Sequence record: QB031384.1 | Source of the DNA: a phage | DNA: 42,708 nt | Direction: 5' to 3' (one strand) | Part shown: in pieces, positions 1 through 42,708 of the stretch | How the letters are laid out: every line of letters starts with the position of its first letter | Position numbering within the stretch: the first letter of the stretch is position 1 | Program-made: the position numbers and the translations under genes | The notes under the pieces: generated by a model | Seen by the model: the letters and a program-made list of their open reading frames with translations, nothing else | Told to the model about the DNA's origin: nothing | Databases searched by the model: none

Positions 1-2
1 TA

Positions 3-3000
3 TTACCCCTTATTATGTGCCAGCGATTTTACCTGCTCCTTTAGACGGGCAAGTTCTCTACGCTGGTACAGCATCTCAATGAAGAACATCTGATCAGGTC
101 GAATACCCCAACGACTACCTGCAGGAGTAACTACACTTACATTACCTTCCTCGTCATATTCCACCATCTCAGGGTACTCATCGTAGCACAGGAACCCGTA
201 CTTACATGAAGTAGCTTCAGGCTCCATAAGTCCGTTCGTAACGAGCACGTCACGTACCTGCTGTGCTATTACACCGAAGTGAGTACGAGCAGCATCCCCT
301 TTAGTAGCTAGACTGTCAAGCCACTTAAAGCTAATGATATGTACATCCTCCCAAGCATCTAACAGTGCCGATTCCACTTCCTCTGGAGCTGTTTTAAGAG
401 TACCGTCAGAAGTATTGATAGTGCCTGTAGCAGCGTACACCGTACTCCACCTATTAGATGCGCCTCCTAATGCTACAGAGGAGTCGTTATAAGGTAGCAG
501 GTTGTTTTGAGTGTAGACACCTCCCGTTGCGTACAGGACTGCCCTATTAGGCGTACTGTGATTAGATCCATAGAGTTGCACAATAGCGCCAGAGGCAGCG
601 GAGTTACCTGACCCTCCGCCCAGAATAAGCCGTTGCTGTGCTGGGTTATCAGTAGGCACTGACTTGTAAATCTGACCGTAATCCCCGTCCAGAAGTACTT
701 CAGACCGTACAGCAGGGATTCCGTTATGCCCAGTACCTGTAACACGCAAGGAGTTAACCTGTACGCTCTCATCAAAGACCATAGGCGCTGAAACATGACG
801 TAACCCATCTACCCCCATAGACACAGGTACAGTACGGTTAGGTGCTGCCCCGTATTTAAAGTCGCGAGACACATGCTGCTGCGGACCTACCTTAATACGG
901 TAGCTGTACAGGTCAGTAGGATGACCATCCTGCACGTACCAGCGCTTAGCAGAGTTACCTCCAATGGACCACGGGGATAAGAAATCCTCTCCGCCGAACA
1001 GATAGTACAGCCACCCATCCTTAACGCATACAGAACCTACCCCTACTGAGGAGTTAACTATGTTACCCTGATAAATCTGGTCGGTAACATTAAACCACTG
1101 CACCTCATCTAATGAGCTAGGCCAGTTACGGACGTTAACCTTGCACATAAAGGTGCGTGCGTAATTACCGTTGTAACGGTTATCAGGGGTATCCGCTTCC
1201 CACTCGTTTGCAGCCCGCTCACTCGAGAAGATATACAACTCGTCCCCCACCTTAGCAAAAGGTAGGTTACTGTTATGTACCTTGTTAGGGAAACGTAAGT
1301 ACTCCCAAGTCAAGCCTGAGTTAGTACTACGTGCCAAGGTAGAACCTGCGGAGGTGGCGGATGTTCCCCGAGTAGTAAGATACAACTCCCCGTCGTAATA
1401 GCGTATGCAAGGTTCGGAGGCATCGTTCGCGTACTCCTGAGACACTGTACGACGTTCAAATACTCCGGGATTGTTGTACACATCAGGGAAGTACAGGATA
1501 CCTAAACGTCTAGGAGAGACGTCACCGTTATGATAACCTACTGCAACTGCGTTACCTTCAAGGGCGGTAAAGCTATGGGTTTCAGTTACAGCTAAGTCAG
1601 CGTTAGTAGAGTATGCGATTCCCGGCAGTAAGGTCACTTCCCACTGGCAGTCCCAGAAACGTGTACCAAAGCTCCAAGTAACCCCGGCGTTGGTCAACGT
1701 TGAGGCAGCTGCGTTAGTTAAAGGTACTGTAATAGTATTAGCGTCAACTACGGTACGTACTACAGTATTACCTGAAACACCCGTAACCCCAGAGTTCGAG
1801 AAGTTAATAGTATCTCCTACCTTAAGCCCATGCATAGGAAGTACTACAGTAGCGAAGTTATCCCCAGCCACTGTGCTGATACCCCCAGTAGGCCTACGAG
1901 CATACGGCATTGGGCGCGACCACATCTCCGCCCGTACCATCCTAGCGTCAGATAGATTACGGGTCTCTACTAGCATGTACAAGCGGTTATTAGAAACACC
2001 CATGCTCATACAATGGTAGTTAACACCTGAGGCATAGTTAGGGTGGATAGGAGTAAGCCATTCTGGCATCGTCCACGTCTGACCATCGTCACCTGAACGT
2101 ACCCATGCTACATGCAGGTTCTGTACGCCATGCCGTTCACCTGCCATGAATGGTACGTATATTACATTATCATATACGAAAGACTTATCCTGAGTCCACG
2201 CATTGTAGAACGGGGTGTCTGTAATCTTAGTAAGACCTGCTTCGAAATAACCCTCCGATACATAAGTAAGAGGCTGACCCGCTAAGCGCTCATACTTAAA
2301 CGCGGCATTGCGGAAGCGGCTGAGGTCAGGTAAGGTAGTTACTTTAAAAGTTAAACCTTTACCGTCTATGTACTGATTATGGACCGCCGCTGCCAGCATG
2401 GCTTGAAGTGCTGCCGTATCATCCGTAACTGCATCACCTGCTACTCCCCATCCACGTACGTCAAAGGAATCTCTCCAATGAGGGCGGTAATACTCAGGAT
2501 TAACCTCAGGCCCGTCTATGCGAGTTAAGGCGTTACTCAGTGCAGCTAAACTCTCAGTAGTAGCATAACCTCCTTCCAGAACATCCTCACCTAGTCGCAT
2601 GAATACGTGAGTACCTGCGGGAACAGGGTCGGCTAGTATTACTGTATTGTCCCTAATGGTGTAACTGTACCCCGGAGTTTGACACACCCCGTTAATGTAC
2701 ACTGCTGCCTTTGTGAAGTTAAGGGCAATTCGGAACTCTTTAGTAGGTTCAGTAGTGTTGAAGTACATAGGGTAGCTGGAGGTAACACCGTTAAATGCAC
2801 CTTCGATGTTATCTACCCTGGTACTCACCTCATCCAGCTGTGACTTATTAACTGCATCCGTAGCGTCCTTACCTGCTGCCAGATTAATGATGCGGAAGCC
2901 GTTCATGTTGATAGTACCAAAGAAACCTTCGATACTGCGACCTTCTACCAGTTCCTGAGCTAAGTGCAGGAACTGGGTATTCTGAGTGTCTAAGTTCTCC

Positions 3001-3251
3001 TTAATAAAGGCAGCGCCTTCTGAGAACATGATGTAAAGAAACTCTTTAGCAGTGCGACGTACAATCAGTACAGTGCTCTCTGCATCGAGAGGCTTGTCAA
3101 AGCGGATGCGCGTATCACTGTCCCAAGTAAAATCAAATACCTCTTCACGGTTCACGTACAAGTAAATGTAGGAACGGTCGAGATAGTTGATCTCTACTGG
3201 GACAGTCTGTGCACCAGCTGGTAGAATTTGTTCTTGCCAGCTATAGGCCAT
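3..3251 (-). CDS. Tail fiber / tailspike: N-terminal T7 gp17-like adaptor, central Asp-box (BNR) beta-propeller glycosidase-like region, C-terminal intramolecular chaperone (peptidase S74-like)
   Basis: 1082-aa ORF. N-terminal region carries the tail-fiber motif FRIINLAAGKDATDAVNKSQLD. Central region has Asp-box-like motifs SGDDGQTWTM and STNSGLTWEY. C-terminus has TSDGTLK ... HFGVIAQQVRDVL, typical of autocleaving chaperone domains. Last gene of the structural module. Confidence 0.8.
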   Translation of the reverse strand: MAYSWQEQILPAGAQTVPVEINYLDRSYIYLYVNREEVFDFTWDSDTRIRFDKPLDAESTVLIVRRTAKEFLYIMFSEGAAFIKENLDTQNTQFLHLAQELVEGRSIEGFFGTINMNGFRIINLAAGKDATDAVNKSQLDEVSTRVDNIEGAFNGVTSSYPMYFNTTEPTKEFRIALNFTKAAVYINGVCQTPGYSYTIRDNTVILADPVPAGTHVFMRLGEDVLEGGYATTESLAALSNALTRIDGPEVNPEYYRPHWRDSFDVRGWGVAGDAVTDDTAALQAMLAAAVHNQYIDGKGLTFKVTTLPDLSRFRNAAFKYERLAGQPLTYVSEGYFEAGLTKITDTPFYNAWTQDKSFVYDNVIYVPFMAGERHGVQNLHVAWVRSGDDGQTWTMPEWLTPIHPNYASGVNYHCMSMGVSNNRLYMLVETRNLSDARMVRAEMWSRPMPYARRPTGGISTVAGDNFATVVLPMHGLKVGDTINFSNSGVTGVSGNTVVRTVVDANTITVPLTNAAASTLTNAGVTWSFGTRFWDCQWEVTLLPGIAYSTNADLAVTETHSFTALEGNAVAVGYHNGDVSPRRLGILYFPDVYNNPGVFERRTVSQEYANDASEPCIRYYDGELYLTTRGTSATSAGSTLARSTNSGLTWEYLRFPNKVHNSNLPFAKVGDELYIFSSERAANEWEADTPDNRYNGNYARTFMCKVNVRNWPSSLDEVQWFNVTDQIYQGNIVNSSVGVGSVCVKDGWLYYLFGGEDFLSPWSIGGNSAKRWYVQDGHPTDLYSYRIKVGPQQHVSRDFKYGAAPNRTVPVSMGVDGLRHVSAPMVFDESVQVNSLRVTGTGHNGIPAVRSEVLLDGDYGQIYKSVPTDNPAQQRLILGGGSGNSAASGAIVQLYGSNHSTPNRAVLYATGGVYTQNNLLPYNDSSVALGGASNRWSTVYAATGTINTSDGTLKTAPEEVESALLDAWEDVHIISFKWLDSLATKGDAARTHFGVIAQQVRDVLVTNGLMEPEATSCKYGFLCYDEYPEMVEYDEEGNVSVVTPAGSRWGIRPDQMFFIEMLYQRRELARLKEQVKSLAHNKG

Positions 3252-3253
3252 GT

Positions 3254-6200
3254 TTAATCTCCAAAGTTATTAATGATTGCACGGGTAGGCATGAACTCCT
3301 GCAAGAGCGGGAGACTACGGGACACGTCTTTAAGGTCTGCTTCTCCTGCTGCTACCTTCTGAATCAGTCCTAAGATGTTCATAGCATATCCAGTAGCGGT
3401 CAGGCTATGACGTGGGGACTGGTCGCTGAAGATATCAGTCACAAAGCTGAAGCCGCCTAGTATACTCATAGCTTTAACAGCTTCTGCGATAATCTTACCT
3501 TCTGATTCCTGCTTACCGTCAGCAGCGAAACGAGCTTGAGTAATAAGGTACATCAAAGGGAACTGATACGCAGCGAGATGGGCTAAGCCAATCCAGCCGT
3601 TATCACGGTATTCACGACGTAGAATCTTGTTAGTACCTGCTACAGCAAAGCTACCGTAACCAACTACTACGCGACCTACTGGACTGAACTGTGCAAAGTG
3701 AGAAGTCTCACCTACACGAATCTGCTGGATAACATGGTCCATTAGACGAGTACCAATAATCTCTAGCTGAAACTGTAAGTCATCTGGCAGTAAAGCATCA
3801 ACATCAGGACTAGCAGCAGCTTGCATACGCTTAGCAAGTTCAGGGTCAAGACCCCAACGCTGTAAACGCTTAGTAGCTTCTGCATCTCCGTTCAGCATGA
3901 GCTTAAGCTCATCCATTACGATACCTGCGTTAACGTTAGTCTGAAGACGATGCACCAGACCCATACCGTTTACGTGACGTGCAGCCTGACCGATGTTCTG
4001 AGTGATGTTAAACCAGCGGGAACTACGGGTAAGGTCTAAGTTATCATCAGCGTAAGAGTTCAACCAACGGAACCGAAGTTCCTTCTGAATGCTACCACGC
4101 AGGATAGAATCAAGACGAGCGGATTGACTAGCGTCTTTAGCGACAGCTGTAGCTTCCTTCCACCACTTTTCTTTCTTCATGCTGCGGAGTACTCGGGTCA
4201 TCCCGAACTCTTTCATAGCAAGCGCAGTATCTGCCAGCTGATACAAACCGGAGTTCTTAAGTACGGTGGCGTTGGCAAGGTTACCAGCAGCGCGGAATAT
4301 CTCCGGAACTTCTGAACCCTGAACAGGTGCGCCTACCATGAAGTCGATAGTATCATCTACATGCTTCTGATAACGGTCTGGGTCGCGTACTGTAGACTTA
4401 GCTGTGTTAATCATACCTTCCAGTGCATTCAAGTCAGTTACACCCGCGTATGCAAATGCTACACGACCTGATACACGGTTAGTATAACCTTGCATCTGCT
4501 TAGCTACGTCAGTATCCAGAATATCCGCCATACGCATAGCCTGGCCATTAACTATATACTCCTTCTGCAAGTCAAAGCGGTTACGAGTACGCAGGTTCTT
4601 AACCCGAGAAGTCTGAGTCGCTTCGCGTGCTACGTTAGTAGTAAGGAAGTTACGAATCTGGTCGTCTGCTACGCCTGCTGCACGCATTGCATCAACGATA
4701 ACTTCGTTGCCTACACCGCCCAGAATACTACGCCATGCCGGACCAGTCTGCTTAGACTTACCATCATAGATGCTTTCGAACATCTCACGAGCTACGCGAC
4801 CAGCAACCTCAGTTGTCATATCTGGGTAGATATCACGCAGGGCTTGACGGAACAGGTCGCGGTAGTCAGAAGCCTGACGCGCGCCAGTGTTAATCTGCTG
4901 ACGAATAGCATCGTAACTGTACGAGCGTGGGAAGTAGTAAGGACTACGCTTAATCTGAGAATCCACCTCAACCAGTCCAGACTTCTGGAGATGGTCATAC
5001 CATTTAGTAGCCCACTCAGAGTCTACATACGCCTTAACTAACGGGGCAATATCCTGAGGAGGGGTAGGAATCTCACGACCTGCTGTCTCCGCTGAGTATG
5101 CTTGGTCAAGGTATTGTGCAAGTTTAGACTCACGCTCACGACGAGCAGCTTTGAACTTGTTACGTTGCAAGAACGCATCCAGTAAACCAATACCATCTGC
5201 ACGCAGGGAATCAATAATGGCCTTCTCAACTACAGAGGCTGCACCATCAAGCTCTAACTGTAGGTTACGCTTATAGTCAGCTACAGAAGGACGACGTGCA
5301 CCTACTGCTGCGCCGTCAGCTACTAGCAGGTCTGCTAGGTCTTTAGAGCCTTCAGCAATGTTATCGTACAGGCTGAAGCTGCGAGCGAACGCCTTCTTAA
5401 AGCTATCTAACTGCTTAACTGCACCGTTAGCCGTATCGGCGAACTCACCATACTCAGATAATGCCTGAGACTTATAACGGGTAACACCACGCTCTTTAGC
5501 AGCTACATCCAGAAGCGCATCATAGGAATCAAGCACAGAGTTCAAGGCATTACCTTCTACCTTAGCACCTAATGCTTTAAGGATAGTTTGAGCAATACGA
5601 CGAATAGCACTAGCACCTTCTACTTCAGTATTACGCAGTAGCTTAACCAGACCTTTATCATCTGCAAGACCTGCAAGTAACTCTTCGTTACTGCTCAGGC
5701 TGTAGCGCATACGCGCATCAAGATTAGGACTAGTAAGAAGCTGCTCACGAATACGAGTAAGGTTAGTGGTAGCTTCCAATGCTTCTGGAGTACCAGACTG
5801 AATAGCGCGTACAGTAGCAGCATGTATAAGCTCATGCACAGCAATTTTAGCAGTATTAGAATCCAGGCCATTGATAGCATCTCCGTAGGTCTTCCAAGTA
5901 CGTGGGCCTTTCTTAGAGGCACGCAGGGTGACCGCATTGTTAACTAGGTTATAACGGCTAGAGATGTTAGTGTCACCTACGAGGTGTACAGGCACATCAT
6001 CTATGATACCGTCCAGTGAACGCAGCAATGCCTTCTGACCCTCATCCAGTACATCGCGTGCTAACAGGTTCTTAGTAACGTCACTTGCGCGTACACTTAC
6101 ACGAGCCTGCTGACCTTTCAGGATACGAATAGGTTTCTTAAGCGGGGTAGATTCTAAGGAATCAATCTTAGTAGTAAAGGCATCCGAGTCTGGAGCTGTA

Positions 6201-7024
6201 CGCTTAGTAGGAGCAGCTTCATCGAACTGCATTTCTGTACGAGTACTGCCACGAGTAGTACCAGTACTTGCATCTACAGCGTTACTAGCTGTGGTATCTG
6301 CTGCATCTTCCGTTGCACCTGCAACAGTACGCTGAACAGCACGGCTTGCATTAACTGCTTTGCGGATATCGAATAACTGGTCTACGCCTGATACTGCAGC
6401 TACTAATGCAGTGATACCTTCGGACTGTCCCAGCTGGTCCTGCGCATAGTACGCTGAACCTACGTCTGCTGCACGGATAGCTGAACGAACTGCTAAGCCT
6501 GCGCGACCTGCTACACCTGCGGCTGCAAACGGAGCTAACAGGGTAGGGGCGTCACCTAGAATAGAACCAGCGATACCAGACACGATGTTAGCGCTAGCAG
6601 TAGTATCACGCTCGCGCTGCTCCAGCATCTGTTCAATGCGGTAGTTATAATCATCCAAACTAACCGAAGTGCGTAAGTAATCAATTTCTTCCTGATTAGG
6701 GGTGTAAATTCTAGTCCGTGCATCTTTCTGGAGCATCTCCGTAGAGTTGAAGTCCAGGTCAGTTGGGAAGTCTGGAGAGAAAGCTTTGCGTAGACCTGCT
6801 GCGATAATACTGTTACCTGCACCAGCTATAAAGGACTGACCTGCAGTGATAGCAGCAGTACGAGCCTGGGCAGTATTAGATGCACGCTCAAGAGCGGAAG
6901 CACCTAAGTCTGTTGCATCACCCCAATTAACTGTAGCCTGAGGTTGTTGCACTTCAATGAGAGTATCTTGTTTAGCAGAATCCTTTATACCGGGACTAGC
7001 ATCTTGATTCAGGAACTGAGCCAT
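3254..7024 (-). CDS. Internal virion protein D-like (large ejection/core protein, T7 gp16 analogue)
   Basis: 1256-aa ORF between the gp15-like gene and the tail fiber. Size and position match T7/phiKMV synteny. No catalytic motif recognised by eye. Confidence 0.6.
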   Translation of the reverse strand: MAQFLNQDASPGIKDSAKQDTLIEVQQPQATVNWGDATDLGASALERASNTAQARTAAITAGQSFIAGAGNSIIAAGLRKAFSPDFPTDLDFNSTEMLQKDARTRIYTPNQEEIDYLRTSVSLDDYNYRIEQMLEQRERDTTASANIVSGIAGSILGDAPTLLAPFAAAGVAGRAGLAVRSAIRAADVGSAYYAQDQLGQSEGITALVAAVSGVDQLFDIRKAVNASRAVQRTVAGATEDAADTTASNAVDASTGTTRGSTRTEMQFDEAAPTKRTAPDSDAFTTKIDSLESTPLKKPIRILKGQQARVSVRASDVTKNLLARDVLDEGQKALLRSLDGIIDDVPVHLVGDTNISSRYNLVNNAVTLRASKKGPRTWKTYGDAINGLDSNTAKIAVHELIHAATVRAIQSGTPEALEATTNLTRIREQLLTSPNLDARMRYSLSSNEELLAGLADDKGLVKLLRNTEVEGASAIRRIAQTILKALGAKVEGNALNSVLDSYDALLDVAAKERGVTRYKSQALSEYGEFADTANGAVKQLDSFKKAFARSFSLYDNIAEGSKDLADLLVADGAAVGARRPSVADYKRNLQLELDGAASVVEKAIIDSLRADGIGLLDAFLQRNKFKAARRERESKLAQYLDQAYSAETAGREIPTPPQDIAPLVKAYVDSEWATKWYDHLQKSGLVEVDSQIKRSPYYFPRSYSYDAIRQQINTGARQASDYRDLFRQALRDIYPDMTTEVAGRVAREMFESIYDGKSKQTGPAWRSILGGVGNEVIVDAMRAAGVADDQIRNFLTTNVAREATQTSRVKNLRTRNRFDLQKEYIVNGQAMRMADILDTDVAKQMQGYTNRVSGRVAFAYAGVTDLNALEGMINTAKSTVRDPDRYQKHVDDTIDFMVGAPVQGSEVPEIFRAAGNLANATVLKNSGLYQLADTALAMKEFGMTRVLRSMKKEKWWKEATAVAKDASQSARLDSILRGSIQKELRFRWLNSYADDNLDLTRSSRWFNITQNIGQAARHVNGMGLVHRLQTNVNAGIVMDELKLMLNGDAEATKRLQRWGLDPELAKRMQAAASPDVDALLPDDLQFQLEIIGTRLMDHVIQQIRVGETSHFAQFSPVGRVVVGYGSFAVAGTNKILRREYRDNGWIGLAHLAAYQFPLMYLITQARFAADGKQESEGKIIAEAVKAMSILGGFSFVTDIFSDQSPRHSLTATGYAMNILGLIQKVAAGEADLKDVSRSLPLLQEFMPTRAIINNFGD

Positions 7025-7105
7025 TTATAAATCCTTAAAGGGTTGTGATAAAGAAGATAATAGAGCAGGGATACTGGAGGTGTATCCCGGCGCTGGAAGG
7101 GTTTT

Positions 7106-7134
7106 ATTATATCATGGATTTCATGATTCGTCAA
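7106..7134 (-). promoter_or_regulatory. Sigma70-like promoter (TTGACG - 17 bp - TGaTATAAT, extended -10) upstream of the gp16-like gene; copy A of an inverted duplicated element
   Basis: Minus-strand reading gives TTGACG (7129-7134), a 17-nt spacer, then TGATATAAT with -10 at 7106-7111. It sits in the 130-bp gap between gp15-like and gp16-like genes. About 40 bp is near-identical to 26624-26680 on the opposite strand. Confidence 0.4.
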
Positions 7135-7154
7135 ACCCTTTCTAAATATTTACA

Positions 7155-9851
7155 TTACTGACCAAGACGGACAGCTTGAACCGCTTGCCAATACTGAATC
7201 TCCAGGTACTGTTTACGCTTAGGTTGGGCTTGCTTATAAGCAGGCTGTTTCTTAAGTGTATCCAGCCCTACTAAAGACTGCGCTTGGAACGGGTCCTGCT
7301 GGTAGCCGTATGTCGCAGAGGAGCCTTGACCTTGTACTGATTTCAAGGTACGAAGAGCATCTGCTACAGGGGCGGAACTGCCGTTACCACCGTGATAGTT
7401 CAAGTCTACCAGAAGCTTCAGCCCAGAAGGGTCCTGAGTAATACCTTGCAGCTGTTTCTTAACCGCAGGGATGTACTGCTTCTCGAGAGAACCTTTCAAT
7501 ACCTCAATACCTTGTTCAGGAGTCAGGGATTCAGGAACTGGTAAGCCAGAGTTATCATGCAGACCAAAGCCTACGCTACCTTTCTTCTTAGTAGCACGGA
7601 AGCCTTCGAACTGAGCAGTAGTAGCTACGATGTCTGAGAAGAGGGCAGGTTGAATCCCAACACTGTTCTTGCCATTAACGTTCAGACTAATAGTACGTCC
7701 ATTATCAGCATCCCAGAATGTAGCAGGGCGAGAACCTACAGCCTTCTGACCAATCTCAATACCACCAGCTAGTGCTTCATCGTACCCAGCCTGAGCTAGC
7801 TGCTGAACCTGCTGCACGTCGATACTTACGTTCTGGTAGATACCGTCAGTAGTAAGGACAGAAGCAGTTAAGTTTTGACCCTGCGCACCAGCAGTACCTG
7901 CCTGCACGATTACACGGGAAACTTTAGAAGGGTCAGCTATGGCATCAACACTAGTTTGAATCTGCTGAGCAAGTGCAGTACGGAACTGTTCGGCATCCCC
8001 ACGATAAGAACCTTGAAGGTCTGCGAGTGTAGTACCAGCGGGAAGATAAACGTGACGCGGCTTACCTGATACTTCAACCTGCAACTGACGGGACTGGATA
8101 CGTCCCTTAAGAAGCGTGTTGATATCCTCCGGGGACTTACCTACCAGAAGTTCAGGGTTGCTACGGTACAACTGTTTATACTCTTCCTGTAATGCTACAC
8201 GTCCCTCCTGACGCTGCTGGTCCGCAGTATCACCAAAGCTAAACCAGTTAGCAGTAGACTCAGCATCAATAGCTGCTTCCGGAGGATTAGCTGGGAGGTT
8301 ATCATAGCGTCCGCTTGCACGGTTACGGGCTAAACGACGGATATCATCCAGAATGATATTACTAGCGTTAGACTGGCCCTGAGCAGCAGCACGTTGAATA
8401 ATACCACGGTACTCTTCAGGTACGTCACCGCTCAGTGCAATCTTATCTAAGTCACCGCCAGAGATGTACTGCTGTACCCAACCTGCGATAGCTGCGTTGT
8501 TCTCTGCACTAACTGTACCGTCCTCTGCGAGAGAGTCCAGCGAGGCTAAGGTGTTAGCCATTAAGCGTGAAGTACGCTGGTTAGCCTTCTGGATAAGTCC
8601 TGCATCTTTAGAGGTCTTACCGTACTGTAGAAGCGTAGCATTACCTACCGGAGTATCCGGGAACTGGTCCAAGATGAATTTCTGCGCTTTCTCTACATCC
8701 CCCTCGAACTGACCGGCAAGTACAGACGTAGGCTGACGATTATTAATCGCTATCTGCAACGCATACTTATCAGCTGCATCATCACGAAGCTTAGTAGCAC
8801 TGTTCCAGATATCAAGCTGAGTACCTGTGCTTAATACACCACTGCGCCCATACTGCTGTACTTGGGAGCGGATATTCTGTAAAGCTACTTCCTGCTGTTC
8901 CGGGGATGCACTACGGAGAGCTTCAAGCTGGTCAGCAATATCAAAGCGGACCTGTGCTTCCATCCGGGAGCCTGCACGCTTAAACTCAGTACGCAGTGCC
9001 TTAACGACATCTACAGAGTTAACACCGAGCTGCTCAGTTGCAATACGTTGAATACGGTCAATGACCAGAGGGTCAGTGGCATTCTGTGCAATAGATACAA
9101 GATAGTCCTGTACACGTGCAAACTTACTACTTTTATCGAGGTGCCCCGCACCTAGAATGGCACTCATACCAGATACTACAGCAGCGTCACCGGCAGGGAT
9201 ATTCCCGCTTTGGATATGGTTAAAGAACTCCTGACCGGAGGCACTTAAGTTCTGGTCTAATGCAGCATCTGCTCGCTGATTAGCAACTTTAGCGCGTCCC
9301 TCTTGGAAGGCGGCATAGTTAGCTGCGCTAGCTTGCTGCACCTGTGTAAGAGTAGCCGCAGCAGCCTGGCGGTCCAGCTGAGGTAGCCACTTGGATACTT
9401 GCTCAGAGAACTTAGCATTACCCTGTTGCTCTTGTAAACGAAACTCCTCATCAGACAAGCCTTGCGCTGCTGCGGAGTTAGCACGCTGAAGAGCGCCTAT
9501 ACGCCAGTCAGCAAGCTCACGACTTACTGCTGCGGAGGTGTAGCCTTGTGTATAAGAATCACGAAGGAATATGTTCTGCTGCTTAACCTTCTCATCTCTA
9601 GTAGCTTCTAAGTCGACAGCACCTTGAGCATCAAGCGCACCCTGTACAGCTGCCTTAGCGCCGTATACCTGGGCACGCTCAGAGAATCCTTCTACTGTTC
9701 CTTGAAGGAACTGACCAATAGCCTGACGCCTAGCTAATGCTGAGTCATCTACTGCTACTGCACCTACCGCCCCCTGTACTGCCTCAGTAGCCTGAAGCTG
9801 AACACCTTGAAGCTGCAAGCCTTGACGTTGTACACTTTGAGTAATAGGCAC
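7155..9851 (-). CDS. Internal virion protein C-like (T7 gp15 analogue)
   Basis: 898-aa ORF, Ala/Gln-rich and predicted helical, placed between gp14-like and gp16-like genes. Call is by synteny. Confidence 0.6.
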   Translation of the reverse strand: MPITQSVQRQGLQLQGVQLQATEAVQGAVGAVAVDDSALARRQAIGQFLQGTVEGFSERAQVYGAKAAVQGALDAQGAVDLEATRDEKVKQQNIFLRDSYTQGYTSAAVSRELADWRIGALQRANSAAAQGLSDEEFRLQEQQGNAKFSEQVSKWLPQLDRQAAAATLTQVQQASAANYAAFQEGRAKVANQRADAALDQNLSASGQEFFNHIQSGNIPAGDAAVVSGMSAILGAGHLDKSSKFARVQDYLVSIAQNATDPLVIDRIQRIATEQLGVNSVDVVKALRTEFKRAGSRMEAQVRFDIADQLEALRSASPEQQEVALQNIRSQVQQYGRSGVLSTGTQLDIWNSATKLRDDAADKYALQIAINNRQPTSVLAGQFEGDVEKAQKFILDQFPDTPVGNATLLQYGKTSKDAGLIQKANQRTSRLMANTLASLDSLAEDGTVSAENNAAIAGWVQQYISGGDLDKIALSGDVPEEYRGIIQRAAAQGQSNASNIILDDIRRLARNRASGRYDNLPANPPEAAIDAESTANWFSFGDTADQQRQEGRVALQEEYKQLYRSNPELLVGKSPEDINTLLKGRIQSRQLQVEVSGKPRHVYLPAGTTLADLQGSYRGDAEQFRTALAQQIQTSVDAIADPSKVSRVIVQAGTAGAQGQNLTASVLTTDGIYQNVSIDVQQVQQLAQAGYDEALAGGIEIGQKAVGSRPATFWDADNGRTISLNVNGKNSVGIQPALFSDIVATTAQFEGFRATKKKGSVGFGLHDNSGLPVPESLTPEQGIEVLKGSLEKQYIPAVKKQLQGITQDPSGLKLLVDLNYHGGNGSSAPVADALRTLKSVQGQGSSATYGYQQDPFQAQSLVGLDTLKKQPAYKQAQPKRKQYLEIQYWQAVQAVRLGQ

Positions 9852-9852
9852 T

Positions 9853-10404
9853 TTAGCCTCCTAAATAATTCTTCCACGCAGTTATAGTTGAACCTACTCG
9901 GCTTCCCCAGCTGTCGTAATCGAAGTCACCTAATACGCCATCAGCTGCTGCGGAGCCTGTAGAGGAGCCTACAGAGCCTAAGGCTGCGTTAAATATAATA
10001 TCCTGGCCTGACTGCTGAGAAGTATTGGCACGGGCATTATCAACCGCAGCTGTTGCTTGTTGGAAGAAACCTTCCTCACGAGCTGCTTGGTTTGCACGTA
10101 CACTTGCTTCAGCACGGCTGTTTACTACGTTGACTGTTGCGACTGCATCACGTACGGATGCACCTATAGTATCCGATGCCGCAGCTTGAAGGCCTACCTG
10201 CGATAAGGCTTGTTGCTTCTGCTGCCGCACGTTAAATAAGGCAGAGTTAGTAGCAGTACGGGACTGACTTCTCTGGAGGTTAATCTGACTAATGCCTTTA
10301 GCAAGCTGTGCCTGCGTAGCTTTAGATTGAGCTACATTAGCTTTAATCTGAGAGCCCGCCCCGAACAGCGATAGAGCGGCTTGAGCTGCTGCGAACTGCC
10401 ACAT
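9853..10404 (-). CDS. Internal virion protein B-like (T7 gp14 analogue)
   Basis: 183-aa ORF directly after tail tubular protein B. Call is by synteny and size. Confidence 0.5.
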   Translation of the reverse strand: MWQFAAAQAALSLFGAGSQIKANVAQSKATQAQLAKGISQINLQRSQSRTATNSALFNVRQQKQQALSQVGLQAAASDTIGASVRDAVATVNVVNSRAEASVRANQAAREEGFFQQATAAVDNARANTSQQSGQDIIFNAALGSVGSSTGSAAADGVLGDFDYDSWGSRVGSTITAWKNYLGG

Positions 10405-10417
10405 GGGCGGTCTCCTT

Positions 10418-12796
10418 TTAAATGCGTCTACGACGCTGATTGTAACGGAGGATATACGAGATATCCAGTATATTCATTTCCAACGTATCGTCAGTCATGA
10501 AAGTTACTTCTGTTGTACCTGAGTTAGTGCGGCAAGGTATAATTACGTTGCCAAGCTCATACCGAGGGGTAAGGCTCGGGGCTAAATCCTGAGAGTTCAG
10601 AATCAGTCCTGAGTAATCCCCTTCATTATTAACCCCGCGTGCCGTATCAAGTACCTGAACATTGAAGACACCAGACTTACGCGCAGCTACATCTAAACGC
10701 AGAAGACGTACATGTCCTGAGCCAACCAAGTTGTCGTTCTGGTCCTTAATCATTGGAGGGGTAATAGTGAATGAACTCGGAATACGGAAGCCACAATAAT
10801 ACAGGCCATCACGAACCCCGCGTACTACTGTACCTACGTCCCCGTCGTACGAGCGTACACCTACCGAGTCAGTTGCGATAGTAGAGGCCTCAGTAAAAGC
10901 TAATGCTAGCTTAGTACTGTAATCCCCACCCCGTAAGTGCTCTGGTACTGTGAACTTCCCGCCAGATACCTGCACAGCTATACGCGCATCCATATAAGGT
11001 ACGTCATACAACCCATCAGCTACGAAGCCCTCACGAGGGTCAATAGTCTGGACCTGTACTTGCCCTGAGCTAGGGTTACGTGTAAACAGGTACATTACCT
11101 CAGATTGACTATGTACGCTCAAGACTTCCTGCTGGAATGTCCACTGGTGCCAAGCAGCCTGTGACTTGCCTTCGTTATCCCATAAGTACTCATGCACAAG
11201 CAGCGCGTTACGATTACCGCTGTACTGGATAAATCCAATGTTAGTTACCGAGCTTAGTACCATCTTCATTATACGACCGGGTATATATCTAGGCAGGTGC
11301 GCTGTGGCATCTGTAGATGTATACTGCGATGACGTATAAGGACTTGGCACAAACTCAAGCACCCCTGCATAAGCAGAGTTGCGTCGGTTAGGGTAGAGGA
11401 TAGTCTGCCCTGCTACAATTGGCACAATCCGGCTATCACATGAGAATTCTGAGGTTAAGCTTACGCTAGCATTACTGGGAGTAAGGGCACCACTACCTGG
11501 AACTACTGCTTGCATACTATCACCGAAGACTACTAAGTCACGGTTGAACTGCAACGCTGTACGGAATACAGAATCCTGTGCAGATGCAGAAGCAATATCT
11601 ATACGGTCAGTATCGAGCAACGAGGTTACTGTACTGCGGTAGAACCTAGTGTACAAGCCGGACGCTGATAAGCTAATACCTGCACCTGATAGCAGTACAA
11701 GCCTGCCTTGGAATGCAGCAATACCAGTAAGGTACCCGTTATCTACAAAGTAAGGATTAGCGTTAGTATCATCGTCACCTGACAGACGTCCCTCGAAATC
11801 ACGTACAATGATGTTATCATCTGCTGCTAGTTCAAGCGGCATGTTAGAGATGCGGGAAATGCTATTATAACCGCCTACCTCTGTCCAAGCACGGGTGCTG
11901 TAATTGAACTGGTACCATGTACTATCTGAACCTGCGCGACCAACTGCGCATAGCGCCCCGTTAGCAGATGCAGGTAAGGATGCAGGAAGGTCAGATTCCT
12001 GACTTACTCGGGACTGGTTGGAAACAGATGCATATGTAGAGCCTGACGAAGTAGTTACTACACATCCCGGGAGGTTGTTGATAAAGATAGTCGTACCTGC
12101 GGCATCTATCTCTACAGTGCCACCAGCCGCTTCTACCCTACTACGAATACCTGCCACGGTCTGACCATCTACAGAAGATGCAGAACCATTTACCAGCAAC
12201 CCAATGATGCGACCAGAGGTAGCTTTGCTTGGGTCATCATTATTACCGGGTAAGGTGTACGAGGTAGATATAACCCCGCCGTTGTGAGTTACGGTAATAT
12301 TCCATTCCTTACCTGCAAGCACTGTCGTAATGAGACGGAAGAAACCACTGTTATTCGGATTCAGCTTACCTGTATTGTCACGGGTAATAACAGGCCGTTG
12401 CTCAGTATTCAGGATGTATGTCAATCCGCCTACGCTAGCTGTCTGGATAGATGTAGCGCCTATACTAGCCAGAAGGTATGCGTGATTGCCTGAGTTAACT
12501 ACCTGACCTGTATTCTTACCTAAAAGGTACCAATCGCCTGTAGCTGTATTAATTACGAGGTGACGCCCGTCAGTACCGCGCTCTACATAAGAGGTAAAGA
12601 GCTGACCTGATAAAGGTGCAGTGATACCTGTACTGTTATTAAGAAGAACAGCACCCGGGCGGCGTCGGATACTAGTTACAGGGTCAGAGAGCATGTTCAC
12701 CTGAGACCCTAATTGTCCCGGCTTACGCTCACGGGGAATCTGTTGCGATACTCCCTGCAATAAGCTAGGGATAGTTCCTTCCAAGGAATTAGCCAT
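10418..12796 (-). CDS. Tail tubular protein B (T7 gp12-like)
   Basis: 792-aa ORF (T7 gp12 is about 794 aa), immediately downstream of the tail tubular A-like gene with stop/start overlap. Confidence 0.7.
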   Translation of the reverse strand: MANSLEGTIPSLLQGVSQQIPRERKPGQLGSQVNMLSDPVTSIRRRPGAVLLNNSTGITAPLSGQLFTSYVERGTDGRHLVINTATGDWYLLGKNTGQVVNSGNHAYLLASIGATSIQTASVGGLTYILNTEQRPVITRDNTGKLNPNNSGFFRLITTVLAGKEWNITVTHNGGVISTSYTLPGNNDDPSKATSGRIIGLLVNGSASSVDGQTVAGIRSRVEAAGGTVEIDAAGTTIFINNLPGCVVTTSSGSTYASVSNQSRVSQESDLPASLPASANGALCAVGRAGSDSTWYQFNYSTRAWTEVGGYNSISRISNMPLELAADDNIIVRDFEGRLSGDDDTNANPYFVDNGYLTGIAAFQGRLVLLSGAGISLSASGLYTRFYRSTVTSLLDTDRIDIASASAQDSVFRTALQFNRDLVVFGDSMQAVVPGSGALTPSNASVSLTSEFSCDSRIVPIVAGQTILYPNRRNSAYAGVLEFVPSPYTSSQYTSTDATAHLPRYIPGRIMKMVLSSVTNIGFIQYSGNRNALLVHEYLWDNEGKSQAAWHQWTFQQEVLSVHSQSEVMYLFTRNPSSGQVQVQTIDPREGFVADGLYDVPYMDARIAVQVSGGKFTVPEHLRGGDYSTKLALAFTEASTIATDSVGVRSYDGDVGTVVRGVRDGLYYCGFRIPSSFTITPPMIKDQNDNLVGSGHVRLLRLDVAARKSGVFNVQVLDTARGVNNEGDYSGLILNSQDLAPSLTPRYELGNVIIPCRTNSGTTEVTFMTDDTLEMNILDISYILRYNQRRRRI

Positions 12797-13350
12797 TACA
12801 GTCTAAACCCTCTACGAATATTATGAGCGTTACGAGCACGCGTAGTACTGTAACGTTGATTACGAAGATGCTCACGCAATGTAAGAGCTTCGTACTGTCG
12901 TGCCTGAGCTTCCAGCACCTGGTAGTTAGCATCAGTACCTAAGTCGTTAGCATAGACCTGAGCAGCTGCTTCGTACGCAATCCATAAGGCTACGTGCTCC
13001 GGTAAGTCTTCGAAGTCGAAGTCCAGAATAACACGCAGAGTTACAGGATTCTCAAAGCGCTGAGTCTGCTCTACAAGGTCATATAAGTTACCATTGCGCT
13101 CACTGTACTTCTTACCATCCAAGCCATAGATAGCGACTTGCTTCCACGGAATAGTAATACGCTGTACAGTGCTCGGAGTAACTTCACGGGTAATAGTATT
13201 AAACCAGTAACCAGTACTAAGCGTCCCGCGACGGGTACGTTCAATAGCTGCTTTAGCTAGGCCCACTGAAGGGTTCTGGCTATTTAAATCAACAGCCCTA
13301 GATTCGCCCAGAGCTTCAAGTGTTACGTTTACAGCGTCGATGAGTCTCAA
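12796..13350 (-). CDS. Tail tubular protein A (T7 gp11-like)
   Basis: 184-aa ORF following the capsid terminator and preceding gp12-like gene. Call is by synteny and size. Confidence 0.65.
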   Translation of the reverse strand: MRLIDAVNVTLEALGESRAVDLNSQNPSVGLAKAAIERTRRGTLSTGYWFNTITREVTPSTVQRITIPWKQVAIYGLDGKKYSERNGNLYDLVEQTQRFENPVTLRVILDFDFEDLPEHVALWIAYEAAAQVYANDLGTDANYQVLEAQARQYEALTLREHLRNQRYSTTRARNAHNIRRGFRL

Positions 13351-13389
13351 CGTTTAGTCTCCTTTGTATTTTAAGCTCTGGGATAGAAC

Positions 13390-13420
13390 TTAAAAGACAA
13401 AGCCCCGCACAAGGCGGGGA
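13390..13420 (-). terminator. Rho-independent terminator downstream of the capsid gene (Tphi-like)
   Basis: On the minus strand: 6-bp GC stem (CCCCGC / GCGGGG, 13403-13408 paired with 13414-13419), 5-nt loop, then CUUUGUCUUUUAAGUU. Same position as the T7-group capsid terminator. Confidence 0.65.
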
Positions 13421-13424
13421 CAGT

Positions 13425-13619
13425 TTACTCAGCTTTCTTAGACTTAGTCTTTTTAACTTCTAAGTCTGTAGAGATGATTTCAATAACCGCTGGCAGAAGC
13501 TCAGCGGCTGTAATCTTATCATCAAAGTCATGGATACGACGCGCAACTTCTTTAAGGTTGCGCAGCACGATATCACGCGGGCCCTCAGGACCCGCAACTA
13601 CTTTAGCAATGATTGCCAT
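13425..13619 (-). CDS. Hypothetical small protein (64 aa) between capsid gene and terminator
   Basis: ORF starts 8 nt after the capsid stop, with an AAGGT SD overlapping the capsid stop codon, and ends just before the terminator hairpin. No recognisable motif. Confidence 0.4.
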   Translation of the reverse strand: MAIIAKVVAGPEGPRDIVLRNLKEVARRIHDFDDKITAAELLPAVIEIISTDLEVKKTKSKKAE

Positions 13620-13627
13620 TTTGTACC

Positions 13628-14620
13628 TTACGCAGTGGTGAAGCTAACGATAGCTGCGGTATCTGGACGACGGTTACCAACAGTATACATCGCATAGCAA
13701 TCCAGTACGTTAGCGAAGTTCAGTTCATCGTCCCAAATACGGGCGGTGAACGGTTGAGCTTCAACAGTTACCAGAGTCTTAGACTTGCTGAAGGTTACCA
13801 TACGGCACTTTGCATCAGCAGCAGTAACGGTATAAGCAGAACCCAGCGGATGCGGACCAGCGCCCGGGAACTCTACAGCCTCAACAACCGGGATACCGTT
13901 CATTACAACTACGCGACGCTGTTTGAAACCGTCATCGTTACTGTTACCAAAGTCACGGTCGAATAGTTTCGGGTGTTCCAGCAACTGAGAATAGATCTCA
14001 GTAGATACCAGAGTAACCATGTCAGACAGCGGAACCTTACGCTTAATCAGCTCGTCAACACCTTTACGGTGTGCTTCGTTGATTGCTACTGCGTTAGCTT
14101 CACGACCAGTTACGCCAACCGGGTTAGCAGTCAGCGAGGCAGCAATCTCAATACCATCAGAGAATGCAGGTTTCAGATGCTCAGGAGCAACCCAAGTACG
14201 GCCTTTAATCAGCTGAATCAAGTGTGCCTGGTCAAAGGTCTCTGCGAACTCATAACCGTTGTTCTGACCCATCTCGGTAAGGAAGTCTGGAGCAGTCCAA
14301 TCATCCTGATAGTCAATCGGGTTACGGATGTACAGCACGGTATCAACAACGATAATCATCTTATCGTTACGAACCGGAGTCGGAGCCAGAGCTTCACCAG
14401 ACTGACGGCCTTTAACTGAAGAAGTATTCAGGCGGTCAATACGATAAGTGTTAGACTGGTTCTGAGTAGAACGCTGAGAGGACAGGCCCAAGAACAGCGC
14501 TTGGTATTCGAAGCGAGAATCTACTTCTGATTGATACACTTCCAGATGGATGTCAGTATCAGACTGCGCGCCAGCCCAATGTGGCTTAGTTGAGTTACCA
14601 GTGTATGCAGTATTAGCCAT
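13628..14620 (-). CDS. Major capsid protein (T7 gp10-like)
   Basis: 330-aa ORF preceded by AGGAAA SD, located between the scaffold gene and the terminator. Call is by synteny and size. Confidence 0.8.
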   Translation of the reverse strand: MANTAYTGNSTKPHWAGAQSDTDIHLEVYQSEVDSRFEYQALFLGLSSQRSTQNQSNTYRIDRLNTSSVKGRQSGEALAPTPVRNDKMIIVVDTVLYIRNPIDYQDDWTAPDFLTEMGQNNGYEFAETFDQAHLIQLIKGRTWVAPEHLKPAFSDGIEIAASLTANPVGVTGREANAVAINEAHRKGVDELIKRKVPLSDMVTLVSTEIYSQLLEHPKLFDRDFGNSNDDGFKQRRVVVMNGIPVVEAVEFPGAGPHPLGSAYTVTAADAKCRMVTFSKSKTLVTVEAQPFTARIWDDELNFANVLDCYAMYTVGNRRPDTAAIVSFTTA

Positions 14621-14743
14621 GTTATGTATTTCCTATATATAGAGTGATTGAGAGTTTAAGTTTAGTTGCCGGAGGTGGGCAGGGAGTATTAAGCAGAAAG
14701 CCACACGGAGTGTACTGTGCTTCCACATCTCCAGCAGGTTTAA

Positions 14744-15568
14744 TTACAGCCCAGCACGCTTACCAGCAGCGCGACGGTCTAACAGGTCTTGGTAGCGACC
14801 AGCGAAAGCTTGAGACTGCAAGCTGCGGTTACCTACCTCTTTGCGAAGTTTAGAATATTCTTCGCTGAATGCCTTAGCACTAAGAGCACCAGCAGAGCCA
14901 GGTGCGCCTTGAAACTTAGGATTAATAGTCGCCATTACGCCGAGGCTTTGACAAGTCTCGATAACGAACTTAGCAGCCCCTGCGATATCGCCTGAATCGG
15001 CGAGTGCACGTGCAGCCTTACGGATGTGCTCGGGAGCCTTAGCATTAAATACCTGCGTCGCTGCATCCCATTGCTCTTTACCGCCAGCCATTTCATAAGC
15101 CGAATTAACTGCCTTCTGAACCCGACCTACTTGGTCTTCCAGATACGCCTTAGCTAGCATCTCTGCATATGCAGCATGTTCACCGAAACGTTCTTGGATG
15201 AATGCCTTATCAATTAAGTTAGCATCACCATACTCAATAGCCTTACCGATAGCACGGACCATGTCCGAGTCATTCAGTTTAGATACTTGTTTGAGCATAG
15301 CAATACCGGCATCAATTGCTGGATTACCTGTCTCTGCTAATTCAGTCTGAGCTGAAGCAGGAGTCGGAGCCTCTGATTTATTAAGTAGCTTAGACAGCGC
15401 TTCAATATCAAGCGTAGCAGGAGCAGGAGCTACTGCGACCTCAGGCACACCTTGCATGTTTGGTGCCTTAACGTTTGCGCCAGGGCCCGGAATCTTGGGG
15501 CCGTCGACATTCTCAACAACTATAGTTGCTGGAACTTCGCTTGGTACTGCTGAAATATCATCTGACAT
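14744..15568 (-). CDS. Scaffolding protein (T7 gp9-like)
   Basis: 274-aa Ala-rich, acidic, helical-looking ORF between portal and capsid genes. Confidence 0.65.
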   Translation of the reverse strand: MSDDISAVPSEVPATIVVENVDGPKIPGPGANVKAPNMQGVPEVAVAPAPATLDIEALSKLLNKSEAPTPASAQTELAETGNPAIDAGIAMLKQVSKLNDSDMVRAIGKAIEYGDANLIDKAFIQERFGEHAAYAEMLAKAYLEDQVGRVQKAVNSAYEMAGGKEQWDAATQVFNAKAPEHIRKAARALADSGDIAGAAKFVIETCQSLGVMATINPKFQGAPGSAGALSAKAFSEEYSKLRKEVGNRSLQSQAFAGRYQDLLDRRAAGKRAGL

Positions 15569-15577
15569 TTGTAACCC

Positions 15578-17134
15578 TTATTGAATTAAACCTAATTGTT
15601 GACCTGCTACAGTCGGGTCAGTAACTTGCAATAATGATTGCTGCTGCTGCTGGTCCTGCTGCTGCTGTGCTTGCTCTGCTTGCTGGCGTGCTTGCAATTC
15701 CTCTTCACTATAGAAGAAGGCACTGCTCTGAATGCCGAAGCTATCCATTACACTGTCAATCAAAGCATCAACGTTAGTACGTACAGTTGCCTGTTGCAGT
15801 ACCGGTACAATTAATTGAAGACTCTGTACTGCTTCAAGTAGTCTATCAGCCTGGGCTGACTTGTACAAGCTAGCGGTCCCTACCGTTACATCCAGCCCCA
15901 ATGCACCGAGCTCGAACATAGGTCGAATCTCAGGATACTTATTAAGAACGTACAGGTACGCGAGTTTACGAAGCCAATTATCTGCAAGTGTAGAGTAAGC
16001 GTCACCTAAGGCTGATTGTGCTTCTTGAGCATTCTGACGAATCTCATAAGCAGTTACACGCTCACCTTGACGAGTGTTACCGCCGTACATGAATGCACGG
16101 GATAGCTTCTGCTCGATAGTGCTAATCTCAGCTTGTAGCGCGGCAATCTTCTGAGCGTTCCCACCTTCATGGGACCATACTCCAGAACTGGTACCTGCGG
16201 GCTGGTTAGTCTGTACGAACTCACCTGTCTCTGCATCTTGCAATGCATCAATATCTACACCAGAAGCTGAGCTAACCATGTTAACTACTCTCGCTGCTTC
16301 CACCTCATACAAGGTTAAGCTACGGGAAAGCACAGATAAACGGGCGAAGTCACCAGCGTAATCCTCAACGAGGCTACGACCGTAGTGCTCACCATTAACA
16401 AGGTTCCATGCCAGTACTACGTACGGACATTGGTCCTCAGGATAATAGCTAGGCTCACCTACAGGGTAGGTTTCGACTTCCTGATATACTTTATATACAT
16501 AACCAAGCTCACGACGCTCACGCATAATTCCAGTAAATAAGCGCACATCATCGTACATCTCCTTATTGGAGAAGTGAGCTCGTCGGATATCATCTGGGAT
16601 ATCCGCAACGCTGATACGTTCACGTAGGATTGTAGTCAGTACGTTACCGGCTCCATCACGCTTAGTAGCATAATCGCGCACGCTGTATACGTAAGAACGT
16701 TCAGTTTCGGAGTCGAAGTATTCCAGAGCATTGCCAGTTACGAGTAATAGTTTAATAGCGCGTAGCTTTGCAGCATACCCGCCTTTAGTGAATACGATAC
16801 TAGATGCTACAGCTTCCATTTCAGCCTGAGCTGAGAAGACCGAACCTTGCAGACCTAATTGGTCAACAATCCCTGTAAGGTCAGCGGATGCCGCGAATCT
16901 AAAGAATGGACTGCCTTGTGGAAACAATGCATCTACAATCTTAGTAGCTGCTGAGTTGACAAGCAGCGCACCAGTACTCTGATAGTCATGCACCAGAGAA
17001 GTACGCTTACCGTCACTCGCTGTAATATCCTTAGTGAATACGTTAGGAAGTGTCCAGCGAGCGTATTGCTCAGCAGCGTCTAGTGTAGATGCATCCTTCA
17101 ATCGAACGAATAAATCTGCTAAACGCTTTTGCAT
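15578..17134 (-). CDS. Head-tail connector (portal) protein (T7 gp8-like)
   Basis: 518-aa ORF, first large gene of the structural module, with an acidic/Gln-rich C-terminus. Call is by synteny. Confidence 0.75.
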   Translation of the reverse strand: MQKRLADLFVRLKDASTLDAAEQYARWTLPNVFTKDITASDGKRTSLVHDYQSTGALLVNSAATKIVDALFPQGSPFFRFAASADLTGIVDQLGLQGSVFSAQAEMEAVASSIVFTKGGYAAKLRAIKLLLVTGNALEYFDSETERSYVYSVRDYATKRDGAGNVLTTILRERISVADIPDDIRRAHFSNKEMYDDVRLFTGIMRERRELGYVYKVYQEVETYPVGEPSYYPEDQCPYVVLAWNLVNGEHYGRSLVEDYAGDFARLSVLSRSLTLYEVEAARVVNMVSSASGVDIDALQDAETGEFVQTNQPAGTSSGVWSHEGGNAQKIAALQAEISTIEQKLSRAFMYGGNTRQGERVTAYEIRQNAQEAQSALGDAYSTLADNWLRKLAYLYVLNKYPEIRPMFELGALGLDVTVGTASLYKSAQADRLLEAVQSLQLIVPVLQQATVRTNVDALIDSVMDSFGIQSSAFFYSEEELQARQQAEQAQQQQDQQQQQSLLQVTDPTVAGQQLGLIQ

Positions 17135-17137
17135 AGT

Positions 17138-17368
17138 TTAAATCCCAAGTGCAGACGATGCTGCGCCTTGACGACGTCGCTTCTGGTCTGAGGTAATTGC
17201 AGTTGCAGATGCAGAGGCTGCGCCGCCTGAATCTACCTGAGTCAGGTTCTCACCAGAAGCATCGTTATCTAATGCAGCCTGTGCCGCGATGGCTTGCCGC
17301 TGTTGTTCAGCTGCTTTCTGCTGCGCTTCCAGTGCCGCAGTGTCAGTCAGTCCAACAAGGTCAGTCAC
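17138..17368 (-). CDS. Hypothetical protein (76 aa, GTG start)
   Basis: ORF-track ORF beginning with GTG (plus CAC at 17366-17368) and ending 3 nt before the portal ATG. Ala/Gln-rich, weak SD. Confidence 0.35.
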   Translation of the reverse strand: MTDLVGLTDTAALEAQQKAAEQQRQAIAAQAALDNDASGENLTQVDSGGAASASATAITSDQKRRRQGAASSALGI

Positions 17369-17427
17369 AGATGATAATGCTTTCTTAATCCCGCCGATGA
17401 TGCTACCCTCCGCCCGAAGGCTATATG

Positions 17428-17856
17428 TTAGTTGAGTTTGATTCCGCGCTGAAGATAGTCCTTATCCGACACCGCACGGGTGAGTATTAACCAGTCTGCA
17501 CCGTTCTCTCGAACAATACGTTTTAAATTCCTGTAGAGTGTAGCAACTGCCTGGGGATGATAAGGCTCAACTACCAAGAAGCCCGTAACCATACTCTTCC
17601 CAGGGTAATGTGAATTCTCTAGTAATTCAGGCAGGATACTTACCCCACCTACCAACTCATCTCCACTGAACACAGCTAAGACACTGTGCCCTTGTATCTC
17701 CTGGACAACCTTCTGGAAGTGCTCTTCCTCGTCCATACCTAGCTTAATGCCAATGCCCCAGATATGAAGCTGTTTTACAATCTTGATTATGTAATCACTG
17801 GAAGTATTCCAATTGTATAATCTAGTGTTGTAGAGAGTGTTGTTTTGTTTGCTCAT
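17428..17856 (-). CDS. Hypothetical protein (142 aa)
   Basis: ORF between the HNH gene and the portal region. A weak resemblance to an acetyltransferase-type fold (GFLVVEPYH...) is unverified. Confidence 0.5.
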   Translation of the reverse strand: MSKQNNTLYNTRLYNWNTSSDYIIKIVKQLHIWGIGIKLGMDEEEHFQKVVQEIQGHSVLAVFSGDELVGGVSILPELLENSHYPGKSMVTGFLVVEPYHPQAVATLYRNLKRIVRENGADWLILTRAVSDKDYLQRGIKLN

Positions 17857-17924
17857 GTTGGTTGCTACCCCTTACTATTACCTGTGGTTCCTCCATCCCA
17901 GAAATCGAACTACTGGGAGGAGAT

Positions 17925-18572
17925 TTAAGCTTCAGGTAAGTGATTGTATTTACCTAAGTAATGCCGTATATACTCGGCCCTTGCAGATAACATATCATCC
18001 GCTTGACCTAGATGTACTCCCGCTACTCGCACATAGAACTTACCTGCCGCGCTATTCCAAAAGAAACCTTTAGTTTGACCAGACTTACGATTCTGTGCAT
18101 TCTTAACTTGAGTAGATGCACGTAGGTTGGTTGGATTATTGTTTAGTGGGTTGTTATCTATGTGGTCGACTACCTCGGGCCAACTGCTATATGTCAGAAA
18201 GTACACCGCCCTACTAGCTGATAAAGTCTTGTTGAAAGCCCTGCCAGAATATGCTGTTCTCTGGCTACTCTGATACTTATGAGCACTAGTAACCTTACCT
18301 GACAGGGCAGGACTGCCTGCCTTAATCTTACTGGCAGGCCCGGTAGTCCCCACTAAAGGCCGTCTCCAGCTAACCCAGCTCTCAGAGGAAGCATCTACTT
18401 GAAGGTACACTGCAATAAGCTCTTCCGTAGATAGCCTGTTAAGCATTTCCTTATACTTAGGCATAGGTGGTCCCCAGTTATCTGGATTATCTAGGTACTC
18501 TTTTGTAGCATACTTCTGAACAGGAGGGTGCACGCACGCCATCCATATTTCCCAATCGGTCATCTTAGTCAT
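17925..18572 (-). CDS. HNH homing endonuclease with AP2-like DNA-binding domain
   Basis: 215-aa ORF. HNH-type motif VDHIDNNPLNNNPTNLR and AP2-like GFFWNSAAGKFYVRV...RAEYI. Free-standing between the RNAP gene and the structural module. Confidence 0.7.
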   Translation of the reverse strand: MTKMTDWEIWMACVHPPVQKYATKEYLDNPDNWGPPMPKYKEMLNRLSTEELIAVYLQVDASSESWVSWRRPLVGTTGPASKIKAGSPALSGKVTSAHKYQSSQRTAYSGRAFNKTLSASRAVYFLTYSSWPEVVDHIDNNPLNNNPTNLRASTQVKNAQNRKSGQTKGFFWNSAAGKFYVRVAGVHLGQADDMLSARAEYIRHYLGKYNHLPEA

Positions 18573-18581
18573 ATAACACCT

Positions 18582-21032
18582 CTAACAGAAAAAGAATCTG
18601 CTACCCAGTACCTGCTTAAGGTCCAAAGAACCTTTAGCTGGTAACTCCAGCCCTTCTAAGTCTGCCCCACAAGCTACTGCCGCATCAGTAATCTCCTGAA
18701 GTACGTCATGCTCTGTGTACAGACGTAGGAACTGTTCGCGGATAGCAGAATGCATTTCATCTACATCGCAAGCGTGAGTAGCTACCGAGTCGTGGATAGG
18801 CATAATGTCTCCTGAGAATGCAGAGATAGTCATACCTAAGTGAGTAGCGTCTAAGCTGTGCACCCAATTAGGGGAGATGCCTGACTTAGCCTTACGCTTG
18901 TTGTTTACATTGTAGTTACGGTTGTACACCAGCAGGTGTGTCAGGTTCATGCTCTTAACAGAAACCTTAGTCTCTTCTGATTCAGTGTATCGGTTGATAA
19001 CCAGCCCGCCTAACGGAGTCTTCCATTGAAGGTGGTTGGCTGCTGGTACACGATAGCACAGTGACTGTACATATTTCATCGCCTCAGTAGCTGCTGGGTT
19101 AGCGTCCTCTACTGCTGCCTTCATGCGAGTACTCAGATATCCTGCCAGCTTGAACAGGCTGTACTCTTCCGTTCCTTCGTAACCTTCTTCCTGTGCAGAC
19201 TGAAGGATGTACTCGGAGCAAGAGCGCACAGTAGCCGAGTATACGTGTGTCATGCATGGACGTTTAGCCATGCTGCGGGTAATCTCGTTCCCACGCCAGT
19301 AGTTAGCCTGCACTACGAAGTCAGGATTGTCCAGGTCCATGATGACCTTAGCATCAGTACGGCGCTTAACGTCCATGTACATATCTGCTTTCTCTTCGTT
19401 ACCCTCCCAGAACAGGTTAACTAAACGACCACCTACTGAGTCACGCAGTAACGCGGCGAAGTGCTGCTGCCCCGAGTTGGTTGCATCCATAGCCACCGGA
19501 ATGCGTGATTCGTATGTTTCCGGGCTGCCAGAGTCAATAGCAGCAACGAGGTCGATGCAGGCTGCCAGAAAACACCACGGGCTGTCTGCACTCCTGAAAG
19601 CTTCTGCATTAAACGGATTTGATGCGACAAGTCGAATCTGCTCGATATTAGCATCAGTCCAAGCTGCACGCTTTTCGAATAAGGCTTTATCATAACCATA
19701 GCAGGTAGCGACGTGTACCTTGAGCCAAAACAAACCCCGCTCTCCCAGAGGCTTTGCCCGACTGAAGGAGAGCAAAGCTTTCTGCATGTCAGGACCCTGA
19801 GGGTGCAGGCTTGATTTGAAGTACAGGCGGTAGCGCCAGTCAACGCAGGTTGGGAAGTACAGTTCTTTCTCATCCTTAAACTCCTCGCAGAGTTGAACCA
19901 GTGTCACCATGGAACGCAACTTACTTACGCGAGTACGCTCTTGGATGTACCAGTTACGCATATTCATCTTCCAAGTCTGGAAGTCATCCATCTGGCGCTC
20001 GGTGTAATCCTCTTTAGGTACACCGTCCAGATACCACTCAGGTCTAGGGGCTGGGTAGGAACTAGGCATACCTGTCGTTACACCTTCACGACGTGCTTGG
20101 TTAAGCAGATTAAGTACTTCCTTGTTGATAACGTAAGGCACTTCCTGCGCCTTGTTCAGCATATCCTTCAGTCCCTCTGCCTGCTTGAATGCCTCTGCTA
20201 CTTCACGTTTCATTGCACGAGTAATCTGGTGATTATGGTAAGTACCGCGCTTGCAAGTGCTGCTTAGAAGGTATCCACCTGAGAACATGTCTACATGCTT
20301 CTGCGGAGGTACAATCATTGGGGGTTTAATCTCTACGGTATCTGCGTCCAGTACTAAATCGCCTAGTACCTCAGCTAATACTTCAGACGGTGCCAAGTAT
20401 TGTAGCTGGGTTGCGTCAGTGCTCTTATCCCACGTGAACAGGCCTGTTTCCCACACAGGTTGTAGGATTAATTTACCTACTGCTACACACTGAGAAGCGG
20501 ACCAAGGTTCATGCCCGTAGTGCACGTTCTCTGCTGAAGCACGTAAGGTCTTCATAATATGCGACTGACTTGTAGTGTTACGTTCTTTCAAGTACTCAAA
20601 TACACGATTCATATATGCGGGTGCAACTACTTCTAGCTGTATGCTAAGGACCTCGGCTTGAACCTGGCGCCCTAGGTTAGCCAGCAAAGCTTGTGCAGAT
20701 GTACGGCTTCCACCAGACTCTTTAAGGAAGAGGGAGTCAATGCATTTAGTGAGTGCCATTACAGCGAGAACGTCAGTAGGGACCAGACGGATAATGCTGC
20801 GGTACTTACCGCCGACGCCTGCGGTCTTCTGTACCTTCATCTCGTCAATGCCTTGAGCAACAGTATCATAGGCTGCTGCAATCATGCGACTTACCTTAGG
20901 CAGGCTGCTTAAGTTACCTGCTGCCAGTGCCTTCTGCACCAGCTCACGCGACTTGTTCAAGCTGCGCGTACGGTAATCTTTCTCTAACTGTAACTGGCGT
21001 TCTACTTTCTGTTCTAATGTTTCGTGTTGCAT
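18582..21032 (-). CDS. DNA-directed RNA polymerase, single-subunit (T7-like)
   Basis: 816-aa ORF. Motif A DATNSGQQHFAALLRD, motif B RSMAKRPCMTHVYSAT, motif C IHDS. GAGGG SD 4 nt upstream. Sits directly before the structural genes. Confidence 0.9.
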   Translation of the reverse strand: MQHETLEQKVERQLQLEKDYRTRSLNKSRELVQKALAAGNLSSLPKVSRMIAAAYDTVAQGIDEMKVQKTAGVGGKYRSIIRLVPTDVLAVMALTKCIDSLFLKESGGSRTSAQALLANLGRQVQAEVLSIQLEVVAPAYMNRVFEYLKERNTTSQSHIMKTLRASAENVHYGHEPWSASQCVAVGKLILQPVWETGLFTWDKSTDATQLQYLAPSEVLAEVLGDLVLDADTVEIKPPMIVPPQKHVDMFSGGYLLSSTCKRGTYHNHQITRAMKREVAEAFKQAEGLKDMLNKAQEVPYVINKEVLNLLNQARREGVTTGMPSSYPAPRPEWYLDGVPKEDYTERQMDDFQTWKMNMRNWYIQERTRVSKLRSMVTLVQLCEEFKDEKELYFPTCVDWRYRLYFKSSLHPQGPDMQKALLSFSRAKPLGERGLFWLKVHVATCYGYDKALFEKRAAWTDANIEQIRLVASNPFNAEAFRSADSPWCFLAACIDLVAAIDSGSPETYESRIPVAMDATNSGQQHFAALLRDSVGGRLVNLFWEGNEEKADMYMDVKRRTDAKVIMDLDNPDFVVQANYWRGNEITRSMAKRPCMTHVYSATVRSCSEYILQSAQEEGYEGTEEYSLFKLAGYLSTRMKAAVEDANPAATEAMKYVQSLCYRVPAANHLQWKTPLGGLVINRYTESEETKVSVKSMNLTHLLVYNRNYNVNNKRKAKSGISPNWVHSLDATHLGMTISAFSGDIMPIHDSVATHACDVDEMHSAIREQFLRLYTEHDVLQEITDAAVACGADLEGLELPAKGSLDLKQVLGSRFFFC

Positions 21033-21071
21033 TTGATTCCCTCTAGCTAATCGTGGCTGTATGTGAGGTTA

Positions 21072-21191
21072 TTACTTGGACTCACGTCCCTTCCAAAACT
21101 GATAAAGCTCTTCGTAATCCTTAGCTGCTGCTGTGTCTCCCCGCTCAACAGCTTCTGACCACTTCTGCATTGCCCACTCTGACTGTAACAT
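21072..21191 (-). CDS. Small ORF (39 aa), not in ORF track
   Basis: ATG at 21191-21189, in frame after the upstream small ORF's stop; translation MLQSEWAMQKWSEAVERGDTAAAKDYEELYQFWKGRESK. Fills an otherwise empty gap upstream of the RNAP gene. Confidence 0.3.
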   Translation of the reverse strand: MLQSEWAMQKWSEAVERGDTAAAKDYEELYQFWKGRESK

Positions 21192-21194
21192 CAA

Positions 21195-21323
21195 TTACCC
21201 TTTTACAACTTTAATCATGAAGGTTGAAGTAATATCTAAATAGTAAGCTGCCCCATATTGCCATGCACGGTCTTCACTCTCAAACTCACCTACTACTTTA
21301 TGATTTACGATTAGTTTATACAT
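21195..21323 (-). CDS. Small ORF (42 aa), not in ORF track
   Basis: ATG overlaps the stop of the upstream gene as TAATG; translation MYKLIVNHKVVGEFESEDRAWQYGAAYYLDITSTFMIKVVKG. Confidence 0.3.
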   Translation of the reverse strand: MYKLIVNHKVVGEFESEDRAWQYGAAYYLDITSTFMIKVVKG

Positions 21324-21499
21324 TAGTGTAATATCTCCCCTGTAGACTCAGTACCTTCCATGAGGTAGAAGTCATAATCATGTTCTACTACGCCAGCTTG
21401 CTGCCCGGCCCAGAACAGGTCCTGCATGAACTCTTCAGCATAATCTAGGTCAGTAGTATCCAATTCAATAATTGCAATAATCTTATTAGGCTTATGCAT
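21323..21499 (-). CDS. Hypothetical protein (58 aa from internal start; the ORF track extends it to 21646)
   Basis: The 107-aa ORF-track ORF overlaps the upstream gene by 155 nt. The internal ATG at 21499 reduces this to an 8-nt overlap. Confidence 0.35.
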   Translation of the reverse strand: MHKPNKIIAIIELDTTDLDYAEEFMQDLFWAGQQAGVVEHDYDFYLMEGTESTGEILH

Positions 21500-21956
21500 A
21501 GCATTTATCCTTATGTTGTTCGAACAGCTCTTTGTAGAAATCGGCCTTCTTAAGGTCCTTCTCCATCGTAGCGAGCTCTGCTTTCTTACCAGCACGCAAG
21601 CGATATTTGAGCACGTTCCCCATGCAGAAGCCCTTGAACTCTGCATGTGTCATGCTGCGTGCAATAATCTCAATGCTCTCTACGTCAGGGAATACTTGGT
21701 AATGCGACGGCTTACGTACATCATCCGTAGAGCCCTTACTGCGTGCTTCCTCGTGAACCTCTTCTAATAGTTGCGCCTTCTCATCCAAATAACGGAAACC
21801 ACTATAAGTAGTAGCTTCCTTAATATGTGCTGCTGCCCTGTGCGGCGATAACCTAGTACTATTAGTGAGGCAATAAATTCCATCTTTATCGTAGATGTAC
21901 TCAAATACCCCACGTCCCCAAGTGTATTCACGATACATTTCTAAAGGATTACTCAT
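21492..21956 (-). CDS. Hypothetical protein, DUF3310-like
   Basis: 154-aa ORF with SHYQ ... GNVLKYRLRAGKK, recalled as characteristic of the phage DUF3310 family. Confidence 0.5.
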   Translation of the reverse strand: MSNPLEMYREYTWGRGVFEYIYDKDGIYCLTNSTRLSPHRAAAHIKEATTYSGFRYLDEKAQLLEEVHEEARSKGSTDDVRKPSHYQVFPDVESIEIIARSMTHAEFKGFCMGNVLKYRLRAGKKAELATMEKDLKKADFYKELFEQHKDKCYA

Positions 21957-22378
21957 TTCTTAATCTCCTTTGCTGCACGTTTAACTGCACGCTGCTTACG
22001 TGCCTTAGCGTTAGCTACTAGGCGCTTCTCTTCTTCGGTCTTATGCGTAGGGTAAATATACTCAGTGGGTTCACGGTCTAAGTAATCTGCCATATTGCGT
22101 AGAGCATTGGCGATAGCAGCACTACTACCCATGCTACCAACAATCCACCTACCACAAGCGGACGCCACTTTCCCCTCACCCCCATTGCATGACCTATGCA
22201 ATGCACCACGTATACGCCCATTATTATGGTCATGGTCACATACAACACTGTCACCTTTAGCCCCCTTAATTGAGAAATCTAGCGGCTTACCGCAGAGTAG
22301 GCAATTGCCACCCTGCTCCTTAGCAAGTTTCATTGTAATAGTTCTGAGCTGCGCTCTAGTAACCTTACGCATTACCAT
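21953..22378 (-). CDS. Recombination endonuclease VII (junction-resolving enzyme)
   Basis: 141-aa ORF with CLLCGKPL ... CDHDHNNGRIRGALHRSCNGGEG, matching the Cys/His-rich zinc-binding core of T4 endonuclease VII. Confidence 0.75.
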   Translation of the reverse strand: MVMRKVTRAQLRTITMKLAKEQGGNCLLCGKPLDFSIKGAKGDSVVCDHDHNNGRIRGALHRSCNGGEGKVASACGRWIVGSMGSSAAIANALRNMADYLDREPTEYIYPTHKTEEEKRLVANAKARKQRAVKRAAKEIKK

Positions 22379-22608
22379 AGGTCGAGTTCCTCGCCTTCAT
22401 CTAAATAGTGCTGCTCTGCAATCAAGTCCTCAAGCTGTACCTGCGCCTGCTTATACAATGCAGGGTCTTGCTTGTACAGCTCAGCCAGCTTGTCTTCCAT
22501 CTCTGCGAAGTTCTCTTGGAAGTACAGTTCAATTACTGCTTCTACTGCTGCGTTGAAAGTCGCCATGCCTTGTATTCCTCGTTGTATTGATGCAAGGCTT
22601 CCGCCCAT
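22372..22608 (-). CDS. Hypothetical protein (78 aa, acidic)
   Basis: ORF-track ORF overlapping the exonuclease 3' end. The true start may be the internal Met near 22566. Confidence 0.4.
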   Translation of the reverse strand: MGGSLASIQRGIQGMATFNAAVEAVIELYFQENFAEMEDKLAELYKQDPALYKQAQVQLEDLIAEQHYLDEGEELDLW

Positions 22609-23462
22609 TTCTGGAGGTCGCCCTCCAGTAGGGGGTGTATATAACTGAATGCCGAGTCATCTGGACTGCGACGAAGGAACAAGCATTCCATCTCAGCTAG
22701 GAAGTTCTGGTTAATCTCTGCGTAGGCCGCGACTACTTTGTTAGCCGCTCCCTTCTCCGTACTGCAATCCTTTAGGAACTCATACGCACCAGCTGGGCCT
22801 ATGTTCTTTCCCTTGTACTTAGTAAGTCCAGCAACGTGGTCAGCAGCGTCACCCATTAGCATCTGGGCGAACATGAAAGCTAAACCATGACCGACTACCT
22901 TACCTCTGGATTTATCGTACTCAATCCAGCCGTAAGCATCATCAATCGCATCTACAGTACCTAGCTCAGGGTTCCACTTAGGACCTCGGCAGAGGTTCAT
23001 ATCCTTATCGAAGCTACTTACTAGGCCTCGGTCACCGAAGGCCAAGCTGTCTGCAATAATGCAGTCGTCGGCTTCAGCTTGATAGTCGAAGATAATTTCA
23101 ATTCCTTGCACAGCATACTCGTGAGCATGCGCGATGAGATGAGCCTTAAGGGGTGCTTTGAGCGGTATCTCTTCTCGAGCTGCACGTTGGCCTTGGTACG
23201 GCTTAACGGTAGGCAGAAGGAACCTGCCGCATTTAAAGTTATCAGAAGGAGTAATGTATGCACGTACTTCCTTAGCGTTGCAGTAGAATTTCTCTTCGAG
23301 AACTAATTGATAGAAGCGCCGGACAGCTGTGTCCAAGCGCTTCACTGTACTCGCTGCCTTGTAGACTGCTTGGTCTGCGTCAAGCAGCAGCACAGTATCT
23401 GAAGGAGCAGGTGGCGCTAACTGAGCGCCAAGCTCATCTAAGTTAATGCCACCAATCTTCAT
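22542..23462 (-). CDS. 5'-3' exonuclease (T7 gp6-like, FEN/PIN-type)
   Basis: 306-aa ORF with an Asp-rich N-terminal active-site pattern (LLLDADQAVYKA, EADD). Position downstream of the DNA polymerase matches T7-group synteny. Confidence 0.65.
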   Translation of the reverse strand: MKIGGINLDELGAQLAPPAPSDTVLLLDADQAVYKAASTVKRLDTAVRRFYQLVLEEKFYCNAKEVRAYITPSDNFKCGRFLLPTVKPYQGQRAAREEIPLKAPLKAHLIAHAHEYAVQGIEIIFDYQAEADDCIIADSLAFGDRGLVSSFDKDMNLCRGPKWNPELGTVDAIDDAYGWIEYDKSRGKVVGHGLAFMFAQMLMGDAADHVAGLTKYKGKNIGPAGAYEFLKDCSTEKGAANKVVAAYAEINQNFLAEMECLFLRRSPDDSAFSYIHPLLEGDLQKWAEALHQYNEEYKAWRLSTQQ

Positions 23463-23834
23463 CTAGTAACCTGCTTCCTCAAGGATAAGGATTGTACCAA
23501 TCATCTCATTGATAACACCTACTGCGTGCAGGCCCTGCTCGATATCATAGATGATTGAAGCGATGTTGCTTACGTGAGCGAACAGACTACCAGTGATGCG
23601 AACATACACTAGCTCATCACCAGTCAGCTTACCAGCCTGGGCTGTAATGTCGTTGTTATCCTTCAGGACCTGTACGACCTCATCAGCCGTGATGCCAAAG
23701 TCTTCAGCGACTGCCCAGAGAGCAGCCTTAATATCACCTACGCCCAGACTTTCATCTGAGGTGTACAGGCTAACTACAAAGTCAGACACAGAGTTGCAGA
23801 GTTCAGTGTAATGGTTAAGTACTTTATCAGTCAT
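23463..23834 (-). CDS. Hypothetical protein (123 aa)
   Basis: ORF tightly packed between the 263-aa ORF and the exonuclease. No motif recognised. Confidence 0.5.
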   Translation of the reverse strand: MTDKVLNHYTELCNSVSDFVVSLYTSDESLGVGDIKAALWAVAEDFGITADEVVQVLKDNNDITAQAGKLTGDELVYVRITGSLFAHVSNIASIIYDIEQGLHAVGVINEMIGTILILEEAGY

Positions 23835-23848
23835 AGCCTAATCCTTAA

Positions 23849-24640
23849 TTAAAGTGCAGGAGGAACAACAGCGAATGTAGGTGCGGCTGGAGCTACTGGG
23901 GCTACTGGAGCAGTTGGGGCAGCAGGTGCAGCAGGTGCAGATACTGAGGCAGGTGCAGCCATAGCCGCCATGTCAGGAACATCGCCCATTAGCATCTGCT
24001 GAAGAGCCGAGCCTTCGAAGTTAACTGCGCTCAGAATGTCTTCCTGAATGAAGTTGTTCTTCTCAATATGCAGAGAACCCCAAGTTTCTTTAGTCGGGTT
24101 ATCAAACAGGAACAGACGAAGACCTGATTCGTCCAATGCTGGCAGCTCTACCGGAGCGCCAGTCTGCGGGTCAAACTTAGGTAGAGTACGCAGACTCAGG
24201 AAGTCGATGGTGTTAGAAGTCTTACCAGCCTTACTGGTGTACTGCTCAACCTCAAACATGAACGCTTGGCCTAGACGTTGTGCCATGTGCTTCAGCGTGC
24301 CGTCATAGTTCATCTTGTCGAAGACTTGTTTAAACTTAGCTTTCTCGAAGCTGCTAATGGCCATTGGGAACGGATTAATACGCTTGATAGAACCATCAGG
24401 GGTGTAAACGATGAAGCCTAAGCGCACGTTCATTACTGCTGGCTTGCCAGTCGGCTTACCCATGTGCATAGGAATCTTTTTACCTAACTCGATGTACTCC
24501 ATGAAGCGGCCGAAGTAGGTACCTTTTGGCAGCAGTACATCGGCGAAGTTACCGCCTGACTGCGTTACTGATTGGTCGATACCTTGCTCAGCTACAGTTG
24601 CGTTAACGAGGGAAGACAGTGCGCTCAGATTGATGGTCAT
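23849..24640 (-). CDS. Hypothetical protein (263 aa) with Ala/Pro-rich low-complexity C-terminal tail
   Basis: ORF in the replication module. The last ~45 residues are low-complexity (APASVSAPAAPAAPTAPVAPVAPAAP...). Confidence 0.55.
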   Translation of the reverse strand: MTINLSALSSLVNATVAEQGIDQSVTQSGGNFADVLLPKGTYFGRFMEYIELGKKIPMHMGKPTGKPAVMNVRLGFIVYTPDGSIKRINPFPMAISSFEKAKFKQVFDKMNYDGTLKHMAQRLGQAFMFEVEQYTSKAGKTSNTIDFLSLRTLPKFDPQTGAPVELPALDESGLRLFLFDNPTKETWGSLHIEKNNFIQEDILSAVNFEGSALQQMLMGDVPDMAAMAAPASVSAPAAPAAPTAPVAPVAPAAPTFAVVPPAL

Positions 24641-24667
24641 ATTTGAATCCTTATATAAGTTTAAGAG

Positions 24668-24832
24668 TTACTTAGAGATTAATGTATTAGCAATACCATA
24701 GAACGTGGCAAGCAATGCAATCAGTGCCATCCCTACTACAGCGACTTTACCATAGAGTTGTATAAGGCCTAGTATACTAAATCCTACCGAACTTAGTGCG
24801 GCTGTTAGGCCCACTACCTTTAGAGTGCGCAT
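24668..24832 (-). CDS. Small hydrophobic protein (54 aa), not in ORF track
   Basis: ATG at 24832-24830 with AAGGT upstream; translation MRTLKVVGLTAALSSVGFSILGLIQLYGKVAVVGMALIALLATFYGIANTLISK, consistent with 1-2 transmembrane helices. Lies in a 300-bp gap. Confidence 0.35.
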   Translation of the reverse strand: MRTLKVVGLTAALSSVGFSILGLIQLYGKVAVVGMALIALLATFYGIANTLISK

Positions 24833-24943
24833 AGTGAAATACCTTAGTTGGTTGATTCACGCAAGGGGAAATCCGTTTGGGGAAGAACCAGCTCGCGTGG
24901 CTAATGCAAAAAGAAGGTGTATATGTAGGGAGGTACGAAGAGA

Positions 24944-25924
24944 TTACTTCTTACGCCCTACCCAACGGCCGTCGGAATCCATCAGCATGGGGATGAGGCT
25001 CGGACAACCTTCGGTAATAGTCATGACACCTAAGATGGGCTTGTTACGTGAGAGCTTGCCGTATGCAAATGCCATTGCCTTATGATCAATCAAGCAACCT
25101 GCGTGTGCACCAAAGTACAGTGCTGTGCTGCTGGCCTTGTAAGTGATATCATACTTTCCATGCTCGTGGCCTATCACCATACTGGTACGTTCATGAGAGG
25201 CGTTCAGCATGAGGTCACCAGATACTTGATGCTGGAATCGTACAGGTCCGGTCGGAGTATTCAACACCCACGCATCCGACCAACTCCACTTCTTAGCCCC
25301 GTGCTCTGGGAACAGAATGTCACGGTACTTCTTAATGAATTGTACTGGTAAGCCATGTGCCTTAGCTCGACGATACACTAAGCTGCCGTGGTTGGAGTCA
25401 CACACCAGCAGGTTAGGGAAGAGGTCATGAATCTTAGCAAGATAAGCCTTAGCCTTCTCCAGTTCTACCCCCGCGCTATCTAGGTCAGGGTCAGAGTCGT
25501 GGAAGCTGATAGCGTGACCATCCGTCTCATCGCCTACCTGAACAACCATGTCAGGGCCGTAACTGTCTCTTACAGAACGAAGGAAAGCGAGAGCGTCAGG
25601 ATGTGTATAAGGAGCGTGCAAGTCTCCTACAACAAGGATGCGGTGGCACATATCAGGCACATTAGTATCGCCAATGTCGTCCGTAGGGGAAGGCTGAATA
25701 AGTTTACGAGCCTCGACCAAACCTTTGTTAGCTTTTGCTTTACTACCATTTGCGGCCTCATAAATTCTACGCCAGTACTTGACCAGCTGACGGTAAACTA
25801 CCGGCTCGCTCAGACCAGATGCTTCGTTATAAGCTGCTGCTGCCTCGACGTTAGATTTGTACTTGCTAAGAATCTCTTGATGTTGCTCTTTAGTGAACAG
25901 CTTAATAGCGTTAATGCGTGGCAT
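24944..25924 (-). CDS. Calcineurin-like metallophosphoesterase
   Basis: 326-aa ORF with metallophosphatase motifs in order: VVGDLHAPY, QVGDETDGH, CDSNHG, IGHEHG. Confidence 0.7.
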   Translation of the reverse strand: MPRINAIKLFTKEQHQEILSKYKSNVEAAAAYNEASGLSEPVVYRQLVKYWRRIYEAANGSKAKANKGLVEARKLIQPSPTDDIGDTNVPDMCHRILVVGDLHAPYTHPDALAFLRSVRDSYGPDMVVQVGDETDGHAISFHDSDPDLDSAGVELEKAKAYLAKIHDLFPNLLVCDSNHGSLVYRRAKAHGLPVQFIKKYRDILFPEHGAKKWSWSDAWVLNTPTGPVRFQHQVSGDLMLNASHERTSMVIGHEHGKYDITYKASSTALYFGAHAGCLIDHKAMAFAYGKLSRNKPILGVMTITEGCPSLIPMLMDSDGRWVGRKK

Positions 25925-26018
25925 TGTAATTCCTCAGTTGTCTGTGCCTAACGTTTCACTTCTACCCACCAAGTTTCACACTCAATGGAAGAAGTCAACA
26001 ATTTATTTAATTATTTGC

Positions 26019-26591
26019 TTACATTGCCCAATCAGGACGCTCACCCTTACCGCAGTAAAAGTCAATCAGGTCTAGTAAGCGCGGATAATACTTCAGCGAA
26101 CTCTTACCGTCCATTTCCGCAACCTGGCGCCTACTGAAGCTGCGCCACTCTGCTGCCGTATGCTGCTGACATCCTGCACGCACTATGTCCTTACAGATAC
26201 TAATGAAGTACGTTTCTCCGTATATAATGACAGTCTTGGCGCCGCGCAGGTCAGCGCGGCGCAGGTTAGCGCCGCGCAGGTCAGCGTAGCGCAGGTCAGC
26301 GTCGCGCAGGTCAGTACCGGTCAGGTCAGCGCCGCGCAGGTCAGCGATGCGCAGGTCAGCGTCGCGCAGGTCAGCGCCGCTCAGGTCAGCGCCGCGCAGG
26401 TCAGTACCGGTCAGGTCAGCGCCGCGCAGGTTAGCGTAGCGCAGGTTAGCGCCGCGCAGGTCAGCGTCGCGCAGGTCAGTGCTGCTCAGGTCAGCGTCGC
26501 ACAGGTCAGCGTCGCGCAGGTTAGCGCGGCGCAGGTCAACGCTGTGCAGTCTTCCTAACTTATATATTTCGCAGATTTCTTGATAGTTCAT
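26019..26591 (-). CDS. Pentapeptide-repeat protein 1 (about 21 tandem A(D/N)LxG-type pentapeptides plus 70-aa non-repeat C-terminal domain)
   Basis: 190-aa ORF with an unbroken run of [15 protein letters not shown] pentapeptides after the N-terminal cap [12 protein letters not shown]. Strand chosen because all flanking genes are minus-strand. Confidence 0.8.
26238..26549. repeat. Tandem array of about 21 copies of a 15-bp unit (CGCAGGTCAGCGNCG-like) encoding the pentapeptide repeats
   Basis: Periodicity is visible directly: gcgcaggtcagcg recurs every 15 bp, varying mainly at 2-3 positions per unit. Confidence 0.9.
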
Positions 26592-26623
26592 AGTTAACCT
26601 ATATGTAAAGAATTATTTATTAC

Positions 26624-26652
26624 TGGACAAATCCTGATATTCATGATATAAT
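26624..26652 (+). promoter_or_regulatory. Sigma70-like promoter on the plus strand (TGGACA - 17 bp - TGaTATAAT), antisense to all neighbouring genes; copy B of the inverted duplicated element
   Basis: Plus strand has TGGACA (26624-26629), a 17-nt spacer, then TGATATAAT with -10 at 26647-26652. Sequence is near-identical to the minus-strand element at 7095-7134. Confidence 0.35.
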
Positions 26653-26678
26653 AAAACCCTTCCTACGCAGGGCTACAC

Positions 26679-27182
26679 CTACTTCTCCACAACTTCATAC
26701 TCTCCATGATTAGGATGGAATCCATGTAACCGCTCGACAGCCTTTCTTGCTTTAACAGCAAGGGTAATATCTGTAAACAAGCCCAAGTGCATATAAATGC
26801 CATCTACCTTTATACGCGCACGCCACTTACCAGCATTCTTATCCCAGCCTACGCCGCATATGCCGCTGGTGTTGCTCGAGTGTAGCCTCATATTGCGGCT
26901 GTTAGTGCTTTGATTTACTAACCTTAGATTAATTAACCTATTATCATCTTTAATATGGTTAATATGGTCTATTTGCAAACCTGCCGGAATAGGTCCATTT
27001 ACCATCTCATAAATTATGCGATGTAATTTGTAAGTCTTACCCCTTACCATGACCTGCATGTAACCACGCTTGTTTAAGCAACCAGCTACCTCTCCTACCT
27101 TTGAAGCACTTCTAGGTAACCTAATCTTCCAAATCAAAGCCCCTGTATCTGGGCAGTAGTTGAATATACTATTCCAATCCAT
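26679..27182 (-). CDS. HNH homing endonuclease with AP2-like DNA-binding domain
   Basis: 167-aa ORF with HNH motif LQIDHINHIKDDNRLINLRLVNQSTNSRN and AP2-like GVGWDKNAGKWRARIKVDGIYMHLGLF. Second such gene in the genome. Confidence 0.7.
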   Translation of the reverse strand: MDWNSIFNYCPDTGALIWKIRLPRSASKVGEVAGCLNKRGYMQVMVRGKTYKLHRIIYEMVNGPIPAGLQIDHINHIKDDNRLINLRLVNQSTNSRNMRLHSSNTSGICGVGWDKNAGKWRARIKVDGIYMHLGLFTDITLAVKARKAVERLHGFHPNHGEYEVVEK

Positions 27183-27378
27183 AGTATTCCCCTTCTTCTA
27201 CTACAAGATATTCACAAGGTGCAAAAGTAAACTCCTCATCTTCATCTCCTAAATCAACCTCTCCTGTGTCAGGGAAGAACTCATATACTTCGTGAACACT
27301 GCCTACCGGGAATCTATCCATGTACTCGAACATCTCGCCTACACCATATGCACTGTAGTTAAGAATGCGAACTTTCAT
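27169..27378 (-). CDS. Hypothetical acidic protein (69 aa)
   Basis: First ORF downstream of the promoter-leader cassette at 27490-27638. Strongly acidic (DLGDEDEEF, VVEEGEYYGLE). Confidence 0.45.
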   Translation of the reverse strand: MKVRILNYSAYGVGEMFEYMDRFPVGSVHEVYEFFPDTGEVDLGDEDEEFTFAPCEYLVVEEGEYYGLE

Positions 27379-27489
27379 ATTGAATCCTCTTAAGTCTGCA
27401 ACCTCACCGCGAAGTTGCTTAACTAAGAGACTTCCTTAGCGAGTCTTATTTCTCTTAGACTCTCATCTGCATCGCACTGTATTACCTGT

Positions 27490-27638
27490 GCACGGGAGGA
27501 ACCGCTCAAGCTCGTACTATCTACCCAGAGCTTTCAGGAGGGCACCGGGATTAAAGTCCCCGGTGACTAACAAGCCGCTTTGCTATCTGCATCTCGTCTT
27601 GATGAAATGAATTCTACAGCATTCTAAAACTGTGTCAA
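27490..27638 (-). promoter_or_regulatory. Promoter-leader cassette R1: sigma70-like promoter (TTGACA - 16 bp - TAGAAT) plus conserved structured 5' leader
   Basis: -35 at 27633-27638 and -10 at 27611-27616. Downstream leader contains a hairpin (CACCGGG/CCCGGTG), GCCCTCCTGAA, a second hairpin with loop GGGTAGATA, and GAGCGGTTCCTCCCGT. Homologous to copies at 34406-34528 and 35943-36080. Confidence 0.55.
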
Positions 27639-27650
27639 CACTTATTTTAA

Positions 27651-28838
27651 TTAAATTACCTCTTCCTCTTTAAAGGATTTACCAATACCACATTCGGCGG
27701 GAAACTTAACTTCAGACAGTATGCCAAAGTTAGGCCACAACTGTAGCATCCTATCACGGGCTCCTTCCATAACGTTTTTGATGAGCTTACCCGCCTTACG
27801 GGCCGTCTCTTCGTCAGCACAATCTATGTACAAACAGTCATGGACGGTAACCAGCAAACACCATTTACCCCCCATCCAATTGTCAGCTATACCAGCCCTC
27901 ATAGCCATTCCGGTTGCAATAAGCATAAGCAGGGAACCTGATCCTTGAAACGGATAGTTAGCCATCTCTGTGGGCTTAAAGTCCATTACCTGCTTACCTT
28001 CGCGCCACACCGGCTTCTGACGGAAGCGGTAGCGAGTACCGCAAGGCGTAGTGAAGTAGCCCTCGCGATAGATACGCCAGCTGCCGTCATCTGCTTGTTC
28101 ACGGCGTATAGGCTCCAGCAGCGCAGTACGGTTTACTTCAGCTGCAATGACATCCCTGTACTTAATAGACTCAGGGAATAGTGCCTCCTCGTTAGCTAAG
28201 AACTTCTCAGCGTCGGCTAAGCTAGCACCTGAGGCGAACGCCAGTCCTTTAGCGGATGCTCCATATTGTGCTGCGAAGCTGAAGGTTTTGATGGCTGTTC
28301 GCTTCTTCTTCCATCCTTTATGGTCCGGTGCATCCGGGTTATGGCAAAGCTCGTAGACTTCTTCATAAGGCATACCTTCTTGGAATGCTAGACGATAGCA
28401 GTGCATATCCGTACCGGCTTCAAGCAAGCTCAGTAATTTCTTATCACCAGTGATTACACAGCCCATTACAACCTCCATAGCTGAGTAGTCACACTGTGCA
28501 ATCATACCCTGCTCACCATAGCGGCTACGCAGAATCTGCTTAACCTTAGACTCACGCGGCAGCTGCTGCATGTTCGGGTTAGATGTTGACAGGCGTCCGG
28601 TAGTAGTTGAGCAGTGATTCGACCTGTGGTGAATGATGCCAGAACCATCTGCTGATGTAGGGATGACGTACGGCAGCATGCCCGTCACCTTACGCAGACT
28701 GCCATCCTTATTAGTCTCACGTACTTCATAGAAGCCGAGGTCCTTCTGGCGTGTAGTCATTTCTTTGTATGCTTTGAAGAAGTCTGAAGCTAACTTAGCC
28801 ATCTTGTTCCATCCCAATAAAATAATGTGCAAGGTCAT
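27651..28838 (-). CDS. DNA polymerase, family A: polymerase (fingers/palm) part
   Basis: 395-aa ORF with TGRLSTSNPNMQQLP, motif A-like CDYSAMEV, motif B-like RTAIKTFSFAAQYG and motif C VHD. Overlaps the upstream exonuclease-domain ORF by 44 nt in a different frame. Confidence 0.85.
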   Translation of the reverse strand: MTLHIILLGWNKMAKLASDFFKAYKEMTTRQKDLGFYEVRETNKDGSLRKVTGMLPYVIPTSADGSGIIHHRSNHCSTTTGRLSTSNPNMQQLPRESKVKQILRSRYGEQGMIAQCDYSAMEVVMGCVITGDKKLLSLLEAGTDMHCYRLAFQEGMPYEEVYELCHNPDAPDHKGWKKKRTAIKTFSFAAQYGASAKGLAFASGASLADAEKFLANEEALFPESIKYRDVIAAEVNRTALLEPIRREQADDGSWRIYREGYFTTPCGTRYRFRQKPVWREGKQVMDFKPTEMANYPFQGSGSLLMLIATGMAMRAGIADNWMGGKWCLLVTVHDCLYIDCADEETARKAGKLIKNVMEGARDRMLQLWPNFGILSEVKFPAECGIGKSFKEEEVI

Positions 28839-29940
28839 TCATTGCGTCCGTTCCTGTGCTGTACACAGGGCTACCATCCGCTAATGTTTGAGCACCTTTG
28901 TATTCACCGCGGTCTCCGTACTTCTCACGTAGAGACTGAGGTAGGTCCTGAATATTAACCAGCCCGTCGAAGCGGTACAGGCGTTCACCCCACTTCATAG
29001 CTTGCTCGTCAGTGTCTACTTTTATGAACTTAGGCATACCCTTATTACGCCCAGACTTATACACCCCGTCCTGTACTTCCTTCTTAATGTATTTAGGTGG
29101 GTCATAAGGAACCTTGCACTTGTACTTAACCATGCCACCATACACTAAAGCGGACATATGATAACCGCTATTCCAGTTAAACTCGAAGCCCTCTGGCAAT
29201 TCTGGCAAGAATGTCTGAAGTAACTCCCGCAGATTCCGAATAGCGTCCTCCTGCTCCTTCTGGTTTACGCGTGCTGTAGGCATATCAACGTACACGCCAT
29301 TGAACTCACAGTATGCCAGAGCTGCGACTGCCTCCATCCTTTCCCAGACCATAGGCATCTGTCCACGTTCCGCAAATACTGCGCATTGCCCGTAGAAGCA
29401 CAGCGCTGTGTTGACTATGTCACCGTTAGGCCCTGTTAAGTATTCATGTAGTAGCATAGGGTCAATGTCTGCTGTCAGAACCCCTTGCTGCCATAGTAGC
29501 TTAACGCCGTCGACTTTGTGTGACCCGCCATACTTAGGGGCAGTCTCATCTAGTGACGGGTAAAGATTCTGGAAGTCGCTGGCAATGTACTCGCCCTGCA
29601 TAGTATCAAAGACTCGACCTCCTCGTCTAAGGAACGACTCGAACTGCTCACGGGCAAAGGTCAGCGCCCAGCTAATCTCGTACGCTGCGTTGTGCGCTAC
29701 GATTAACCACGTATCATCCTGAATAGGTAGCCACTGCTTAGGGTCAGCTGCTAAGAAATCAGTTCGGGATTCATAGCGTACACTCTGCACCTCGCTGCAC
29801 TGTACAGTCCCATCCGGCATAGTCCTATCAATGCGGAAGCCTGATTCTACGATGTAGTTATCAGGGCAGTACGGAGTTGCGACCCCGCCGTAGTACGGAT
29901 GATTTTGAGTTTCAATATCCCAAATTAGAATGCTACTCAT
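28795..29940 (-). CDS. DNA polymerase, family A: N-terminal 3'-5' exonuclease part (separate frame from the polymerase part)
   Basis: Exo I motif WDIET near the N-terminus. The ORF track starts it at a TTG (29946); the ATG at 29940 overlaps the upstream small ORF's stop as ATGA. Ends 44 nt inside the polymerase-domain ORF. Confidence 0.8.
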   Translation of the reverse strand: MSSILIWDIETQNHPYYGGVATPYCPDNYIVESGFRIDRTMPDGTVQCSEVQSVRYESRTDFLAADPKQWLPIQDDTWLIVAHNAAYEISWALTFAREQFESFLRRGGRVFDTMQGEYIASDFQNLYPSLDETAPKYGGSHKVDGVKLLWQQGVLTADIDPMLLHEYLTGPNGDIVNTALCFYGQCAVFAERGQMPMVWERMEAVAALAYCEFNGVYVDMPTARVNQKEQEDAIRNLRELLQTFLPELPEGFEFNWNSGYHMSALVYGGMVKYKCKVPYDPPKYIKKEVQDGVYKSGRNKGMPKFIKVDTDEQAMKWGERLYRFDGLVNIQDLPQSLREKYGDRGEYKGAQTLADGSPVYSTGTDAMNDLAHYFIGMEQDG

Positions 29941-30089
29941 TTCCAATTACTCCGACGTGATTTATTAATGGCTGCCCGTACAATCATCTCGCTACTGTCC
30001 AGCGTGTAGCGCCTAACCTGCTTACGATTGTTAGCAATTGCTCTGATGACTTCGTAGTCTGCCTCAGTAATATCACTTTGCTTTAGCAT
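29937..30089 (-). CDS. Small basic ORF (50 aa), not in ORF track
   Basis: ATG at 30089-30087 preceded by GGTGAGGTG; stop overlaps the DNA polymerase ATG. Translation MLKQSDITEADYEVIRAIANNRKQVRRYTLDSSEMIVRAAINKSRRSNWK. Confidence 0.35.
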   Translation of the reverse strand: MLKQSDITEADYEVIRAIANNRKQVRRYTLDSSEMIVRAAINKSRRSNWK

Positions 30090-30234
30090 TGTTATTCACC
30101 TCACCTTTAAGGCCAGCTAGATGGGATTTAAGGCACTCGACTAACTCAACAATAGTATCCTCATCCAGTTCGAACATTCCTGAATCCCCCTGCTCCAACT
30201 CTATTAATTTTAAAGCTGCTTCATGTAATGTCAT
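30073..30234 (-). CDS. Small acidic ORF (53 aa), not in ORF track
   Basis: ATG at 30234-30232 preceded by a near-consensus SD, AGGAGGT, at about 7 nt. Translation MTLHEAALKLIELEQGDSGMFELDEDTIVELVECLKSHLAGLKGEVNNNAKAK. Confidence 0.45.
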   Translation of the reverse strand: MTLHEAALKLIELEQGDSGMFELDEDTIVELVECLKSHLAGLKGEVNNNAKAK

Positions 30235-30287
30235 TGCCTTACCTCCTAGTTAGTTGACACTGCGCCCCTTGCGAGACGCAGTAGCTA

Positions 30288-31574
30288 CTACGCTAAGCCT
30301 TCTGAGAACCGACACGTACCTCCGTTAAACTCTACCTGAAATTGAACATACGCTGGACTGCCTGACAGTCCTAGCTTATTTTTTGGTGTCGAGATTCCAC
30401 GTACCGTAGCCATATCCGGCCTATCGTTAACATTCATGCGACCCATCATAATACACAAATCTAAAGCCCCTTGAATTCCTATCTTAGAACCTTTCAGCGC
30501 TGTCAGCGGGGGGTACATACAGTCATACCCTTCGACTGACAGCTGCACAGTTCCTAAGATTATACAGTCGTGTTCGCATCCTAAGATTCGTAACTGCTGC
30601 CACTTCTGCTCTAATGCCTGGTATTCAGATTCAGCGTTCCCGCCTTTGATGTTACTTACCATGTCCACCACCAGCACAGCCGGACGCATCTCTTCCAGAA
30701 GGGTAGAGATTTGCCCCAAGCTCATACTGTGGGCATCCTTAACGCGAATCTTATCCCACGTCCCGACCTTCTTCAGATACTTGTCCGCGAACTTACCTTC
30801 CTTATGCTGCTCAACAATCTGCTGCAACGTAAGCCCAGTAGCTGCTTGATAGATACGCGGAACAGTACGCTTAGCTAGTGATTCGTTCACTAACCAGAGT
30901 ATCGGTCTGTCAGAGTAGATGTCAGGGCTTTGATGCATCTGCTCTGCAAGCGAGACAACGGTAGCAGCAAGCAGACTCGTCTTTCCCGCGTCCACTGGCG
31001 CAGCAATAGCGACGCAATCACCACCACGCAGGCCGCGAATGTTCCGAGATAACTCAGAGAATACAGTAAGCTGTAACCCGCCGCTTTCATCAGTAGCTGC
31101 AAGGATATCATCTACACCTCCGTCTTCCCATTTCAATAATGAATCATTAGCAGCTGCTACGCCTGAGTACTTACGCTCAAGCGCTTTAGCTTCTTGTACG
31201 AAATCTATTTCCCCTCCTGCCTGATACTTACTTACAAGCGCAGCCATCTCACCTGAGTAAGCCAGCTCGTTCAGAGTCTTAACTGTACCAGCTACAAGCT
31301 CGTTAGGTACGTTCTGGATAGTCTTAAGCATATGCTTCAGGATATCCATCTGCTCTTTCTGAAGATGCGTACCGCGCATATCCAAGAGCGTATTCATCAT
31401 CTCAAAGTTAACTTCGTTAGAGTCAGGGTAAGTTGCAAAGTACAGTTGCAGCCAACCAATCATCGCTACTGTATCAGGTGCTAACAGAGACTTAGGTGTC
31501 TGCTCATACAACCTGTCCATTATCTTACGTTCACAGAAAGCGCGTAGTAAATTAAAGTCCATCAAGTGCTCCAA
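30288..31574 (-). CDS. Replicative DNA helicase (DnaB/T7 gp4 helicase-domain-like)
   Basis: 428-aa ORF with Walker A AAPVDAGKTS and Walker B-like VLVVDMV. Lies between primase and DNA polymerase. Confidence 0.8.
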   Translation of the reverse strand: MEHLMDFNLLRAFCERKIMDRLYEQTPKSLLAPDTVAMIGWLQLYFATYPDSNEVNFEMMNTLLDMRGTHLQKEQMDILKHMLKTIQNVPNELVAGTVKTLNELAYSGEMAALVSKYQAGGEIDFVQEAKALERKYSGVAAANDSLLKWEDGGVDDILAATDESGGLQLTVFSELSRNIRGLRGGDCVAIAAPVDAGKTSLLAATVVSLAEQMHQSPDIYSDRPILWLVNESLAKRTVPRIYQAATGLTLQQIVEQHKEGKFADKYLKKVGTWDKIRVKDAHSMSLGQISTLLEEMRPAVLVVDMVSNIKGGNAESEYQALEQKWQQLRILGCEHDCIILGTVQLSVEGYDCMYPPLTALKGSKIGIQGALDLCIMMGRMNVNDRPDMATVRGISTPKNKLGLSGSPAYVQFQVEFNGGTCRFSEGLA

Positions 31575-32322
31575 GTATTTGGCTGCATTGAGCAGCCTTT
31601 GGGTCTACGTTCAGATGTCTATCATGCACGGGCACGAAGGGCTTAAGTTGCTTAGTAATTGAAACCGTGCCGTTCCAACCTGCACGGTCATCGTCTAACA
31701 TACAGATTACTGGCTTACCTTCTTTAATAAGTTGGGCCTTAAGCCCAAGCGGAAGCTTCGTCCCAAGCAAAGCTATTGCCTGAGCAGTCTGTGAAGAATA
31801 CTTCTCCAAGACCTGCTGAACCTTCAGCGCTGAAAGGTAGTCCTCGGTCAGTATCGTTATGGTTCCAGTATTCCCAAGCTGCACCCACTGTAATGACTTC
31901 CCTAGCATCACCCACTTCGGATGCTGGTACTCGTGCAGTGCTCTTGCTATGTAACTTCCCGTTGATAATTTCCACACTAACCTCTTGTATTGTTCTGAGT
32001 AATAAACGTCGCCGACCATATCAGGCCAGATGCCTTTCTGTATTAAGAATCCGTATAGGAACTGCTGAAGCCCTACGTCCAGTTCAGGCAGCGGCTTCAG
32101 GTCCTGAGGGGCGGCTAACTCACGCCCCAGCACTTCTGGTACTGCTAATTGAGCGTACTGCTTACGCTCTGAATGATATGACTTGCATCTGAAGCAAGAG
32201 CAAGTCCACTTATCTGGCTCGTTCCTGATTACTGCTGCTGCTGTTTTACCGCAGCATCGGAATCTTTCAGTTTGGCCAACAGCCAATCTCTGTGCTGCTC
32301 TAAGCCATTGCTCGTTAGCCAT
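31552..32322 (-). CDS. DNA primase (zinc-ribbon + TOPRIM)
   Basis: 256-aa ORF with an N-terminal Cys cluster (CCGKT ... CSCFRC) and TOPRIM acidic motifs (LTEDYLSA, MLDDDRAG). Confidence 0.75.
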   Translation of the reverse strand: MANEQWLRAAQRLAVGQTERFRCCGKTAAAVIRNEPDKWTCSCFRCKSYHSERKQYAQLAVPEVLGRELAAPQDLKPLPELDVGLQQFLYGFLIQKGIWPDMVGDVYYSEQYKRLVWKLSTGSYIARALHEYQHPKWVMLGKSLQWVQLGNTGTITILTEDYLSALKVQQVLEKYSSQTAQAIALLGTKLPLGLKAQLIKEGKPVICMLDDDRAGWNGTVSITKQLKPFVPVHDRHLNVDPKAAQCSQILGALDGL

Positions 32323-32501
32323 GATTCTATTAACTCCTTAACGTTATCACTCGTAACGAATACCGTACTGCATGCAGGGTTATCCTCAAATCCGTGCAGC
32401 TGGTCTATACGGTAGATACTGCTACTCCCTGTCTTGATAGGGGAAATCTTTAAGTTGTGCTCAACGAAGTTCATTAGATACCTCTGTAGGATGTCTGCCA
32501 T
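32229..32501 (-). CDS. Hypothetical protein (90 aa)
   Basis: ORF-track ORF that overlaps the primase 5' end by 94 nt in another frame, which weakens the call. Confidence 0.35.
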   Translation of the reverse strand: MADILQRYLMNFVEHNLKISPIKTGSSSIYRIDQLHGFEDNPACSTVFVTSDNVKELIESWLTSNGLEQHRDWLLAKLKDSDAAVKQQQQ

Positions 32502-32803
32502 GCATAATACTCAATGCAAGCAGCCTTAAACGCCTGCTTAGCGCCTTCATACCCCAGCTGCTGCAACTGCCTTACTATATCGAAATTGATGCGTCGCAGG
32601 ACCTCTGAGGCCCTTTCAGCATCATACTTATAATAACCTACCAACAACCGCATACCTTCCTTAGTATCGTAGTCCCTGCACCATTTTAAAGGGCAGAGCT
32701 TACGCAGTTCAATCGGTACGTCCTTTAACGTCTTAAGGCCTAAGCTGCTCTGGCTCTCGAGCATACGCCAGTACTGCTCTGTTACTTCTTCTACTGGTAA
32801 CAT
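32474..32803 (-). CDS. Hypothetical protein (109 aa)
   Basis: ORF starting about 10 nt after the stop of pentapeptide-repeat protein 2. No motif recognised. Confidence 0.5.
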   Translation of the reverse strand: MLPVEEVTEQYWRMLESQSSLGLKTLKDVPIELRKLCPLKWCRDYDTKEGMRLLVGYYKYDAERASEVLRRINFDIVRQLQQLGYEGAKQAFKAACIEYYAWQTSYRGI

Positions 32804-32813
32804 GCCTAGCTCC

Positions 32814-33350
32814 TTAGATACTAACCCAATCAGCGACGCGCAGGTCAGCGTCGCGCAGGTCAGTGCCGGTCAGGTCAGCGCCGCGCAGGTTAGCGCCGCG
32901 CAGGTTAGCGCCAATCAGGTTAGCGTCGCGCAGGTTAGCGCCGCTCAGGTCAGTGCCGCGCAGGTTAGCGCCGCGCAGGTTAGCGCCGTGCAGGTCAGCG
33001 CTGCGCAGGTCAGCGCCGCTCAGGTCAGCGCCGCTCAGGTCAGCGATGTTCAGGTCAGCGTAGCGCAGGTCAGCGCCGCGCAGGTCAGCGCCGCTCAGGT
33101 CAGCGCCGCGCAGGTTAGCGCCAATCAGGTTAGCGTCGCGCAGCTTAGCGTCGCTCAGGTCAGCGACGCGCAGGTCAGCGTCGCTCAGGTCAGCGTAGCG
33201 CAGGTCAGCGCCGCTCAGGTCAGCGCCGCGCAGGTCAGCGTCGAGCAGGTTAGCGCGGCGCAGGTCAGCGCCGCACAGGTCAGCGCCGCACAGGTCAGCG
33301 CCTTCCAAGGATTCTAACTTGTATTTATTACAGATATTGTCATAAGTCAT
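32814..33350 (-). CDS. Pentapeptide-repeat protein 2 (about 32 tandem pentapeptides; paralogue of 26019-26591)
   Basis: Unbroken A(D/N)L(R/S/C)G-type run that ends at the stop codon. Preferred start is the internal ATG at 33350 (GAGGT SD 8 nt upstream; cap MTYDNICNKYKL matches [12 protein letters not shown] of protein 1). The ORF track extends it to 33401. Confidence 0.8.
   Translation of the reverse strand: MTYDNICNKYKLESLEGADLCGADLCGADLRRANLLDADLRGADLSGADLRYADLSDADLRVADLSDAKLRDANLIGANLRGADLSGADLRGADLRYADLNIADLSGADLSGADLRSADLHGANLRGANLRGTDLSGANLRDANLIGANLRGANLRGADLTGTDLRDADLRVADWVSI
32827..33302. repeat. Tandem array of about 32 copies of the same 15-bp unit (CGCAGGTCAGCGNCG-like)
   Basis: Same 15-bp periodicity and unit sequence as the array at 26238-26549, on the same strand. 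Confidence 0.9.
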
Positions 33351-33360
33351 ATTAGTAACC

Positions 33361-33597
33361 TCAGTTAATTTTAATATTAAAACGTGCACAATACCCTTCA
33401 AGGGTCATCCCTACTTTAGCTGCTTTAAGACTGTAAGCTAACTTAAGAGCTTCCTTAGCGTCATGCTCACGAGCCAGCTTCTCAATCGTTACTTCATCAT
33501 TACGCATCAGAATCATTTCGGGGTTCCGGTTAATCATTTCTGCATCTCCAGTTTGAAAAGGGCCATTGCAGCGTTCCAGGCGAAACGCGGGTTGCAT
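33361..33597 (-). CDS. Hypothetical protein (78 aa)
   Basis: ORF-track ORF in the early/middle region. No motif recognised. Confidence 0.45.
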   Translation of the reverse strand: MQPAFRLERCNGPFQTGDAEMINRNPEMILMRNDEVTIEKLAREHDAKEALKLAYSLKAAKVGMTLEGYCARFNIKIN

Positions 33598-33658
33598 TCA
33601 TTGTTAATCAGGAAAGTGTGATAAGCCTTAGCAATCTGCTGTGCTTTCTGTTGCTGTG

Positions 33659-33871
33659 TCATTCTAAATTCCTCTGTAAGTAATACATGTATACTTCACG
33701 AGCTCGCATTTTAGCGTAATCTTCGCAATGCCCTCTCTTAATCGCAGCAAGGTAAGTTTCGGTAGCCGCCTTCCGAGCGCATGTCTTTACATAAGAGTTA
33801 AACCAGTTATTAAAGCCCATCATTTTGTAATCCTCTGTAGAAGTAAGTTTGCTGACGCTGACGTTTCTCAT
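33659..33871 (-). CDS. Hypothetical protein (70 aa)
   Basis: ORF-track ORF. Its 5' end overlaps the SD-supported small ORF at 33800-33976, so the true start may be an internal Met near 33823. Confidence 0.4.
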   Translation of the reverse strand: MRNVSVSKLTSTEDYKMMGFNNWFNSYVKTCARKAATETYLAAIKRGHCEDYAKMRAREVYMYYLQRNLE

Positions 33872-33976
33872 TAAGGTAGGTGCTAGCTTCGTTAGCTGCC
33901 CCGCCTGTCAGGAATTCGAAAAGCTTGAACATCTCAGCTTCACGTTGACGCTCAACCTCAACTGTCTGGCTAGTTT
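33800..33976 (-). CDS. Small ORF (58 aa), not in ORF track
   Basis: ATG at 33976-33974 preceded by AAGGAG SD at 8 nt. Translation MVGQTSQTVEVERQREAEMFKLFEFLTGGAANEASTYLNEKRQRQQTYFYRGLQNDGL. Confidence 0.4.
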
Positions 33977-33985
33977 GACCGACCA

Positions 33986-34312
33986 TTATTTAACTCCTTT
34001 CGGTGTAGAAGACTTAGATTTAAAATAACTGTTAATGCGCTGGCAAGTCTTGCTACTAGGGCGGCAAGTGCGTTCACCACGTTCCTTGTACTCAGCGCTC
34101 TTAGCACTGCGCTGAGAGGCTTTATCTGACCAGTCATTACTAGGAATGGCTTCTGCTTTATAAGTATGCGTCATGAGCTTCTTAAGAGCTTTACGGGCCT
34201 CAGTACCCTCAGGCTTCTGTGCCAGCTGCACTAATTCACTACGATTAGCTTCTAACTTCTTAGCATCTTCAACAGAGATACCGAAACGACGTGCTTGAGC
34301 TTTAGCGTTCAT
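33986..34312 (-). CDS. Hypothetical basic protein (108 aa)
   Basis: First gene after promoter-leader cassette R2, with AAGGAG SD 6 nt upstream. Lys/Arg-rich, possibly nucleic-acid binding. Confidence 0.5.
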   Translation of the reverse strand: MNAKAQARRFGISVEDAKKLEANRSELVQLAQKPEGTEARKALKKLMTHTYKAEAIPSNDWSDKASQRSAKSAEYKERGERTCRPSSKTCQRINSYFKSKSSTPKGVK

Positions 34313-34405
34313 CTTAACTCCTTAGTGGTTTTATTAAAGCCCTCCGCAGAAGGCTTTGTAAAACTACTTTAGTTTCTTTCATCTCAGACCCACTGAATTA
34401 TCCGT

Positions 34406-34528
34406 GGACGGGAGGAACCGCTCGAGCCTGTTCTATCTACCCTAGGCTCTCAGAAGGGCAATCACTTAGCGTTGTTGATTAACGTCCTGCTATGAATCCA
34501 ACTATACTCCTATTTTATTTTGTGTCAA
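34406..34528 (-). promoter_or_regulatory. Promoter-leader cassette R2: sigma70-like promoter (TTGACA - 16 bp - TATAGT) plus conserved structured leader
   Basis: -35 at 34523-34528 and -10 at 34501-34506. Leader has a hairpin (AATCA/TGATT), GCCCTTCTGA, a GAGCC/GGCTC stem around GGGTAGATA, and GAGCGGTTCCTCCCGT. Confidence 0.55.
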
Positions 34529-34531
34529 CAC

Positions 34532-35197
34532 TTATTTTGAAATTCTTTCTGAAATATACACAAATCCCTTAGGAGTAAACTGCGCAGAGATGCGTGCAAC
34601 CTTTAATCTGTCAAAAGTAACCTTATGCTCCCCACGTTTAGCCTTTAGCCAGCCTGCACTGAATGTCCACGTACCATTCAATTTATACATATGCTTATTC
34701 TCTACCAGCCAACTTCTTACTTCAGCTTCAGTGTAAGATAAGAACTTACACATCTCACGGAAAGTCATAAGACCTGTAGTATCTACATAGTTACCTACGA
34801 ACTCAACCTTAGGCGCTGCTTCTTCTACCTTCTCTTGGAGCTTCAAGTTCTCTTCTGCGTAGTTCTGGAGAAGTCCCAGCAACTGCTTAGGGTCATGCAA
34901 GTTAATAGCAGGCTGACGTTGCTTACGCTCCAGCTCTTCCCAACGGTCAATGATACGGGCGCGCAGTTCTACATTGTAGCCAGAGATAATAAGTAATGTA
35001 TCACGTTTAGTTAAATGCCACTCGCGCTGTTGCTGATTATTATATCCGGCGTAAGTTACTGATTTACTTGATTGGCTCAAAACTGAGCCAATGCTTTCAA
35101 TGTCCCTAAGTACGTTCTTATGCAACTTACCAGTCAGCTCAGCAATCTCGCGGCTAGTCATGGTCTGTACATCAGTAGTAGTAGTTAAATCAAACAT
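34532..35197 (-). CDS. Rha-family regulatory protein with KilA-C/antirepressor-like C-terminal domain
   Basis: 221-aa ORF. N-terminal MTSREIAELTGKLHKNVLRDIESI matches the Rha signature as recalled. C-terminal half resembles antirepressor KilA-C domains. Confidence 0.55.
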   Translation of the reverse strand: MFDLTTTTDVQTMTSREIAELTGKLHKNVLRDIESIGSVLSQSSKSVTYAGYNNQQQREWHLTKRDTLLIISGYNVELRARIIDRWEELERKQRQPAINLHDPKQLLGLLQNYAEENLKLQEKVEEAAPKVEFVGNYVDTTGLMTFREMCKFLSYTEAEVRSWLVENKHMYKLNGTWTFSAGWLKAKRGEHKVTFDRLKVARISAQFTPKGFVYISERISK

Positions 35198-35448
35198 TAC
35201 ATAGTCCCCATAGAATCAACAAAGCAAGCAACAACGATAGTCTTATCTTCATAAGGCATAGCCTCGACACTGTTGAGAGTGTCTACAAGGTCCTTCAGCT
35301 CGATACCTTGTGTGTACGCCCACTTACCCCAGTTGCACAGCTCAATACTGTTAGGCGCTGCTTTAGACGGGTTACAGTACACCATAGCCGCAGTACCTAC
35401 CAGTGCCGCACAGAACCAGATTTTAAACGTATTCAGTTTCATATACAC
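35197..35448 (-). CDS. Small secreted/membrane-targeted protein (83 aa) with N-terminal signal peptide-like segment
   Basis: N-terminus MYMKLNTFKIWFCAALVGTAAMVYC is hydrophobic and signal-like. GAGGTG SD upstream. Confidence 0.45.
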   Translation of the reverse strand: MYMKLNTFKIWFCAALVGTAAMVYCNPSKAAPNSIELCNWGKWAYTQGIELKDLVDTLNSVEAMPYEDKTIVVACFVDSMGTM

Positions 35449-35543
35449 CTCAGGAGAACAGTTGAATTAAGCCGTAGATAGCTAAGAAAGGTGCTGCTAC
35501 CTGCAACAGCATTAAAGGGATGATGAATAGCATGTACAGTGTA

Positions 35544-35882
35544 TTACGCATTATGTGCATTCTCCTCACAATACTGCAACGCAAAGCGCAGCAATTCATT
35601 ATACAGCGAAGTAGTCAGAATCCCTTCATTGTAGTACTCAGCCTCATGCTTACGGAGAGTATCCTTAGCAGCGCATGCAACCTTCAAGCTGCACCCTGTA
35701 GCCTGCATAAGGCCGCGTACAAGCTGTGTATCCTTATAAGCTTTCTTAGCATGCCATTTAACAAAACTTACTGCTGCACCTACAACAACCATACCACCCA
35801 TCACGACAAAGCCAATTGCACTAGACATATCATATACCTTTAATTCTGTACCCTCGCAGCGAGGATACTTAACTAAAGACAT
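35544..35882 (-). CDS. Hypothetical membrane protein (112 aa)
   Basis: First ORF after promoter-leader cassette R3. Contains one clear hydrophobic helix (GFVVMGGMVVVGAAVSFV). Confidence 0.45.
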   Translation of the reverse strand: MSLVKYPRCEGTELKVYDMSSAIGFVVMGGMVVVGAAVSFVKWHAKKAYKDTQLVRGLMQATGCSLKVACAAKDTLRKHEAEYYNEGILTTSLYNELLRFALQYCEENAHNA

Positions 35883-35942
35883 CTTAGCGAAGCTCTTGTC
35901 TCTTCAATCTAGTGAGCTTCTCATCTATTCCCTCTGTATAAC

Positions 35943-36080
35943 CCGAGGACGCTAGGTAACGCTCAGAACCTGTTTATCTACCCCGATTCTTCAGGAGGGC
36001 AGCGGCTTTATGTTATCCGCTAACGTCTTGCTTATGTCTTGCTATGTGATGAAGTATACGCTTCAAAACAGGTAAGTCAA
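35943..36080 (-). promoter_or_regulatory. Promoter-leader cassette R3: sigma70-like promoter (TTGACT - 16 bp - TATACT) plus conserved structured leader
   Basis: -35 at 36075-36080 and -10 at 36053-36058. Leader has a hairpin (AGCGG/CCGCT), GCCCTCCTGAA, an AGAAUC/GGUUCU stem (one G-U pair) around GGGTAGATA, and a diverged GAGCG...CCUC segment. Confidence 0.55.
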
Positions 36081-36135
36081 CAACTATTTTCAATTATTTC
36101 ATTCAGCGTAGTAAAATCTCGCACTATTAATAACA

Positions 36136-36909
36136 CTAACAAACTTCAGTGTCCTTACCTACTGCCTCAGATTGTAAGCGGACTAGCTCAATCTCTATCT
36201 CCTCCCAACTCTTAGAAGAGTAATCAGAATCTTCATACTCATCGCTAGTCATCCACTTACTATAGCGCTTGATACCATACTTCGTACGCACTATAGGAGT
36301 AGTATCTAATCCTTCACAATGGTTATTAGGATACGCTACTGAGCAGTTTAACCCGCCTAAAGAACCTTCAGCTATATCTATAGCTAAGCCTAAGCGTGCT
36401 TCCTTACCTCCAACTATACCATCACTATAAGGATACTCTGCACCTGCATTAACAGTACGTATAAAGTTAAGCTCATAAGCCCATATCATGTCAGCAGCAG
36501 CGTAAGGTGCTATAACAGCAGCTACACTACGCAAAGCCTTACTGAGCCTCCTAGACTCTGTACCACTACAACTACAGTACTTCTTAATACTGGCAGGAGT
36601 ATAGTCTGGTAGAGTCTTAGAGAGCCATAGCAGTTGTTCTATCTTCCCAATGTCCTTACTACTCCAGTCCTTAGTAAGCGCTACGGCAGCTCCATATAAA
36701 GCAAGAACATCAGCAGGTACTGTATCTATATCCTTACCTGTAAGATACGCAGACAACAGCGTAGAGTCAGCCTGCCTGTACTCTCGCAGCTGCTTACGCT
36801 TAGCTGTTATCTCCTTAGAGCTTTGAACTACAGCACCAGTAACTTGATTAACCCAACCATTTCTTCCCTGCTTCCAGAGATTACCGTTTACATCTATCTT
36901 AGTAGCCAT
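36136..36909 (-). CDS. First early protein (257 aa from SD-supported ATG), function unknown; acidic C-terminus
   Basis: The ORF track starts at 36924, but the second ATG (36909) has a GAGGT SD 6 nt upstream. It is the first gene after the putative genome end; C-terminus is acidic (DEYEDSDYSS, EEIEIE). Confidence 0.55.
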   Translation of the reverse strand: MATKIDVNGNLWKQGRNGWVNQVTGAVVQSSKEITAKRKQLREYRQADSTLLSAYLTGKDIDTVPADVLALYGAAVALTKDWSSKDIGKIEQLLWLSKTLPDYTPASIKKYCSCSGTESRRLSKALRSVAAVIAPYAAADMIWAYELNFIRTVNAGAEYPYSDGIVGGKEARLGLAIDIAEGSLGGLNCSVAYPNNHCEGLDTTPIVRTKYGIKRYSKWMTSDEYEDSDYSSKSWEEIEIELVRLQSEAVGKDTEVC

Positions 36910-37093
36910 CCTATACCTCTGCATGTAGTAAAAACTCGCACTATATATATAACAGTACTTAGTTCATTGACTCACCTGATTGTTAAAGAACTACCTATAC
37001 TACCTATAATATCACAGCGCTAACCCTGCATCAAGCATTGCACAGCCTGGGAGCAAAAGAGGTAAGCCCGGAGGCATAGCAGCGGCATGCAGC

Positions 37094-37187
37094 AGAGATA
37101 CAGTAGAGATACAGTACTGAACAAGGTGCTGAACAAAATAGGCAAAAGCATCTCAGAGCATCTCCCTGTGCTCGACAAAATAGGCAA
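37094..37187. repeat. Cluster of short direct repeats in the non-coding putative terminal region
   Basis: agagatacagt is tandemly duplicated (37094-37115); ctgaacaa occurs twice; acaaaataggcaa occurs twice 42 bp apart; agcatctc occurs twice. Confidence 0.5.
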
Positions 37188-37354
37188 GACTAACCTCTCC
37201 CGCACCCTCAACAGAGAGCGCAGAGACAGCCAGCCAAGCCAGGTCCTGCCAGAGATACGCAGAGGCACCCCCTACCCTCCCTCCAGAAGATTCCCAGAGG
37301 CCGCCCCTACGGGGGGAACAGCGCGTTGGTCGGGTGAGGGAGGGCCTCGTGTGA

Positions 37355-37391
37355 GTATAATAAATTCAAGGTGCTTGTTTACACGAGCACC
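37355..37391 (-). terminator. Putative rho-independent terminator after the last gene (tailspike)
   Basis: On the minus strand: stem GGUGCU/AGCACC (37370-37375 paired with 37386-37391), 10-nt loop, then UUGAAUUUAUUAU. Stem is short and the U-tract is interrupted. Confidence 0.4.
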
Positions 37392-37416
37392 CTGATGCTT
37401 CTCAGGTACATCCCCT

Positions 37417-39162
37417 TTAGTTATTGCGTCCTGTAAGAAGTACTGCATGATCATACGTGTGCTGCACCCCATCCAGCTGCATGCACAGACCTATTAACTG
37501 ACCGTTACTGCTGCCGGAATAACTAGCAGGAGCATCAAACTGACCTGAGATACCGCGTCTATCCAGGGCATCTGCACGAGCAACCCAACTGTAGTTACCT
37601 GGAGCAGCACTACGCTGTACGCCCGACCCAGCGGGTAAAGTAAAGCTAAGCTGTTTAGGGAAGCTACAGCGTAAGTTCAGAGGAGGTGCACCGCCATCTT
37701 CGAAGAACAATGCATTCCCTGAGCTGGTAGCCCAGTTAGAAGGGAATACTTCTACAGTACAGTCGCTGAAGCTCGTGCCAGGACGAAAGTACATGAAGCT
37801 GTAAAGTTCTGAGCTAGGGTGGCGCATCCTGATACTGATGTTGCAGCGGGTCATGCTTGAGATACGTTGTGTTTCAAACAAGTTCAGTCCGGTACGAGTA
37901 CCAGTATTAGTATCGCCGATGATGTTACTTGCATCCCAATTGAAGCGTTCTACCTGAACAGTACGGGGAGACGGTAACTCCGAGACCATAGCTTGTTTAA
38001 CATCGAAGAAGTTATCCTGGAACACTATGCCCTGAATACTACCGTTCATAGTAATGGCTGCGCTCAGGCTACGGCTGCGGTCTACAATGAAGCTACAACC
38101 ACGTACAGTAACATCATTAATGAGATACTGGCTTGAGTCGGAGTTAGAGTCCTGAAAGAAGTCTACGAAGCTGCACATACCCGGGTGGTTACCTGAAGTG
38201 AACCGACAATTCTCTACAGTAAAGCCGTTAATATGCGTAGTAGCTACTGCATCTGGACCTGCTGCAAAGATAACAACCTGACCTGATACGTCCCCAGTTA
38301 CCCCGGACATAACAGAGTTGTAAAGGTACGTACCAGCACCCTCTGACTCTGCGCCGTGCAGTGCTACATAGCAGCCGCGGGTATATCCTGAAATGAAAGA
38401 ATCGCGATAGTACGTATTATGCTGGTGCAGTTCTACAGTAGCAGCAATTACACGTGCACGGGCAGAATTAGCCCGGAATGTACAGCCTGTGACACCACTA
38501 AATGGTGCGTTTACATATACAGTACTGTGGTCACGGTTTACATCGCTCTGAATCAGGTTAAGGAACCGGCAGTTACGTACATGCGTATCTGAGCCGTACC
38601 CGTTCCAGCCAATAGTAACGCCCCATGTAACGTCCCCGTTCTGGAAGGTAATGCCATCTACGCTACAGTTATACCCGCGTCCGAATGCGATACCATTGCG
38701 GAGATGCCCGGCGTTAGCGAAGTCGTAACCGCCAAAGTCAATAGTACCCTCGCCATAAATATGGCAGTTATCAAGGTTGCCCGAGTTAGCTGGGTTACCA
38801 TCAGTAAAGCCTACGAAGACTTGGAAGGAACTATTAGCTAAAGCAGGGCCTACTTTAATAGTACCGTCCAGTTTAATACTTACATTGCTTTTAAGCTGGA
38901 TAAGACCGCTATGCCCTGAAACTGGGCCAGTGCTAATGCTGTTCAGCGTCCATGTACCTTCCGGGATAACTAGTAAACCGCCACCTACTGACTCTATGTA
39001 ATCAATAGCTGCCTGCATACCTTCTCGGGCATCAGCTACGTCGGGAGTAATCCACTGGCGCAGGTTATACCCATTATCATTGAGGTAGGTGCTAAGCTGT
39101 AAACCTGAATGGTCTACATGCAGCGTATCCAGTTCGACTTCAACTAACTTTACTAAGGTCAT
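37417..39162 (-). CDS. Tailspike / polysaccharide depolymerase with right-handed beta-helix (pectate-lyase-like), no N-terminal particle-anchor domain
   Basis: 581-aa ORF with N-terminal REGMQAAIDYIESVGGGLLVIPEGTWTLNS, then Gly/Asn/Thr-rich repeats typical of parallel beta-helices. No gp17-like adaptor region. Last gene before the putative genome end. Confidence 0.7.
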   Translation of the reverse strand: MTLVKLVEVELDTLHVDHSGLQLSTYLNDNGYNLRQWITPDVADAREGMQAAIDYIESVGGGLLVIPEGTWTLNSISTGPVSGHSGLIQLKSNVSIKLDGTIKVGPALANSSFQVFVGFTDGNPANSGNLDNCHIYGEGTIDFGGYDFANAGHLRNGIAFGRGYNCSVDGITFQNGDVTWGVTIGWNGYGSDTHVRNCRFLNLIQSDVNRDHSTVYVNAPFSGVTGCTFRANSARARVIAATVELHQHNTYYRDSFISGYTRGCYVALHGAESEGAGTYLYNSVMSGVTGDVSGQVVIFAAGPDAVATTHINGFTVENCRFTSGNHPGMCSFVDFFQDSNSDSSQYLINDVTVRGCSFIVDRSRSLSAAITMNGSIQGIVFQDNFFDVKQAMVSELPSPRTVQVERFNWDASNIIGDTNTGTRTGLNLFETQRISSMTRCNISIRMRHPSSELYSFMYFRPGTSFSDCTVEVFPSNWATSSGNALFFEDGGAPPLNLRCSFPKQLSFTLPAGSGVQRSAAPGNYSWVARADALDRRGISGQFDAPASYSGSSNGQLIGLCMQLDGVQHTYDHAVLLTGRNN

Positions 39163-39171
39163 ACCTGTTCC

Positions 39172-39735
39172 TTATTTAGGCATAGCAGCTACTGCTGCTT
39201 GCATAGATTTAAATTCGTTGCCAATAGCTTTGGCTTCCCACTTACGGCGCTCCCAGAGCCCGTAGCAGACCTTATTAGGTTTACCCTTTACCAACATACT
39301 ACAGTCGTACTTAACCCCGTTACGGGTGATATAGCGCCAGCTAAGTACAGCCTTAGCTGCACCTTTAGTATCGCCTTGCATTAGCTTTCGCTTCGCGGTA
39401 CTGTTCTTGAAACCTGAGATACCGGTGTTATAGGTCATGTCCAAAGCACCAAGAATCTGTACGTCCGTAAGGGACATAGGAAGCCCGTCAAGAGCCTTAG
39501 CATGCTCCCCAGCTGATTGTATCAGTTGTTGCTTACACTGCGTCAGAGTGGCTGTATCGCCCATCCTAACGCCCTTAGTCTCACCATAGCAGATAGTAGG
39601 TACTCCGGCGGAGTCCTTGTATGCCTTAAGGGAGAGACCTTCGTTATGCTGTATCACCATAGCGATACTGGCGCCCAGCAGGGAAGTCCCTGCCAGCGCC
39701 GCCTTAACCTTGTTGCTTATGCTCATAGTATTCAA
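39172..39735 (-). CDS. Endolysin, lysozyme family (GH24-like) with N-terminal signal or signal-anchor-release segment
   Basis: 187-aa ORF with catalytic-region pattern EGLSLKAYKDSAGVPTICYGET (E ... D ... T) preceded by the weakly hydrophobic N-terminus KVKAALAGTSLLGASIAMVI. Confidence 0.8.
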   Translation of the reverse strand: MNTMSISNKVKAALAGTSLLGASIAMVIQHNEGLSLKAYKDSAGVPTICYGETKGVRMGDTATLTQCKQQLIQSAGEHAKALDGLPMSLTDVQILGALDMTYNTGISGFKNSTAKRKLMQGDTKGAAKAVLSWRYITRNGVKYDCSMLVKGKPNKVCYGLWERRKWEAKAIGNEFKSMQAAVAAMPK

Positions 39736-39952
39736 GGCCCTTCTCTAAGGCTCGCTCCTTGAGCTTGTACTCTTTGTGCCTGTAGTATGCGTTCCATGCA
39801 AAGGTCAGTACAGCTACAACCGTACCGACTATGAAGGAGATTGTCCCCCAGTTCCAAGACATTATGTTTGCCATCCAACCGCCGCCCATAGTAGCGACTG
39901 ACACATTCGTTCCTACACGGGTGATAGTTTCCCCGTTAATTGGTAGACTCAT
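39704..39952 (-). CDS. Putative holin (82 aa from SD-supported internal ATG; the ORF track extends it to 40027)
   Basis: Hydrophobic helix WGTISFIVGTVVAVLTFAW followed by a charged C-terminus, immediately upstream of the endolysin. The ATG at 39952 has AAGGA 9 nt upstream. Confidence 0.4.
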   Translation of the reverse strand: MSLPINGETITRVGTNVSVATMGGGWMANIMSWNWGTISFIVGTVVAVLTFAWNAYYRHKEYKLKERALEKGLEYYEHKQQG

Positions 39953-40361
39953 CGCTTTCGTCCTTAGTTCTTCCGAGTTTGCGGAACAACAGGACAATGA
40001 TGAGGATTGCGATTGGAACCGCTGCACCTGCCAGTCCTGCTAGAATTATGCTAGTACCGTCATTGTTAACAACCTGTACTCGCTCCGTGTTAATGGTTCC
40101 AGTAGTAACTGAACTGGACTGCTTCTTGGTAGAAGTATCCAGCGTGCCTACGTTAGAATCTTTAATTGATGTTTCATTGTCCGTGCTGGAGTCGGACTTG
40201 CCATTAAGGCCTACAGTTTGTTTCGTATTCTCTGCGCCAGCTTGCACGGACAGGTCTGGCTTAGAGCCAATAAGACCTGTCAATGCAGAGGTCGCTGAGC
40301 AGCCTACCAAACACCCTGTAAGAGCCGTAGCGAGGACTAACCCAGCGACCTTAGCCCGCAT
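39936..40361 (-). CDS. Lipoprotein with C-terminal transmembrane helix (unimolecular-spanin-like)
   Basis: 141-aa ORF. N-terminal signal with lipobox LTGC, a Ser/Thr-rich middle, then C-terminal TMD IILAGLAGAAVPIAILIIVLLF and a charged tail. Confidence 0.5.
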   Translation of the reverse strand: MRAKVAGLVLATALTGCLVGCSATSALTGLIGSKPDLSVQAGAENTKQTVGLNGKSDSSTDNETSIKDSNVGTLDTSTKKQSSSVTTGTINTERVQVVNNDGTSIILAGLAGAAVPIAILIIVLLFRKLGRTKDESDESTN

Positions 40362-40543
40362 CAGGCTGCTGCTTTAACGGCAGCGATAGCCGCTTCCAGA
40401 GCCGCTACTTTAGCATCGTATGCAGCGCCTACAGAGTTCACATCCAGAGGCTGGGTCATAATCTTATAAACCTCCTTAGCGTGAATAGTAAGTTGACGCT
40501 GAAGCTCAATCTTCTGAGCGGGGGTAGCTTTTGCAATTGCCAT
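40361..40543 (-). CDS. Hypothetical protein (60 aa, Ala-rich)
   Basis: ORF-track ORF between terminase large subunit and the lysis genes. No motif recognised. Confidence 0.4.
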   Translation of the reverse strand: MAIAKATPAQKIELQRQLTIHAKEVYKIMTQPLDVNSVGAAYDAKVAALEAAIAAVKAAA

Positions 40544-40569
40544 GTTATATCTCCTTAATTAATATTTAA

Positions 40570-42393
40570 TTAATATTTGATGCGTGCGCTCGCACCACGC
40601 TTGCGCTTGTGCACCATTGACTTCTTCCAGCCCATAGGGTTATCCATAAAGTCTAACGCCTTCTTAAGCTGGTCCTTCTCTGCTGCCTGCTTCTCATCCT
40701 CTACGAGGTGCGAGTTCAGTTCAGCTACGAGCATACTAATAGCGTCTGCCCGGTCATCCTTCGCTAGGCTACCACGGTCATAAGTAATACCAGATAACTG
40801 CTGGAACGCACTGTAAAGCCAGCGCTTATCACGACTGTACTGCATACAGTATTTGATATCGTCTTCCAGCGCCCTAGCGTGCACTACAAAGCGGTGACGA
40901 CGCGTAACAGGGGAGATAGTATCAATGATACGTTTCTCCTTCTGGGACGTGTTATAACCGCCCCTGACACCAATGCCGGGCATACTACGCTCACGCAGAC
41001 GGTTTATAATCAAAGATTCTACCGTGCCGTGACCCATGTTACGCTCGACAAAGATGTCAGTAATACCCATCTCGACCGCTAGGTCAATCAAGGTATCTAC
41101 GTTCTCTGTGCTAAGCCCACCCTGCAACCCGCCTACAGTAAAGAGGTGGATGTAAGAGCTAACTGCACCACCGGCTGCAAAGGATACTTCATCACCACCG
41201 TTACCAGCAGGGTCAAGTACCAGCAGCTTGTGCTTGTAGTTGAGCATATGCTCCCCTATGTGGCTCGGCACATACAGTTGCTGACCTCGAATACCTTCGT
41301 GTTCCTCTCCGTAGAGATAGCGCTTATCAGCCATGTAGTTCAGTCGGTCAGGTGCTGCATCATGCGAGCCAGTGTAAATCAAAGCGTCACTGAGTTTAAT
41401 CTTGGTACGTAGTGCATCGGACATGGTTGTGTCGAGCATATACTGTAATTGGAACCCTTCTGGGCCGAAGTCCAGTTCCTTCTCAATCAAGGCTTCCTCG
41501 TTATAACGTCCTTTATCGGTGCATTCACCTAACGTACCATCCAACCCAAAGCCTGTTTCTTTATACCCTGCGTCGATGAGGGTTTGAATATACGGGGCAA
41601 GGGTTTCTCCGTAACGCTCGCGCATCTCCTGATTAGGAATACGTCCAGGCCATACACGTACCTCGAAGCCACGACCCGGCAGTGTCTTGTAGATACTCTC
41701 CTTAGTCTGAGGAGTACCGAGGTACAGGGTATCACCGTGCGTACAGATAGCTGCAAAGTCTTTAGAGATGTTCAGTAACTGCTCACGCATTGTCTGCGTC
41801 AGGCCGTTCTTGGTTGTTTCAATATCGTCAGGAATCAGGAGGTCAGCACGTTTACCCTGAAGCTGCGCGGTAATACCAACACAAGCAATAGAGGCTGACT
41901 TATCCAGAGGTTTCAAATCGCAGTTAATGTCGTACCCTTCATAAGAGGTACGGTCACCACGGGTAGGGTCTGCTTTCAGGTAACAGAGCAGAGGCCACGT
42001 CTCAATCATACGAATGACAAGCGTAGCTACTTCGGATGCCTGCTTCTCACCGCCAGAGACGATAAGAATACGTGTACGCTGGTCTTGAATAAGCCGCCAT
42101 ACAGCGTACAGGGCAGCCAACGTGGATTTTGCTTCGCCTCGTTGTGCAGCTACCATGCGCTTACGCGGACCGTGCTGCATGAAGTCAGCAATATCACGCT
42201 GCATCTCCGTCAGGTCAAAGCCTAGGAACTTCATACCTAAGTATGCAAACTCCCGGAAGTCCTTCAGGGTAACAGCCATCATCAGTGCTACTTCCTCGCG
42301 CTGGTCCTTAGGGATAGTGCGGGGACTGTCATTCATTACTGTAGTGCGTTGAGATATTAGTTTCAATCGGTTCAGTGTAGTAGGACTAATCAC
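40570..42393 (-). CDS. Terminase large subunit (T7 gp19-like)
   Basis: 607-aa ORF (T7 gp19 is about 586 aa) with ATPase-like N-terminal half and nuclease-like C-terminal half, directly after the small-subunit gene. Confidence 0.85.
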   Translation of the reverse strand: MISPTTLNRLKLISQRTTVMNDSPRTIPKDQREEVALMMAVTLKDFREFAYLGMKFLGFDLTEMQRDIADFMQHGPRKRMVAAQRGEAKSTLAALYAVWRLIQDQRTRILIVSGGEKQASEVATLVIRMIETWPLLCYLKADPTRGDRTSYEGYDINCDLKPLDKSASIACVGITAQLQGKRADLLIPDDIETTKNGLTQTMREQLLNISKDFAAICTHGDTLYLGTPQTKESIYKTLPGRGFEVRVWPGRIPNQEMRERYGETLAPYIQTLIDAGYKETGFGLDGTLGECTDKGRYNEEALIEKELDFGPEGFQLQYMLDTTMSDALRTKIKLSDALIYTGSHDAAPDRLNYMADKRYLYGEEHEGIRGQQLYVPSHIGEHMLNYKHKLLVLDPAGNGGDEVSFAAGGAVSSYIHLFTVGGLQGGLSTENVDTLIDLAVEMGITDIFVERNMGHGTVESLIINRLRERSMPGIGVRGGYNTSQKEKRIIDTISPVTRRHRFVVHARALEDDIKYCMQYSRDKRWLYSAFQQLSGITYDRGSLAKDDRADAISMLVAELNSHLVEDEKQAAEKDQLKKALDFMDNPMGWKKSMVHKRKRGASARIKY

Positions 42394-42408
42394 CGCATAT
42401 TCCTTTTA

Positions 42409-42708
42409 TTATAAGATTCCAGCTAATGGGTCATCAGGGTCTGCACCAGCTTTCGCCAGTAGCCCCTGCGCCCGTGCCTTACGTTTCTCTGCTAACTCAT
42501 CTTGGAACTCATCACGTAGCTCCTGCATCTCCGTAGAGTCTGCATCTGCTGTAACGTCGTTGTCCTTAAGGAATTTAGCGATTACTGATTTGTCAGCAGC
42601 AGGCATAGGAAGCTCTTCATCCTGAGCCTGCTTTAATTCTGAGATGAGTACCTCGGTGAACATCTTGTGAAGTTCAGCGAGGCGACTCTTTGTAGCCGCC
42701 TTAGCCAT
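42409..42708 (-). CDS. Terminase small subunit-like protein (T7 gp18 analogue)
   Basis: 99-aa acidic, helical ORF immediately upstream of the large subunit. Its ATG is the last 3 nt of the window, so its SD would lie across the window junction. Confidence 0.55.
   Translation of the reverse strand: MAKAATKSRLAELHKMFTEVLISELKQAQDEELPMPAADKSVIAKFLKDNDVTADADSTEMQELRDEFQDELAEKRKARAQGLLAKAGADPDDPLAGIL

Follow-up and report, generated by a model that had tools for sequence, protein, structure and literature searches.

A probable unit-length genome of a KP34/phiKMV-type Escherichia coli podophage, opened at the terminase small subunit gene

The window, which is the whole stretch of 42,708 nucleotides analysed here, is very probably a single unit-length genome copy from a lytic E. 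coli podophage in the subfamily Slopekvirinae, written as its reverse complement and opened at the start codon of the terminase small subunit gene (terS), with fixed ends and a direct terminal repeat (DTR) in the virion. The genome is an ordinary E. coli podophage genome of the KP34/phiKMV type, and the main finding is ordinary in this respect. Its unexpected feature is a conserved folded RNA found in leaders. The features are listed in Table 1.

Table 1 Features of the 42,708-nt window, in the order of the gene strand starting from terS
Feature	Position	Strand	Basis or remark
Terminase small subunit (99 aa; ATG is the last triplet of the window, first on the gene strand)	42409..42708	-	PF11123 DNA_Packaging_2 E=2.6e-19, phrog_891
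Terminase large subunit (TerL), T7 type	40570..42393	-	PF22530
Lysis cassette	39172..40543	-	PHROG matches; collinear with KP34 gp53-56
Small conserved ORF, lysis cassette	40361..40543	-	
Rz-like spanin	39936..40361	-	
Holin	about 39704..40027	-	
Endolysin	39172..39735	-	
Terminal tailspike, HK620 type, last gene before predicted right end	37417..39162	-	phrog_20900
Conserved unique block directly upstream of predicted right-hand DTR copy	37341..37395	-	Contains sigma70-like TAAACA-16-TATACT (promoter scan)
Predicted DTR, single copy in window	37100..37340	-	Homology to annotated DTRs; left end 37340 (CCCTCACCC...)
Sigma70-like promoter TTGACT-16-TATACT, intergenic	36053..36080	-	Consensus scan
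Structured leader RNA, copy 1	35875..36046	-	
Sigma70-like promoter TTGACA-16-TATAGT, intergenic	34501..34528	-	Consensus scan
Structured leader RNA, copy 2	34334..34494	-	
DNA-metabolism block	21953..32322	-	tblastn collinearity with KP34 genes, 40-75% aa; P64441 annotation
Primase	31552..32322	-	
Helicase	30288..31574	-	
Sigma70-like promoter ATGACA-16-TAAAAT, between helicase and DNA polymerase genes	30207..30234	-	Consensus scan
DNA polymerase, two ORFs	28795..29946 + 27651..28838	-	
Sigma70-like promoter TTGACA-16-TAGAAT, after DNA polymerase gene	27611..27638	-	Consensus scan
Structured leader RNA, copy 3	27418..27604	-	
Phosphoesterase	24944..25924	-	
Exonuclease	22542..23462	-	
Endonuclease VII	21953..22378	-	
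Single-subunit RNA polymerase (RNAP), 816 aa, last gene of DNA-metabolism block	18582..21032	-	PF00940 E=3e-92, PF14700
HNH endonuclease cassette, between RNAP gene and structural genes	17925..18572	-	PF13392, phrog_99
Structural module	3..17134	-	Pfam; collinear with KP34 gp40-49 at 46-76% aa
Portal	15578..17134	-	
Scaffold	14744..15568	-	
Major capsid	13628..14620	-	
Tail tubular A	12796..13350	-	
Nozzle/tubular B	10418..12796	-	
Internal virion proteins	9853..10404, 7155..9851, 3254..7024	-	
Endosialidase with tail-fibre adaptor (1082 aa)	3..3251	-	Pfam; PDB 4HIZ and endoNF matches
Stop codon of the 1082-aa gene and spacer (other half of the junction)	TAA 5..3, spacer 2..1	-	Letters read directly; gap-free alignment across joined ends

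Completeness of the genome and junction of the window ends

Every gene in the ORF list lies on the minus strand. This strand begins at position 42708 with ATGGCTAAG, the start of the 99-aa ORF (42409..42708), and finishes with ...AAGGGGTAA TA, which comprises the stop codon of the 1082-aa ORF (3..3251) and 2 further nt. The initial annotation had proposed that joining the ends places the TAA of the tail gene 2 nt ahead of the ATG of terS, with a spacing as tight as at other junctions of the cluster, and both points are confirmed. A construct of the joined ends (300 nt per end) aligns with positions 37494..36895 of phage vB_EcoP_P64441 (PQ847473.1), where the sequence is contiguous, over 600/600 nt with 0 gaps and 96.5% identity. 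Logan contig L010 (2052 nt, SRR14598731), which was reached through an exact-protein look-up with terS, spans the junction with 98.9% identity and 0 gaps. This contig is identical at the junction itself and encodes an identical terS, with the endosialidase gene 2 nt ahead of it. An exact search of IMG/VR viral contigs with a 32-nt junction pattern gave no match. The gaps between the late-cluster genes near the junction range from -1 to 13 nt (2, 1, 13, -1, 8, 9, 3, and 9 nt), and a gap of 2 nt fits among them. Moreover, the Shine-Dalgarno sequence of terS, AAGGGG, sits at the opposite end of the window, so that a physical end at this point would part terS from its ribosome-binding site. In the natural genome, the two ends of the window adjoin.

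Round the whole circle, 37.6 kb of the 42.7 kb is collinear with the 42,960-bp genome of P64441, the differences being discrete cassettes, and all modules are present and collinear with those of relatives. Together with the junction alignments, this bears out the earlier proposal of a complete unit genome with arbitrary ends. A tRNA search of the window found none.

Virion ends and terminal repeat

The description of the genome as circularly permuted is correct for the record, but not for the virion, for which homology to annotated DTRs puts a fixed left end at about 37340; the true ends of the virion DNA are probably not permuted. At a distance of 5.4 kb from the window end, a non-coding stretch shows homology to the DTRs annotated in KP34-type phages. 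Specifically, window positions 37395-37298 match the annotated DTR regions of KP34, KpV475, KPPK108.1, and AttikonH1, and base 1 of KP34 aligns to window position 37340, with the DTR annotations of KP34, AttikonH1, and KPPK108.1 lying no more than 2 nt apart. By this homology, the left virion end, read on the minus strand, would fall near 37340, after the terminal tailspike gene and ahead of the first early gene, and the virion DNA would be linear, with fixed ends and a short DTR of roughly 220-270 bp, whose right boundary is approximate because the DTRs of relatives span 216-267 bp. The predicted DTR exhibits a GC content of 57%, compared with 48% genome-wide, and the block preceding it is kept in P64441, KP34, AttikonH1, and KPPK108.1. 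The layout of phiKDA1 is alike, with the tailspike gene followed by a 267-bp DTR. The repeat of Kpp-9, with a boundary 55 nt further upstream, is an assembly overlap ending in a poly-G run, and Kpp-9 is therefore uninformative on the DTR boundary. The T7-type terminase would cut concatemers at the DTR and, as the assembly holds one DTR copy, the packaged DNA would measure about 42.9-43.0 kb.

Headful, pac-type packaging, with truly permuted and terminally redundant virion DNA lacking fixed ends, would also yield an assembly that closes into a circle, as do those of headful phages. We consider this improbable, as TerL is of the T7 type and shares 74% identity with TerL of KP34, a phage annotated with fixed DTRs of 216 bp, and as both the start of the KP34 DTR and the conserved block ahead of it have homologues in the window. 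In addition, terminal repeats are annotated in phiKMV, LUZ19, KP34, phiKDA1, AttikonH1, and KPPK108.1. In practical terms, annotators can treat the record as complete and should rotate and reverse-complement it to start near 37340; a second copy of the DTR is expected in the packaged DNA.

Gene order and classification

The ORF list, Pfam, PHROG, and tblastn synteny support the gene order put forward initially: early genes, DNA metabolism, RNAP, structural genes, terminase, and lysis. All of these genes lie on one strand. The RNAP gene is located at 38-44% of the genome, after the exonuclease and endonuclease VII genes and before the portal gene, from which it is separated by three small ORFs; the HNH cassette in this region is an insertion relative to P64441. 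This place is the same as that of phiKMV gp26 and KP34 gp37, and unlike that of T7 gene 1. The length of 816 aa and the boundary position of the RNAP gene stand as described, except that the boundary is a middle/late one rather than an early/late one.

With regard to the hallmark proteins, aa identity is 60-76% with KP34, 33-48% with phiKMV, and 26-33% with T7. For RNAP, the values are 60% with KP34, 33% with phiKMV (full length), and 26% with T7; for TerL, they are 74%, 48%, and 33%, respectively. Whole-genome comparison with phiKMV-like references gave collinearity round the circle with P64441 at the nucleotide level and with KP34 at the protein level. The nearest records, P64441 and PAS7, are classified as Slopekvirinae, and the presence of a tailspike gene after the lysis cassette at the right end is a feature of this subfamily, as seen with KP34 gp57, phiKDA1 gp62, and Buco gp52. 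Intergenomic similarity to P64441 is about 86% (BLAST-based), which is below the ICTV species threshold of 95% intergenomic nucleotide similarity and above the genus threshold of 70%. Similarity to PAS7 is approximately 40% (80% identity over about 50% of the window), below the 70% threshold for Cepavirus, although this value comes from megablast only and the true one may be somewhat higher. The genome does not reach the similarity of Krylovirinae/Phikmvvirus (phiKMV RNAP 33%, capsid 38%, TerL 48% aa), and the nucleotide matches listed comprise no Pseudomonas phages.

The collinearity with P64441 and KP34 and the ranking of KP34 over phiKMV over T7 thus make this phage a new species-level member of the Slopekvirinae, which is phiKMV-like in the broad sense only. 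The initial label of phiKMV-type holds for the gene order, shared with phiKMV and KP34 as opposed to T7, and for the position of the RNAP gene, but the subfamily is that of the KP34-like phages and not phiKMV's own. The genome should be filed in the Slopekvirinae beside P64441, and not under a T7 or phiKMV species.

It is very improbable that this is a T7-like phage (Studiervirinae) with a merely moved RNAP gene. The genome does exhibit T7-type RNAP, portal, nozzle, and terminase, and the N-terminal domain of T7 gp17. Nevertheless, its RNAP is only 26% identical to that of T7, the capsid match is not significant (E=0.003), the order of the genes, with the lysis cassette following the terminase, is that of KP34/phiKMV and not of T7, and the nucleotide matches listed contain no Studiervirinae, the identifiable top matches being Slopekvirinae. 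A linear genome running physically from terS to the endosialidase gene, for which the sole support is that the linear record starts exactly on a gene start, itself typical of deliberate re-orientation, is already effectively refuted by the contiguity of the ends, with identical junction letters, in both P64441 and a read contig assembled independently, by ends devoid of non-coding or repeated DNA that would strip terS of its ribosome-binding site, by the internal position of the DTR-homologous DNA at about 37340, and by the location of the ends after the terminal tailspike in every relative with annotated ends.

Receptor-binding proteins

The 1082-aa protein, initially named a tail fiber, is not one as named: it is an endosialidase with a T7-type N-terminal tail-fibre adaptor, namely the N-terminal domain of T7 gp17 (Pfam). 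Its N-terminus matches HRP29 gp44, its catalytic part is closest to PDB 4HIZ, and its domain order is of the K1F type, including a C-terminal S74 chaperone. The terminal tailspike shows 77-78% aa identity to the K1ind1-3 tailspikes and matches HK620 tailspike structures with E about 1e-129. Its DNA has no match in P64441 in the genome alignment, and it is a swapped cassette relative to that phage. In HK620, the tailspike is specific for O18. The combination of an endosialidase with an HK620-type tailspike would suit invasive E. coli of type O18:K1, which could make the phage of interest for phage therapy.

Transcription

Strong sigma70-like sites, defined as those matching at least 10 of 12 consensus positions, are all intergenic (6/6), while intergenic DNA represents roughly 6% of the window. 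Five of the six lie on the gene strand, and four of these five precede the RNAP gene, within the early/middle region. Compared with shuffled sequences, neither the total number of sigma70-like sites (23 vs 17.4 +/- 4.5) nor that of strong sites (5 vs 3.8 +/- 1.7) is above expectation; the exclusively intergenic placement is the sole unusual feature. At the level of consensus matches, host sigma70-type promoters appear to precede the early genes. The prediction that host RNAP must transcribe the early and middle genes agrees with this placement and with experiments on LUZ19 and KP34, as the LUZ19 transcriptome and KP34 biochemistry support a two-polymerase scheme (PMC10914365, PMC6834552). After DNA entry, host sigma70 RNAP would start at about 37034, 36080, 34528, 30234, and 27638 and would transcribe rightwards through the replication genes up to the phage RNAP gene, whose product would then drive the structural, packaging, lysis, and tailspike genes. 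As a KP34 phage promoter is also found near the left end, the phage RNAP may later transcribe the early genes too.

Searches with the KP34 motif, with its P64441 look-alike, and de novo for 14-mers identified no phage-RNAP promoter in the window. The strong KP34 promoter, T(A/G)ATGTTACAGGAGTA, gave one match at 3 mismatches, which is at chance level. Its 11-nt core occurs once, at 21183-21193, upstream of the RNAP gene, and was rejected because it is not conserved in P64441 or PAS7. The KP34-like motif TTAAATGTACTACAGGTATC, located directly after the RNAP stop codon of P64441, is single in that genome and absent from the window, and the de novo search of intergenic regions gave no multi-copy candidate. 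The spot directly after the RNAP gene, where the KP34 and LUZ19 promoters sit, is taken by the HNH cassette.

Three of the strong sigma70-like promoters are followed by a leader RNA of roughly 110-150 nt, whereas the promoter at 30207..30234 is devoid of it. The structure of this RNA is backed by covariation. Three copies are also present in P64441 and in PAS7, at equivalent places in the latter, and weaker copies are observed in the early leaders of KP34, phiKMV, LUZ19, Buco, and possibly phiKDA1. Rfam gave no match for the whole window at gathering scores or for one leader copy at E up to 5. Single copies do not fold with a lower minimum free energy than shuffled sequences (z -0.2 to +1.2), so that the case for the structure rests on covariation and not on stability; that the structure exists is well supported. 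A KP34 32-mer once predicted as a promoter bears some likeness to a portion of the leader RNA, but it was rejected as a small hairpin of its own, located after genes 1 and 4. A hammerhead-like reading of the CUGA...GA of the leader was discarded, the core being missing in some copies.

As to function, it is conceivable, if rather unlikely, that the leader RNA represents an undescribed cis-acting element of phiKMV-like phages which, in the boldest form of this proposal, would modify RNAP as a put-like processive antiterminator. It would then let host RNAP cross the long early/middle region to the late-positioned RNAP gene. In milder readings, it may act as a host-factor decoy or as a site for RNase III/E processing and stabilisation. 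Of all the elements of this genome, only the leader RNA could open a new question, namely how phages with a late RNAP gene of their own manage the host polymerase.

Comparison with known phages

The closest known system is P64441, an Escherichia phage unclassified within the Slopekvirinae, which is collinear round the circle, with most blocks at 97-99% nucleotide identity, and exhibits the same endosialidase and the same 2-nt junction to terS. It differs in its terminal tailspike and first early genes, in possessing a methyltransferase and two HNH genes missing from the window, in lacking the extra HNH gene found here between the RNAP and structural genes, and in small genes near 21.5 kb and 26.7 kb. 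Escherichia phage vB_EcoP_PAS7 (Cepavirus, Slopekvirinae; PMC11522302) shares the gene order, the split DNA polymerase, and the terminal tailspike. In contrast, its nucleotide identity is only about 80% over roughly half of the genome, its tail fibre is short (402 aa) with no endosialidase, and its tailspike is specific for O103.

Synteny with Klebsiella phage KP34 (Drulisvirus, Slopekvirinae), which has been described as phiKMV-like, is full at the protein level, 30/46 proteins being collinear at a mean of 55% aa identity. In KP34, too, the RNAP gene precedes the structural genes, and terminase, lysis, terminal tailspike, and DTR follow one another as they do here, with a homologous DTR start. 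However, KP34 exhibits no useful nucleotide similarity beyond a few genes, its DNA polymerase is unsplit, its RNAP promoter is not found in the window, and it has one weak copy of the leader RNA compared with three strong copies here. Pseudomonas phages phiKMV and LUZ19 (Krylovirinae) share the 816-aa RNAP closing the DNA-metabolism block, the one-strand genes, the DTRs, and sigma70 promoters at the left end (PMC10914365). Nevertheless, they belong to another subfamily, at 33-48% aa identity in hallmark proteins, lack a terminal tailspike gene after the lysis cassette, and have host promoters annotated at the left end only.

The K1-capsule coliphages K1F and K1-5 belong to the T7 supergroup, K1F being T7-like and K1-5 SP6-like, and both have an early RNAP gene. 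K1F also uses an endosialidase as tail protein, and K1-5, like this phage, encodes two different receptor-destroying tail proteins. In contrast to both, the backbone here is KP34-like, and the present genome thus adds a K1-capsule phage on such a backbone, in which an endosialidase is paired with an HK620-type tailspike.

Genome relationships and gene organization

Whole-genome alignment showed that the window is collinear around the full circle with the 42,960-bp genome of its nearest relative, Escherichia phage vB_EcoP_P64441 (P64441; PQ847473.1), rotated but on the same strand, in keeping with the initial annotation of the window as a complete genome. The alignment covers approximately 37.6 kb, most of it 97-99% identical, and corresponds to ~86% intergenomic similarity. 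The two genomes differ by discrete cassettes. In the window, an HNH gene is inserted behind the RNA polymerase (RNAP) gene, and a methyltransferase and two HNH genes of P64441 are missing; part of the nozzle gene, some of the small genes, the first of the early genes, and the terminal tailspike differ as well. The next relative is Escherichia phage vB_EcoP_PAS7 (PAS7), the type phage of the genus Cepavirus (PMC11522302), with ~80% identity across roughly half of the genome. After rotation of the window to its predicted left end, 30 of its 46 proteins matched those of Klebsiella phage KP34 in strictly conserved order, with a mean identity of 55%. The identities to KP34, phiKMV, and T7 are 60%, 33%, and 26% for the RNAP and 74%, 48%, and 33% for the large terminase subunit; for the major capsid protein they are 76% and 38%, the T7 comparison not being significant. 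P64441, PAS7, and KP34 are classified in the Slopekvirinae, whereas phiKMV belongs to the Krylovirinae. The designation phiKMV-type is therefore acceptable as loosely applied in work on KP34 (PMC6834552, PMC4411677), but not for phiKMV proper: the protein identities and the classification of the relatives make this phage a KP34-like member of the Slopekvirinae. At the species level, its sequence places it as a new member of an E. coli clade within this subfamily.

Several UNVERIFIED wastewater contigs, including OR848265, OR846985, and OR848392 ('Listeria phage LM 4-14-1 / 4-11-1') and OR850875 ('Salmonella phage S.Kent 1-2-1'), are ~82% identical to the window phage. As this is an enterobacterial podophage, their Listeria and Salmonella host labels are probably wrong.

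The gene order proposed initially was borne out by Pfam and PHROG scans and by synteny. The early genes are followed by primase, helicase, DNA polymerase (two ORFs), phosphoesterase, exonuclease, and endonuclease VII, and then by the 816-aa RNAP, the HNH gene, and two small ORFs. The structural genes encode portal, scaffold, capsid, tail tube A, nozzle, three internal virion proteins, and a 1082-aa tail protein; the small (terS) and large (terL) terminase subunit genes come next, then a small ORF, spanin, holin, and endolysin, and finally a 581-aa tailspike. At 38-44% of the genome, the RNAP gene shares its position with that of KP34 and with gp26 of phiKMV (also 816 aa), whereas that of T7 lies at 8-15%; its placement is thus phiKMV-like, as first described.

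The two ORFs of the family-A DNA polymerase overlap by 8 nt. The same arrangement is found in P64441 and PAS7, whereas KP34 has a single ORF; it could represent a true split or a programmed frameshift. Two paralogous genes for pentapeptide-repeat proteins, with 15-nt periodicity, are also present in P64441; their products may be DNA mimics or anti-host factors.

Features of the window discussed in the text
Feature	Position	Strand	Remark
1082-aa tail protein	3-3251	minus	endosialidase
Late sigma70-like site	7106-7134	minus	TTGACG-17-TATAAT
HNH cassette	17893-18581	minus
816-aa RNAP	18582-21032	minus
Pentapeptide-repeat protein genes	26019-26591; 32814-33401	minus	one in middle, one in early region
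Early/middle strong sigma70-like sites	36080; 34528; 30234; 27638	minus
Family-A DNA polymerase	27651-29946	minus	ORF overlap 28795-28802 (mapped to P64441)
Leader RNA copies 1, 2, 3	35875-36046; 34334-34494; 27418-27604	minus
25-nt repeat	36108-36132; 36925-36949		TA(T/A)(T/A)A(T/A)AGTGCGAG(A/T)TTTTACTAC
Extended -10 site	37034		weaker
Short repeats in predicted DTR zone (37100-37320)	37310; 37275		GTAGGGG(C/G)(G/T)GCCTCTG
	37187; 37145		TTGCCTATTTTGT
	about 37115; 37103		CTGTATCTCT
Conserved 55-nt block	37341-37395		contains TAAACA-16-TATACT, promoter-like
581-aa tailspike	37417-39162	minus	HK620-type

Junction of the window ends

All large ORFs in the window ORF list are on the minus strand. 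On this strand, the sequence from base 42708, ATGGCTAAG, opens a 99-aa ORF assigned to the T7-type small terminase family (PF11123, phrog_891) by Pfam and PHROG scans, and the last bases, ...AAGGGGTAA-TA, comprise the 1082-aa ORF's stop codon and two further bases. Joining the ends gives TAA, 2 nt, and ATG, as can be read directly from the sequence, and the claimed tight spacing is matched by the other late-gene junctions (2, 1, 13, -1, 8, 9, 3, and 9 nt). The Shine-Dalgarno sequence of terS (AAGGGG) is located at the opposite window end. A 600-nt artificial junction aligned end-to-end and gap-free, at 96.5% identity, with contiguous DNA of P64441 (PQ847473.1, 37494..36895), in which the annotated endo-N-acetylneuraminidase gene and terS are likewise separated by 2 nt. 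A 2052-nt contig from SRR14598731, retrieved by look-up of the exact TerS protein, spans the junction with 98.9% identity and 0 gaps, the junction itself being identical. Judged by these two independent sequence tests, the junction is real.

Virion termini

We searched deposited phages with the 490 nt of non-coding sequence that separate the tailspike stop codon (37417) from the first early gene. Window positions 37395-37298 match regions annotated as direct terminal repeat (DTR) in KP34, KpV475, KPPK108.1, and AttikonH1. Base 1 of KP34 (CCCTCACCCTGAACGCGCC...CCCCCATAGGGGGTGCCT) aligns with window position 37340 (CCCTCACCCGACCAACGCGC...CCCCCCGTAGGGGCGGCCT), and the annotated DTR starts of three records map at most 2 nt apart. 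From this homology, we take the record to be a rotated circle with a collapsed DTR, and the virion DNA to be, most likely, a linear molecule whose fixed ends lie near 37340. The term circularly permuted, used initially, would thus apply to the record, but probably not to the virion. The same end layout, with a 267-bp repeat, is found in phiKDA1. The right boundary of the repeat could not be placed by homology; an apparent conflict in the Kpp-9 record proved to be an assembly overlap. The GC content of 37100-37340 is 57%, compared with 48% for the genome.

A 55-nt block that immediately precedes the predicted DTR shows conservation extending from the window phage to Klebsiella Drulisviruses. 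It would represent unique sequence directly ahead of the right-hand repeat, and its position recalls phiOR and the concatemer-processing signals of T7. Three short direct repeats, each present twice in the predicted DTR zone, resemble the repeat arrays of T7 ends.

Tail proteins

The 1082-aa protein exhibits an N-terminal adaptor of the T7/HRP29-gp44 type, the full endosialidase domain set, with PDB 4HIZ and K1F endoNF as best structural relatives, and an S74 chaperone. The terminal protein is an HK620-type tailspike (E about 1e-129), 77-78% identical to those of K1ind1-3, which were isolated on O18:K1:H7; relative to P64441, this tailspike is swapped. The phage encodes two receptor-destroying tail proteins. 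The O18A1 O-antigen is the substrate cleaved by the HK620 tailspike, so that a host combining the K1 capsule with O18 is a reasonable prediction.

Promoters and transcription

Sigma70-like sites are not enriched overall in the window promoter scan (23, versus 17.4 +/- 4.5 expected). However, the six sites that match the consensus at 10 or more of 12 positions all fall in intergenic DNA, which makes up roughly 6% of the window; five of them are on the gene strand. Of these, four lie in the early/middle region; the remaining one, a near-consensus site, is inside the late cluster, in a gap of 130 nt that separates two genes for internal virion proteins, and PAS7 has a comparable gap at this place. 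A weaker extended -10 site precedes the first gene. The placement of the strong sites fits the earlier proposal that host polymerase is needed up to the RNAP gene, in agreement with LUZ19 and KP34 experiments (PMC10914365, PMC6834552). Because a strong phage promoter is located close to the left end of KP34, the phage RNAP may later also read the early genes.

No phage-RNAP promoters were found in the window. In KP34 and LUZ19, the main phage promoter lies a few bases past the RNAP stop codon, where the window carries the HNH cassette. This cassette replaces ~26 nt of P64441 that loosely resemble the KP34 RNAP promoter.

One copy of a 25-nt repeat is located just before the first early gene and the other after that gene, upstream of the 36080 promoter; a role as operator or processing signal is possible.

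A structured leader RNA

The main finding is ordinary, and a leader RNA is the sole candidate for a new element. A unit consisting of a promoter and a ~150-nt leader is repeated at three of the strong sigma70-like promoters. A covariance model of the three copies gave exactly three hits (100-121 bits) in each of the window, P64441, and PAS7, at corresponding locations, and two IMG/VR contigs contain three further copies; OR850875 has none. In an eight-copy MAFFT alignment, five hairpins are predicted, and 93.9% of cells pair, compared with 74.2 +/- 2.1% in shuffles (0/500 as high). Compensatory changes occur in 16 of 25 pairs, and pairing falls to 28-44% when partners are slid. One hairpin has an invariant GGGUAGAUA loop, with 6/6 pairs covarying.

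We broadened the model by training on an alignment that included weak hits in KP34 (1100-1208) and phiKMV (1387-1505). Outside the training set, it matched Buco just before gp1 (684-792, E about 9e-5), LUZ19 between the sigma70 promoters and gp0.1 (1398-1516, nearly identical to the phiKMV training hit), and, weakly, phiKDA1 (E 0.016); T7 gave no match. In the 16-sequence model-fitted alignment, which leans towards the model, 225/225 cells pair, with compensatory changes at 12 of 15 pairs. The RNA spans ~110-150 nt, with a common core of CUGA, the hairpin with the GGGUAGAUA loop, GAG, a hairpin, and a YCCAC...GUGGG hairpin. It has no match in Rfam, and no description was found in the literature searched; two 5'UTR-derived ncRNA candidates have been reported for LUZ19.

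Among possible functions of this RNA, we rank first a cis-acting element for processing or stability, or one affecting host polymerase elongation. A put-like antiterminator ranks second and would be the most interesting option. KP34, phiKMV, LUZ19, and Buco exhibit single, weaker copies in their early leaders, whereas the clade of the window phage carries three per genome.

Follow-up and report, generated by a model that had tools for sequence, protein, structure and literature searches.

The phage DNA analyzed here (record QB031384.1; 42,708 nt, hereafter the window) encodes at one end a tailspike protein, RBP1, which, judged by its sequence, is a bona fide GH58 endo-N-acetylneuraminidase with polysialic acid almost certainly as its substrate. 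A preliminary description of the same DNA had called the protein sialidase-like and glycan-degrading. Profiles, structures and residues all support this, yet the wording was too cautious: because five catalytic residues of the coliphage K1F enzyme and a phi92-type autocleavage site are kept, the assignment can be carried further, to the GH58 endosialidase family. We consider it highly probable that the phage is a Slopekvirinae (PAS7/Cepavirus-like) podophage of E. coli, in which RBP1 would serve as the primary receptor-binding protein, a homotrimeric endo-alpha-2,8-sialidase tailspike acting by the mechanism proposed below.

The open reading frame noted previously at positions 3-3251 is indeed uninterrupted in the ORF list, running from an ATG at 3249-3251 to a TAA at 3-5, with a GGAG 8 nt upstream of the start codon; its strand, which had been left unstated, is the minus strand. 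Plus-strand translation of 3-3251 revealed stops throughout, and the plus-strand ORFs of this interval (just 50-109 AA, without support) were dismissed as genes. RBP1 is encoded at the gp17 position, between the gene for a gp16-like internal virion protein and terS. No tRNA gene was found in a scan of the whole window. The nearest phage, Escherichia phage vB_EcoP_P64441 (hereafter P64441; PQ847473.1; Li et al. 2025, Virology 609:110570), has a backbone with 97-99% nucleotide identity to the window and an endosialidase gene in the matching position. Its product (XXQ42890.1), annotated as endo-N-acetylneuraminidase, is likewise 1082 AA long, and the two genes are 98.8% identical at the nucleotide and 98.4% at the amino acid level. 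The features are collected in Table 1; for RBP1 Phage_T7_tail, the four End_ domains and Peptidase_S74 all scored above the curated cut-offs.

Table 1. Features of the RBP1 and RBP2 tailspike genes, with window coordinates and the evidence for each
Feature	Residues	Coordinates	Strand	Evidence or size
Endosialidase tailspike gene (RBP1), complete		3..3251	minus	1082 aa
T7 gp17-type N-terminal anchor	1-140	2832..3251	minus	Pfam Phage_T7_tail; gp44/PAS7 gp17; 8ES4_G
Adapter coiled-coil stalk	120-159	2775..2894	minus	Pfam YadA_stalk, E 1e-10
Adapter knob, beta-rich; putative docking (branching) site for the second tailspike	160-225	2577..2774	minus	Alignment
Neck helix and linker, start of endosialidase cassette	226-270	2442..2576	minus	Alignment switch
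Endosialidase N-terminal extension	271-336	2244..2441	minus	Pfam End_N_terminal, E 2e-29
Six-bladed catalytic beta-propeller	339-788	888..2237	minus	Pfam End_beta_propel, E 8e-197, 653.8 bits (cut-off 24)
Beta-barrel (lectin-like, polySia-binding), nested in propeller	449-531	1659..1907	minus	Pfam End_beta_barrel, E 3e-28, 98.2 bits
Mature-spike stalk, last residue Thr947	791-947	411..881	minus	Pfam End_tail_spike, E 7e-60, 202 bits
Intramolecular chaperone (Peptidase S74)	948-1082	6..410	minus	Pfam Peptidase_S74; 3GW6
Second tailspike (RBP2), HK620/O18A-type endoglycosidase		37417..39162	minus	581 aa; PDB HK620 tailspike, E 3e-129

As shown in Table 1, RBP1 contains the whole endosialidase catalytic module (aa 271-947), in which the extension is followed by an endosialidase-type propeller with an inserted barrel and then by a stalk of the trimeric type. 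Residues 270-947 matched the phi92 structure 4HIZ with E=0 and K1F endoNF (1V0E, 3GVL) with E of about 1e-240, and the stalk aligned end to end with 4HIZ, through its final '...TGTINT'. The AlphaFold model is that of a monomer and, as could be anticipated, of low confidence and uninformative across the obligate trimers, namely aa 68-158 in the coiled coil and aa 790-955 in the stalk (pLDDT below 50), while aa 270-680 reached a pLDDT of 70-94 and the barrel 90-94. Foldseek searches with this model returned 4HIZ and 1V0E first, with TM(target) of 0.71-0.72, and GH33 sialidase propellers next. The beta-propeller postulated in the preliminary description is present in the confident part of the model together with the barrel, and it is of the phage endosialidase catalytic type. 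A generic GH33/BNR sialidase was ruled out, since BNR_2 scored 16.5 bits (cut-off 31.4) vs. 653.8 bits for End_beta_propel; the GH33 structures were merely distant Foldseek matches with 8-13% identity. Of the profiles that had been suggested for searching, Peptidase_S74 was recovered above its cut-off, but BNR was replaced by End_beta_propel. A pectate-lyase-type depolymerase was also ruled out, as PF12708 (E 0.035) remained below cut-off and covered just a 25-residue GDxxTDDT motif.

The key active-site residues of the K1F enzyme are H350, R549, E581, R596 and R647 (PMC12632334, PMC2955717). All are identical in RBP1, as H374, R581, E613, R628 and R679, and the motifs around them (DASEPCI, TRGT, SERA) are the same in both proteins. 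The counterpart of K1F Lys410 in RBP1 is Asp435; Lys410 was reported as essential in vitro, and as dispensable during infection in a K1F deep mutational scan (PMC12632334). Asp-boxes, from which the sialidase-like character had originally been deduced, do occur in the propeller, but only one of them is canonical (SGDDGQTW, aa 386-393, nt 2073-2096), with a chance expectation of 6e-4 per protein of RBP1 composition (12/20000 shuffles). The other (STNSGLTW, aa 642-649, nt 1305-1328) is degenerate, with Asn replacing Asp. One strict and one degenerate copy are in keeping with the endosialidase family.

At the C-terminal end, Pfam Peptidase_S74 matched aa 948-1004 (E 9e-12, 45.6 bits, cut-off 22), and the K1F intramolecular chaperone structure 3GW6 matched aa 847-1077 (E 6e-66). 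Together with 3GUD (E 3e-17; Foldseek TM(target) 0.79), these matches reveal homology to the chaperone fold (CIMCD). With the Ser948/Lys953 dyad, they confirm the endosialidase-type chaperone proposed before, and the two stretches quoted in its favor, TSDGTLK (aa 947-953, nt 393-413) and FGVIAQQVRDV (aa 992-1002, nt 246-278), are both present in RBP1. The dyad corresponds to S911/K916 of K1F. For K1F and T5 pb1, the residues proposed to act in autoproteolysis are an Asp, an Arg of the neighboring subunit, and then Thr-Ser and Lys. RBP1 contains all of them (D923, R934, T947, S948, K953), with R934 and D923 placed 14 and 25 residues upstream of Ser948, a spacing as in K1F and T5 pb1. Moreover, the RBP1 sequence GTINT/SDGTLKT is identical to the annotated maturation site of phi92 endoN92 (mat_peptide boundary T756/S757), whereas the site is Ser-Asn in K1F vs. 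Ser-Asp in RBP1. The predicted cut separates Thr947 from Ser948, the codon of which lies at nt 408-410, with Lys953 as the putative general base. The chaperone domain comprises 135 AA in RBP1 vs. 162 AA in endoN92, and the RBP1 domain is missing some 19-29 residues of the 'tentacle', a beta-hairpin present in K1F and phi92.

The gp17-type adaptor, also claimed previously, is borne out by Phage_T7_tail (PF03906), which matched aa 14-140 (E 5e-12, 46.2 bits, cut-off 25.2). In an Autographivirales genome, an N-terminal domain of this kind in a gene at the gp17 position is indicative of a T7 gp17-type anchor. HRP29 gp44 (8ES4_G) matched aa 1-239 with E 3e-85, and the anchor is 64% identical to that of HRP29 (Shigella phage Buco) gp44 and 77% identical to that of PAS7 gp17. 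Within the coiled coil, where confidence is low, the AlphaFold model has a helix at aa 136-156. The knob aligns with those of gp44 and PAS7 gp17 up to 'RLGEDV' (49% and 53% identity, respectively), and from about aa 224-238 on the alignment of RBP1 with gp44 and PAS7 gives way to one with the K1H, K1F and phi92 endosialidases. On these alignments, aa 1-245, knob included, are a homolog of the HRP29 gp44 tailspike adapter.

HRP29 gp44 (8ES4) and PAS7 gp17 thus share with RBP1 the anchor, coiled coil, knob and gene position, and in both phages, as in the window, a second spike is encoded after the endolysin. They differ in what follows the knob: gp44 (260 AA) ends past it with a short tail of ~20 residues and without an enzyme, and PAS7 gp17 (402 AA) has a small Gp53-like C-terminal domain where RBP1, with 850 residues beyond the knob, has the endosialidase. 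K1F endoNF gp17 (1V0E, 3GVL, 3GW6) has the same plan of gp17-type anchor, propeller/barrel/stalk and autocleaved chaperone, with an identical set of catalytic residues and Ser/Lys dyad; its identity to RBP1 is 47-63% in the catalytic and chaperone domains, but about 23% over the N-terminal 245 residues. In phi92 endoN92 (4HIZ), the N-terminus is short, unrelated and fitted for a myovirus baseplate, unlike the gp17-type anchor of RBP1. The gp44-like N-terminus and the second tailspike are context that the preliminary description had missed.

The ORF of this second tailspike (RBP2) lies directly after the endolysin ORF. RBP2 shows 78% identity to the K1ind1-3 tailspikes and 72% to EP75 TSP1, and the HK620 catalytic Asp and Glu are kept as D211 and E244. 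No anchor domain was found in RBP2 with Pfam, and its N-terminus, MTLVKLV, is one substitution from the KP34virus docking heptapeptide MALxxLV (the N-termini of its relatives are MTLVANI, MALVENI and MSLVSLV). A location after the lysis genes, the lack of an anchor and a MALxxLV-like start are together the features of an RBP2 of the anchor-branch type. KP34viruses of group B combine a large RBP1 that has a branching fragment with an RBP2 starting with MALxxLV, and docking of this type has been experimentally validated (Latka et al. 2019, 2026). The T4gp10-like fragment of the KP34virus RBP1 spans aa 186-242, which is where our RBP1 has its knob. These Klebsiella podophages and KP32 share the arrangement proposed here, with anchor, branching fragment and depolymerase in RBP1 (plus an autocleaved chaperone in KP32) and an RBP2 with a short docking peptide encoded after the lysis genes. 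Their enzymes, however, are beta-helix depolymerases against Klebsiella capsules, whereas here a propeller endosialidase is accompanied by an E. coli O-antigen endoglycosidase. As for the knob itself, in HRP29 a tail protein complex of gp44 and gp52 is reported, with gp44 termed a tailspike adapter, and in Ar-KM the N-terminus of gp45 is held by the gp44 knob. Since RBP1 has a gp44-type knob and RBP2 a KP34-type docking heptapeptide, the phage probably carries a branched K1-capsule and O18-antigen depolymerase pair.

It is conceivable, but rather doubtful, that RBP1 is instead the sole spike on the anchor and that the HK620-type protein is mounted elsewhere on the tail or is soluble, with no branched complex formed. 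Docking of RBP2 is deduced from homology, the RBP1 knob is non-terminal, unlike that of HRP29 gp44, and K1F, whose endosialidase is the classical anchored one, belongs to the Studiervirinae and is a mono-RBP phage without a second spike. Yet the knob is kept at 49-57% identity to relatives bearing such a spike, the RBP2 peptide departs from MALxxLV by one substitution, RBP2 has no anchor domain of its own, and the RBP1-RBP2 pairing is kept in three independent lineages. RBP1-type proteins are paired with an RBP2 right after the endolysin in the window, in P64441 and in the metagenomic locus L006. The P64441 second spike is an unrelated, 520-AA pectate-lyase-like protein vs. the 581-AA HK620 type in the window, and compared with P64441 the spike is swapped as a clean cassette. 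For the P64441 protein, tblastn gave only 24-28% identical pectate-lyase-like proteins from phages of Vibrio, Aeromonas and other bacteria than E. coli, too distant to assign it a specificity. Coliphage K1-5 is likewise a podophage with an endosialidase and a second polysaccharide-degrading spike (K5 lyase), but there both are carried on a separate adapter, gp37, via 7- and 11-residue peptides, whereas in the branched pair proposed here the endosialidase itself bears the anchor together with the presumed docking knob.

RBP2 also bears on the specificity of RBP1. As endoN92, the closest solved enzyme, with documented K1 and K92 activity, also cuts K92, the K1 specificity of RBP1 is predicted and may not be strict. 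Its natural substrate could be K92 (alternating alpha-2,8/alpha-2,9), or both K1 and K92 as for endoN92, which is annotated in GenBank as depolymerizing both polymers and is 69-70% identical to RBP1 in the catalytic domain (80% in the first propeller segment). We regard this as unlikely, given that RBP2 falls in a clade from phages of O18:K1:H7 hosts, its EP75 homolog shows activity against an O18A:K1 strain, the nearest phage (P64441) is a UPEC phage, and K1 is common to all other close matches (K1G, K1H, JSSK01). That RBP1 is a catalytically inactive, polySia-binding fiber with a lectin-like receptor-binding role, as the degenerate Asp-box and the loss of K1F K410 might suggest, is very improbable in view of the five key catalytic residues and flanking motifs identical to K1F and of 52-70% identity to active enzymes over the full catalytic module.

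With RBP1 taken as an active K1 endosialidase, we propose the following mechanism, in which activity, processing, K1 specificity and RBP2 docking are deduced from domain homology, conserved catalytic and cleavage residues and gene context. The gp17/HRP29-gp44-type anchor and the coiled coil would hold six trimers on the tail, where the head-to-tail adapter meets the nozzle. The propeller would cut the polysialic-acid K1 capsule by means of Glu613, Arg628 and Arg679, with His374 and Arg581, while the beta-barrel and stalk would offer extra polymer-binding sites, and through such cleavage the virion could tunnel through the capsule. The C-terminal 135 residues would serve as the intramolecular chaperone, nucleating trimerization and folding of the stalk; once they have removed themselves by Ser948/Lys953-mediated cutting at Thr947-Ser948, a mature spike of 947 residues would remain. 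The knob (aa about 160-225) probably docks the RBP2 heptapeptide MTLVKLV, which would give a particle with both capsule and O-antigen depolymerases, suited to O18:K1 strains.

An endosialidase tailspike of the RBP1 type is already known, and RBP1 is real but ordinary, because a ~98%-identical protein has been annotated in the published phage P64441; its three-part layout is long familiar from coliphage K1F. Few phage depolymerases are better studied than gp17-anchored, autocleaved endosialidase tailspikes, and RBP1 in itself matters little. The preliminary idea of mining it for a specificity is unneeded, since RBP1 belongs to a well-characterized family of polysialic-acid endosialidases. It adds one sequence to the K1-capsule depolymerases, with 52% identity to endoNF of K1F and about 70% to endoN92 of phi92; enzymes of this kind are used for polySia detection and removal and in anti-K1 therapy. 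Paired with an O-antigen spike that can be swapped, the K1 endosialidase hub would be a natural, ready-made scaffold, modestly more useful than RBP1 alone, and the pairing agrees with the engineering rules for branching domains and docking peptides that were recently validated in Klebsiella phages. On balance, we lean slightly towards regarding the lineage of the window phage, P64441 and L006 as a natural E. coli anchor-branch dual-RBP system, in which the K1 endosialidase would be a fixed hub and the O-antigen spike, plugged on the knob via a seven-residue peptide, would be exchanged by recombination right after its first four codons (MTLV). If so, these phages would act on two layers, capsule and then LPS, and be fitted to particular O:K1 serotypes, here O18A:K1.

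The only long open reading frame within 3..3251 lies on the minus strand, running from an ATG at 3251 to a TAA at 3-5 and encoding a 1082-aa product, RBP1; translation of the plus strand is interrupted by dozens of stops. The tail fiber gene placed here by the preliminary description is thus real, with its strand corrected to minus. Its ATG is preceded by GGAG, 8 nt upstream, and comes 2 nt after the stop codon that closes the neighbouring 1256-aa gp16-like gene. All motifs quoted in that description are present in RBP1 (see table). A strict Asp-box is expected 6e-4 times per protein of this composition and was seen in 12 of 20000 shuffled sequences; a second Asp-box of RBP1, STNSGLTW (aa 642-649), is degenerate.

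Features of the two putative receptor-binding proteins, with positions in protein and window
Feature	Protein	Residues (aa)	Window (nt)	Strand	Support or remark
Phage_T7_tail	RBP1	14-140			Pfam E 5e-12
YadA_stalk-like coiled coil	RBP1	120-159			Pfam E 1e-10
End_N_terminal	RBP1	271-336			Pfam E 2e-29
End_beta_propel	RBP1	339-788			Pfam E 8e-197
End_beta_barrel (nested)	RBP1	449-531			Pfam E 3e-28
End_tail_spike	RBP1	791-947			Pfam E 7e-60
Peptidase_S74	RBP1	948-1004			Pfam E 9e-12
SGDDGQTW (strict Asp-box)	RBP1	386-393	2073-2096	-	
TSDGTLK	RBP1	947-953	393-413	-	
FGVIAQQVRDV	RBP1	992-1002	246-278	-	
RBP2			37417..39162	-	581-aa ORF directly after the endolysin ORF; starts MTLVKLV

The domain HMM search proposed earlier returned the endosialidase propeller, Peptidase_S74 and the gp17-type anchor, and all RBP1 matches were well above the curated Pfam cut-offs; by these profiles RBP1 has a complete endosialidase architecture. 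Among sequences of solved structures, residues 270-947 matched the phi92 endosialidase 4HIZ (E=0), RBP1 matched K1F endoNF (1V0E, 3GVL; E about 1e-240), and residues 847-1077 matched the K1F intramolecular chaperone 3GW6 (E 6e-66). The AlphaFold2 monomer had a mean pLDDT of 65.5 overall and of 70-94 over the propeller and barrel (aa 270-680), the poorly modelled parts being only the coiled coil and the stalk, both of which fold only as trimers. Foldseek comparison of the model with the PDB placed the phi92 and K1F endosialidases on top (E 5e-80 to 1e-69; TM on target 0.71-0.72; identity 69% and 52%, respectively), followed by the 3GW6 and 3GUD chaperones, the HRP29 tail and many six-bladed GH33 exosialidase propellers (8-13% identity). 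Given the confidently modelled region and these endosialidase matches, the Asp-box propeller, whose absence from a predicted structure would have spoken against the original claim, is present in the model.

When probed by deep mutational scanning, the K1F spike did not tolerate substitution of the key catalytic residues H350, R549, E581, R596 and R647 (PMC12632334), and an earlier paper named Glu581/Arg596/Arg647 as its active-site triad (PMC2955717). In our alignment all five are kept in RBP1, as H374, R581, E613, R628 and R679, and the surrounding DASEPCI, TRGT and SERA motifs are the same as in K1F. K410 of K1F, in contrast, is replaced by Asp435; this lysine was dispensable during infection in the same scan (PMC12632334).

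In endosialidase chaperones, self-cleavage is driven by a Ser/Lys dyad (PMC3742443). K1F S911/K916 align with S948/K953 of RBP1, and the sequence GTINT|SDGTLKT is identical in phi92 endoN92, for which the GenBank mat_peptide features set the boundary between T756 and S757. The proposed K1F mechanism, as transposed to T5 pb1 (PMC4690869), adds an Arg contributed by an adjacent subunit and, ahead of the Thr-Ser bond, an Asp; R934 and D923 of RBP1 occupy these positions, and both are kept in K1F, phi92 and the metagenomic relative L006. Cleavage is predicted to yield a mature chain with Thr947 as its last residue and a C-terminal domain (CTD) of 135 residues, vs. 154 aa in K1F and 162 aa in phi92. 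The beta-hairpin 'tentacle' of the K1F and phi92 CTDs is shorter in RBP1 by about 19-29 residues (window about 90-200; aa about 1012-1030), a deletion common to L006. The suggested resemblance of the C-terminal block to an endosialidase chaperone is borne out by the 3GW6 match, the dyad and the phi92-identical cleavage-site sequence.

At the N-terminus, the anchor goes further than the gp17-type adaptor originally proposed. In addition to the Phage_T7_tail match, the first 239 residues matched Gp44 (chain G; E 3e-85) in 8ES4, a structure in which the tail of Shigella phage HRP29 was reconstructed. RBP1 is alignable with HRP29 gp44 and PAS7 gp17 as far as "RLGEDV" (about aa 222), with identities of 64% and 77% over aa 1-140 and of 49% and 53% over aa 141-245, respectively. 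Past about aa 224-238 it is alignable with the K1H, K1G, phi92 and K1F endosialidases, sharing a neck-and-linker motif that ends (R/K)WxDxxDxRGWG-GDGxTDDT; identity in the catalytic subdomains is 60% to 80% with phi92 and 47% to 63% with K1F. These alignments indicate that the N-terminus is more than that of gp17 and comprises a whole HRP29-gp44-type "tailspike adapter", with its anchor, its coiled coil and its knob. They follow a well-known pattern, in which an endosialidase cassette is grafted onto a lineage-specific anchor.

Among related systems, HRP29 gp44 is described in complex with tailspike gp52, and the knob of gp44 from Ar-KM, a phiKMV-like phage, grips the following fibre protein by its N-terminal helix. 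In the KP34virus "group B" of Latka et al., a large RBP1 (anchor, T4gp10-like fragment at aa 186-242, enzyme) is combined with a second RBP, encoded after the lysis genes and starting with the heptapeptide MALxxLV; phage engineering later confirmed that this peptide docks on the branching domain. As far as can be read from its genes, the window fits this scheme. RBP2 opens with MTLVKLV, a docking heptapeptide of the KP34 type, and Pfam found no anchor domain in it. It is an HK620-type tailspike by its PDB match (E 3e-129) and keeps the catalytic Asp and Glu of HK620 (D339 and E372 in literature numbering) as D211 and E244. It is 78% identical to the K1ind1-3 spikes, from phages of O18:K1:H7 hosts, and 72% to EP75 TSP1, which was shown to act on DSM10809, an O18A strain of E. 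coli (O18A:K1). The K1ind1-3 spikes (GenBank GU196279-GU196281; matches H77-H81) are annotated 'tailspike 63D sialidase', yet are HK620-type beta-helices, not endosialidases; the label was probably inherited in error from the K1-dependent relatives.

The RBP1-RBP2 pairing recurs in phage P64441 and its metagenomic near-twin L007 (RBP2 520 aa, MTLVANI) and in L006 (532 aa, MALVENI). The 97-99% nt identity of the window to P64441 ends 11 nt into RBP2, past the MTLV codons, and picks up again 33 nt beyond its stop codon; window 37385-39151 therefore appears as a cleanly exchanged cassette, corresponding to PQ847473.1 9324-10959, where P64441 encodes an unrelated 520-aa pectate-lyase-like spike. 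Most likely, the two proteins form a branched spike, in which we infer that RBP2, a putative O18A-type O-antigen endoglycosidase, would dock on the knob of RBP1, the predicted K1 endosialidase and anchored hub.

The window represents a complete podophage genome in circularly permuted form: across its ends, the RBP1 stop (3-5) is joined through a 2-nt spacer (1-2) to the start codon of terS (42706-42708), the very arrangement found in P64441. Identity over the genome is 97-99% at the nt level to Escherichia phage vB_EcoP_P64441 (PQ847473.1), a member of the Slopekvirinae (Autographivirales) that Li et al. published as a UPEC phage (2025, Virology 609:110570). The next relative, PAS7 (about 80%), is the proposed type of genus Cepavirus. 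Large parts of the window have 80-85% nt identity to records that carry no annotation and bear the names 'Listeria phage LM 4-14-1 / 4-11-1' and 'Salmonella phage S.Kent 1-2-1' (H45-H47, H68, H71-H75); their host labels look questionable, or these may be contigs from contaminants. The 1256-aa gp16-like protein (3254-7024, minus strand), to which the P64441 and PAS7 records give the name 'peptidoglycan lytic exotransglycosylase', and the 898-aa internal virion protein (7155-9851, minus strand) gave no Pfam match at E<=0.1. Two adjacent, slightly overlapping minus-strand ORFs (27651-28838 and 28795-29946; 395 and 383 aa) may represent a split polymerase gene; in this stretch, two separate CDSs are labelled 'DNA-directed DNA polymerase' in P64441 and also in PAS7, where an HNH endonuclease gene lies immediately upstream of them. 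Between its lysis genes PAS7 also encodes an extra 366-aa collagen-repeat 'putative tail fiber' (L004 2497-3597; Collagen and CBM_5_12; starts MSLINQ), with no counterpart of that size among the lysis-region ORFs of the window.

P64441 encodes a 1082-aa protein (XXQ42890.1) 98.4% identical to RBP1 and annotated "endo-N-acetylneuraminidase", and K1F, with its endosialidase fused to a T7-type anchor, is the textbook example of such a protein. Among 5.8 billion proteins, this exact joining of a gp44-type N-terminus to an endosialidase occurred in only two clusters (P0001, 99% identical; P0002, 74%); the search also returned K1F-type fusions and many anchor-less endosialidases. Since this annotated twin, the K1F precedent and the known fusions exist, the kind is already fully known, with a near-identical protein in GenBank. 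Overall, the initial observation holds and its interpretation is supported: RBP1 is, by prediction of its activity and processing, a GH58 endosialidase tailspike of K1F architecture with a C-terminal intramolecular chaperone domain. The sole mildly novel aspect is its context, an E. coli Slopekvirinae lineage in which an endosialidase would serve as RBP1 of a putative anchor-branch system and the O-antigen RBP2 would be exchangeable.

Follow-up and report, generated by a model that had tools for sequence, protein, structure and literature searches.

A predicted extended -10 sigma70 promoter and an apparently older leader hairpin between the gp15-like and gp16-like virion genes of an Escherichia coli Slopekvirinae phage

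Every long ORF of the 42,708-nt stretch of phage DNA analysed here (the window) lies on the minus strand, so that the junction between its two internal virion genes is read from 7154 to 7025. Escherichia phage vB_EcoP_P64441 matches the region at 99.8% identity and vB_EcoP_PAS7 at about 80%. The two phages belong to the Slopekvirinae, KP34/phiKMV-like autographiviruses, and a proposed genus, Cepavirus, has PAS7 as its type phage. No tRNAs were found in the window. The locus is organised as follows:

7155-9851, minus strand: gene for the gp15-like internal virion protein B, upstream of the gap
7025-7154: gap between the gp15-like and gp16-like genes
3254-7024, minus strand: gene for the gp16-like internal virion protein, the first gene downstream of the promoter described below
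3-3251, minus strand: gene for a tail fibre with endosialidase domains

The annotation given to the gp16-like gene of P64441 is peptidoglycan lytic exotransglycosylase. The gap is 130 bp long, as had been reported in an earlier note on this DNA, and is non-coding, with overlapping ORFs of just 21–41 aa. A hidden small gene was considered and ruled out, every frame being broken by indels in relatives. The earlier remark that such genes are usually tightly packed needs qualification for this junction, at which relatives have gaps of 50–100 bp that hold a hairpin.

The upstream part of the gap contains a sequence, hereafter site A, with the architecture of a host sigma70 promoter; several of its elements recur at a second site, B, treated further below:

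7135-7156, minus strand: AT-rich segment AATGTAAATATTTAGAAAGGGT upstream of the -35, UP element-like
7129-7134, minus strand: -35 hexamer TTGACG, 5/6 of TTGACA, invariant among A copies
7112-7128, minus strand: 17-nt spacer, containing the dyad ATCATGA-AAT-CCATGAT and the extended -10 TG
7114-7113, minus strand: extended -10 TG, one base upstream of the -10 (-15/-14), invariant in 11 copies
7106-7111, minus strand: -10 hexamer TATAAT, 6/6, invariant in 11/11 copies
7078-7105, minus strand: discriminator and initial transcribed sequence AAAACCCTTCCAGCGCCGGGATACACCT, common to site B
7097-7140, minus strand: inverted repeat AAGGGTTT (7140-7133) / AAACCCTT (7104-7097) bracketing the promoter

A near-consensus sigma70 promoter (TTGACG-17 nt-TATAAT) had been noticed here before, and the present analysis bears this out and adds the TG. 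Site A matches 11/12 hexamer positions plus the extended -10, with no second such site in 1-20000; the whole window holds two sites of at least 11/12 plus TG (A and B), compared with a mean of 0.02 and a maximum of 1 in 200 dinucleotide-preserving shuffles. The -10, the extended TG and the -35 at 17 ± 1 nt are those of a sigma70 extended -10 promoter, and site A appears to be one in every respect that can be read from sequence. Its distance from the -10 places the predicted start at about 7102-7099, and the predicted mRNA is well-formed, with a Shine-Dalgarno sequence AAGGA 7 nt before the gp16 ATG. The window holds the AAAACCCTTCCAGCGCCGGGATACACCT segment just twice (0 expected by chance). 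The AAGGGTTT/AAACCCTT repeat is specific to site A, shows no sequence variation among copies and would fold solely in read-through RNA from gp15; for a 156-nt read-through RNA across site A the fold z was -2.66.

The remainder of the gap is occupied by a hairpin and a translation leader:

7062-7094, minus strand: leader hairpin, core GGGAUAC (7088-7082) / ACCUCCA (7081-7075) / GUAUCCC (7074-7068)
7025-7067, minus strand: pyrimidine-rich linker and conserved translation leader TTATCACAA..CCCTTTAAGGA
7036-7032, minus strand: Shine-Dalgarno sequence AAGGA

The 7-bp hairpin described in the earlier note is real in sequence and stem, and is maintained, but lies at 7068-7088 rather than 7064-7084. 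RNA folding extends the 7-bp core to 11 pairs (7094-7062) with two 1x1 mismatches, the lower stem being formed by GC..GC and AG..CU, and an 81-nt junction RNA containing the hairpin folds to -16.6 kcal/mol. The hairpin would occupy about +12 to +40 of the predicted transcript, downstream of the promoter. It is also contained in the predicted late read-through transcripts, and the order of conserved 5′ sequence, hairpin and U-rich tail is the layout of a short-RNA candidate. The loop measures 7 or 8 nt across the window clade, in which 11/11 pairs form in 5/5 distinct hairpin copies, compared with 36–60% when the partner is slid. One compensatory change (A-U to G-C) was detected; alone it is weak, being equalled in 49/500 shuffles.

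The 3′ flank of the hairpin, UGCUCUAUUAUCUUCUUUAUC, had been called U-rich. It is indeed pyrimidine-rich, but has no U-tract, with 4 U among the first 8 bases of the tail UGCUCUAU. The hairpin was not called by a terminator scan, though the same scan did call a post-capsid terminator at 13419-13403; no terminator-like sites were called on the minus strand downstream of site A (1-7000). Like intrinsic terminators and intercistronic stabilising hairpins, the junction element is a GC-containing stem-loop, stable and conserved in structure, that follows a stop codon; unlike intrinsic terminators it is without a 3′ U-tract and is passed over by the scan, and in the window clade it sits inside the leader of a promoter. 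Because the U-tract is absent, the hairpin does not appear to be a canonical intrinsic terminator. It could be an element of RNA stability or processing, or a weak attenuator for either polymerase.

The same junction was examined in more distant phages. KP34 and seven Drulisvirus contigs read TAA-CCA-GAGGCCC-UUCG-GGGCCUC-CCCUUAUCAAAAUUCUUUUAGGAG..AUG over a gap of 50 bp, and no sigma70 promoter was found at the junction in any of them. In phiKDA1 and two related contigs the stem is GGGGCC-UC-GGCCCC or GGGGC-UUCG-GCCCC, followed by UGCUCUUAUCACAA..UUUUGAGG..AUG, and Shigella phage Buco has GGGGCC-GUGU-GGCCCC-GCCUUUAUCAAAACCCUUUUAGAGAG..AUG, the annotated overlapping start codon of Buco being probably wrong. 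A junction hairpin is predicted by folding in all lineages examined, and four genera (represented by the window clade, KP34, phiKDA1 and Buco) thus have four different complementary stems at one position, a pattern that appears to be stronger evidence for maintenance of the hairpin than the compensatory change. The motifs TTATCA(A/C)AA and CTTT.AGG of the leader are likewise conserved across the four genera, while the length of the linker varies among relatives (leader 35–111 nt). Taken together, these comparisons indicate an ancestral junction of stop codon, hairpin, TTATCA(A/C)AA..CTTT.AGG leader and ATG, an older element present in at least four genera, to which the window clade would later have added a promoter module upstream and a longer linker. 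As KP34-like phages, phiKDA1 and Buco have hairpin and leader without the promoter, the hairpin is older than the promoter, and promoter and hairpin are therefore separable parts rather than one device. The hairpin and leader upstream of gp16, conserved across four genera, are identified here; no published description of them was found in the literature examined.

These observations bear on the proposal of the earlier note that the gap holds a terminator or attenuator coupled to re-initiation, in which the hairpin would partly terminate transcripts from gp15 and the promoter would start transcription anew, thereby fixing how much gp15 is made relative to gp16 and tail fibre. The conservation of the hairpin in four genera with four stems does imply a function at the level of RNA or of transcription, and its 3′ flank is pyrimidine- and U-rich. 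In T7 virions gp16 is present in fewer copies than gp15, a stoichiometry that attenuation at this point would fit. The arrangement of the parts nevertheless makes such a mechanism unlikely: the hairpin is downstream of the promoter, so that termination would also strike the re-initiated transcripts, the tail and the silent scan do not indicate a terminator, and the hairpins of KP34, phiKDA1 and Buco have no promoter from which to restart.

PAS7, ECO104 4-5-2, S.Kent 1-2-1 and two metagenomic genomes, L030/L049 and L031/L047, carry the site A module at the corresponding junction. Over the 98 nt that begin at the stop codon of gp15 and end with the hairpin, relatives are 92–99% identical to the window, compared with 66–80% for flanking 300-nt coding blocks and about 70% for the downstream leader, and Megablast matches to more distant relatives are confined to the gap, with none over the genes. 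An alignment of 11 module copies (A and B) from about seven related genomes has a spacer of 17 nt in 11/11 copies; the spacer sequence drifts in B copies, variants including AATCCTGATATTCATGA, AATCTCAGCATTCGTGC and GATTCAATTATTCGTGC. The -35 is TTGACG in A copies and TTGACA, TGGACA or TGTACA in B copies, within 1–2 mismatches of TTGACA, and the promoter of L036 is perfect (12/12). Upstream, the segment AATGTAAATATTTAGAAAGGGT is identical in all A copies except for one base in PAS7, and its core ATGTAAA(T/G)A is common to A and B copies. Conservation of this kind is what would be expected under selection for a sigma70 promoter.

The hairpin allele of the window matches those of L030 and L031, though PAS7 is closer in the flanks. 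Since hairpin alleles do not track flank similarity, this suggests that recombination exchanges the module between phages, and the near-identity of site A between divergent genomes could be due to recent recombinational spread rather than selection. No module was found in outgroups (whole genome of phiKDA1, late region of Buco, KP34-like junction, region equivalent to that of site B in L038-L042), and a metagenome scan yielded one additional contig. A host origin of the module was also considered and found no support, with no match in 5,426 E. coli genomes. A search of the whole window with Rfam 15 gave no match at the gathering score, the sole permissive match being a miRNA model (E = 0.88).

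The second copy of the module lies in the opposite orientation elsewhere in the window:

26603-26680, plus strand: site B, paralogous promoter module in inverted orientation, antisense to every gene
26624-26629, plus strand: -35 hexamer TGGACA
26644-26645, plus strand: extended -10 TG
26647-26652, plus strand: -10 hexamer TATAAT

Site B fills the gap between an HNH gene, or the gene for a small acidic protein of 62–69 aa, and a pentapeptide-repeat gene. Sequence shared between the gp15–gp16 gap and an antisense element at 26612-26680 had been pointed out before; the two are indeed copies of one module, with arms (7078-7155 and 26603-26680, 78 nt, 77% complementary) that form the longest inverted repeat of the window. 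An exact 22-mer is confined to sites A and B within the window (0 expected by chance), and site B is the same module in opposite orientation. It is conserved in place in P64441, PAS7, ECO104, S.Kent, L012 and L013/L036, in all of which the adjacent HNH gene is absent. In the window, the small gene has been interrupted in frame at its 3′ end by the HNH gene (26679-27182), as seen in the ends of the small protein of P64441 (...APSEYEVVEK) and of the HNH protein of the window (...HGEYEVVEK). Given that site B of relatives is without HNH and that the HNH gene was inserted in-frame, its association with site B is incidental and the insertion recent; the link to HNH genes drawn in the earlier note thus fails, as P64441, PAS7 and ECO104 have the second copy without an adjoining HNH gene. 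No conserved plus-strand ORF was found downstream of site B, and its predicted transcripts have no significant fold (z from +0.28 to -0.93). Site B was also considered as a terminator on the sense strand, the scan having called a hairpin AGCCCU..AGGG(U/C)U with a U-rich tail. This candidate was rejected: the hairpin is lost in L012, where the promoter elements are kept.

Comparison of the junction in relatives, which the earlier note had put forward as a means of telling original from copy, did reveal the element at the same place and site B without HNH, but does not tell the direction of copying, because every complete genome with one copy has the other. Presence and absence do not decide which copy is ancestral, A and B always occurring together and the outgroups having neither. 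The sequence that A and B have in common reaches into the A hairpin and takes in its 5′ arm and its loop, which speaks weakly for site A as the source copy; against this, GGG also pairs locally at B. There are also hints of exchange between the sites, as the spacer of site B in the window is A-like, and so is the downstream segment CCGGGATAC of site B in L012. Insertions are seen at both: B has an HNH gene beside it in the window but not in P64441, L032 carries one at its A junction, and L030 has 70–90 additional nt; intergenic sites are general insertion targets.

The module might accordingly be viewed as functionless for the phage, a passive or selfish repeat whose similarity is kept by recombination between phages and between sites. 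Hairpin alleles that do not track flank similarity, the signs of A–B exchange and the insertions that would mark both sites as hot spots are all in keeping with this. Drift or homogenisation would not, however, produce substitutions that in B copies accumulate within the spacer but leave its length, the TG and the -10 untouched, and all complete genomes of the clade retain the two copies though inverted repeats are a recombination liability. We therefore regard a functionless repeat as quite improbable.

Beyond the -10, A and B have a further conserved stretch of about 25 nt in common, AAA(A/G)CCCTTCC..CGC.GGG.TACAC, despite unrelated downstream contexts, and promoter function alone does not explain this conservation. 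The module may have been selected for something other than gp16 mRNA, either a short regulatory RNA of about 45–60 nt or transcription acting at the DNA level (replication priming, genome entry). Site B, without a downstream ORF, implies that the product of at least one copy would be non-coding; short leader RNAs from premature termination are common in phage transcriptomes, and the predicted promoters A and B face outward, towards the two genome ends. On the other side, transcripts from site B lack significant structure, no terminator is called after the A hairpin, Rfam gave no match, and recent copying and gene conversion may account for the downstream sequence shared by the sites, as the A-like B copies of the window and L012 indicate. 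On balance a role of this kind appears distinctly unlikely as the basis of selection on the module.

It was also considered that the module might be a promoter for the single-subunit RNA polymerase of the phage, its resemblance to sigma70 promoters being secondary. The layout of A and B is also that of LUZ19 and 15 related phages, where a single phage-polymerase promoter lies in the structural region and another, antisense, in the early region, and the polymerase of KP34 recognises two unrelated promoter classes. The strong phage-polymerase promoter of KP34, T(A/G)ATGTTACAGGAGTA, has one 3-mismatch match in the window (0.77 expected by chance), elsewhere than at A or B. KP34 and LUZ19 have a mapped phage-polymerase promoter at the 3′ end of the RNAP gene, and in phiKDA1 a candidate phage promoter, ATAGAGGTTGCACG, is found at 408, 3518 and 20737, including near the 3′ end of the RNAP gene; a candidate of PAS7, GTAT(G/C)ACTATAAGATA, occurs at 11660 and 19226. 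The candidate motifs of phiKDA1 and PAS7 are not conserved in the window and are absent at A and B. Motif searches for phage-polymerase promoters of the window itself found none (repeats collected by brute force gave too much noise), which would be in keeping with the module being one of them; site A may supplement or replace such a promoter. The structural-region promoter of KP34, at nt 33721, was taken up as a possible occupant of the same junction and set aside, as it actually lies 745 nt inside the gp16-like gene; its spacing of about 11.5 kb from the RNAP gene had looked right. The RNAP gene of the window is directly followed by an inserted second HNH gene.

As the module has two copies, neither of them near the RNAP gene (no third copy was found there in the window), and contains no KP34-type motif, it does not appear to be a phage-polymerase promoter. 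This sets it apart from KP34 and LUZ19 (mapped) and phiKDA1 (candidate), which have a phage-polymerase promoter where the RNAP gene ends. Its invariant positions are moreover exactly the sigma70 elements, with a spacing of exactly 17 nt, and the KP34 structural-region promoter is off the junction. We thus consider recognition by the phage enzyme highly improbable as the reason for the module.

Candidate early promoters on the sense strand of the window, at 36080, 34528 and 27638, have a good -35, a spacer of 16–17 nt, an imperfect -10 and no TG, and their counterparts in PAS7 share this class without TG, so that early and extended -10 promoters are architecturally distinct in every genome examined. 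Promoters are not discussed in the PAS7 paper. In phages of the phiKMV/KP34 type the host RNA polymerase is thought to act early only, with the phage's own polymerase acting late. A late host promoter was unexpected, since in LUZ19 host-type promoters have been mapped at the left end only and late genes use phage-polymerase promoters.

The reading of site A that we favour, and hold to be rather probable, is that a host-type extended -10 sigma70 promoter has been joined to an ancestral hairpin at the junction and drives gp16 and the downstream late genes. A promoter module of about 80–100 nt would have been added between the gp15-like stop codon and the older junction element, in one clade of E. 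coli Slopekvirinae comprising the window phage and P64441, PAS7 and relatives. E. coli RNA polymerase would start at the predicted position and produce a transcript whose first 76 or so nt form a leader that includes the hairpin, then go on into gp16, the endosialidase tail fibre and thereafter the terminase and lysis genes, making transcription from gp16 onwards independent of the phage's own polymerase. The hairpin would work at the RNA level, e.g. in stability, processing or weak attenuation, and site B would yield an antisense RNA, non-coding, that runs across the gene for the small acidic protein. The sequences themselves show the elements, their departure from chance, how they are conserved, and that hairpin and promoter are separable and of different age; activity during infection, the start position and the purpose of the transcripts are what we infer. 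Should the phage shut off the host polymerase, a host promoter that enters the cell late might be short of time; no host-polymerase inhibitor was recognisable among 10 neighbouring proteins.

The clade might run a programme of two classes of host promoters, in which the early promoters are shut off and the extended -10 promoters A and B escape. The middle and late promoters of Thermus phage P23-45 are extended -10 promoters, and promoters of this type resist T4 AsiA (PMC3950348). Separation in time is possible on this basis because extended -10 promoters resist factors that block -35 recognition, and the window phage resembles P23-45 in having host-polymerase TG-n-TATAAT promoters distinct from a -10/-35 class. 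A phage factor would disable -35 recognition, as do gp39 of P23-45 and AsiA of T4; site A would then give late host-polymerase expression of gp16, tail fibre, packaging and lysis genes, antisense RNA from site B would silence the early acidic protein, and the first 25 or so transcribed nt would serve as a shared RNA or protein-binding signal. The -35 of site B decays among copies while TG-n-TATAAT does not. In contrast to P23-45 and T4, no gp39- or AsiA-like factor was found among the 10 neighbouring proteins, and the window phage has its own RNA polymerase. We regard such a programme as improbable.

Dunn and Studier are said to have described in 1983 the minor E. coli promoters B, C and E of T7 and the leftward A0, with positions outside the early region. 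We know of no role for these minor promoters. They are weak matches, active only at high polymerase concentration (PMC6228582). Like sites A and B they are host-type promoters outside the early region of a phage of the T7 supergroup, and include one late and one leftward; in contrast to the T7 promoters, site A comes close to the consensus, carries an extended -10, exceeds its coding flanks in conservation and is matched by a paralogous inverted twin. The T7 minor promoters may be considered the closest analogues of A and B, with the structural-region and antisense promoters of LUZ19 and KP34 being apparently closest in layout. These latter (P009/P001 of LUZ19, nt 33721 of KP34) differ in being phage-polymerase promoters with unrelated motifs, whereas site A has sigma70 architecture and lies in a gap. 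A further parallel is offered by the PeSL elements, composite promoter/terminator cassettes that occur in T4-like phages (PMC2839356, PMC4122927). Like A and B they are small, repeated and intergenic and combine a sigma70-type promoter with a stem-loop; they are found at sites of gene insertion or swapping, as A and B may be. They differ in being present in many copies in hyperplastic regions, compared with two inverted copies per genome here, and the stem-loop of site A is, unlike theirs, an older local element outside the repeat.

Host promoters in phage genomes are already known, and site A adds one with an unusual placement in the middle of a virion-gene block, together with striking conservation and an inverted antisense twin. 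Its presence suggests use of host RNA polymerase where solely the phage enzyme was expected, and would challenge the expectation of late transcription by the phage enzyme alone in phiKMV-like phages. If active, site A means that the host polymerase shares in late expression or its regulation in this E. coli clade. This is relevant to the engineering of these phages, including therapeutic candidates specific for the K1 capsule and for O103. Cloned fragments carrying site A should act as strong constitutive promoters in E. coli, and sequences inserted at the gp15/gp16 junction would be transcribed by both polymerases.

The gp15-like/gp16-like junction appears to be a recurrent insertion site, since in L032 (contig 3300045988_022161, from a phiKDA1-like phage) an HNH endonuclease gene has been inserted there, at ~3740-4130, immediately 3′ of the gp15-like stop codon. 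The metagenomic contig 3300010266_000002 (L030, the same as L049) carries an additional 70–90 nt between the junction hairpin and the gp16 leader (~3845-3920), within which an inverted repeat GTCAGG...CCTGAC is found; it may represent either the insertion of a small element or the gain of an RNA structure. In Shigella phage Buco (L063 6088-6146; MK562503 ~32087-32145), the annotated start of the gp16-like gene is the ATG of a TAATG that overlaps the upstream stop codon. This start is probably wrong, because the conserved hairpin, the leader and a MAEFLNKEADP start are located ~55 nt downstream of it.

Two HNH endonuclease genes are present in the window, the first as an in-frame insertion at the 3′ end of a gene for a 62-aa acidic protein, and the second directly 3′ of the RNA polymerase gene:

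26679-27182, minus strand, HNH endonuclease gene
27169-27378, minus strand, small acidic-protein gene after the HNH insertion, with a new tail (69 aa)
17925-18572, minus strand, second HNH endonuclease gene

The first is absent from P64441, the closest relative, and the C-terminus of its product is now formed by the final eight codons of the small acidic-protein gene (EYEVVEK). The site of the second corresponds in relatives to a short gap, which probably holds a phage-polymerase promoter. Candidate promoters of this kind were found in two relatives, each with one copy of its motif just 3′ of the RNA polymerase gene; the window does not conserve either motif:

phiKDA1 (L061) 408, 3518 and 20737, candidate promoter ATAGAGGTTGCACG
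PAS7 (L062) 11660 and 19226, candidate promoter GTAT(G/C)ACTATAAGATA, T7/SP6-like

Three early sigma70-type promoters of the window share the form AAAATA(A/G)(G/T)TG-TTGAC(A/T)-16 nt-TA.A.T, and the extended -10 dinucleotide TG is absent from all three. Each is followed, 60–80 nt downstream, by one copy of a conserved ~85-nt leader repeat; the copies are 62–78% identical to one another, and the repeat has no match in Rfam.

27611-27638, 34501-34528 and 36053-36080, minus strand, early promoters
27460-27544, 34376-34460 and 35917-36001, leader repeats

Seven records labelled UNVERIFIED_ORG (OR844702, OR844859, OR850875, OR848779, OR847408, OR847472 and OR849530; wastewater, Turkey), named as Listeria, Salmonella and Escherichia phages, gave equal identity and score in each BLAST search with site A, the promoter module of the gp15-like/gp16-like gap, or site B, its inverted copy. 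The site A copies of phages ECO104 and S.Kent are equal base for base. These records probably stem from a single E. coli phage carried over between samples, not from phages with different hosts.

Other genes of the window include the tail fibre gene, a DNA polymerase in two overlapping ORFs, and genes for two pentapeptide-repeat proteins in the early and middle region:

3-3251, minus strand, tail fibre with T7-type N-terminal adaptor
27651-28838 and 28795-29946, minus strand, DNA polymerase
26019-26591 and 32814-33401, minus strand, pentapeptide-repeat proteins

The endosialidase domain set of the tail fibre is complete and points to K1-capsule specificity. The DNA polymerase is likewise annotated as two overlapping ORFs in P64441 and PAS7, and the arrangement suggests that the gene is split or read by programmed frameshifting, not that the sequence is in error. 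The largest direct-repeat family of the window arises from the 15-nt periodicity of the two pentapeptide-repeat genes; the PAS7 record places the homologue on the wrong strand and names it “modular polyketide synthase”.

Follow-up and report, generated by a model that had tools for sequence, protein, structure and literature searches.

The window analyzed here, a 42,708-nucleotide stretch of phage DNA (sequence record QB031384.1), carries an open reading frame for a predicted HNH endonuclease directly behind the gene of its RNA polymerase (RNAP). An earlier note, made from the letters alone, had read this frame as a free-standing HNH-AP2 homing endonuclease gene (HEG), inserted at the boundary between the RNAP and the structural genes and of a mobile kind that often marks recent insertions. 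Is the gene indeed a mobile element of this junction, and what about it is recent? The phage itself is an E. coli podophage of the Slopekvirinae (KP34/phiKMV-like).

Organization of the locus

The elements of the locus, all on the minus strand, are as follows.

18582–21032, minus strand: RNAP gene, the upstream neighbor; intact single-subunit phage RNA polymerase of 816 aa (Pfam RNA_pol, E = 3.4e-92; PHROG_414)
18573–18584, minus strand: RNAP stop codon TAG (18582–18584) and 9-nt spacer AGGTGTTAT; a Shine-Dalgarno sequence GAGGTG overlaps the stop codon (read from the sequence)
17890–18581, minus strand: putative HEG cassette of 692 bp with ribosome-binding site, HNH-AP2 ORF and 3' hairpin (blastn of 17300–19000 against phage P64441)
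17925–18572, minus strand: predicted HNH-AP2 endonuclease ORF, ATG start, 215 aa (ORF list)
17890–17923, minus strand: interrupted hairpin that ends the cassette on its 3' side; stem of 6 bp and, past a 1-nt bulge, 4 bp (or 5 counting the closing U-G pair), loop of 11 nt (MFE and centroid folds)
17857–17889, minus strand: conserved leader of gx (AACCACAGGTAATAGTAAGGGGTAGCAACCAAC; it starts AACCACAGGTAATAGTAAGGGG...), the right-hand cassette border, common to the HEG-less P64441 (junction alignments)
17428–17856, minus strand: gx, the downstream neighbor; intact, 142 aa (phrog_5167), 100% identical to its P64441 counterpart

The conserved 3' end of the RNAP gene (TTCTTTTTCTGTTAG) abuts the HNH cassette, and the ATG of the HNH gene lies 9 nt past the RNAP stop codon (TAG-AGGTGTTAT-ATG). 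A spacer of 8–10 nt bearing a Shine-Dalgarno sequence follows the RNAP stop in 11 out of 13 homologous loci. In Cronobacter phage Peggy and in locus L025 the gap after the stop codon is ~53–58 nt as called, with an in-frame upstream GTG start as a possibility. Because a sigma-70 promoter scan found no promoter at the RNAP/HNH junction, the HNH gene is presumably co-transcribed with RNAP.

The description of the gene as free-standing was confirmed. The ORFs of RNAP and gx are both intact, and Rfam matched no family, group I introns included, in the whole window at gathering scores, nor any in 17300–18800 at E ≤ 1. A tRNA search found none. The placement at an RNAP/structural boundary, on the other hand, is correct for the RNAP side only: gx, whose homologue in phage Peggy is annotated as an acetyltransferase, intervenes before the gene of a 76-aa virion protein, which is followed by the portal gene.

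An interrupted hairpin of 6+5 bp had also been described downstream of the gene. It exists (17890–17923), but it is no better than chance: the 79-nt hairpin region has a z-score of -0.2 against shuffled sequences, and 78 of 200 shuffles reach an equal or better fold. The hairpin is not followed by a T-run, and it was not called in a scan for intrinsic terminators. We rejected it as a terminator, since it has neither a scan call nor a fold better than shuffles. It might mark an RNA 3' end or a processing site, or serve no purpose. In locus L020 the hairpin is kept with one substitution; other allele classes of the HNH gene have different hairpins, weak ones or none. A phage promoter at the cassette border was rejected as well. 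No other copy of the leader sequence CCACAGGTAATAGTAAGG occurs in the window, even with up to 3 mismatches allowed, and the shorter cores ACGTATAG and GTAWTAG... do not recur in the intergenic regions.

Domain architecture of the HNH protein

Three regions can be distinguished in the 215-residue translation.

18393–18572, minus strand: residues 1–60, N-terminal extension, helical; motif Y26-x2-N29-P30-x-N32-W33-G34-P35-P36-x-P38
18090–18182, minus strand: residues 131–161 (WPEVVDHIDNNPLNNNPTNLRASTQVKNAQN), HNH (His-Me finger) catalytic core; invariant D136, H137, N145, N149 and N158
17946–18068, minus strand: residues 169–209, AP2-like DNA-binding domain; strands 170–173, 178–183 and 186–191, then helix 194–209

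The ORF matches the Pfam family HNH_3 (PF13392) with 32.5 bits (E = 6.4e-8, residues 131–159), above the gathering cut-off of 24.8 bits, although the match covers only positions 15–45 of the 46 profile positions, that is, the second half of the model. PHROG_99 ("HNH endonuclease") matches with E = 2.7e-25. The five residues D136, H137, N145, N149 and N158 are invariant across 45 aligned homologues, and the catalytic residues align to the DH...N...N pattern of I-HmuI. Together these matches and residues uphold the original assignment as an HNH endonuclease. A search of the PDB with the ORF sequence returned I-HmuI as the sole match. The protein database contained no sequence identical to the ORF, and an NCBIfam search gave no name for it or its neighbor.

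An AlphaFold2 model calculated with the 45 homologues has a mean pLDDT of 87 and a pTM of 0.71. It contains a beta-beta-alpha core at residues 134–161, as expected for the beta-beta-alpha-metal fold. The best structural match of the model is I-HmuI, followed by plant AP2/ERF domains for residues ~169–209. The translation contains one cysteine and zero zinc-binding CxxC pairs. HNH_3 enzymes of the I-HmuI-like type that lack zinc are usually nickases.

In the model the C-terminal domain consists of a three-stranded antiparallel sheet packed on one helix and can be superposed on solved AP2 domains. The Pfam AP2 model (PF00847, gathering score 33.3 bits) does not match the ORF even at E ≤ 1; related short HNH proteins reach 24–31 bits against it, which is also below its cut-off. 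One of these relatives, the HNH protein of Pectobacterium phage CB5 (P0015), provides a link: in BLASTP, residues 169–202 of the window protein align to its residues 95–134, within its AP2 match (96–140). An hhalign comparison of the subfamily profile with a profile of HNH_3+AP2 proteins gave a probability of 99.8%, contiguous over residues 106–212. By predicted fold and transitive homology the C-terminal domain is thus of AP2 type, in agreement with the earlier note, yet it fails the Pfam AP2 test.

The N-terminal extension is specific to the subfamily found at the RNAP 3' end and is missing in short relatives such as P0015 and P0014. Its Y-x2-NP-x-NWGPP-x-P motif forms invariant columns in the subfamily alignment. 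The model places helices at residues 6–56 with lower pLDDT values (61–79 for residues 1–40). Judged from sequence and model together, the ORF probably encodes an I-HmuI-like HNH (His-Me finger) endonuclease with an AP2-type domain and a subfamily-specific N-terminal extension, and it would function as a free-standing, site-specific HEG with its home between the RNAP stop codon and the gx leader in podophages of the Slopekvirinae type.

An empty allele in a closely related phage

The earlier note had proposed a comparison with a relative lacking the insertion as a way to define its boundaries. Such a relative is Escherichia phage vB_EcoP_P64441, the nearest relative of the window in GenBank (97–99% identical over most of the genome), which has no HNH gene at this site. 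Its RNAP is 99.6% identical to that of the window at the amino acid level. A blastn alignment of the two phages gave clean boundaries: 29 unrelated bp in P64441 stand opposite the 692-bp cassette (17890–18581), and the flanks are 100% identical over 17300–17889 (590 bp) and 18582–19000 (at least 419 bp). The cassette begins with the first base past the RNAP stop codon and ends where the hairpin ends. In P64441 the intergenic region is 62 bp long.

The SNPs nearest to the cassette, at 17136 and 19173, are 753 and 591 bp away. For this reason a comparison of the window with P64441 shows no co-conversion tract. By our own estimate, the SNP-free zone of 1.3 kb somewhat exceeds what the local SNP density (~0.4%) predicts. 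The length of this zone is silent on which of the two alleles is derived.

The 29 bp of P64441 have, as judged by eye, the short motifs CATTAA and CTCAGA in common with the 59-bp empty junctions of phage PAS7 and of the IMG/VR contig L027. These motifs make it most likely that P64441 carries a true empty-site allele and not the scar of a deletion. A third type of empty junction, 63 bp long, is found in ECO104, L028 and L029. Empty junctions of 59–63 bp occur in six relatives and are heterogeneous among lineages; one conserved target downstream of the RNAP stop codon is not evident from them.

The junction is not the only place where the two genomes differ in HNH genes. The window has a second HNH insertion (26679–27182) relative to P64441, while two further HNH genes are found in P64441 but not in the window, giving four presence/absence differences in total. 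The cassette difference at the RNAP junction is likely to be a very recent gain or loss in a population in which both alleles circulate. Either the cassette came to the window phage from a sibling or the empty allele returned to P64441, and each route needs a partner with identical flanks. A search of IMG/VR and the JGI metagenomes with an exact 24-mer of the RNAP 3' end returned zero contigs.

Distribution and site specificity

The HNH subfamily comprises 12 cluster representatives with 43–91% amino acid identity to the window protein. In 13 out of 13 loci examined, its gene lies directly after the RNAP stop codon and before a gene of 135–146 aa. These loci are from Enterobacter phage Entb_48, Cronobacter phage Peggy, the IMG/VR locus L008, whose contig is that of L031, and ten Logan/ENA loci (L020–L026 and L034–L036), and their RNAPs are only 65–96% identical to that of the window. 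The short, distant relative P0014 (33% identity) is found in a replication module and not at the RNAP junction.

Two members are present in annotated phage genomes: GAKPeggy_340 of Peggy, annotated as "HNH homing endonuclease", and ACLQWB_000021 of Entb_48, annotated as "hypothetical protein". Their identities to the window protein are 49% and 62–68%, respectively, and both genes lie, like that of the window, between RNAP and a gene of 137–141 aa. The two phages differ from the window phage in host genus, and their RNAPs are only 66–71% identical to its RNAP. This distribution points to an HEG subfamily that keeps to a single intergenic site in phages of Escherichia, Enterobacter and Cronobacter alike.

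Carriers are nevertheless rare among phages with the neighboring gene. In GenBank, 267 phage records contain a gx homologue, and only Entb_48 and Peggy among them (2/267) have the HNH subfamily. Seven IMG/VR loci were retrieved via gx. Five of these are without any HNH relative, one (L031) carries the subfamily, and in L033 the only HNH gene is 39% identical and lies at another position. The RNAP/gx junction of L033 is occupied by an ORF of the NinX family, and that of phiKDA1, L030 and L032 by a 386-bp non-coding filler. The filler folds better than shuffled sequences (z = -3.2) and has no match in Rfam. The idea that the phiKDA1 filler is a decayed HNH gene was rejected, as its tblastn and blastn similarity is limited to the common gx leader.

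Evolutionary history of the HNH gene

Neighbor-joining trees (200 bootstraps) were calculated for the window and loci L020–L024. The RNAP tree separates the window, L020 and L024 from L021, L022 and L023, whereas the HNH tree consists of the pairs window/L020, L021/L024 and L022/L023; each of these groups has 100% bootstrap support. The HNH pair of L021 and L024 contradicts both RNAP clades. Synonymous divergence gives a similar picture. Between the window and L024, dS is 2.2 for HNH and 0.72 for RNAP, and between L022 and L023 it is 2.6 and 0.83, so HNH is saturated (2.2–2.6) while the flanks are at 0.7–0.8. In a sliding-window analysis it is the HNH segment, bounded by the RNAP stop codon and the gx leader, in which the identity drops. 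For gx, L024 is 91.0% identical to L021 and 88.7% to the window, a weak signal that would fit co-conversion. The tree conflict together with the saturated HNH dS argues for allele replacement and not for loss alone, and the sequences indicate that HNH alleles have been exchanged horizontally between RNAP lineages.

Within the clade of the window the gene behaves differently. Between the window and L020, dS is 0.357 for HNH, 0.379 for RNAP and 0.509 for gx. Because the HNH value equals that of the flanking RNAP, the gene is an old resident of this clade and has moved together with its flanks from the L020 split onward at the latest. The dN/dS of the HNH gene is 0.144 for the window and L020, 0.045 for L022 and L023, and 0.11–0.13 for the window against L022 and against L024. 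These values indicate an intact, functional gene under purifying selection.

The base composition of the gene is ordinary. Its GC content is 45.5%, compared to 48.4 ± 4.3 in the other ORFs; the z-scores of GC and GC3 are about -0.7, and its codon-usage fit is the third lowest of 33 ORFs but inside the genome range. A foreign origin was therefore rejected on the basis of composition. Nor, in all probability, did the HNH gene come in recently from a foreign source.

These results separate the parts of the original reading. Mobility is borne out by the absence of the gene from P64441, its presence at the same site in 13/13 loci and the conflict of its phylogeny with that of RNAP. The term "recent insertion" holds in part: since the gene has been in the clade from the L020 split onward at the latest, what is recent is the presence/absence polymorphism and not the gene. 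The earlier note had further held that an identical position in all related phages with normal codon usage would argue for a long-resident gene. Identical position and normal codon usage were indeed found, but the gene is absent from P64441 and from most relatives.

Alternative explanations

Much of what makes the gene look old could also be expected if it were not homing at all. It might be a long-resident, domesticated accessory nuclease that benefits the phage and was lost in many lineages; degrading or nicking of host or competitor DNA, or regulation of late-gene expression by the AP2 domain, would be conceivable roles. All carriers have it at the same position, its composition is normal, its dS matches the flank value in the comparison of the window with L020, purifying selection on it is strong, and the N-terminal motif is conserved and specific to the subfamily. 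Barth et al. moreover pointed out that domestication is not excludable from sequence alone (PMC10448857). We nonetheless regard this explanation as unlikely. It does not account for the conflict between the HNH and RNAP trees at 100% bootstrap combined with a saturated HNH dS, nor for a near-identical sibling, P64441, that has an old-type empty junction without a deletion scar in place of the gene. The great rarity of the HNH gene among phages with the neighboring genes and the four HNH presence/absence differences between two near-identical genomes also speak against it.

Less probable still is that the HNH gene is passive cargo and the junction a "plasticity site", a module boundary between early/middle and late genes at which the usual mosaic recombination produced the difference from P64441. 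Unrelated inserts do occur at the same junction (the 386-bp filler of phiKDA1, L030 and L032 and the NinX-family ORF of L033), and the portal proteins of the window and L020 are 59% identical while their RNAPs are 96% identical, so that a recombination boundary between modules must be nearby. However, the RNAP stop codon and the gx leader bound the cassette precisely in every lineage, a single nuclease subfamily occupies the site in 13/13 cases, and where nuclease genes lie at exchange boundaries they are thought to be the cause of these (PMC10448857). A decaying, inactive HEG remnant that persists because its deletion is neutral is the least probable of these explanations, and we consider it very improbable. 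The restriction of the HNH_3 match to the second half of the model (15–45 of 46) and the divergence of the AP2 domain beyond the reach of Pfam would fit such a remnant. Against it stand a full-length ORF without frameshift, catalytic residues that are invariant in 45 sequences, dN/dS values of 0.05–0.14 and a confident structural model (pLDDT 87).

Proposed mechanism

For an active, site-specific HEG, the reading we prefer, we propose the following sequence of events. Transcription running on from the RNAP gene would cover the HNH gene, whose own Shine-Dalgarno sequence, overlapping the RNAP stop codon, would serve its translation. In a mixed infection the enzyme would recognize the HEG-less junction of a co-infecting relative. 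The putative target site probably consists of the conserved RNAP 3' end and the adjacent intergenic bases that the cassette displaces. We assume that the displaced bases are included, because the coding flanks are identical in genomes with and without the HEG. At this junction the enzyme would introduce a nick or a cut. The recombination machinery of the phage would then repair the break with the HEG-carrying genome as template, so that the cassette is copied into the relative. An endonuclease VII is encoded in the window (21953–22378), and the P64441 homologue of its ORF 22542–23462 is annotated as an exonuclease. As the RNAP 3' end is the same in genomes with and without the HEG, self-immunity is assigned, by assumption, wholly to the displaced 29 bp. 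For the steps beyond the gene anatomy, cleavage and homing included, we infer the course of events.

The allele classes allow a more speculative extension. At least three deeply diverged classes of HNH alleles (~62–67% amino acid identity and saturated synonymous sites, with flanks at 88–96%) would have replaced one another behind the RNAP gene and might compete by cutting sites that are occupied by a rival, and the N-terminal extension might be a new DNA-recognition or RNAP-interacting module that tethers the family to the junction. We put this forward with considerable doubt. Competition by cutting rival-occupied sites is known from I-HmuI and I-HmuII, between the phages SPO1 and SP82.

Comparison with known homing endonucleases

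The nearest systems that have been studied by experiment are T4 MobE and the phage HNH nicking enzymes of the I-HmuI type (I-HmuI, I-HmuII, I-BasI, I-PfoP3I; PDB entry 1U3E). The genes of the latter are located inside group I introns of DNA polymerase genes. The window HNH gene, in contrast, is free-standing and lies behind an RNA polymerase gene. The C-terminal domain is a helix-turn-helix in the I-HmuI type and AP2-like in the window protein, which also has the additional N-terminal extension. Enzymes of the I-HmuI type are nickases (PMC3428280); for the window enzyme we infer nicking.

In its genomic setting the gene resembles MobE of phage T4, a promoterless, free-standing HNH HEG whose product nicks a neighboring conserved gene of phages without mobE, whereupon mobE is copied in by repair (PMC2790892). 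Like the window gene as we read it, MobE and the Seg/Mob HEGs ("intronless homing") are intergenic, lack a promoter, depend on upstream transcription and lie beside a conserved essential gene (PMC2790892). In mixed infections these HEGs are propagated by break-induced gene conversion, and their distribution among close relatives is sporadic (PMC2790892). Particular to MobE are a C-terminal domain of zinc-finger type, a target inside nrdB and polymorphisms that protect its own genome. For the window HNH the flanking genes are identical with and without the HEG, and any protection must come from the displaced intergenic bases.

The combination of HNH and AP2 domains is a recognized HEG architecture (PMC10448857). 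In the HNH-AP2 enzymes of phages and cyanobacteria (Magnani et al. 2004, cited in PMC10448857) and in the "IPA-HNH" of ICP1, the HNH domain is N-terminal and the AP2 domain C-terminal, as in the window protein. The known HNH-AP2 HEGs are likewise free-standing and found near essential genes, where genetic exchange has its boundaries; nuclease genes are known markers of such borders between phages (PMC10448857). The window protein differs from them in an AP2 domain below the detection of Pfam PF00847 and in an N-terminus that is ~60 residues longer and carries the NWGPP motif. Its subfamily is, unlike the known HNH-AP2 HEGs, confined to a single insertion site.

The locus thus belongs to a known kind of element; what is new is an additional member, arguably a new site-specific subfamily, and the current understanding of homing endonucleases is unchanged by it. 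The window phage and P64441 constitute a natural pair with and without the HEG between identical flanks, and this narrows the putative homing site down to ~30 bp at the RNAP stop codon. The four HNH differences between genomes that are 98–99% identical point to a fast turnover of HNH genes in these phages. For the genomics of phage therapy this means that such genes are to be read as selfish passengers and not as host-range or virulence factors.

Empty junction and N-terminal extension

In phage vB_EcoP_P64441 (P64441), the nearest GenBank relative, the empty junction (L001 4391-4419) contains a motif that includes ACAGGTA in two tandem copies, GTACTACAGGTAT and AACCACAGGTAAT. The first of these copies is displaced in the window by the cassette that holds the HNH gene at the RNAP 3' end. 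The motif is similar to the leader upstream of gx, the 142-aa gene at this junction, in other lineages (ACGTATAG...AGGGG), and no repeats of it were found elsewhere in the window.

The HNH protein encoded in the cassette carries an N-terminal extension with the invariant motif Y26-x2-N29-P30-x-N32-W33-G34-P35-P36-x-P38. The extension with this motif is found only in the subfamily of homologues placed directly after the RNAP stop codon. Comparison of allele classes also shows higher conservation over the initial ~100 nt of the ORF (DNA identity 76-82%) than over its remainder (48-84%).

HNH and methyltransferase genes of the window and P64441

Despite a genome identity of 98-99%, the window and P64441 differ in the presence or absence of HNH genes in four cases. 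Two HNH endonuclease genes and one DNA methyltransferase gene, the latter adjoining RNAP on its upstream side, are present in P64441 and absent from the window. The window in turn contains a second free-standing HNH gene, which is seen as an insertion of 505 bp relative to P64441 (window 26703-27207) and shows a weak AP2 match (Pfam, E 0.024).

Features of the window and of P64441 (L004)
Window 18393-18572: N-terminal extension, HNH residues 1-60
Window 26679-27182, minus strand: second HNH_3 gene, free-standing, product of 167 aa (HNH_3 match in Pfam, E 6e-18)
L004 17609-18130: HNH gene, P64441 only (window ~23451-23474)
L004 24257-24682: HNH gene, P64441 only (window ~30302-30310)
L004 14740-15420: DNA methyltransferase gene, P64441 only (window ~21077)

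Other occupants of the junction and the split RNAP gene

The RNAP/gx junction of phiKDA1 (L006 3628-4013) is occupied by a non-coding filler of 386 bp, which is also present in two IMG/VR loci (L030, L032). Its predicted folding is markedly better than that of shuffled sequences (z -3.2; equalled by 1 of 100 shuffles), and an Rfam search with the phiKDA1-type filler gave no match. An interpretation of the filler as a decayed HNH gene was rejected. Another IMG/VR locus, L033, has a NinX-family ORF at this junction; in the same locus, the genes for the small virion protein and the portal are separated by a different HNH-AP2-like gene.

In the Logan contig L021 (ERR1950675) from a related phage, the RNAP gene is in two pieces of 523 and 266 aa. 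The ORF of 225 aa that follows the group I intron has weak matches to HNH (PF01844, 20.3 bits) and HTH_28. The HNH gene at the RNAP 3' end is found on this same contig.

Features of L033 and L021
L033 3091-3459: NinX-family ORF (PF10765, E 7e-14)
L033 4196-4648: HNH-AP2-like gene, 150 aa
L021 2114-3190: region with intron and ORF in the split RNAP gene
L021 2114-2369: group I intron (Rfam RF00028, 55.7 bits, gathering score 50, E 3.8e-13)

Module boundary between gx and portal

Between the window and contig L020 the amino acid identity is 96% for RNAP and 94% for gx, but only 59% for the portal (window 15578-17134 compared with L020 5885-7459). This drop places a module recombination boundary between gx and the portal. 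Exactly at the gx-portal boundary, L020 contains another HNH gene (L020 5138-5590).

Follow-up and report, generated by a model that had tools for sequence, protein, structure and literature searches.

A stretch of 290 bp (21033..21322, minus strand) separates the 58-aa gene p58 from the RNA polymerase (RNAP) gene of this phage, and two small open reading frames, ORF-A and ORF-B, lie in it. The window, i.e. the whole stretch of 42,708 nucleotides that was analysed, is a phage genome of about 42.7 kb with 26 long ORFs on the minus strand and 1 on the plus strand. In GenBank it comes closest to two members of the Slopekvirinae, Autographivirales: Escherichia phage vB_EcoP_P64441, which aligns to 82% of a 12-kb query at 96% identity, and vB_EcoP_PAS7 (78%). 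The window phage is accordingly classed as an Escherichia podophage of the T7 supergroup, within the Slopekvirinae, with the phiKMV/KP34-like gene order in which the single-subunit RNAP gene comes after the DNA-metabolism genes. The features considered below are as follows.

18582..21032, minus strand: RNAP gene, encoding a single-subunit phage RNA polymerase of 816 aa (PF00940).
21033..21071, minus strand: 39-nt leader of the RNAP gene with the Shine-Dalgarno sequence AGAGGG, conserved in alignments and unique in the window.
21072..21191, minus strand: ORF-B, 39 aa (40 aa with the TTG at 21194 as start), assigned to the T7 gene 1.8 / DUF8272 / phrog_1312 family.
21195..21323, minus strand: ORF-A, 42 aa (MYKLIVNHKVVGEFESEDRAWQYGAAYYLDITSTFMIKVVKG), a lineage-restricted accessory gene with a predicted beta-beta-alpha-beta fold.
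21323..21499, minus strand: p58, a 58-aa gene conserved in P64441, PAS7 and the related loci L003 and L008-L015.
21492..21956, minus strand: DUF3310 / T7 gp1.7-like nucleotide kinase gene (PF11753, E 1.1e-21; phrog_2585, E 2.2e-48).

The start of p58 overlaps the end of the kinase gene by 8 nt, and its TAA stop overlaps the ATG of ORF-A at 21323 in the sequence cacTAATGtat. ORF-A has the Shine-Dalgarno sequence GGAG at a longer than optimal distance of 11 nt from its ATG. It ends with a TAA at 21195-21197 and is followed by ORF-B across the junction TAA-TTG-ATG, both being in one frame; the stop of ORF-B is at 21072-21074. The order of the chain is endonuclease VII, DUF3310 nucleotide kinase, p58, ORF-A, ORF-B, the 39-nt leader and the RNAP gene. 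The 290-bp "gap" holds the last two genes of this overlapping or abutting minus-strand chain, and represents ordinary phage gene packing. The preliminary description of this DNA had reported tandem in-frame ORFs of 42 and 39 aa before the RNAP gene, with TAATG coupling to the gene upstream, and both the coordinates and the sequence bear this out. When the gap is shuffled, a lone ORF of at least 39 aa appears on the minus strand in 25% of cases, and a single ORF of such size is unremarkable; two tandem ORFs in the same frame appear in 0.03%.

The same description had offered the alternative of a regulatory spacer. Spelled out, this would be a non-coding stretch whose promoter, terminator or RNA element controls RNAP expression and in which the ORFs are incidental. 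The frequency of single ORFs in shuffles is in keeping with such a reading, as is the 39-nt leader, which is highly conserved and remains beside the RNAP gene even where a methyltransferase gene has been inserted upstream. However, a sequence scan for sigma-70-like promoters and intrinsic terminators inside the gap found none, Rfam returned no family for it at E up to 1, and its RNA folds with the energy of shuffled sequence (z -0.13 over the 290 nt, 0.03 over the leader). A search of the gap for repeats gave none that are meaningful. The whole of ORF-A can moreover be missing while the RNAP leader is retained, and the third-position bias of the substitutions in ORF-A and the protein-level homology of ORF-B, both described below, speak against a spacer as well. 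We reject the spacer, which we regard as an extremely improbable explanation of the stretch.

ORF-B is the homolog of T7 gene 1.8 in the window phage. Its full length matches phrog_1312 (E 8.5e-15; residues 1-39 align with positions 4-42 of the 46-position profile), the same profile that T7 gp1.8 matches with E 6.3e-15; the values for the ORF-B counterparts in PAS7 and L003 together with T7 gp1.8 range from 6e-15 to 3e-17. Homologs were detected by tblastn in 760 of 50,697 GenBank phage records, among them T3 (at the gene 1.8 position), Klebsiella KP34-like Drulisvirus, Pectobacterium Phimunavirus and T1-like Drexlerviridae; hundreds of phages of the Autographivirales and Drexlerviridae have it. 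The Pfam scan of ORF-B came back empty because PF26839 (DUF8272), which public gene calls record for the ORF-B gene in metagenome contigs L008, L010 and L012 and for P0002, is newer than the Pfam release scanned. ORF-B is a new member of a known, uncharacterised family.

Concerning its start, L003 has GTA in place of the TTG of the window, and therefore the ATG at 21191 is the conserved one; the length of 39 aa given in the preliminary description is the better gene model. Comparison of the window with L003 yields a dN/dS of 0.33 for ORF-B in the proposed frame and of at least 0.5 in the other five frames. In an alignment of 11 sequences, including those of T7, KpV71, CB5 and Stevie, residues W6, Y26, W33 and R36 are invariant, and AlphaFold2 predicts from this alignment a two-helix alpha-hairpin with a mean pLDDT of 97. 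The product would thus be a helical hairpin of about 40 residues, like a single TPR-like repeat. Matches to TPR-like or designed helical-repeat proteins were considered as a possible kinship and set aside, since their E-values of 0.013-2 make the likeness descriptive only.

T7 gp1.8 and ORF-B belong to one profile family with E of about 1e-14 for both, have the motif SEW(C/A)...W..A...Y.ELY..WK.R in common, are ~40-48 aa long, and both come from chains of small genes that follow a gp1.7-like nucleotide kinase. They differ in a 19-residue N-terminal extension, present in T7 gp1.8 and missing from ORF-B, in a 7-residue insert that ORF-B carries in the hairpin turn (ERGDTAAAK), and in the Cys after SEW, which is conserved in the gp1.8 family and replaced by Ala in the window lineage. 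The surroundings differ as well. Kinase and gene 1.8 are directly adjacent in T7 and KpV71, whereas p58 and ORF-A intervene in the window; and the gene after gp1.8 is gene 2, the RNAP inhibitor, in T7, whereas it is the RNAP gene itself in the window. KpV71 has the order nucleotide kinase, gp1.8-like gene, RNAP, and PAS7 the order kinase, p58 homolog, gp1.8-like gene, RNAP; therefore, a gp1.8-like gene directly before the RNAP gene is the usual state in Slopekvirinae. The Drexlerviridae phage Stevie has no kinase near its gp1.8-like gene. The C-terminal tail of the 306-aa exonuclease of the window (EGDLQKWAEALHQYNEEYKAWR, 22560-22625, minus strand) weakly resembles the ORF-B motif W..W.EA...Y.ELY..WK.R. 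This likeness, with an E-value of 0.07 in a tiny database, may be due to chance or to a shared helical-hairpin binding motif.

The literature on T7 gp1.8 assigns it no function (PMC2680503, PMC9825161, PMC11482910), and a search for DUF8272 or phrog_1312 found no paper that mentions either. The T7 record annotates gene 1.8 as "not essential", and an M1T start-codon mutation in this gene arose in T7 adaptation experiments (PMC2680503). A genome-reduction screen failed to delete T7 gp1.8, from which its authors concluded that the gene is possibly essential, although they left room for other causes (PMC9825161). The importance of ORF-B may for this reason exceed what the term "accessory" implies.

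ORF-A is, as judged from the sequence, a real, mobile and lineage-restricted micro-gene, i.e. an ordinary object of the kind known as phage accessory micro-genes. Its coding status is supported by purifying selection, codon usage, invariant alignment columns and a confident predicted fold. Between the window and the L003 allele (93% identical), 8 of 12 substitutions fall on third codon positions, and dN/dS is 0.15 in the only frame that is open (Fisher p 3e-4), these values being based on the one divergent allele, L003, and its 12 substitutions. By codon usage, ORF-A has a log-likelihood ratio of +11 bits in its own frame and of -62 and -68 bits in the two others, real genes of the window phage averaging 14.6 ± 7.5 bits per 42 codons; for ORF-A and ORF-B alike, codon usage lies in the real-gene range only in the proposed frame. 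Over six ORF-A sequences from both of the subgroups described below, 22 alignment columns are invariant. AlphaFold2, run on a shallow alignment, predicts a strand at residues 2-6, a strand at 9-14, a helix at 17-30 and a strand at 37-41 with a mean pLDDT of 89.7, so that the product would be a 42-residue beta-beta-alpha-beta miniprotein. Conservation, which the preliminary description had named together with translation as a test of the ORFs, was found for both: ORF-B belongs to phrog_1312, and ORF-A is under purifying selection and has independent homologs.

Two other kinships of ORF-A were considered and rejected. A phmmer search gave full-sequence E-values down to 2.6e-20 for long FG-GAP_2 (PF14312) repeat proteins (P0003-P0026), which are sums of 5-13 bits per repeat over up to 18 repeats. 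Shuffled ORF-A finds nothing among these proteins, so the resemblance depends on residue order. However, the Pfam FG-GAP_2 model does not match ORF-A, single-repeat matches are insignificant, and the loop and strand of FG-GAP correspond to a helix in the AlphaFold2 model. Short queries against repeat proteins, as a general caution, can sum weak repeat matches to strong E-values. The likeness to the protein G B1 domain (E 0.13) goes no further than a beta-hairpin with a helix after it.

Relative to P64441 and PAS7, both of which lack ORF-A, this ORF is seen in alignments to be an exact insertion of 129 bp, placed after the stop of p58 and before the start of ORF-B. Where ORF-A is missing, p58 and ORF-B are coupled straight to each other by a direct overlap, TGATG in PAS7 and TTGA in P64441. 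The insertion at precisely this start/stop junction would keep the coupling on both sides, through TAATG upstream and TAA-TTG-ATG downstream, and was probably gained by illegitimate or homologous recombination at the junction, in a region that is a hot spot of gene gain and loss. ORF-A resembles the so-called moron-type accessory micro-genes of phages in being a precise one-ORF insertion between two coupled genes, in having a lower GC content than its surroundings, in its patchy presence among close relatives and in the differing positions of its homologs in differing phages. Unlike such genes, it brings along neither a promoter nor a terminator, and so depends for its expression on translational coupling and the host operon.

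ORF-A has no match in PHROGs, Pfam or NCBIfam, none in 50,697 GenBank phage records at E up to 10, no homolog in plasmids or complete E. coli genomes, and no relatives in IMG/VR, where the single "hit" proved to be a QYGAAYY motif inside a 244-aa ORF and was dismissed. In a collection of 15 billion proteins, an identical ORF-A protein occurs on 11 Logan metagenome contigs, and all of those that reach far enough carry p58, ORF-A, ORF-B and RNAP, with or without a methyltransferase gene before the latter. Variants at 93% and 90% identity are P0001 and P0031, and a second subgroup of 44 aa (one variant has 57 aa), 50-59% identical to ORF-A, comprises P0015, P0028, P0029 and P0032-P0034. The 90%-identity cluster of P0015 also lists P0027, an unrelated glycine-rich protein of 521 aa, which is an evident clustering artefact. 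Intact homologs (42-44 aa, one of 57 aa) are found in at least five further clusters and in two other genomic contexts: in the PAS7-like podophage L005 the homolog lies in the early region, after a phrog_3955 gene, and in the Drexlerviridae-like fragment L007 the order is DUF7180, phrog_3955, ORF-A-like, phrog_7411, DUF8272. This small family of 42-44 aa is known from metagenome contigs alone, and Pfam, PHROGs and NCBIfam do not include it.

It might be argued from this lack of any described family that ORF-A is a decaying or meaningless insertion remnant, open by chance, and that ORF-B is the only gene. ORF-A is also AT-rich (35% GC against 48% for the genome), and the same hot spot in L003 holds what is left of a methyltransferase gene that has truly decayed. 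The low dN/dS, the intact homologs in other clusters and contexts, the invariant columns, a confident fold obtained from a shallow alignment and the preserved coupling of start and stop argue against decay, and we consider the remnant clearly improbable. Low GC as proof of a foreign origin of ORF-A was likewise discarded, because its dip of 0.35-0.37 is matched by a value of 0.34 at 21420-21539, which makes it weak evidence. The 100% identity of ORF-A DNA across 8 contigs was not taken for a recent sweep, since it is part of the right-hand side of the mosaic, a highly similar block that includes the RNAP gene.

The two ORFs, being adjacent and in frame with TAA-TTG alone between them, could also be thought of as a working pair, or as one 82-residue read-through product. 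A certain association is seen in L007, an unrelated fragment, where the ORF-A homolog lies ~370 bp upstream of the DUF8272 gene. However, ORF-B occurs without ORF-A in hundreds of phages, L005 has an ORF-A homolog with no DUF8272 gene within ~8 kb downstream, and the TAA stop is retained in all nine related loci examined. The in-frame layout itself stems from a single insertion event and counts as one observation with a one-in-three chance. A pair or fusion is thus very improbable, and we treat ORF-A and ORF-B as separate genes.

The preliminary description had further proposed that products at this position could modulate the change-over to transcription by the phage RNAP. For the position there is a precedent. 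Gp2-like inhibitors of host RNAP are encoded directly upstream of the RNAP gene in phiKMV-like phages of Pseudomonas, according to a passage in PMC5537680 that cites Klimuk et al. 2013, and the gp25.1 gene of LUZ19 sits likewise directly upstream of its RNAP gene. T7 Gp2 has the elements beta1-beta2-alpha-beta3, and its near-invariant Arg56 and Arg58 in strand beta3 contact E1158 and E1188 of the beta' jaw (PMC3541766). ORF-A, or else ORF-B, might on these grounds be a minimal Gp2-type inhibitor that binds the beta' jaw and shuts off host transcription once phage RNAP has been made. ORF-A is small like T7 Gp2 and the phiKMV-like inhibitors, is predicted to have the same strand-strand-helix-strand order, and is encoded, like the latter in their type of gene order, directly before the RNAP gene; nor is there a recognisable Gp2 homolog anywhere in the window, which leaves host shut-off without an assigned gene in this phage.

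Membership of ORF-A in the Gp2 family, suggested by this predicted fold and by the T7 gene order 1.7, 1.8, 2, was nevertheless rejected on the basis of profiles, hhalign, motif, charge and structure searches. Neither ORF-A nor ORF-B matches PF16857 or phrog_1307 at E up to 10, whereas the positive control, T7 Gp2, scores 4e-28 and 1e-31 in these searches. With hhalign, ORF-A reaches a probability of 2% against T7 Gp2 and of 0.1% against LUZ19 gp25.1, which amounts to no detectable sequence or profile similarity, and three structure searches did not retrieve a Gp2 link for it. The Arg-x-Arg of beta3 is absent from ORF-A, whose beta3 reads FMIKVVKG (SIKVVR in homologs): its basic residues are spaced i, i+3 instead of i, i+2, and an Arg pair is lacking. 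ORF-A is neutral (net charge 0), not acidic like T7 Gp2 (-5), and is missing from close relatives of the window phage. As for ORF-B, gene 1.8 coexists with gene 2 in T7, and ORF-B is the homolog of the former. A Gp2-type inhibitor thus has little probability here, and the proposed role in the transcription switch, for all the precedent of its position, is not supported by the sequence and structure comparisons. What stands of the preliminary interpretation is that the gap holds two real micro-genes with apparent translational coupling; the spacer does not stand, and the switch role is an unsupported possibility.

We speculate, as an unlikely idea, that ORF-A founds an undescribed family of 42-44-residue beta-beta-alpha-beta miniproteins which move between enterobacterial podophages and siphophages. 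Its members might serve as minimal host-takeover or anti-defence factors, e.g. as inhibitors of RNAP or another host protein that are analogous to Gp2 and unrelated to it, and might be timed with the transcription switch by their position beside the RNAP gene.

The explanation that we favour, and hold with good confidence as a whole, is that the stretch belongs to a real gene chain in which ORF-B is the gp1.8 counterpart and ORF-A an inserted accessory micro-gene, both being translationally coupled and both encoding small binding proteins. The comparisons above establish ORF-A and ORF-B, at the sequence level, as conserved coding sequences with the anatomy described. Their translation would depend largely on coupling, on the same transcript as that of the DNA-metabolism genes. 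Their size and predicted folds suggest that the products are most likely non-essential accessory proteins that bind a host or phage partner, and not enzymes: they are too small for the latter, and hence presumably binders. ORF-A at least seems dispensable, since P64441 and PAS7 lack it.

These results leave the current understanding of phage transcription control unchanged and will not surprise the specialist. Their use lies partly in the correction of annotations, several related records and gene callers missing one or both ORFs; ORF-B is unannotated in P64441 and uncalled in L003, L009 and L011. In addition, the T7 gene 1.8 family emerges as a conserved neighbour of the RNAP gene in Slopekvirinae, and ORF-A, as a rare and mobile 42-residue family with a confident predicted fold, is a cheap candidate for expression, toxicity and pull-down screens for host-takeover factors.

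The gene upstream of ORF-A, p58, is extremely acidic, with 13 D/E against 2 K/R and a net charge of -11, and has no match in Pfam, PHROGs, NCBIfam or the PDB. Among GenBank phages it is confined to 11 records, those of the phiKDA1, PAS7 and P64441 clade. As an acidic mini-protein encoded next to the RNAP gene, it is a better a-priori candidate for a mimic of a host protein or of DNA than ORF-A or ORF-B. The DUF3310 / gp1.7-like gene before it encodes 154 aa in the window and in PAS7-like phages, but P64441 and the closest contigs have only 73 or 95 aa of it; its N-terminal half is thus variable or replaced.

An indel hot spot lies between the ORF-B stop and the RNAP leader (21071/21072 in the window; 1801-2481 in L001, about 10250-10390 in L003 and 3260-3943 in L009). 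It contains a DNA methyltransferase gene of 226/227 aa in P64441, L009, L011 and L014, an internally deleted, decayed remnant of this gene in L003, and nothing in the window, PAS7, L008, L010 and L012; the presence of ORF-A and that of the methyltransferase vary independently. A mosaic breakpoint between the window and L008-L014 is seen at ~21323, the boundary of p58 and ORF-A. Related contigs are 89-97% identical to the window on its left (exonuclease to p58) and 96-100% identical on its right (ORF-A, ORF-B and RNAP). Finally, the records OR846985, OR848265, OR850875 and OR844702 give matches to this region of the window phage that are identical in identity, bit score and E-value, and are named as Listeria phage LM 4-11-1 and 4-14-1, Salmonella phage S.Kent 1-2-1 and Escherichia phage ECO104 4-5-2, which suggests that one phage has been deposited under several host names.

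Follow-up and report, generated by a model that had tools for sequence, protein, structure and literature searches.

Described relatives and genomic setting

The gp2.5 protein of phage T7 is abundant and essential, and an acidic tip ending in an aromatic residue is what makes its C-terminal tail, and the tails of bacterial ssDNA-binding proteins (SSBs), work; in the bacterial SSBs the signature is a tip of the DDDIPF type. In phages, the DUF669 proteins belong with the N4 SSB to a recognised group of SSBs whose OB fold is "highly evolved" (Kazlauskas et al. 2016, PMC4889955) and for which sequence methods gave no confident link to the classical OB folds (PMC4889955), and the DUF669 member of phage HK620 has been shown to be an SSB in vitro (PMC5928155). 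LUZ19 Gp21, a relative of the protein studied here, ranks among the top two early/late-early phage proteins in abundance (Lavigne et al. 2013, PMC3604761) and appears among the early/middle proteins, before the capsid protein; its function was not predictable from sequence (PMC3604761). Its expression from a single copy immediately stops the growth of Pseudomonas aeruginosa and lowers transcription and translation by 20-25%, with DNA synthesis unaffected (PMC3604761). In the literature searched, no function has been published for Gp21, the reports being of its abundance and toxicity only; this abundance fits a protein needed in stoichiometric amounts. In PpY1, another phiKMV-like phage, deletion of gp27, a 1050-bp hypothetical gene directly upstream of a 942-bp 5'-3' exonuclease gene, gives no plaques (PMC11596505). 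The lengths and order of these two genes equal those of phiKMV ORF21 and ORF22, and from this synteny and length we infer that PpY1 gp27 is the orthologue of phiKMV ORF21.

The window analysed here, that is the whole stretch of 42,708 nucleotides (sequence record QB031384.1), is a phiKMV-like podovirus genome in which the minus strand carries every long gene. Its nearest record is Escherichia phage vB_EcoP_P64441 (Slopekvirinae), with 93.5% DNA identity over 80% of an 8-kb query taken from the replication region. The gene under study (hereafter the target) and the neighbours used to place it are the following.

23849..24640, minus strand: target coding sequence, 263 aa plus stop codon (ORF list, phrog_862 match)
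24648..24652, minus strand: Shine-Dalgarno sequence AAGGA, 7 nt 5' of the target ATG (read from the sequence)
22542..23462, minus strand: 5'-3' exonuclease, one gene downstream of the target (phrog_107, E 9e-60; synteny)
27651..29946, minus strand: family-A DNA polymerase in two overlapping ORFs, upstream and in the same direction of transcription (ORF list)

The earlier note on this DNA had placed a 263-aa protein at 23849-24640, between polymerase genes and the exonuclease, without naming the strand. The coordinates agree exactly with the ORF list, in which the frame starts with ATG, and the gene indeed lies downstream of the polymerase ORFs (27651-29946) and upstream of the exonuclease (22542-23462). 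Along transcription, the target gene is preceded by primase, DnaB-like helicase, family-A DNA polymerase (the two ORFs; the record of the closest relative likewise annotates two DNA polymerase CDSs), HNH endonuclease, a pentapeptide-repeat protein, a metallophosphoesterase and a 54-aa hydrophobic ORF. It is followed by a 123-aa ORF of unknown function, the 5'-3' exonuclease, endonuclease VII, a nucleotide kinase-like protein and then the T7-type RNA polymerase. A scan for sigma-70 promoters and terminators near the target gene gave nothing above chance, and an Rfam scan of the entire window returned zero families.

By its sequence, the target protein is a member of the phiKMV gp21/LUZ19 Gp21 family (PHROG 862; CDD PHA02030). 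It matches phrog_862 (function unknown) at E 1.1e-66 over residues 6-253, LUZ19 gp21 itself matches the same family at E 1e-95, and the two proteins share 39% identity over 218 residues (E 7e-39). Homologues were found by tblastn in 840 phage records with the target as query and in 998 with phiKMV ORF21 as query, and throughout these 840-1000 records the family members sit in the replication module; the hosts of the phages concerned include Klebsiella, Acinetobacter, Pseudomonas, Pectobacterium, Vibrio, Xanthomonas, Ralstonia, Rhizobium and Caulobacter. An exhaustive HMM search gave 955 clusters at 50% identity, 683 of them with E <= 1e-10, and in the best 150 of the 955 clusters the conserved domain begins at the N-terminus or close to it, with additional residues on its C-terminal side. 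The gp21 gene directly precedes the exonuclease gene in phiKMV and LUZ19. In two metagenomic loci (L005 and L006), the family member adjoins DNA_pol_A directly downstream, and the next two genes are an unannotated ORF with the length of an exonuclease (301 or 346 aa) and Endonuclease_7.

In about 100 GenBank records sampled, the family gene is labelled hypothetical, "large tegument protein", "oxidoreductase", "structural protein" or "5'-3' exonuclease", and in none of them SSB. Apart from "hypothetical", these labels were discarded, low complexity or the neighbouring genes being taken as their source. A literature search, conducted outside subscription journals, found no SSB assignment for phiKMV, LUZ19 or Autographiviridae. 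The family was already known as a conserved ORF; the annotations and literature searched contain neither its assignment as SSB nor a description of how modular and diverse its tails are.

Predicted fold and profile comparisons

The structure of the target was predicted by AlphaFold2 (AF2) run on a 30-sequence alignment of the family. The model has a mean pLDDT of 80.5, with values > 90 across most of residues 40-220, and divides the protein into five parts from the N- to the C-terminus.

24584..24640, minus strand: residues 1-19, with an N-terminal helix (H5-19) of low confidence (AF2)
24524..24583, minus strand: residues 20-39, flexible loop of conserved sequence (AF2; alignments)
24185..24523, minus strand: residues 40-152, predicted OB-fold core (AF2)
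23984..24184, minus strand: residues 153-219, conserved C-terminal subdomain, mostly short helices (alignment; pLDDT 86-96)
23852..23983, minus strand: residues 220-263, disordered uncharged Ala/Pro/Val-rich tail (composition; pLDDT 48-63)

The elements of the core follow one another as b1 (40-55), b2 (69-79), b3 (85-94), helix (102-110), b4 (126-135) and b5 (141-152), which is the order of an OB fold. A structure prediction for such a fold was the check that the earlier note had proposed, and the model returned the OB-fold strand order at pLDDT >90. In the loop, residues 19-33 have a pLDDT <50, yet D22, G29 and G30 are invariant or nearly so. The C-terminal subdomain is the most conserved part of the family, with the consensus LFLWxNPTKETWDSL...NFIQExIL...GSxLQxLL and near-invariant columns at F177, W179, P182, W187, N196, Q199, G210, S211 and L213. 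The globular part is not basic (pI 6.8).

Compared with the PDB by Foldseek, the model gave zero matches at E <= 0.001; the list is topped by bacterial and mitochondrial SSBs, as a trend only, none of them being significant. Against the viral models of BFVD, the same search recovered the family itself, including Xp10 37L and phiL7 p43, together with DUF669 proteins and one protein annotated as SSB at E about 4-8e-5, the DUF669 matches having E 3.6e-5 and 7.6e-5 and a TM of about 0.3-0.5. The core is predicted to have an OB fold, and its top structural matches are ssDNA-binding OB folds.

Sequence methods gave a different outcome. Pfam found no family in the target at E <= 0.1 and no SSB family in 19 family members at E <= 10, and searches of the PDB chains with the target sequence and with a profile of these 19 sequences returned noise only. 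With hhalign, the comparison of the family with T7 gp2.5 was not significant (E 0.66), nor did an alignment of 267 family sequences reach significance against the N4 SSB family (121 relatives; E 0.45) or the DUF669 family (120 relatives; E 0.6). In the positive control, N4 SSB and DUF669 found each other with a probability of 83% and E 8.6e-6. The target matches neither phrog_112 nor phrog_743, of which the former is matched by gp2.5 at E 2e-57. The comparison with T7-group phages made in the earlier note is not borne out by homology, none to gp2.5 being detectable by hhalign, PHROG or tblastn. We do not claim homology of the target family to any proven SSB family, since the profile tests are non-significant and the control families find each other. 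An apparent common "GG...aromatic b1" motif is visible by eye and in the alignment register only. With these negative tests, the case for an OB-fold SSB is structural and architectural and not one of sequence homology.

The C-terminal tail and its variants

The last 44 residues of the target (220-263) read DVPDMAAMAAPASVSAPAAPAAPTAPVAPVAPAAPTFAVVPPAL and comprise 17 Ala, 11 Pro and 6 Val. Alanine and proline account for 64% of this segment vs 12% of residues 1-219. Considering all 44-residue segments from the six-frame ORFs of at least 100 aa of the window, in which the Ala+Pro content has a mean of 13.7%, an sd of 6.4% and a 99.9th percentile of 46.8%, the tail ranks first among 13,420; the AP-rich low-complexity end of about 45 residues described in the earlier note is thereby borne out. 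One period-3 register holds 9 of the 11 prolines of the tail, a spacing expected of a polyproline-II-like rod. Its only two acidic residues stand at its start, and its end is hydrophobic (...PTFAVVPPAL, with Leu as final residue) and lacks an acidic tip resembling DDDIPF. Two short tandem arrays were detected in the DNA that encodes it.

23887-23911 and 23919-23940: tandem arrays of 9 bp in the tail-coding DNA (Tandem Repeats Finder)

These arrays are likely to be a substrate for changes of tail length between close relatives. Among the closest relatives listed (79-97% identical overall), the tails measure 38-55 aa, the reading frame and the composition of the tail are kept, and nearly all sequences terminate in P-[PA]-x-[VILM].

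In the family as a whole, tails of 40-115 aa with a like composition but a divergent sequence are present in all 30 aligned homologues. Measured after the conserved GSxLQxLL motif in 231 members, tail length ranges from 16 to 310 aa with a median of 57, and the Ala+Pro content is at least 45% in 159 of the 218 members having a tail of at least 30 aa. The pooled tails consist of 28% Ala, 22% Pro and 11% Val. The median net charge is -1 in AP-rich tails vs -7 in the other tails of the family, and [LIMF]-Pro dipeptides are enriched 3.6-fold in the last 12 residues of the AP-rich tails (Wilcoxon p 2e-6, 56 representatives).

Three endings recur in the family: an acidic tip of SSB type, a LAALGL-like motif and the AP-rich tail to which that of the target belongs. 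Briefly, an acidic-[IVL]-P-[FYWL] ending is found in 10 of 146 family representatives (50% identity), for which a rough estimate of the chance expectation, made from tail composition, is ~0.005; examples are ELDDDIPF, DFDDDIPF, DADDDIPY, NDDDIPW and SDDDIPL. In two members (P0109 and P0172) the acidic tip comes after a linker rich in AP or PQ, and this combination ties the AP-rich tails to the classical plan of a linker plus a tip. The two tip-bearing members whose loci were checked (P0172 and P0225) are encoded at the same genomic position as the target, in the order DNA pol A, family member, unannotated ORF of exonuclease length and endonuclease VII. An ending resembling D-x-LAALGL is found in 21 of the 146 representatives, and in two of these the LAALGL-like motif is followed by the acidic tip (...LSELGLNDEVTF and ...LALLGLGDEIPL).

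Possible roles and comparison with known systems

We searched the window for another SSB. Pfam and PHROG scans of the replication and early-region products and of two ORFs just downstream of the RNA polymerase found no SSB; the same scans found the primase, helicase, exonuclease, endonuclease VII, kinase, an Ant/Rha-like regulator, HNH endonucleases and pentapeptide proteins. A tblastn search of the window with gp2.5, the N4 SSB and the HK620 SSB gave no match, and the annotations of the closest relative and of the first 20 kb of phiKMV do not include an SSB. In T7, the C-terminus of gp4 resembles the gp2.5 tail; on this model, a tail like that of the target was looked for at the C-terminus of the helicase and is absent.

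We propose, with a probability of about 0.6, that the target is the phage's own putative ssDNA-binding protein for replication/recombination and represents a distinct family. Its role would most likely be that of a functional counterpart, in phiKMV-like phages, of T7 gp2.5 and E. coli SSB. The earlier note had considered a tail-bearing DNA-binding or adaptor protein, with the SSB-like factors of T7-group phages and their flexible C-terminal interaction tails as its model, and an SSB-like factor of this kind is the best reading of the target. The predicted OB fold, the disordered tail and the DDDIPF-bearing relatives speak for it, whereas parts of the argument drawn from T7 do not hold. The position of the gene had been likened to that of the SSB genes of T7-group phages, but gene 2.5 of T7 lies elsewhere than between the polymerase and exonuclease genes, so that the positional analogy is loose. 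The tail is moreover uncharged and without the acidic, aromatic-ended tip, and T7 cannot be taken directly as the model of how it interacts.

In the proposed mechanism, the OB-fold core (40-152) and the C-terminal subdomain (153-219) would bind and coat ssDNA, supplied by the fork that the helicase-primase and the polymerase open and also by the neighbouring 5'-3' exonuclease. The N-terminal helix, carried on its conserved Gly-rich flexible loop, could provide cooperativity between protein molecules. The 44-residue Ala/Pro tail would be the counterpart of the disordered linker of bacterial SSBs and might act as an extended, polyproline-II-like tether that docks on a partner protein through its hydrophobic end (...VVPPAL); we infer both this cooperativity and the partner of the tail. 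In the lineage of the target the acidic tip was either lost or never present, and a hydrophobic Pro-rich end stands in its place.

The abundance and the apparent essentiality of the relatives fit an SSB. Counted against this assignment are the lack of a sequence or profile tie to the proven SSB families, the lack of an acidic tip and the pI of 6.8 of the body, as well as the link that NCBIfam makes between some members and a "phage replication initiation protein" model. The expression of LUZ19 Gp21 also counts against it: host DNA synthesis is spared, which is not what one would first expect of a rogue SSB, and with this toxicity profile the protein may have a second, host-directed function.

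A recombination-specific role is rather unlikely. The protein would then be a single-strand annealing or mediator protein working with the adjacent 5'-3' exonuclease, on the model of lambda Exo/Beta or of the annealing activity of T7 gp2.5 with gp6, and host SSB would serve replication. Gene order suits such a role, the gene directly preceding the exonuclease and endonuclease VII genes in phiKMV/LUZ19 and standing one gene away in the window, and so do the annotation of T7 gp2.5 both as SSB and as annealing protein and the typical pairing of DUF669 and N4 SSB genes with Sak4 annealing proteins (PMC5928155). The predicted fold, however, matches OB folds of the SSB/RPA type and not those of Rad52, RecT or Erf, and DDDIPF tips, present in relatives, are characteristic of SSBs. 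One protein may in any case have both roles, as gp2.5 does.

We also regard as unlikely that the target is primarily a host-takeover protein, abundant in the middle phase, whose low-complexity tail would bind and switch off a host machine, for instance the RNA polymerase or the apparatus of translation, while the OB-like body serves as scaffold. The growth arrest of P. aeruginosa by LUZ19 Gp21, with its 20-25% loss of transcription/translation and untouched DNA synthesis (PMC3604761), argues in this direction, and the N4 SSB, which is also an activator of the host RNA polymerase, offers a precedent. This toxicity could, however, be a side effect of an over-expressed SSB. Dedicated takeover genes are usually early, small and host-specific, whereas this gene keeps its location in the replication module across very diverse hosts, and it is the globular domain that is conserved and not the tail, the supposed effector. 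Furthermore, the PpY1 orthologue behaves as essential (PMC11596505), which is unusual for accessory takeover genes.

A replication initiation protein, either origin-binding or primase-like, is very unlikely. This reading follows the name of the NCBIfam model NF046043 ("phage replication initiation protein, NGO0469 family"), which is matched by P0225 (E 2e-10), P0172 (E 6e-9) and LUZ19 gp21 (E 6e-4) over their OB-core region; all these scores (19.5-40.4 bits) are far under the curated cutoff of 75 bits, and the target itself has no match at E <= 0.1. The NGO0469 name was traced to 2007 and to weak BLAST matches (26-32% over 87-109 residues) to a nanovirus Rep and a phage primase, that is to BLAST inference and not to experiment. 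In addition, the window already encodes a primase and a DnaB-like helicase, and an OB fold followed by a disordered tail and, in relatives, a DDDIPF tip is not the architecture of an initiator. Finally, some GenBank records make it a structural protein of the virion or "tegument" ("large tegument protein", "putative tegument protein", "structural protein"), which is hardly credible: low-complexity AP-rich matches to a herpesvirus tegument protein are the most likely source of these names, the gene lies in the middle (replication) region and not in the late region, and LUZ19 Gp21 is seen with the early/middle proteins, before the capsid protein (PMC3604761).

Returning to the reading of the target as an SSB, a wider proposal, possible though on the doubtful side, is that the phiKMV gp21 family is an unrecognised SSB lineage with a modular C-terminal "address label", which, depending on the phage lineage, would be an acidic DDDIPF tip of host type, an amphipathic D-x-LAALGL motif or, in the target, an uncharged, polyproline-II-like Ala/Pro tail with a hydrophobic Pro-rich end. 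If this were true, the uncharged tail would be a new, non-electrostatic way for an SSB to recruit its partners. It might instead bind RNA polymerase, as the N4 SSB does, or another host machine, which would explain the growth arrest, the lower transcription and translation and the intact DNA synthesis seen with LUZ19 Gp21. The varied endings carried by one conserved body amount to a natural experiment on the choice of partners by SSB tails. Replication modules of phiKMV type are found in phages of Klebsiella (KP34-like), Acinetobacter (Fri1-like) and Pseudomonas (phiKMV/LUZ19) that are among the most used in phage therapy and engineering. Were gp21 an SSB, a gap in the replication module of these phages would be filled, the mid-infection abundance and apparent essentiality of the protein would be explained, the toxicity of LUZ19 Gp21 would receive a concrete hypothesis and a widespread mis-annotation would be corrected.

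Among the systems with which the target can be compared, PrgE of plasmid pCF10 (PDB 8s4s), a protein of 128 residues, has only 11% identity to it and has neither the C-terminal subdomain nor the AP-rich tail. Bacterial SSBs of the E. coli type have in common with the target a three-part plan (OB domain, Pro-rich disordered linker and C-terminal tip). The target differs from them by a larger globular part, with an extra N-terminal helix and the C-terminal subdomain, by a hydrophobic and uncharged tip and by the lack of the Pfam SSB signature. T7 gp2.5 (PHROG 112) has the same expected role, in a phage that likewise has its own single-subunit RNA polymerase, and its OB fold with a helix between b3 and b4 and its C-terminal interaction tail can be likened to those of the target. 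It ends in ...EADEDGDF, strongly acidic with an aromatic last residue, unlike the tail of the target.

The N4 SSB (gp45, 265 aa) and the DUF669 protein HK620 HkaK (PHROG 743, 195 aa) are similar to the target in size. Compared by the succession of their elements, the AF2 models of the N4 SSB and of the target agree through b5 (N-helix, disordered Gly-rich loop with GG, b1-b3, helix, b4-b5), after which the N4 protein has an extra long b-hairpin (150-187) and helices and ends in a disordered tail. The three tails terminate differently, in SLFGKK for the N4 SSB, DYPPF for the HK620 SSB and ...VVPPAL for the target. LUZ19 Gp21/phiKMV ORF21 follows the same plan as the target, with a globular N-terminal domain and then a low-complexity A/P/V-rich tail, and LUZ19 Gp21 occupies the same position upstream of the 5'-3' exonuclease. 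The differences are of size (263 aa with a tail of 44 aa in the target, 349 aa with a tail of about 100 aa in LUZ19 Gp21), of an insertion of ~20 residues in the b2-b3 region that is present in LUZ19 Gp21 and not in the target, and of the extra 123-aa gene that stands before the exonuclease gene in the window, the target and exonuclease genes being directly adjacent in phiKMV/LUZ19.

A repeated promoter and possible leader element

The same sigma-70-like promoter (AAAATAAGTGTTGACA and TAtAnT, about 17 nt apart) was found in three intergenic copies in the window. About 45 nt downstream of each copy lies a conserved element some 85 nt long.

27460-27544, minus strand: conserved element of about 85 nt, intergenic
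34376-34460, minus strand: the same element, intergenic
35917-36001, minus strand: the same element, intergenic
~27602-27648, minus strand: sigma-70-like promoter, copy 1
~34492-34538, minus strand: sigma-70-like promoter, copy 2
~45 nt upstream of the element at 35917-36001, minus strand: sigma-70-like promoter, copy 3

The element follows the pattern TGCCCTCCTGAA…GGGTAGATA…GAGCGGTTCC…AGATGAGAG. When the three copies are folded jointly with RNAalifold, the invariant GGGTAGATA loop is predicted to be enclosed by a 6-bp helix, with pairs changed on both sides at all six helix positions. An Rfam scan of the whole window gave no match to the element, which may represent an unknown structured leader of early transcripts.

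A second tail motif in the gp21 family

A second short C-terminal motif, D-x-L-A-(A/E)-L-G-L, is conserved at the tail end in 21 of the 146 family representatives (50% identity), and two of these carriers continue into an acidic (D/E)E(I/V)(P/T)(F/L) end. The proteins concerned (P0227-P0266) belong to the family-wide set and lie outside the window.

Pentapeptide-repeat proteins

26019-26591, minus strand: pentapeptide-repeat protein gene
32814-33401, minus strand: pentapeptide-repeat protein gene

Both proteins match Pentapeptide (Pfam), the one encoded at 26019-26591 with an E-value of 3e-37, and both genes share a family of 15-nt periodic DNA repeats. Possible roles of the products are DNA mimicry, anti-defence or an action on gyrase. 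An ORF on the opposite strand (26160-26558, 'AQVSAAQVS…') is a mirror artefact of this repeat.

Comparison with P64441 and phiKMV

24668-24832, minus strand: very hydrophobic 54-aa ORF (MRTLKVVGLTAALSSVGFSILGLIQLYGKVAVVGMALIALLATFYGIANTLISK), adjoining the gp21-family gene upstream
3-3251, minus strand: 1082-aa ORF
26679-27182, minus strand: HNH (HNH_3) homing-endonuclease-like gene
17925-18572, minus strand: HNH (HNH_3) homing-endonuclease-like gene
27651-28838, minus strand: family-A DNA polymerase ORF
28795-29946, minus strand: family-A DNA polymerase ORF

The gap that holds the 54-aa ORF measures 303 nt, but only 97 nt in the closest relative, Escherichia phage vB_EcoP_P64441 (P64441); the region therefore looks like a small insertion coding for a putative membrane peptide. 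The 1082-aa ORF equals in length a P64441 CDS annotated 'endo-N-acetylneuraminidase'; homology between the two, if real, would make polysialic-acid (K1-type) capsules the target of the phage. P64441 lacks an HNH gene at either of the two positions and carries such genes at other sites, for example between the 123-aa gene and the exonuclease gene; these are mobile endonuclease genes, which differ among near-identical phages. The two polymerase ORFs overlap by 44 nt in different frames; the gene could be genuinely split, or the ORFs could be joined by programmed frameshifting. Two polymerase CDSs are likewise annotated in P64441, whereas the phiKMV polymerase is encoded by a single 807-aa gene.

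Follow-up and report, generated by a model that had tools for sequence, protein, structure and literature searches.

What occupies the gap between the metallophosphoesterase gene and the 263-aa gene of this phage, and what could its product do there? The stretch of DNA analyzed here (QB031384.1, about 42.7 kb; hereafter the window) resembles a complete podophage genome in which the minus strand carries all of the genes. Among deposited sequences, Escherichia phage vB_EcoP_P64441 (Autographivirales, Slopekvirinae; hereafter P64441) comes closest, with 87% identity over 85% of a 2.2-kb probe. The original prediction placed a small hydrophobic protein of 54 aa in a gap of about 300 bp in the replication module, upstream of the 263-aa gene. 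The gap and the open reading frame (ORF54) are both there, the latter in the same direction as every other gene of the window, and the flanking genes assign them to the DNA-metabolism (middle) module (Table 1). We propose, with a probability of about 0.6, that a one-gene cassette of about 190 bp carries ORF54 as a real accessory gene of the phage, and that its product is an inner-membrane protein acting with conditional benefit.

Table 1. Coordinates of ORF54, its surroundings and other features of the window
Feature	Position	Strand	Description or basis
ORF54	24668..24832	minus	ATG, 54 codons, TAA; translation MRTLKVVGLTAALSSVGFSILGLIQLYGKVAVVGMALIALLATFYGIANTLISK
Shine-Dalgarno core of ORF54	24842..24846	minus	TAAGG, 9 nt before the ATG
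Presence/absence cassette, ~190 bp	approx. 24649..24840	minus	RBS and ORF54; alignments with P64441, ECO104, S.Kent, L007 and L008
Conserved noncoding leader	24833..24943	minus	upstream of ORF54
Leader hairpin	~24858..24899		8-bp stem, CACGCGAG...CTTGCGTG; fold z-score -2.6
Anti-SD-like CCUCC	near 24925-24933		GUACCUCC, just after the phosphoesterase stop
Gap holding ORF54	24641..24943		303 bp, between the phosphoesterase stop and the start of the 263-aa gene
Spacer from ORF54 stop to 263-aa gene	24641..24667	minus	27 nt; contains the RBS of the 263-aa gene, TAAGGA; with ORF54, constitutes the cassette missing from relatives
Metallophosphoesterase gene, 326 aa	24944..25924	minus	phrog_221; PHROG match 7e-110 and annotations of relatives
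263-aa gene	23849..24640	minus	phrog_862, function unknown; PHROG match 1e-66
Lysis cassette (spanin, holin, endolysin)	~39172..40543		synteny with annotated P64441
Pentapeptide-repeat protein gene	26019..26591	minus	translation and PHROG matches
Second, putative pentapeptide-repeat gene	32814..33401	minus	position relative to the second annotated CDS of P64441 only
DNA polymerase ORFs	27651..28838; 28795..29946	minus	395 aa and 383 aa, consecutive and overlapping
~83-nt elements	~27462..27544; 34378..34460; 35919..36001	minus	in intergenic regions 27379-27650, 34313-34531 and 35883-36135
Hydrophobic small ORF, probably spurious	22078..22254	minus	58 aa, GTG start; GRAVY 1.39
Endonuclease gene, 141 aa	21953..22378		contains the preceding ORF in a different frame
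Very hydrophobic small ORF, early region	35450..35599	minus	from internal Met 33 aa, MRNTLYMLFIIPLMLLQVAAPFLAIYGLIQLFS

The metallophosphoesterase and 263-aa (phrog_862) genes form the 5' and 3' borders, respectively, of a variable slot. Upstream of ORF54, the operon carries the genes for the DNA polymerase, a pentapeptide-repeat protein and the phosphoesterase; downstream come phrog_862, phrog_6607 and an exonuclease gene and, further on, endonuclease and RNA polymerase genes. For the 263-aa protein, we found no Pfam family and no solved relative, and its homologues are present in 79 IMG/VR loci. It ends in an Ala/Pro-rich, low-complexity tail (APAAPAAPTAPVAPVAPAAP...) and is conserved across Slopekvirinae-like phages. 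The apparent division of the DNA polymerase into two ORFs, be it a true split or a frameshift, recurs in P64441, which is likewise annotated with two DNA polymerase CDSs. The two pentapeptide-repeat genes of Table 1, the second of them putative, would belong to a class whose products act as DNA mimics in other systems.

The length of ORF54 alone is not significant, since shuffling the gap yields an ORF of at least 54 aa on the same strand in 14% of the shuffles. The case for translation comes from other features. ORF54 rises above chance because it lies on the coding strand, has a Shine-Dalgarno sequence, shows frame-consistent substitutions, coincides with an RBS-plus-ORF indel and encodes an extremely hydrophobic product. 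In a listing of the intergenic regions, ACTAAGG and TAAGGA sites like the one preceding ORF54 precede other genes of the phage. The sole homologue of ORF54 (P0001), predicted as a 54-aa product by the gene caller of a 2.1-kb Logan contig from SRR5447143, has 96% amino acid identity, an intact frame and the same neighbors. Six nucleotide differences separate the two genes: four are synonymous and two are conservative nonsynonymous changes (V33A and G46V). The resulting pN/pS is 0.19 in the ORF54 frame versus 0.9 to 1.7 in four other frames; in the fifth alternative frame, it is undefined (no synonymous and five nonsynonymous changes). With one very close relative and six substitutions, this pattern is marginal (binomial p of ~0.05). 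Moreover, the Logan relative has an indel of 1 nt some 20 nt before the ATG, which breaks any longer frame and thereby supports the ATG at 24832 as the start of ORF54. On the other side of the gene, the spacer to the 263-aa gene is identical between the window and locus L004.

Codon usage gives a weakly positive log-odds score of 0.13 bit per codon, which places ORF54 21st among 166 small ORFs. The GC content of ORF54 is 42% versus 48% for the genome, and its GC3 is 0.35 versus 0.48 for the reference genes, which for so short a sequence is weak evidence; this atypical composition could be that of a foreign or young gene, or could just follow from encoding a hydrophobic product. Taken together, we consider it likely that ORF54 is a real, translated gene. 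Conservation of the frame in related genomes had been proposed as the check on the original prediction, and the outcome is split. The frame is intact, and apparently under purifying selection, in the single relative bearing the DNA, but the ORF is absent from every other relative examined, which makes ORF54 an accessory gene and not a conserved one.

If ORF54 is translated, its product is very likely a membrane protein. Its GRAVY value of 1.36 ranks second among the 166 ORFs of 40 to 90 aa in the window, and its hydrophobicity is organized in two helix-length blocks, in keeping with the small hydrophobic protein that had been predicted. Kyte-Doolittle means over 19 residues peak at 2.05 (residues 6 to 24) and 2.31 (residues 30 to 48). 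Hessa sums, computed with Hessa 2005 scale values and no positional terms, are marginal for the first of these segments (+0.83 kcal/mol) and clearly membrane competent for the second (-0.97). The predicted protein has a basic N terminus (MRTLK), a Gly-, Ala- and Ser-rich helix of marginal hydrophobicity (residues 6 to 24) and a strongly hydrophobic helix (residues 30 to 52), with no soluble domain. Residues 25 to 29 (QLYGK) are a possible turn, in which Tyr27-Gly28-Lys29 looks interfacial. AlphaFold2, run on the two-sequence alignment, returned an all-helical model with one uninterrupted helix (residues 2 to 53, pLDDT 89). A helix of about 52 residues would be too long for a single span, and the model did not produce a hairpin. 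Judging from the sequence, ORF54 may form a tight hairpin, may have a SAR-like first helix or may carry a signal peptide whose cleavage, with ALS|S and SVG|F as candidate sites, would leave a single-span protein of about 37 to 40 aa.

Two other hydrophobic small ORFs of the window deserve mention. The most hydrophobic of all, at 22078..22254, lies wholly within the 141-aa endonuclease gene and is probably spurious. The other lies in the early region, in a part of the window that corresponds, by position and not by alignment, to a 33-aa hypothetical CDS of P64441 (29840..29941).

Alignment with relatives delimits the cassette. The slot measures 303 to 304 bp with ORF54 and 94 to 114 bp without it in the aligned relatives, and the block that makes the difference, found only in the window and in SRR5447143 among the aligned sequences, is one RBS-plus-ORF unit. 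ORF54 is missing from P64441, from ECO104 4-5-2 and S.Kent 1-2-1 (both unverified wastewater assemblies) and from IMG/VR loci L007, L008 and L012. The ends of the cassette are ambiguous, as the RBS-region motif AAC.A..TAAGG.ATT..A.ATG is repeated at both junctions: an imperfect repeat of this region reads AACCAACTAAGGTATTTCACTATG before ORF54 and AAACTTATATAAGGATTCAAATATG before the 263-aa gene, while in relatives with an empty slot it occurs only once (e.g., AAACTACTTAAGGAATTTAAAATATG). ORF54 could therefore have been gained or lost by recombination at this short repeat. A simple consensus scan, which weak or noncanonical signals could escape, covered both strands of 24400..25100 and detected neither a sigma-70-like promoter nor an intrinsic terminator; ORF54 is thus taken to be cotranscribed with the operon. 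The possibility that the cassette is a structured noncoding RNA was rejected: neither strand shows an excess of RNA structure (z of +1.0 and -0.1), and the search of Rfam returned nothing.

Between the phosphoesterase stop and ORF54 lies the conserved noncoding leader. Compared with locus L004, its 111 nt show two substitutions and one 1-nt indel, versus a pS of 0.22 in the neighboring gene, so that the leader is more conserved than the synonymous sites of that gene. It is also conserved in ECO104, S.Kent and L008, where it directly precedes the 263-aa gene; ORF54 therefore appears to have slotted in between a preexisting leader and the gene that this leader served. In the minimum-free-energy fold, the anti-SD-like sequence within the leader pairs with the Shine-Dalgarno sequence of ORF54 (AGGUAU), a pairing that is missing from the centroid structure; in this model, it could mask translation. 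We also considered the leader as a repeated phage-promoter motif and rejected this possibility. The leader is single copy in the window, and the motif CCTRCAT..RCAC is not clearly enriched (8 matches with at most one mismatch versus a shuffle mean of 3.3), its other matches lying inside genes.

Elsewhere in the window, three copies of an element of about 83 nt each follow a strong sigma-70-like promoter (TTGACA...TAGAAT, TATAGT or TATACT), at a distance of 68 to 94 nt from its TTGAC -35 box. They share a consensus fold of two stem-loops in which the GGGTAGATA loop is invariant, compensatory changes occur in 9 of the 21 pairs among the three copies, and all three are conserved at equivalent places in P64441; none has an Rfam match. 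The put sites of HK022 are cis-acting antitermination leader RNAs. By position and shape, the elements recall cis-acting leader RNAs of this kind or RNase III processing sites.

Beyond P0001, no homologue of ORF54 was recovered by a word-indexed search of 5.8 billion proteins or by exhaustive phmmer against 1.84 billion representative proteins. A tblastn search of 50,697 phage records with the peptide gave no match, and a search of IMG/VR and the JGI metagenomes with back-translated peptide words gave pattern matches only, none of which was confirmed. Comparison with Pfam, PHROG and NCBIfam at E values up to 10 returned nothing meaningful, and blastn detected no counterpart of the cassette in 5,426 complete E. 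coli genomes. Within the window, blastn-short and tblastn detected neither an internal duplication nor a paralogue. ORF54 is thus an orphan, with one homologue among 1.84 billion representatives that is itself uncharacterized. Our literature searches on the slot, the Trp-rich family described below, the small membrane proteins of Autographiviridae and SRR5447143 returned nothing relevant.

With the 263-aa protein as an anchor, 79 IMG/VR loci were collected, and the interval between the phosphoesterase and phrog_862 genes was classified in 70 loci. A small hydrophobic two-helix ORF is present in 37 of these, and 21 are empty (51 to 114 bp). An ORF of at least 100 aa, taken as an HNH endonuclease, occurs in 12 loci (alone in 6, and in 6 with a membrane ORF already counted), a small soluble ORF occurs in 7 (alone in 4, and in 3 with a membrane ORF already counted), and the remaining 2 hold something else. 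All but two of the 37 membrane ORFs belong to the phrog_1374 family, the exceptions being ORF54 and its Logan homologue. With a phrog_1374 protein in 35 of the 70 slots, a tiny membrane protein at this position is common in the subfamily. The family is exemplified by gp25 of Klebsiella phage Kp2 (YP_009188335, MGICSVLGLIFVTLKLTGVIAWSWLWVLLPFWGP...; L006 2136..2294; PHROG match 4e-18), is annotated in some records as "small Trp-rich protein" or "transmembrane fragile-X-F protein" and shows weak similarity to TIGR04438 and PF10269.

ORF54 shares with the Trp-rich proteins the slot, the strand, two hydrophobic helices, the lack of a soluble domain, a patchy presence and a similar size range (54 aa versus 52 to 80 aa). 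The two are nevertheless not detectably homologous. The core LKLTGV..WSW.WVLLPF is invariant in 10 members of the family, whereas ORF54 lacks this motif and contains neither Trp nor Pro. Homology to the Trp-rich occupant was rejected on an hhalign probability of 1.4% and the absence of a PHROG match at E values up to 10; the pairwise BLASTP alignment (E of 0.01 over 29 residues) is compositional. Since position and architecture match and homology does not, ORF54 is an analogue of the phrog_1374 family and not a member.

The Trp-rich family has features of its own. In Kp2 gp25 and the 35 IMG/VR loci (e.g., L018, L019 and L071), the N-terminal half is almost invariant (MGICSVLGLIFVTLKLTGVIAWSW.WVLLPF), while the second helix and the tail are highly variable in sequence and length (52 to 80 aa); this pattern, read from the sequences, may reflect diversifying pressure on one of the helices. 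Members are also found in phages of Mycobacterium, Gordonia, Bacillus, Vibrio and Aeromonas. In the distant phages of L075 (1485..1914) and L077 (2173..2420), at 30 to 37% identity, two or three small hydrophobic ORFs (36 to 75 aa) lie just upstream of the phrog_862 homologue, and the association of small membrane ORFs with phrog_862 thus extends beyond Slopekvirinae.

Comparison with characterized systems offers functional models. HK97 gp15, a moron product, is an inner-membrane superinfection-exclusion protein. Like a moron, ORF54 is an additional gene separating two that stand side by side in relatives (a clean difference of about 190 bp), has an atypical base composition, encodes a small predicted inner-membrane product and is dispensable. 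Unlike classical morons, it has no promoter or terminator of its own in the consensus scan and is therefore not an autonomous transcription unit; its phage is a lytic podophage and not a prophage, and its sequence is not similar to that of gp15. The T4 superinfection immunity protein, Imm, is a small protein of the inner membrane that has two hydrophobic segments and that a lytic phage makes ahead of its late functions. By analogy, it is a plausible functional model for ORF54, whose predicted product is likewise small, destined for the inner membrane and composed of two hydrophobic segments, and would also be made by a lytic phage ahead of the late functions. ORF54 is, however, shorter than Imm. 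In Pfam, PHROG and NCBIfam, it matches no family, and these collections show no sequence relationship to a characterized exclusion protein. ORF54 is akin to many small accessory phage membrane proteins, yet no sequence-based comparison places it among any of them.

Could ORF54 be spurious? The insert might be noncoding filler, such as a recombination scar or a regulatory spacer, that is by chance open and T-rich at second codon positions. This would agree with the frequency of equally long ORFs in shuffled gaps, the weak codon-usage score, the single match and lack of a family in the protein searches and the existence of close relatives entirely without ORF54. Set against this are a proper Shine-Dalgarno sequence at proper spacing before an ATG on the coding strand, a preponderance of synonymous over conservative substitutions in the ORF54 frame only and indel boundaries that coincide with a complete RBS-plus-ORF unit. 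The two helix-length blocks of extreme hydrophobicity and the unremarkable folding of the cassette RNA also speak for a protein, and sister phages have a genuine, conserved small membrane protein at the corresponding place. We consider such filler improbable, and the broader possibility that ORF54 is not translated at all about as improbable or slightly less so. A translated ORF54 might instead be a pinholin-, antiholin- or viroporin-like protein that oligomerizes via small-residue helix faces and depolarizes the membrane or tunes the phage's own holin. Class II holins and pinholins, such as S68 of lambdoid phage 21, are similar in size and in the two-helix layout that ORF54 may adopt, their first hydrophobic block being, as in ORF54, weakly hydrophobic and rich in Gly, Ala and Ser (SAR-like). 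Their two transmembrane helices leave both termini inside the cell; ORF54 shows two hydrophobic blocks, the first of them marginal, and a single continuous helix in the AlphaFold2 model. Small-xxx-small patterns are readable in the ORF54 sequence, and this podophage group does use a holin and endolysin cassette. That cassette, however, is complete and lies about 15 kb from ORF54, which sits in the DNA-metabolism operon and is therefore not the lysis holin. Nor does ORF54 have the charged C-terminal tail (it ends in ...ANTLISK, with a single charge) or the dual-start motif, its initiator being the only Met before residue 35. It has no detectable homology to class II holins, and a tblastn search of the window matched neither the phage's own holin nor any other part of the sequence. 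Close relatives manage without ORF54, and a lethal pore former expressed from the middle operon would act prematurely. A lysis or pore role is accordingly unlikely.

ORF54 could also serve as a membrane partner or anchor for the phrog_862 protein or the replication machinery, which would explain why small membrane proteins recur upstream of phrog_862. The p1 and p16.7 proteins of phi29 organize replication at the membrane. In more than half of the classified loci, as well as in the diverged L075 and L077, the phrog_862 gene is preceded immediately by a small membrane ORF, and the short distance from the ORF54 stop to the phrog_862 start suggests coexpression. But ORF54 lacks a soluble domain that could bind DNA or protein, and the slot is empty in almost a third of the loci, the closest relatives included. 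As the phrog_862 proteins of these slot-empty relatives are 90 to 95% identical to that of the window, an obligate partnership is excluded, and a partnership of any kind seems very unlikely. Least probable, to the point of being far-fetched, is a type I toxin-like hydrophobic peptide under antisense RNA control. The size and hydrophobicity of ORF54 do fall in the range of Hok, Ldr and TisB-type toxins, which are similarly small and hydrophobic. Yet the scan of 24400..25100 picked up nothing promoter-like on either strand, the plus-strand transcript is not unusually structured and Rfam returns no antitoxin RNA. The E. coli genomes contain nothing similar, and an addiction module would be of no obvious use to a lytic podophage.

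We therefore favor an accessory inner-membrane protein encoded by a cassette in a recombination-prone slot of the middle operon. ORF54 would be transcribed by read-through from upstream along with the replication genes, and its own TAAGG would serve for translation. Its product would most likely insert in the host inner membrane, as a helical hairpin or as a single span following a signal-like or SAR-like helix. Since no part of it would lie outside the bilayer, it could act only inside the membrane, and the likeliest mode would be helix-helix binding to an inner-membrane component of the host or of a competitor phage. Since close relatives do without the gene, its benefit should be conditional; it may consist in excluding superinfecting phages, in neutralizing a membrane-bound host function or in a strain-specific adaptation. 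Among the roles considered, we tentatively rank exclusion or a host-membrane target first, by analogy and as a possibility rather than an expectation, ahead of lysis timing or pore formation, partnership with phrog_862 and a type I toxin-like function. The superinfection exclusion or host takeover suggested by the original prediction is thus reasonable and plausible by analogy, with nothing that favors exclusion specifically over other membrane roles.

It is also conceivable, if rather doubtful, that unrelated tiny membrane proteins have been selected at one slot for one job, ORF54 in the E. coli-phage clade and the Trp-rich proteins in Klebsiella Drulisvirus, in a case of nonorthologous displacement; the small membrane ORFs of L075 and L077 may belong to the same pattern. 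The shared job could be to gate the inner membrane against competitor phage DNA during replication or to work with the phrog_862 protein.

Taken alone, ORF54 adds one to the many orphan small membrane proteins of lytic phages, a common kind of gene, and it deserves annotation. It also marks a well-defined slot in the Slopekvirinae-like replication operon, one that has repeatedly gained tiny membrane proteins or homing endonucleases. The phages with the gene (the window and SRR5447143) and those without it (P64441, L007 and L008) form natural, isogenic-like pairs that would provide a clean test of what such proteins do. If ORF54 excludes phages or counters a membrane-bound host function, this would bear on the design of phage cocktails and on the function of the Trp-rich family. 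Should the displacement hypothesis be true, ORF54 would offer a new, sequence-independent handle on the function of a family that is carried by hundreds of phages infecting Klebsiella, Mycobacterium, Gordonia, Bacillus and Vibrio.
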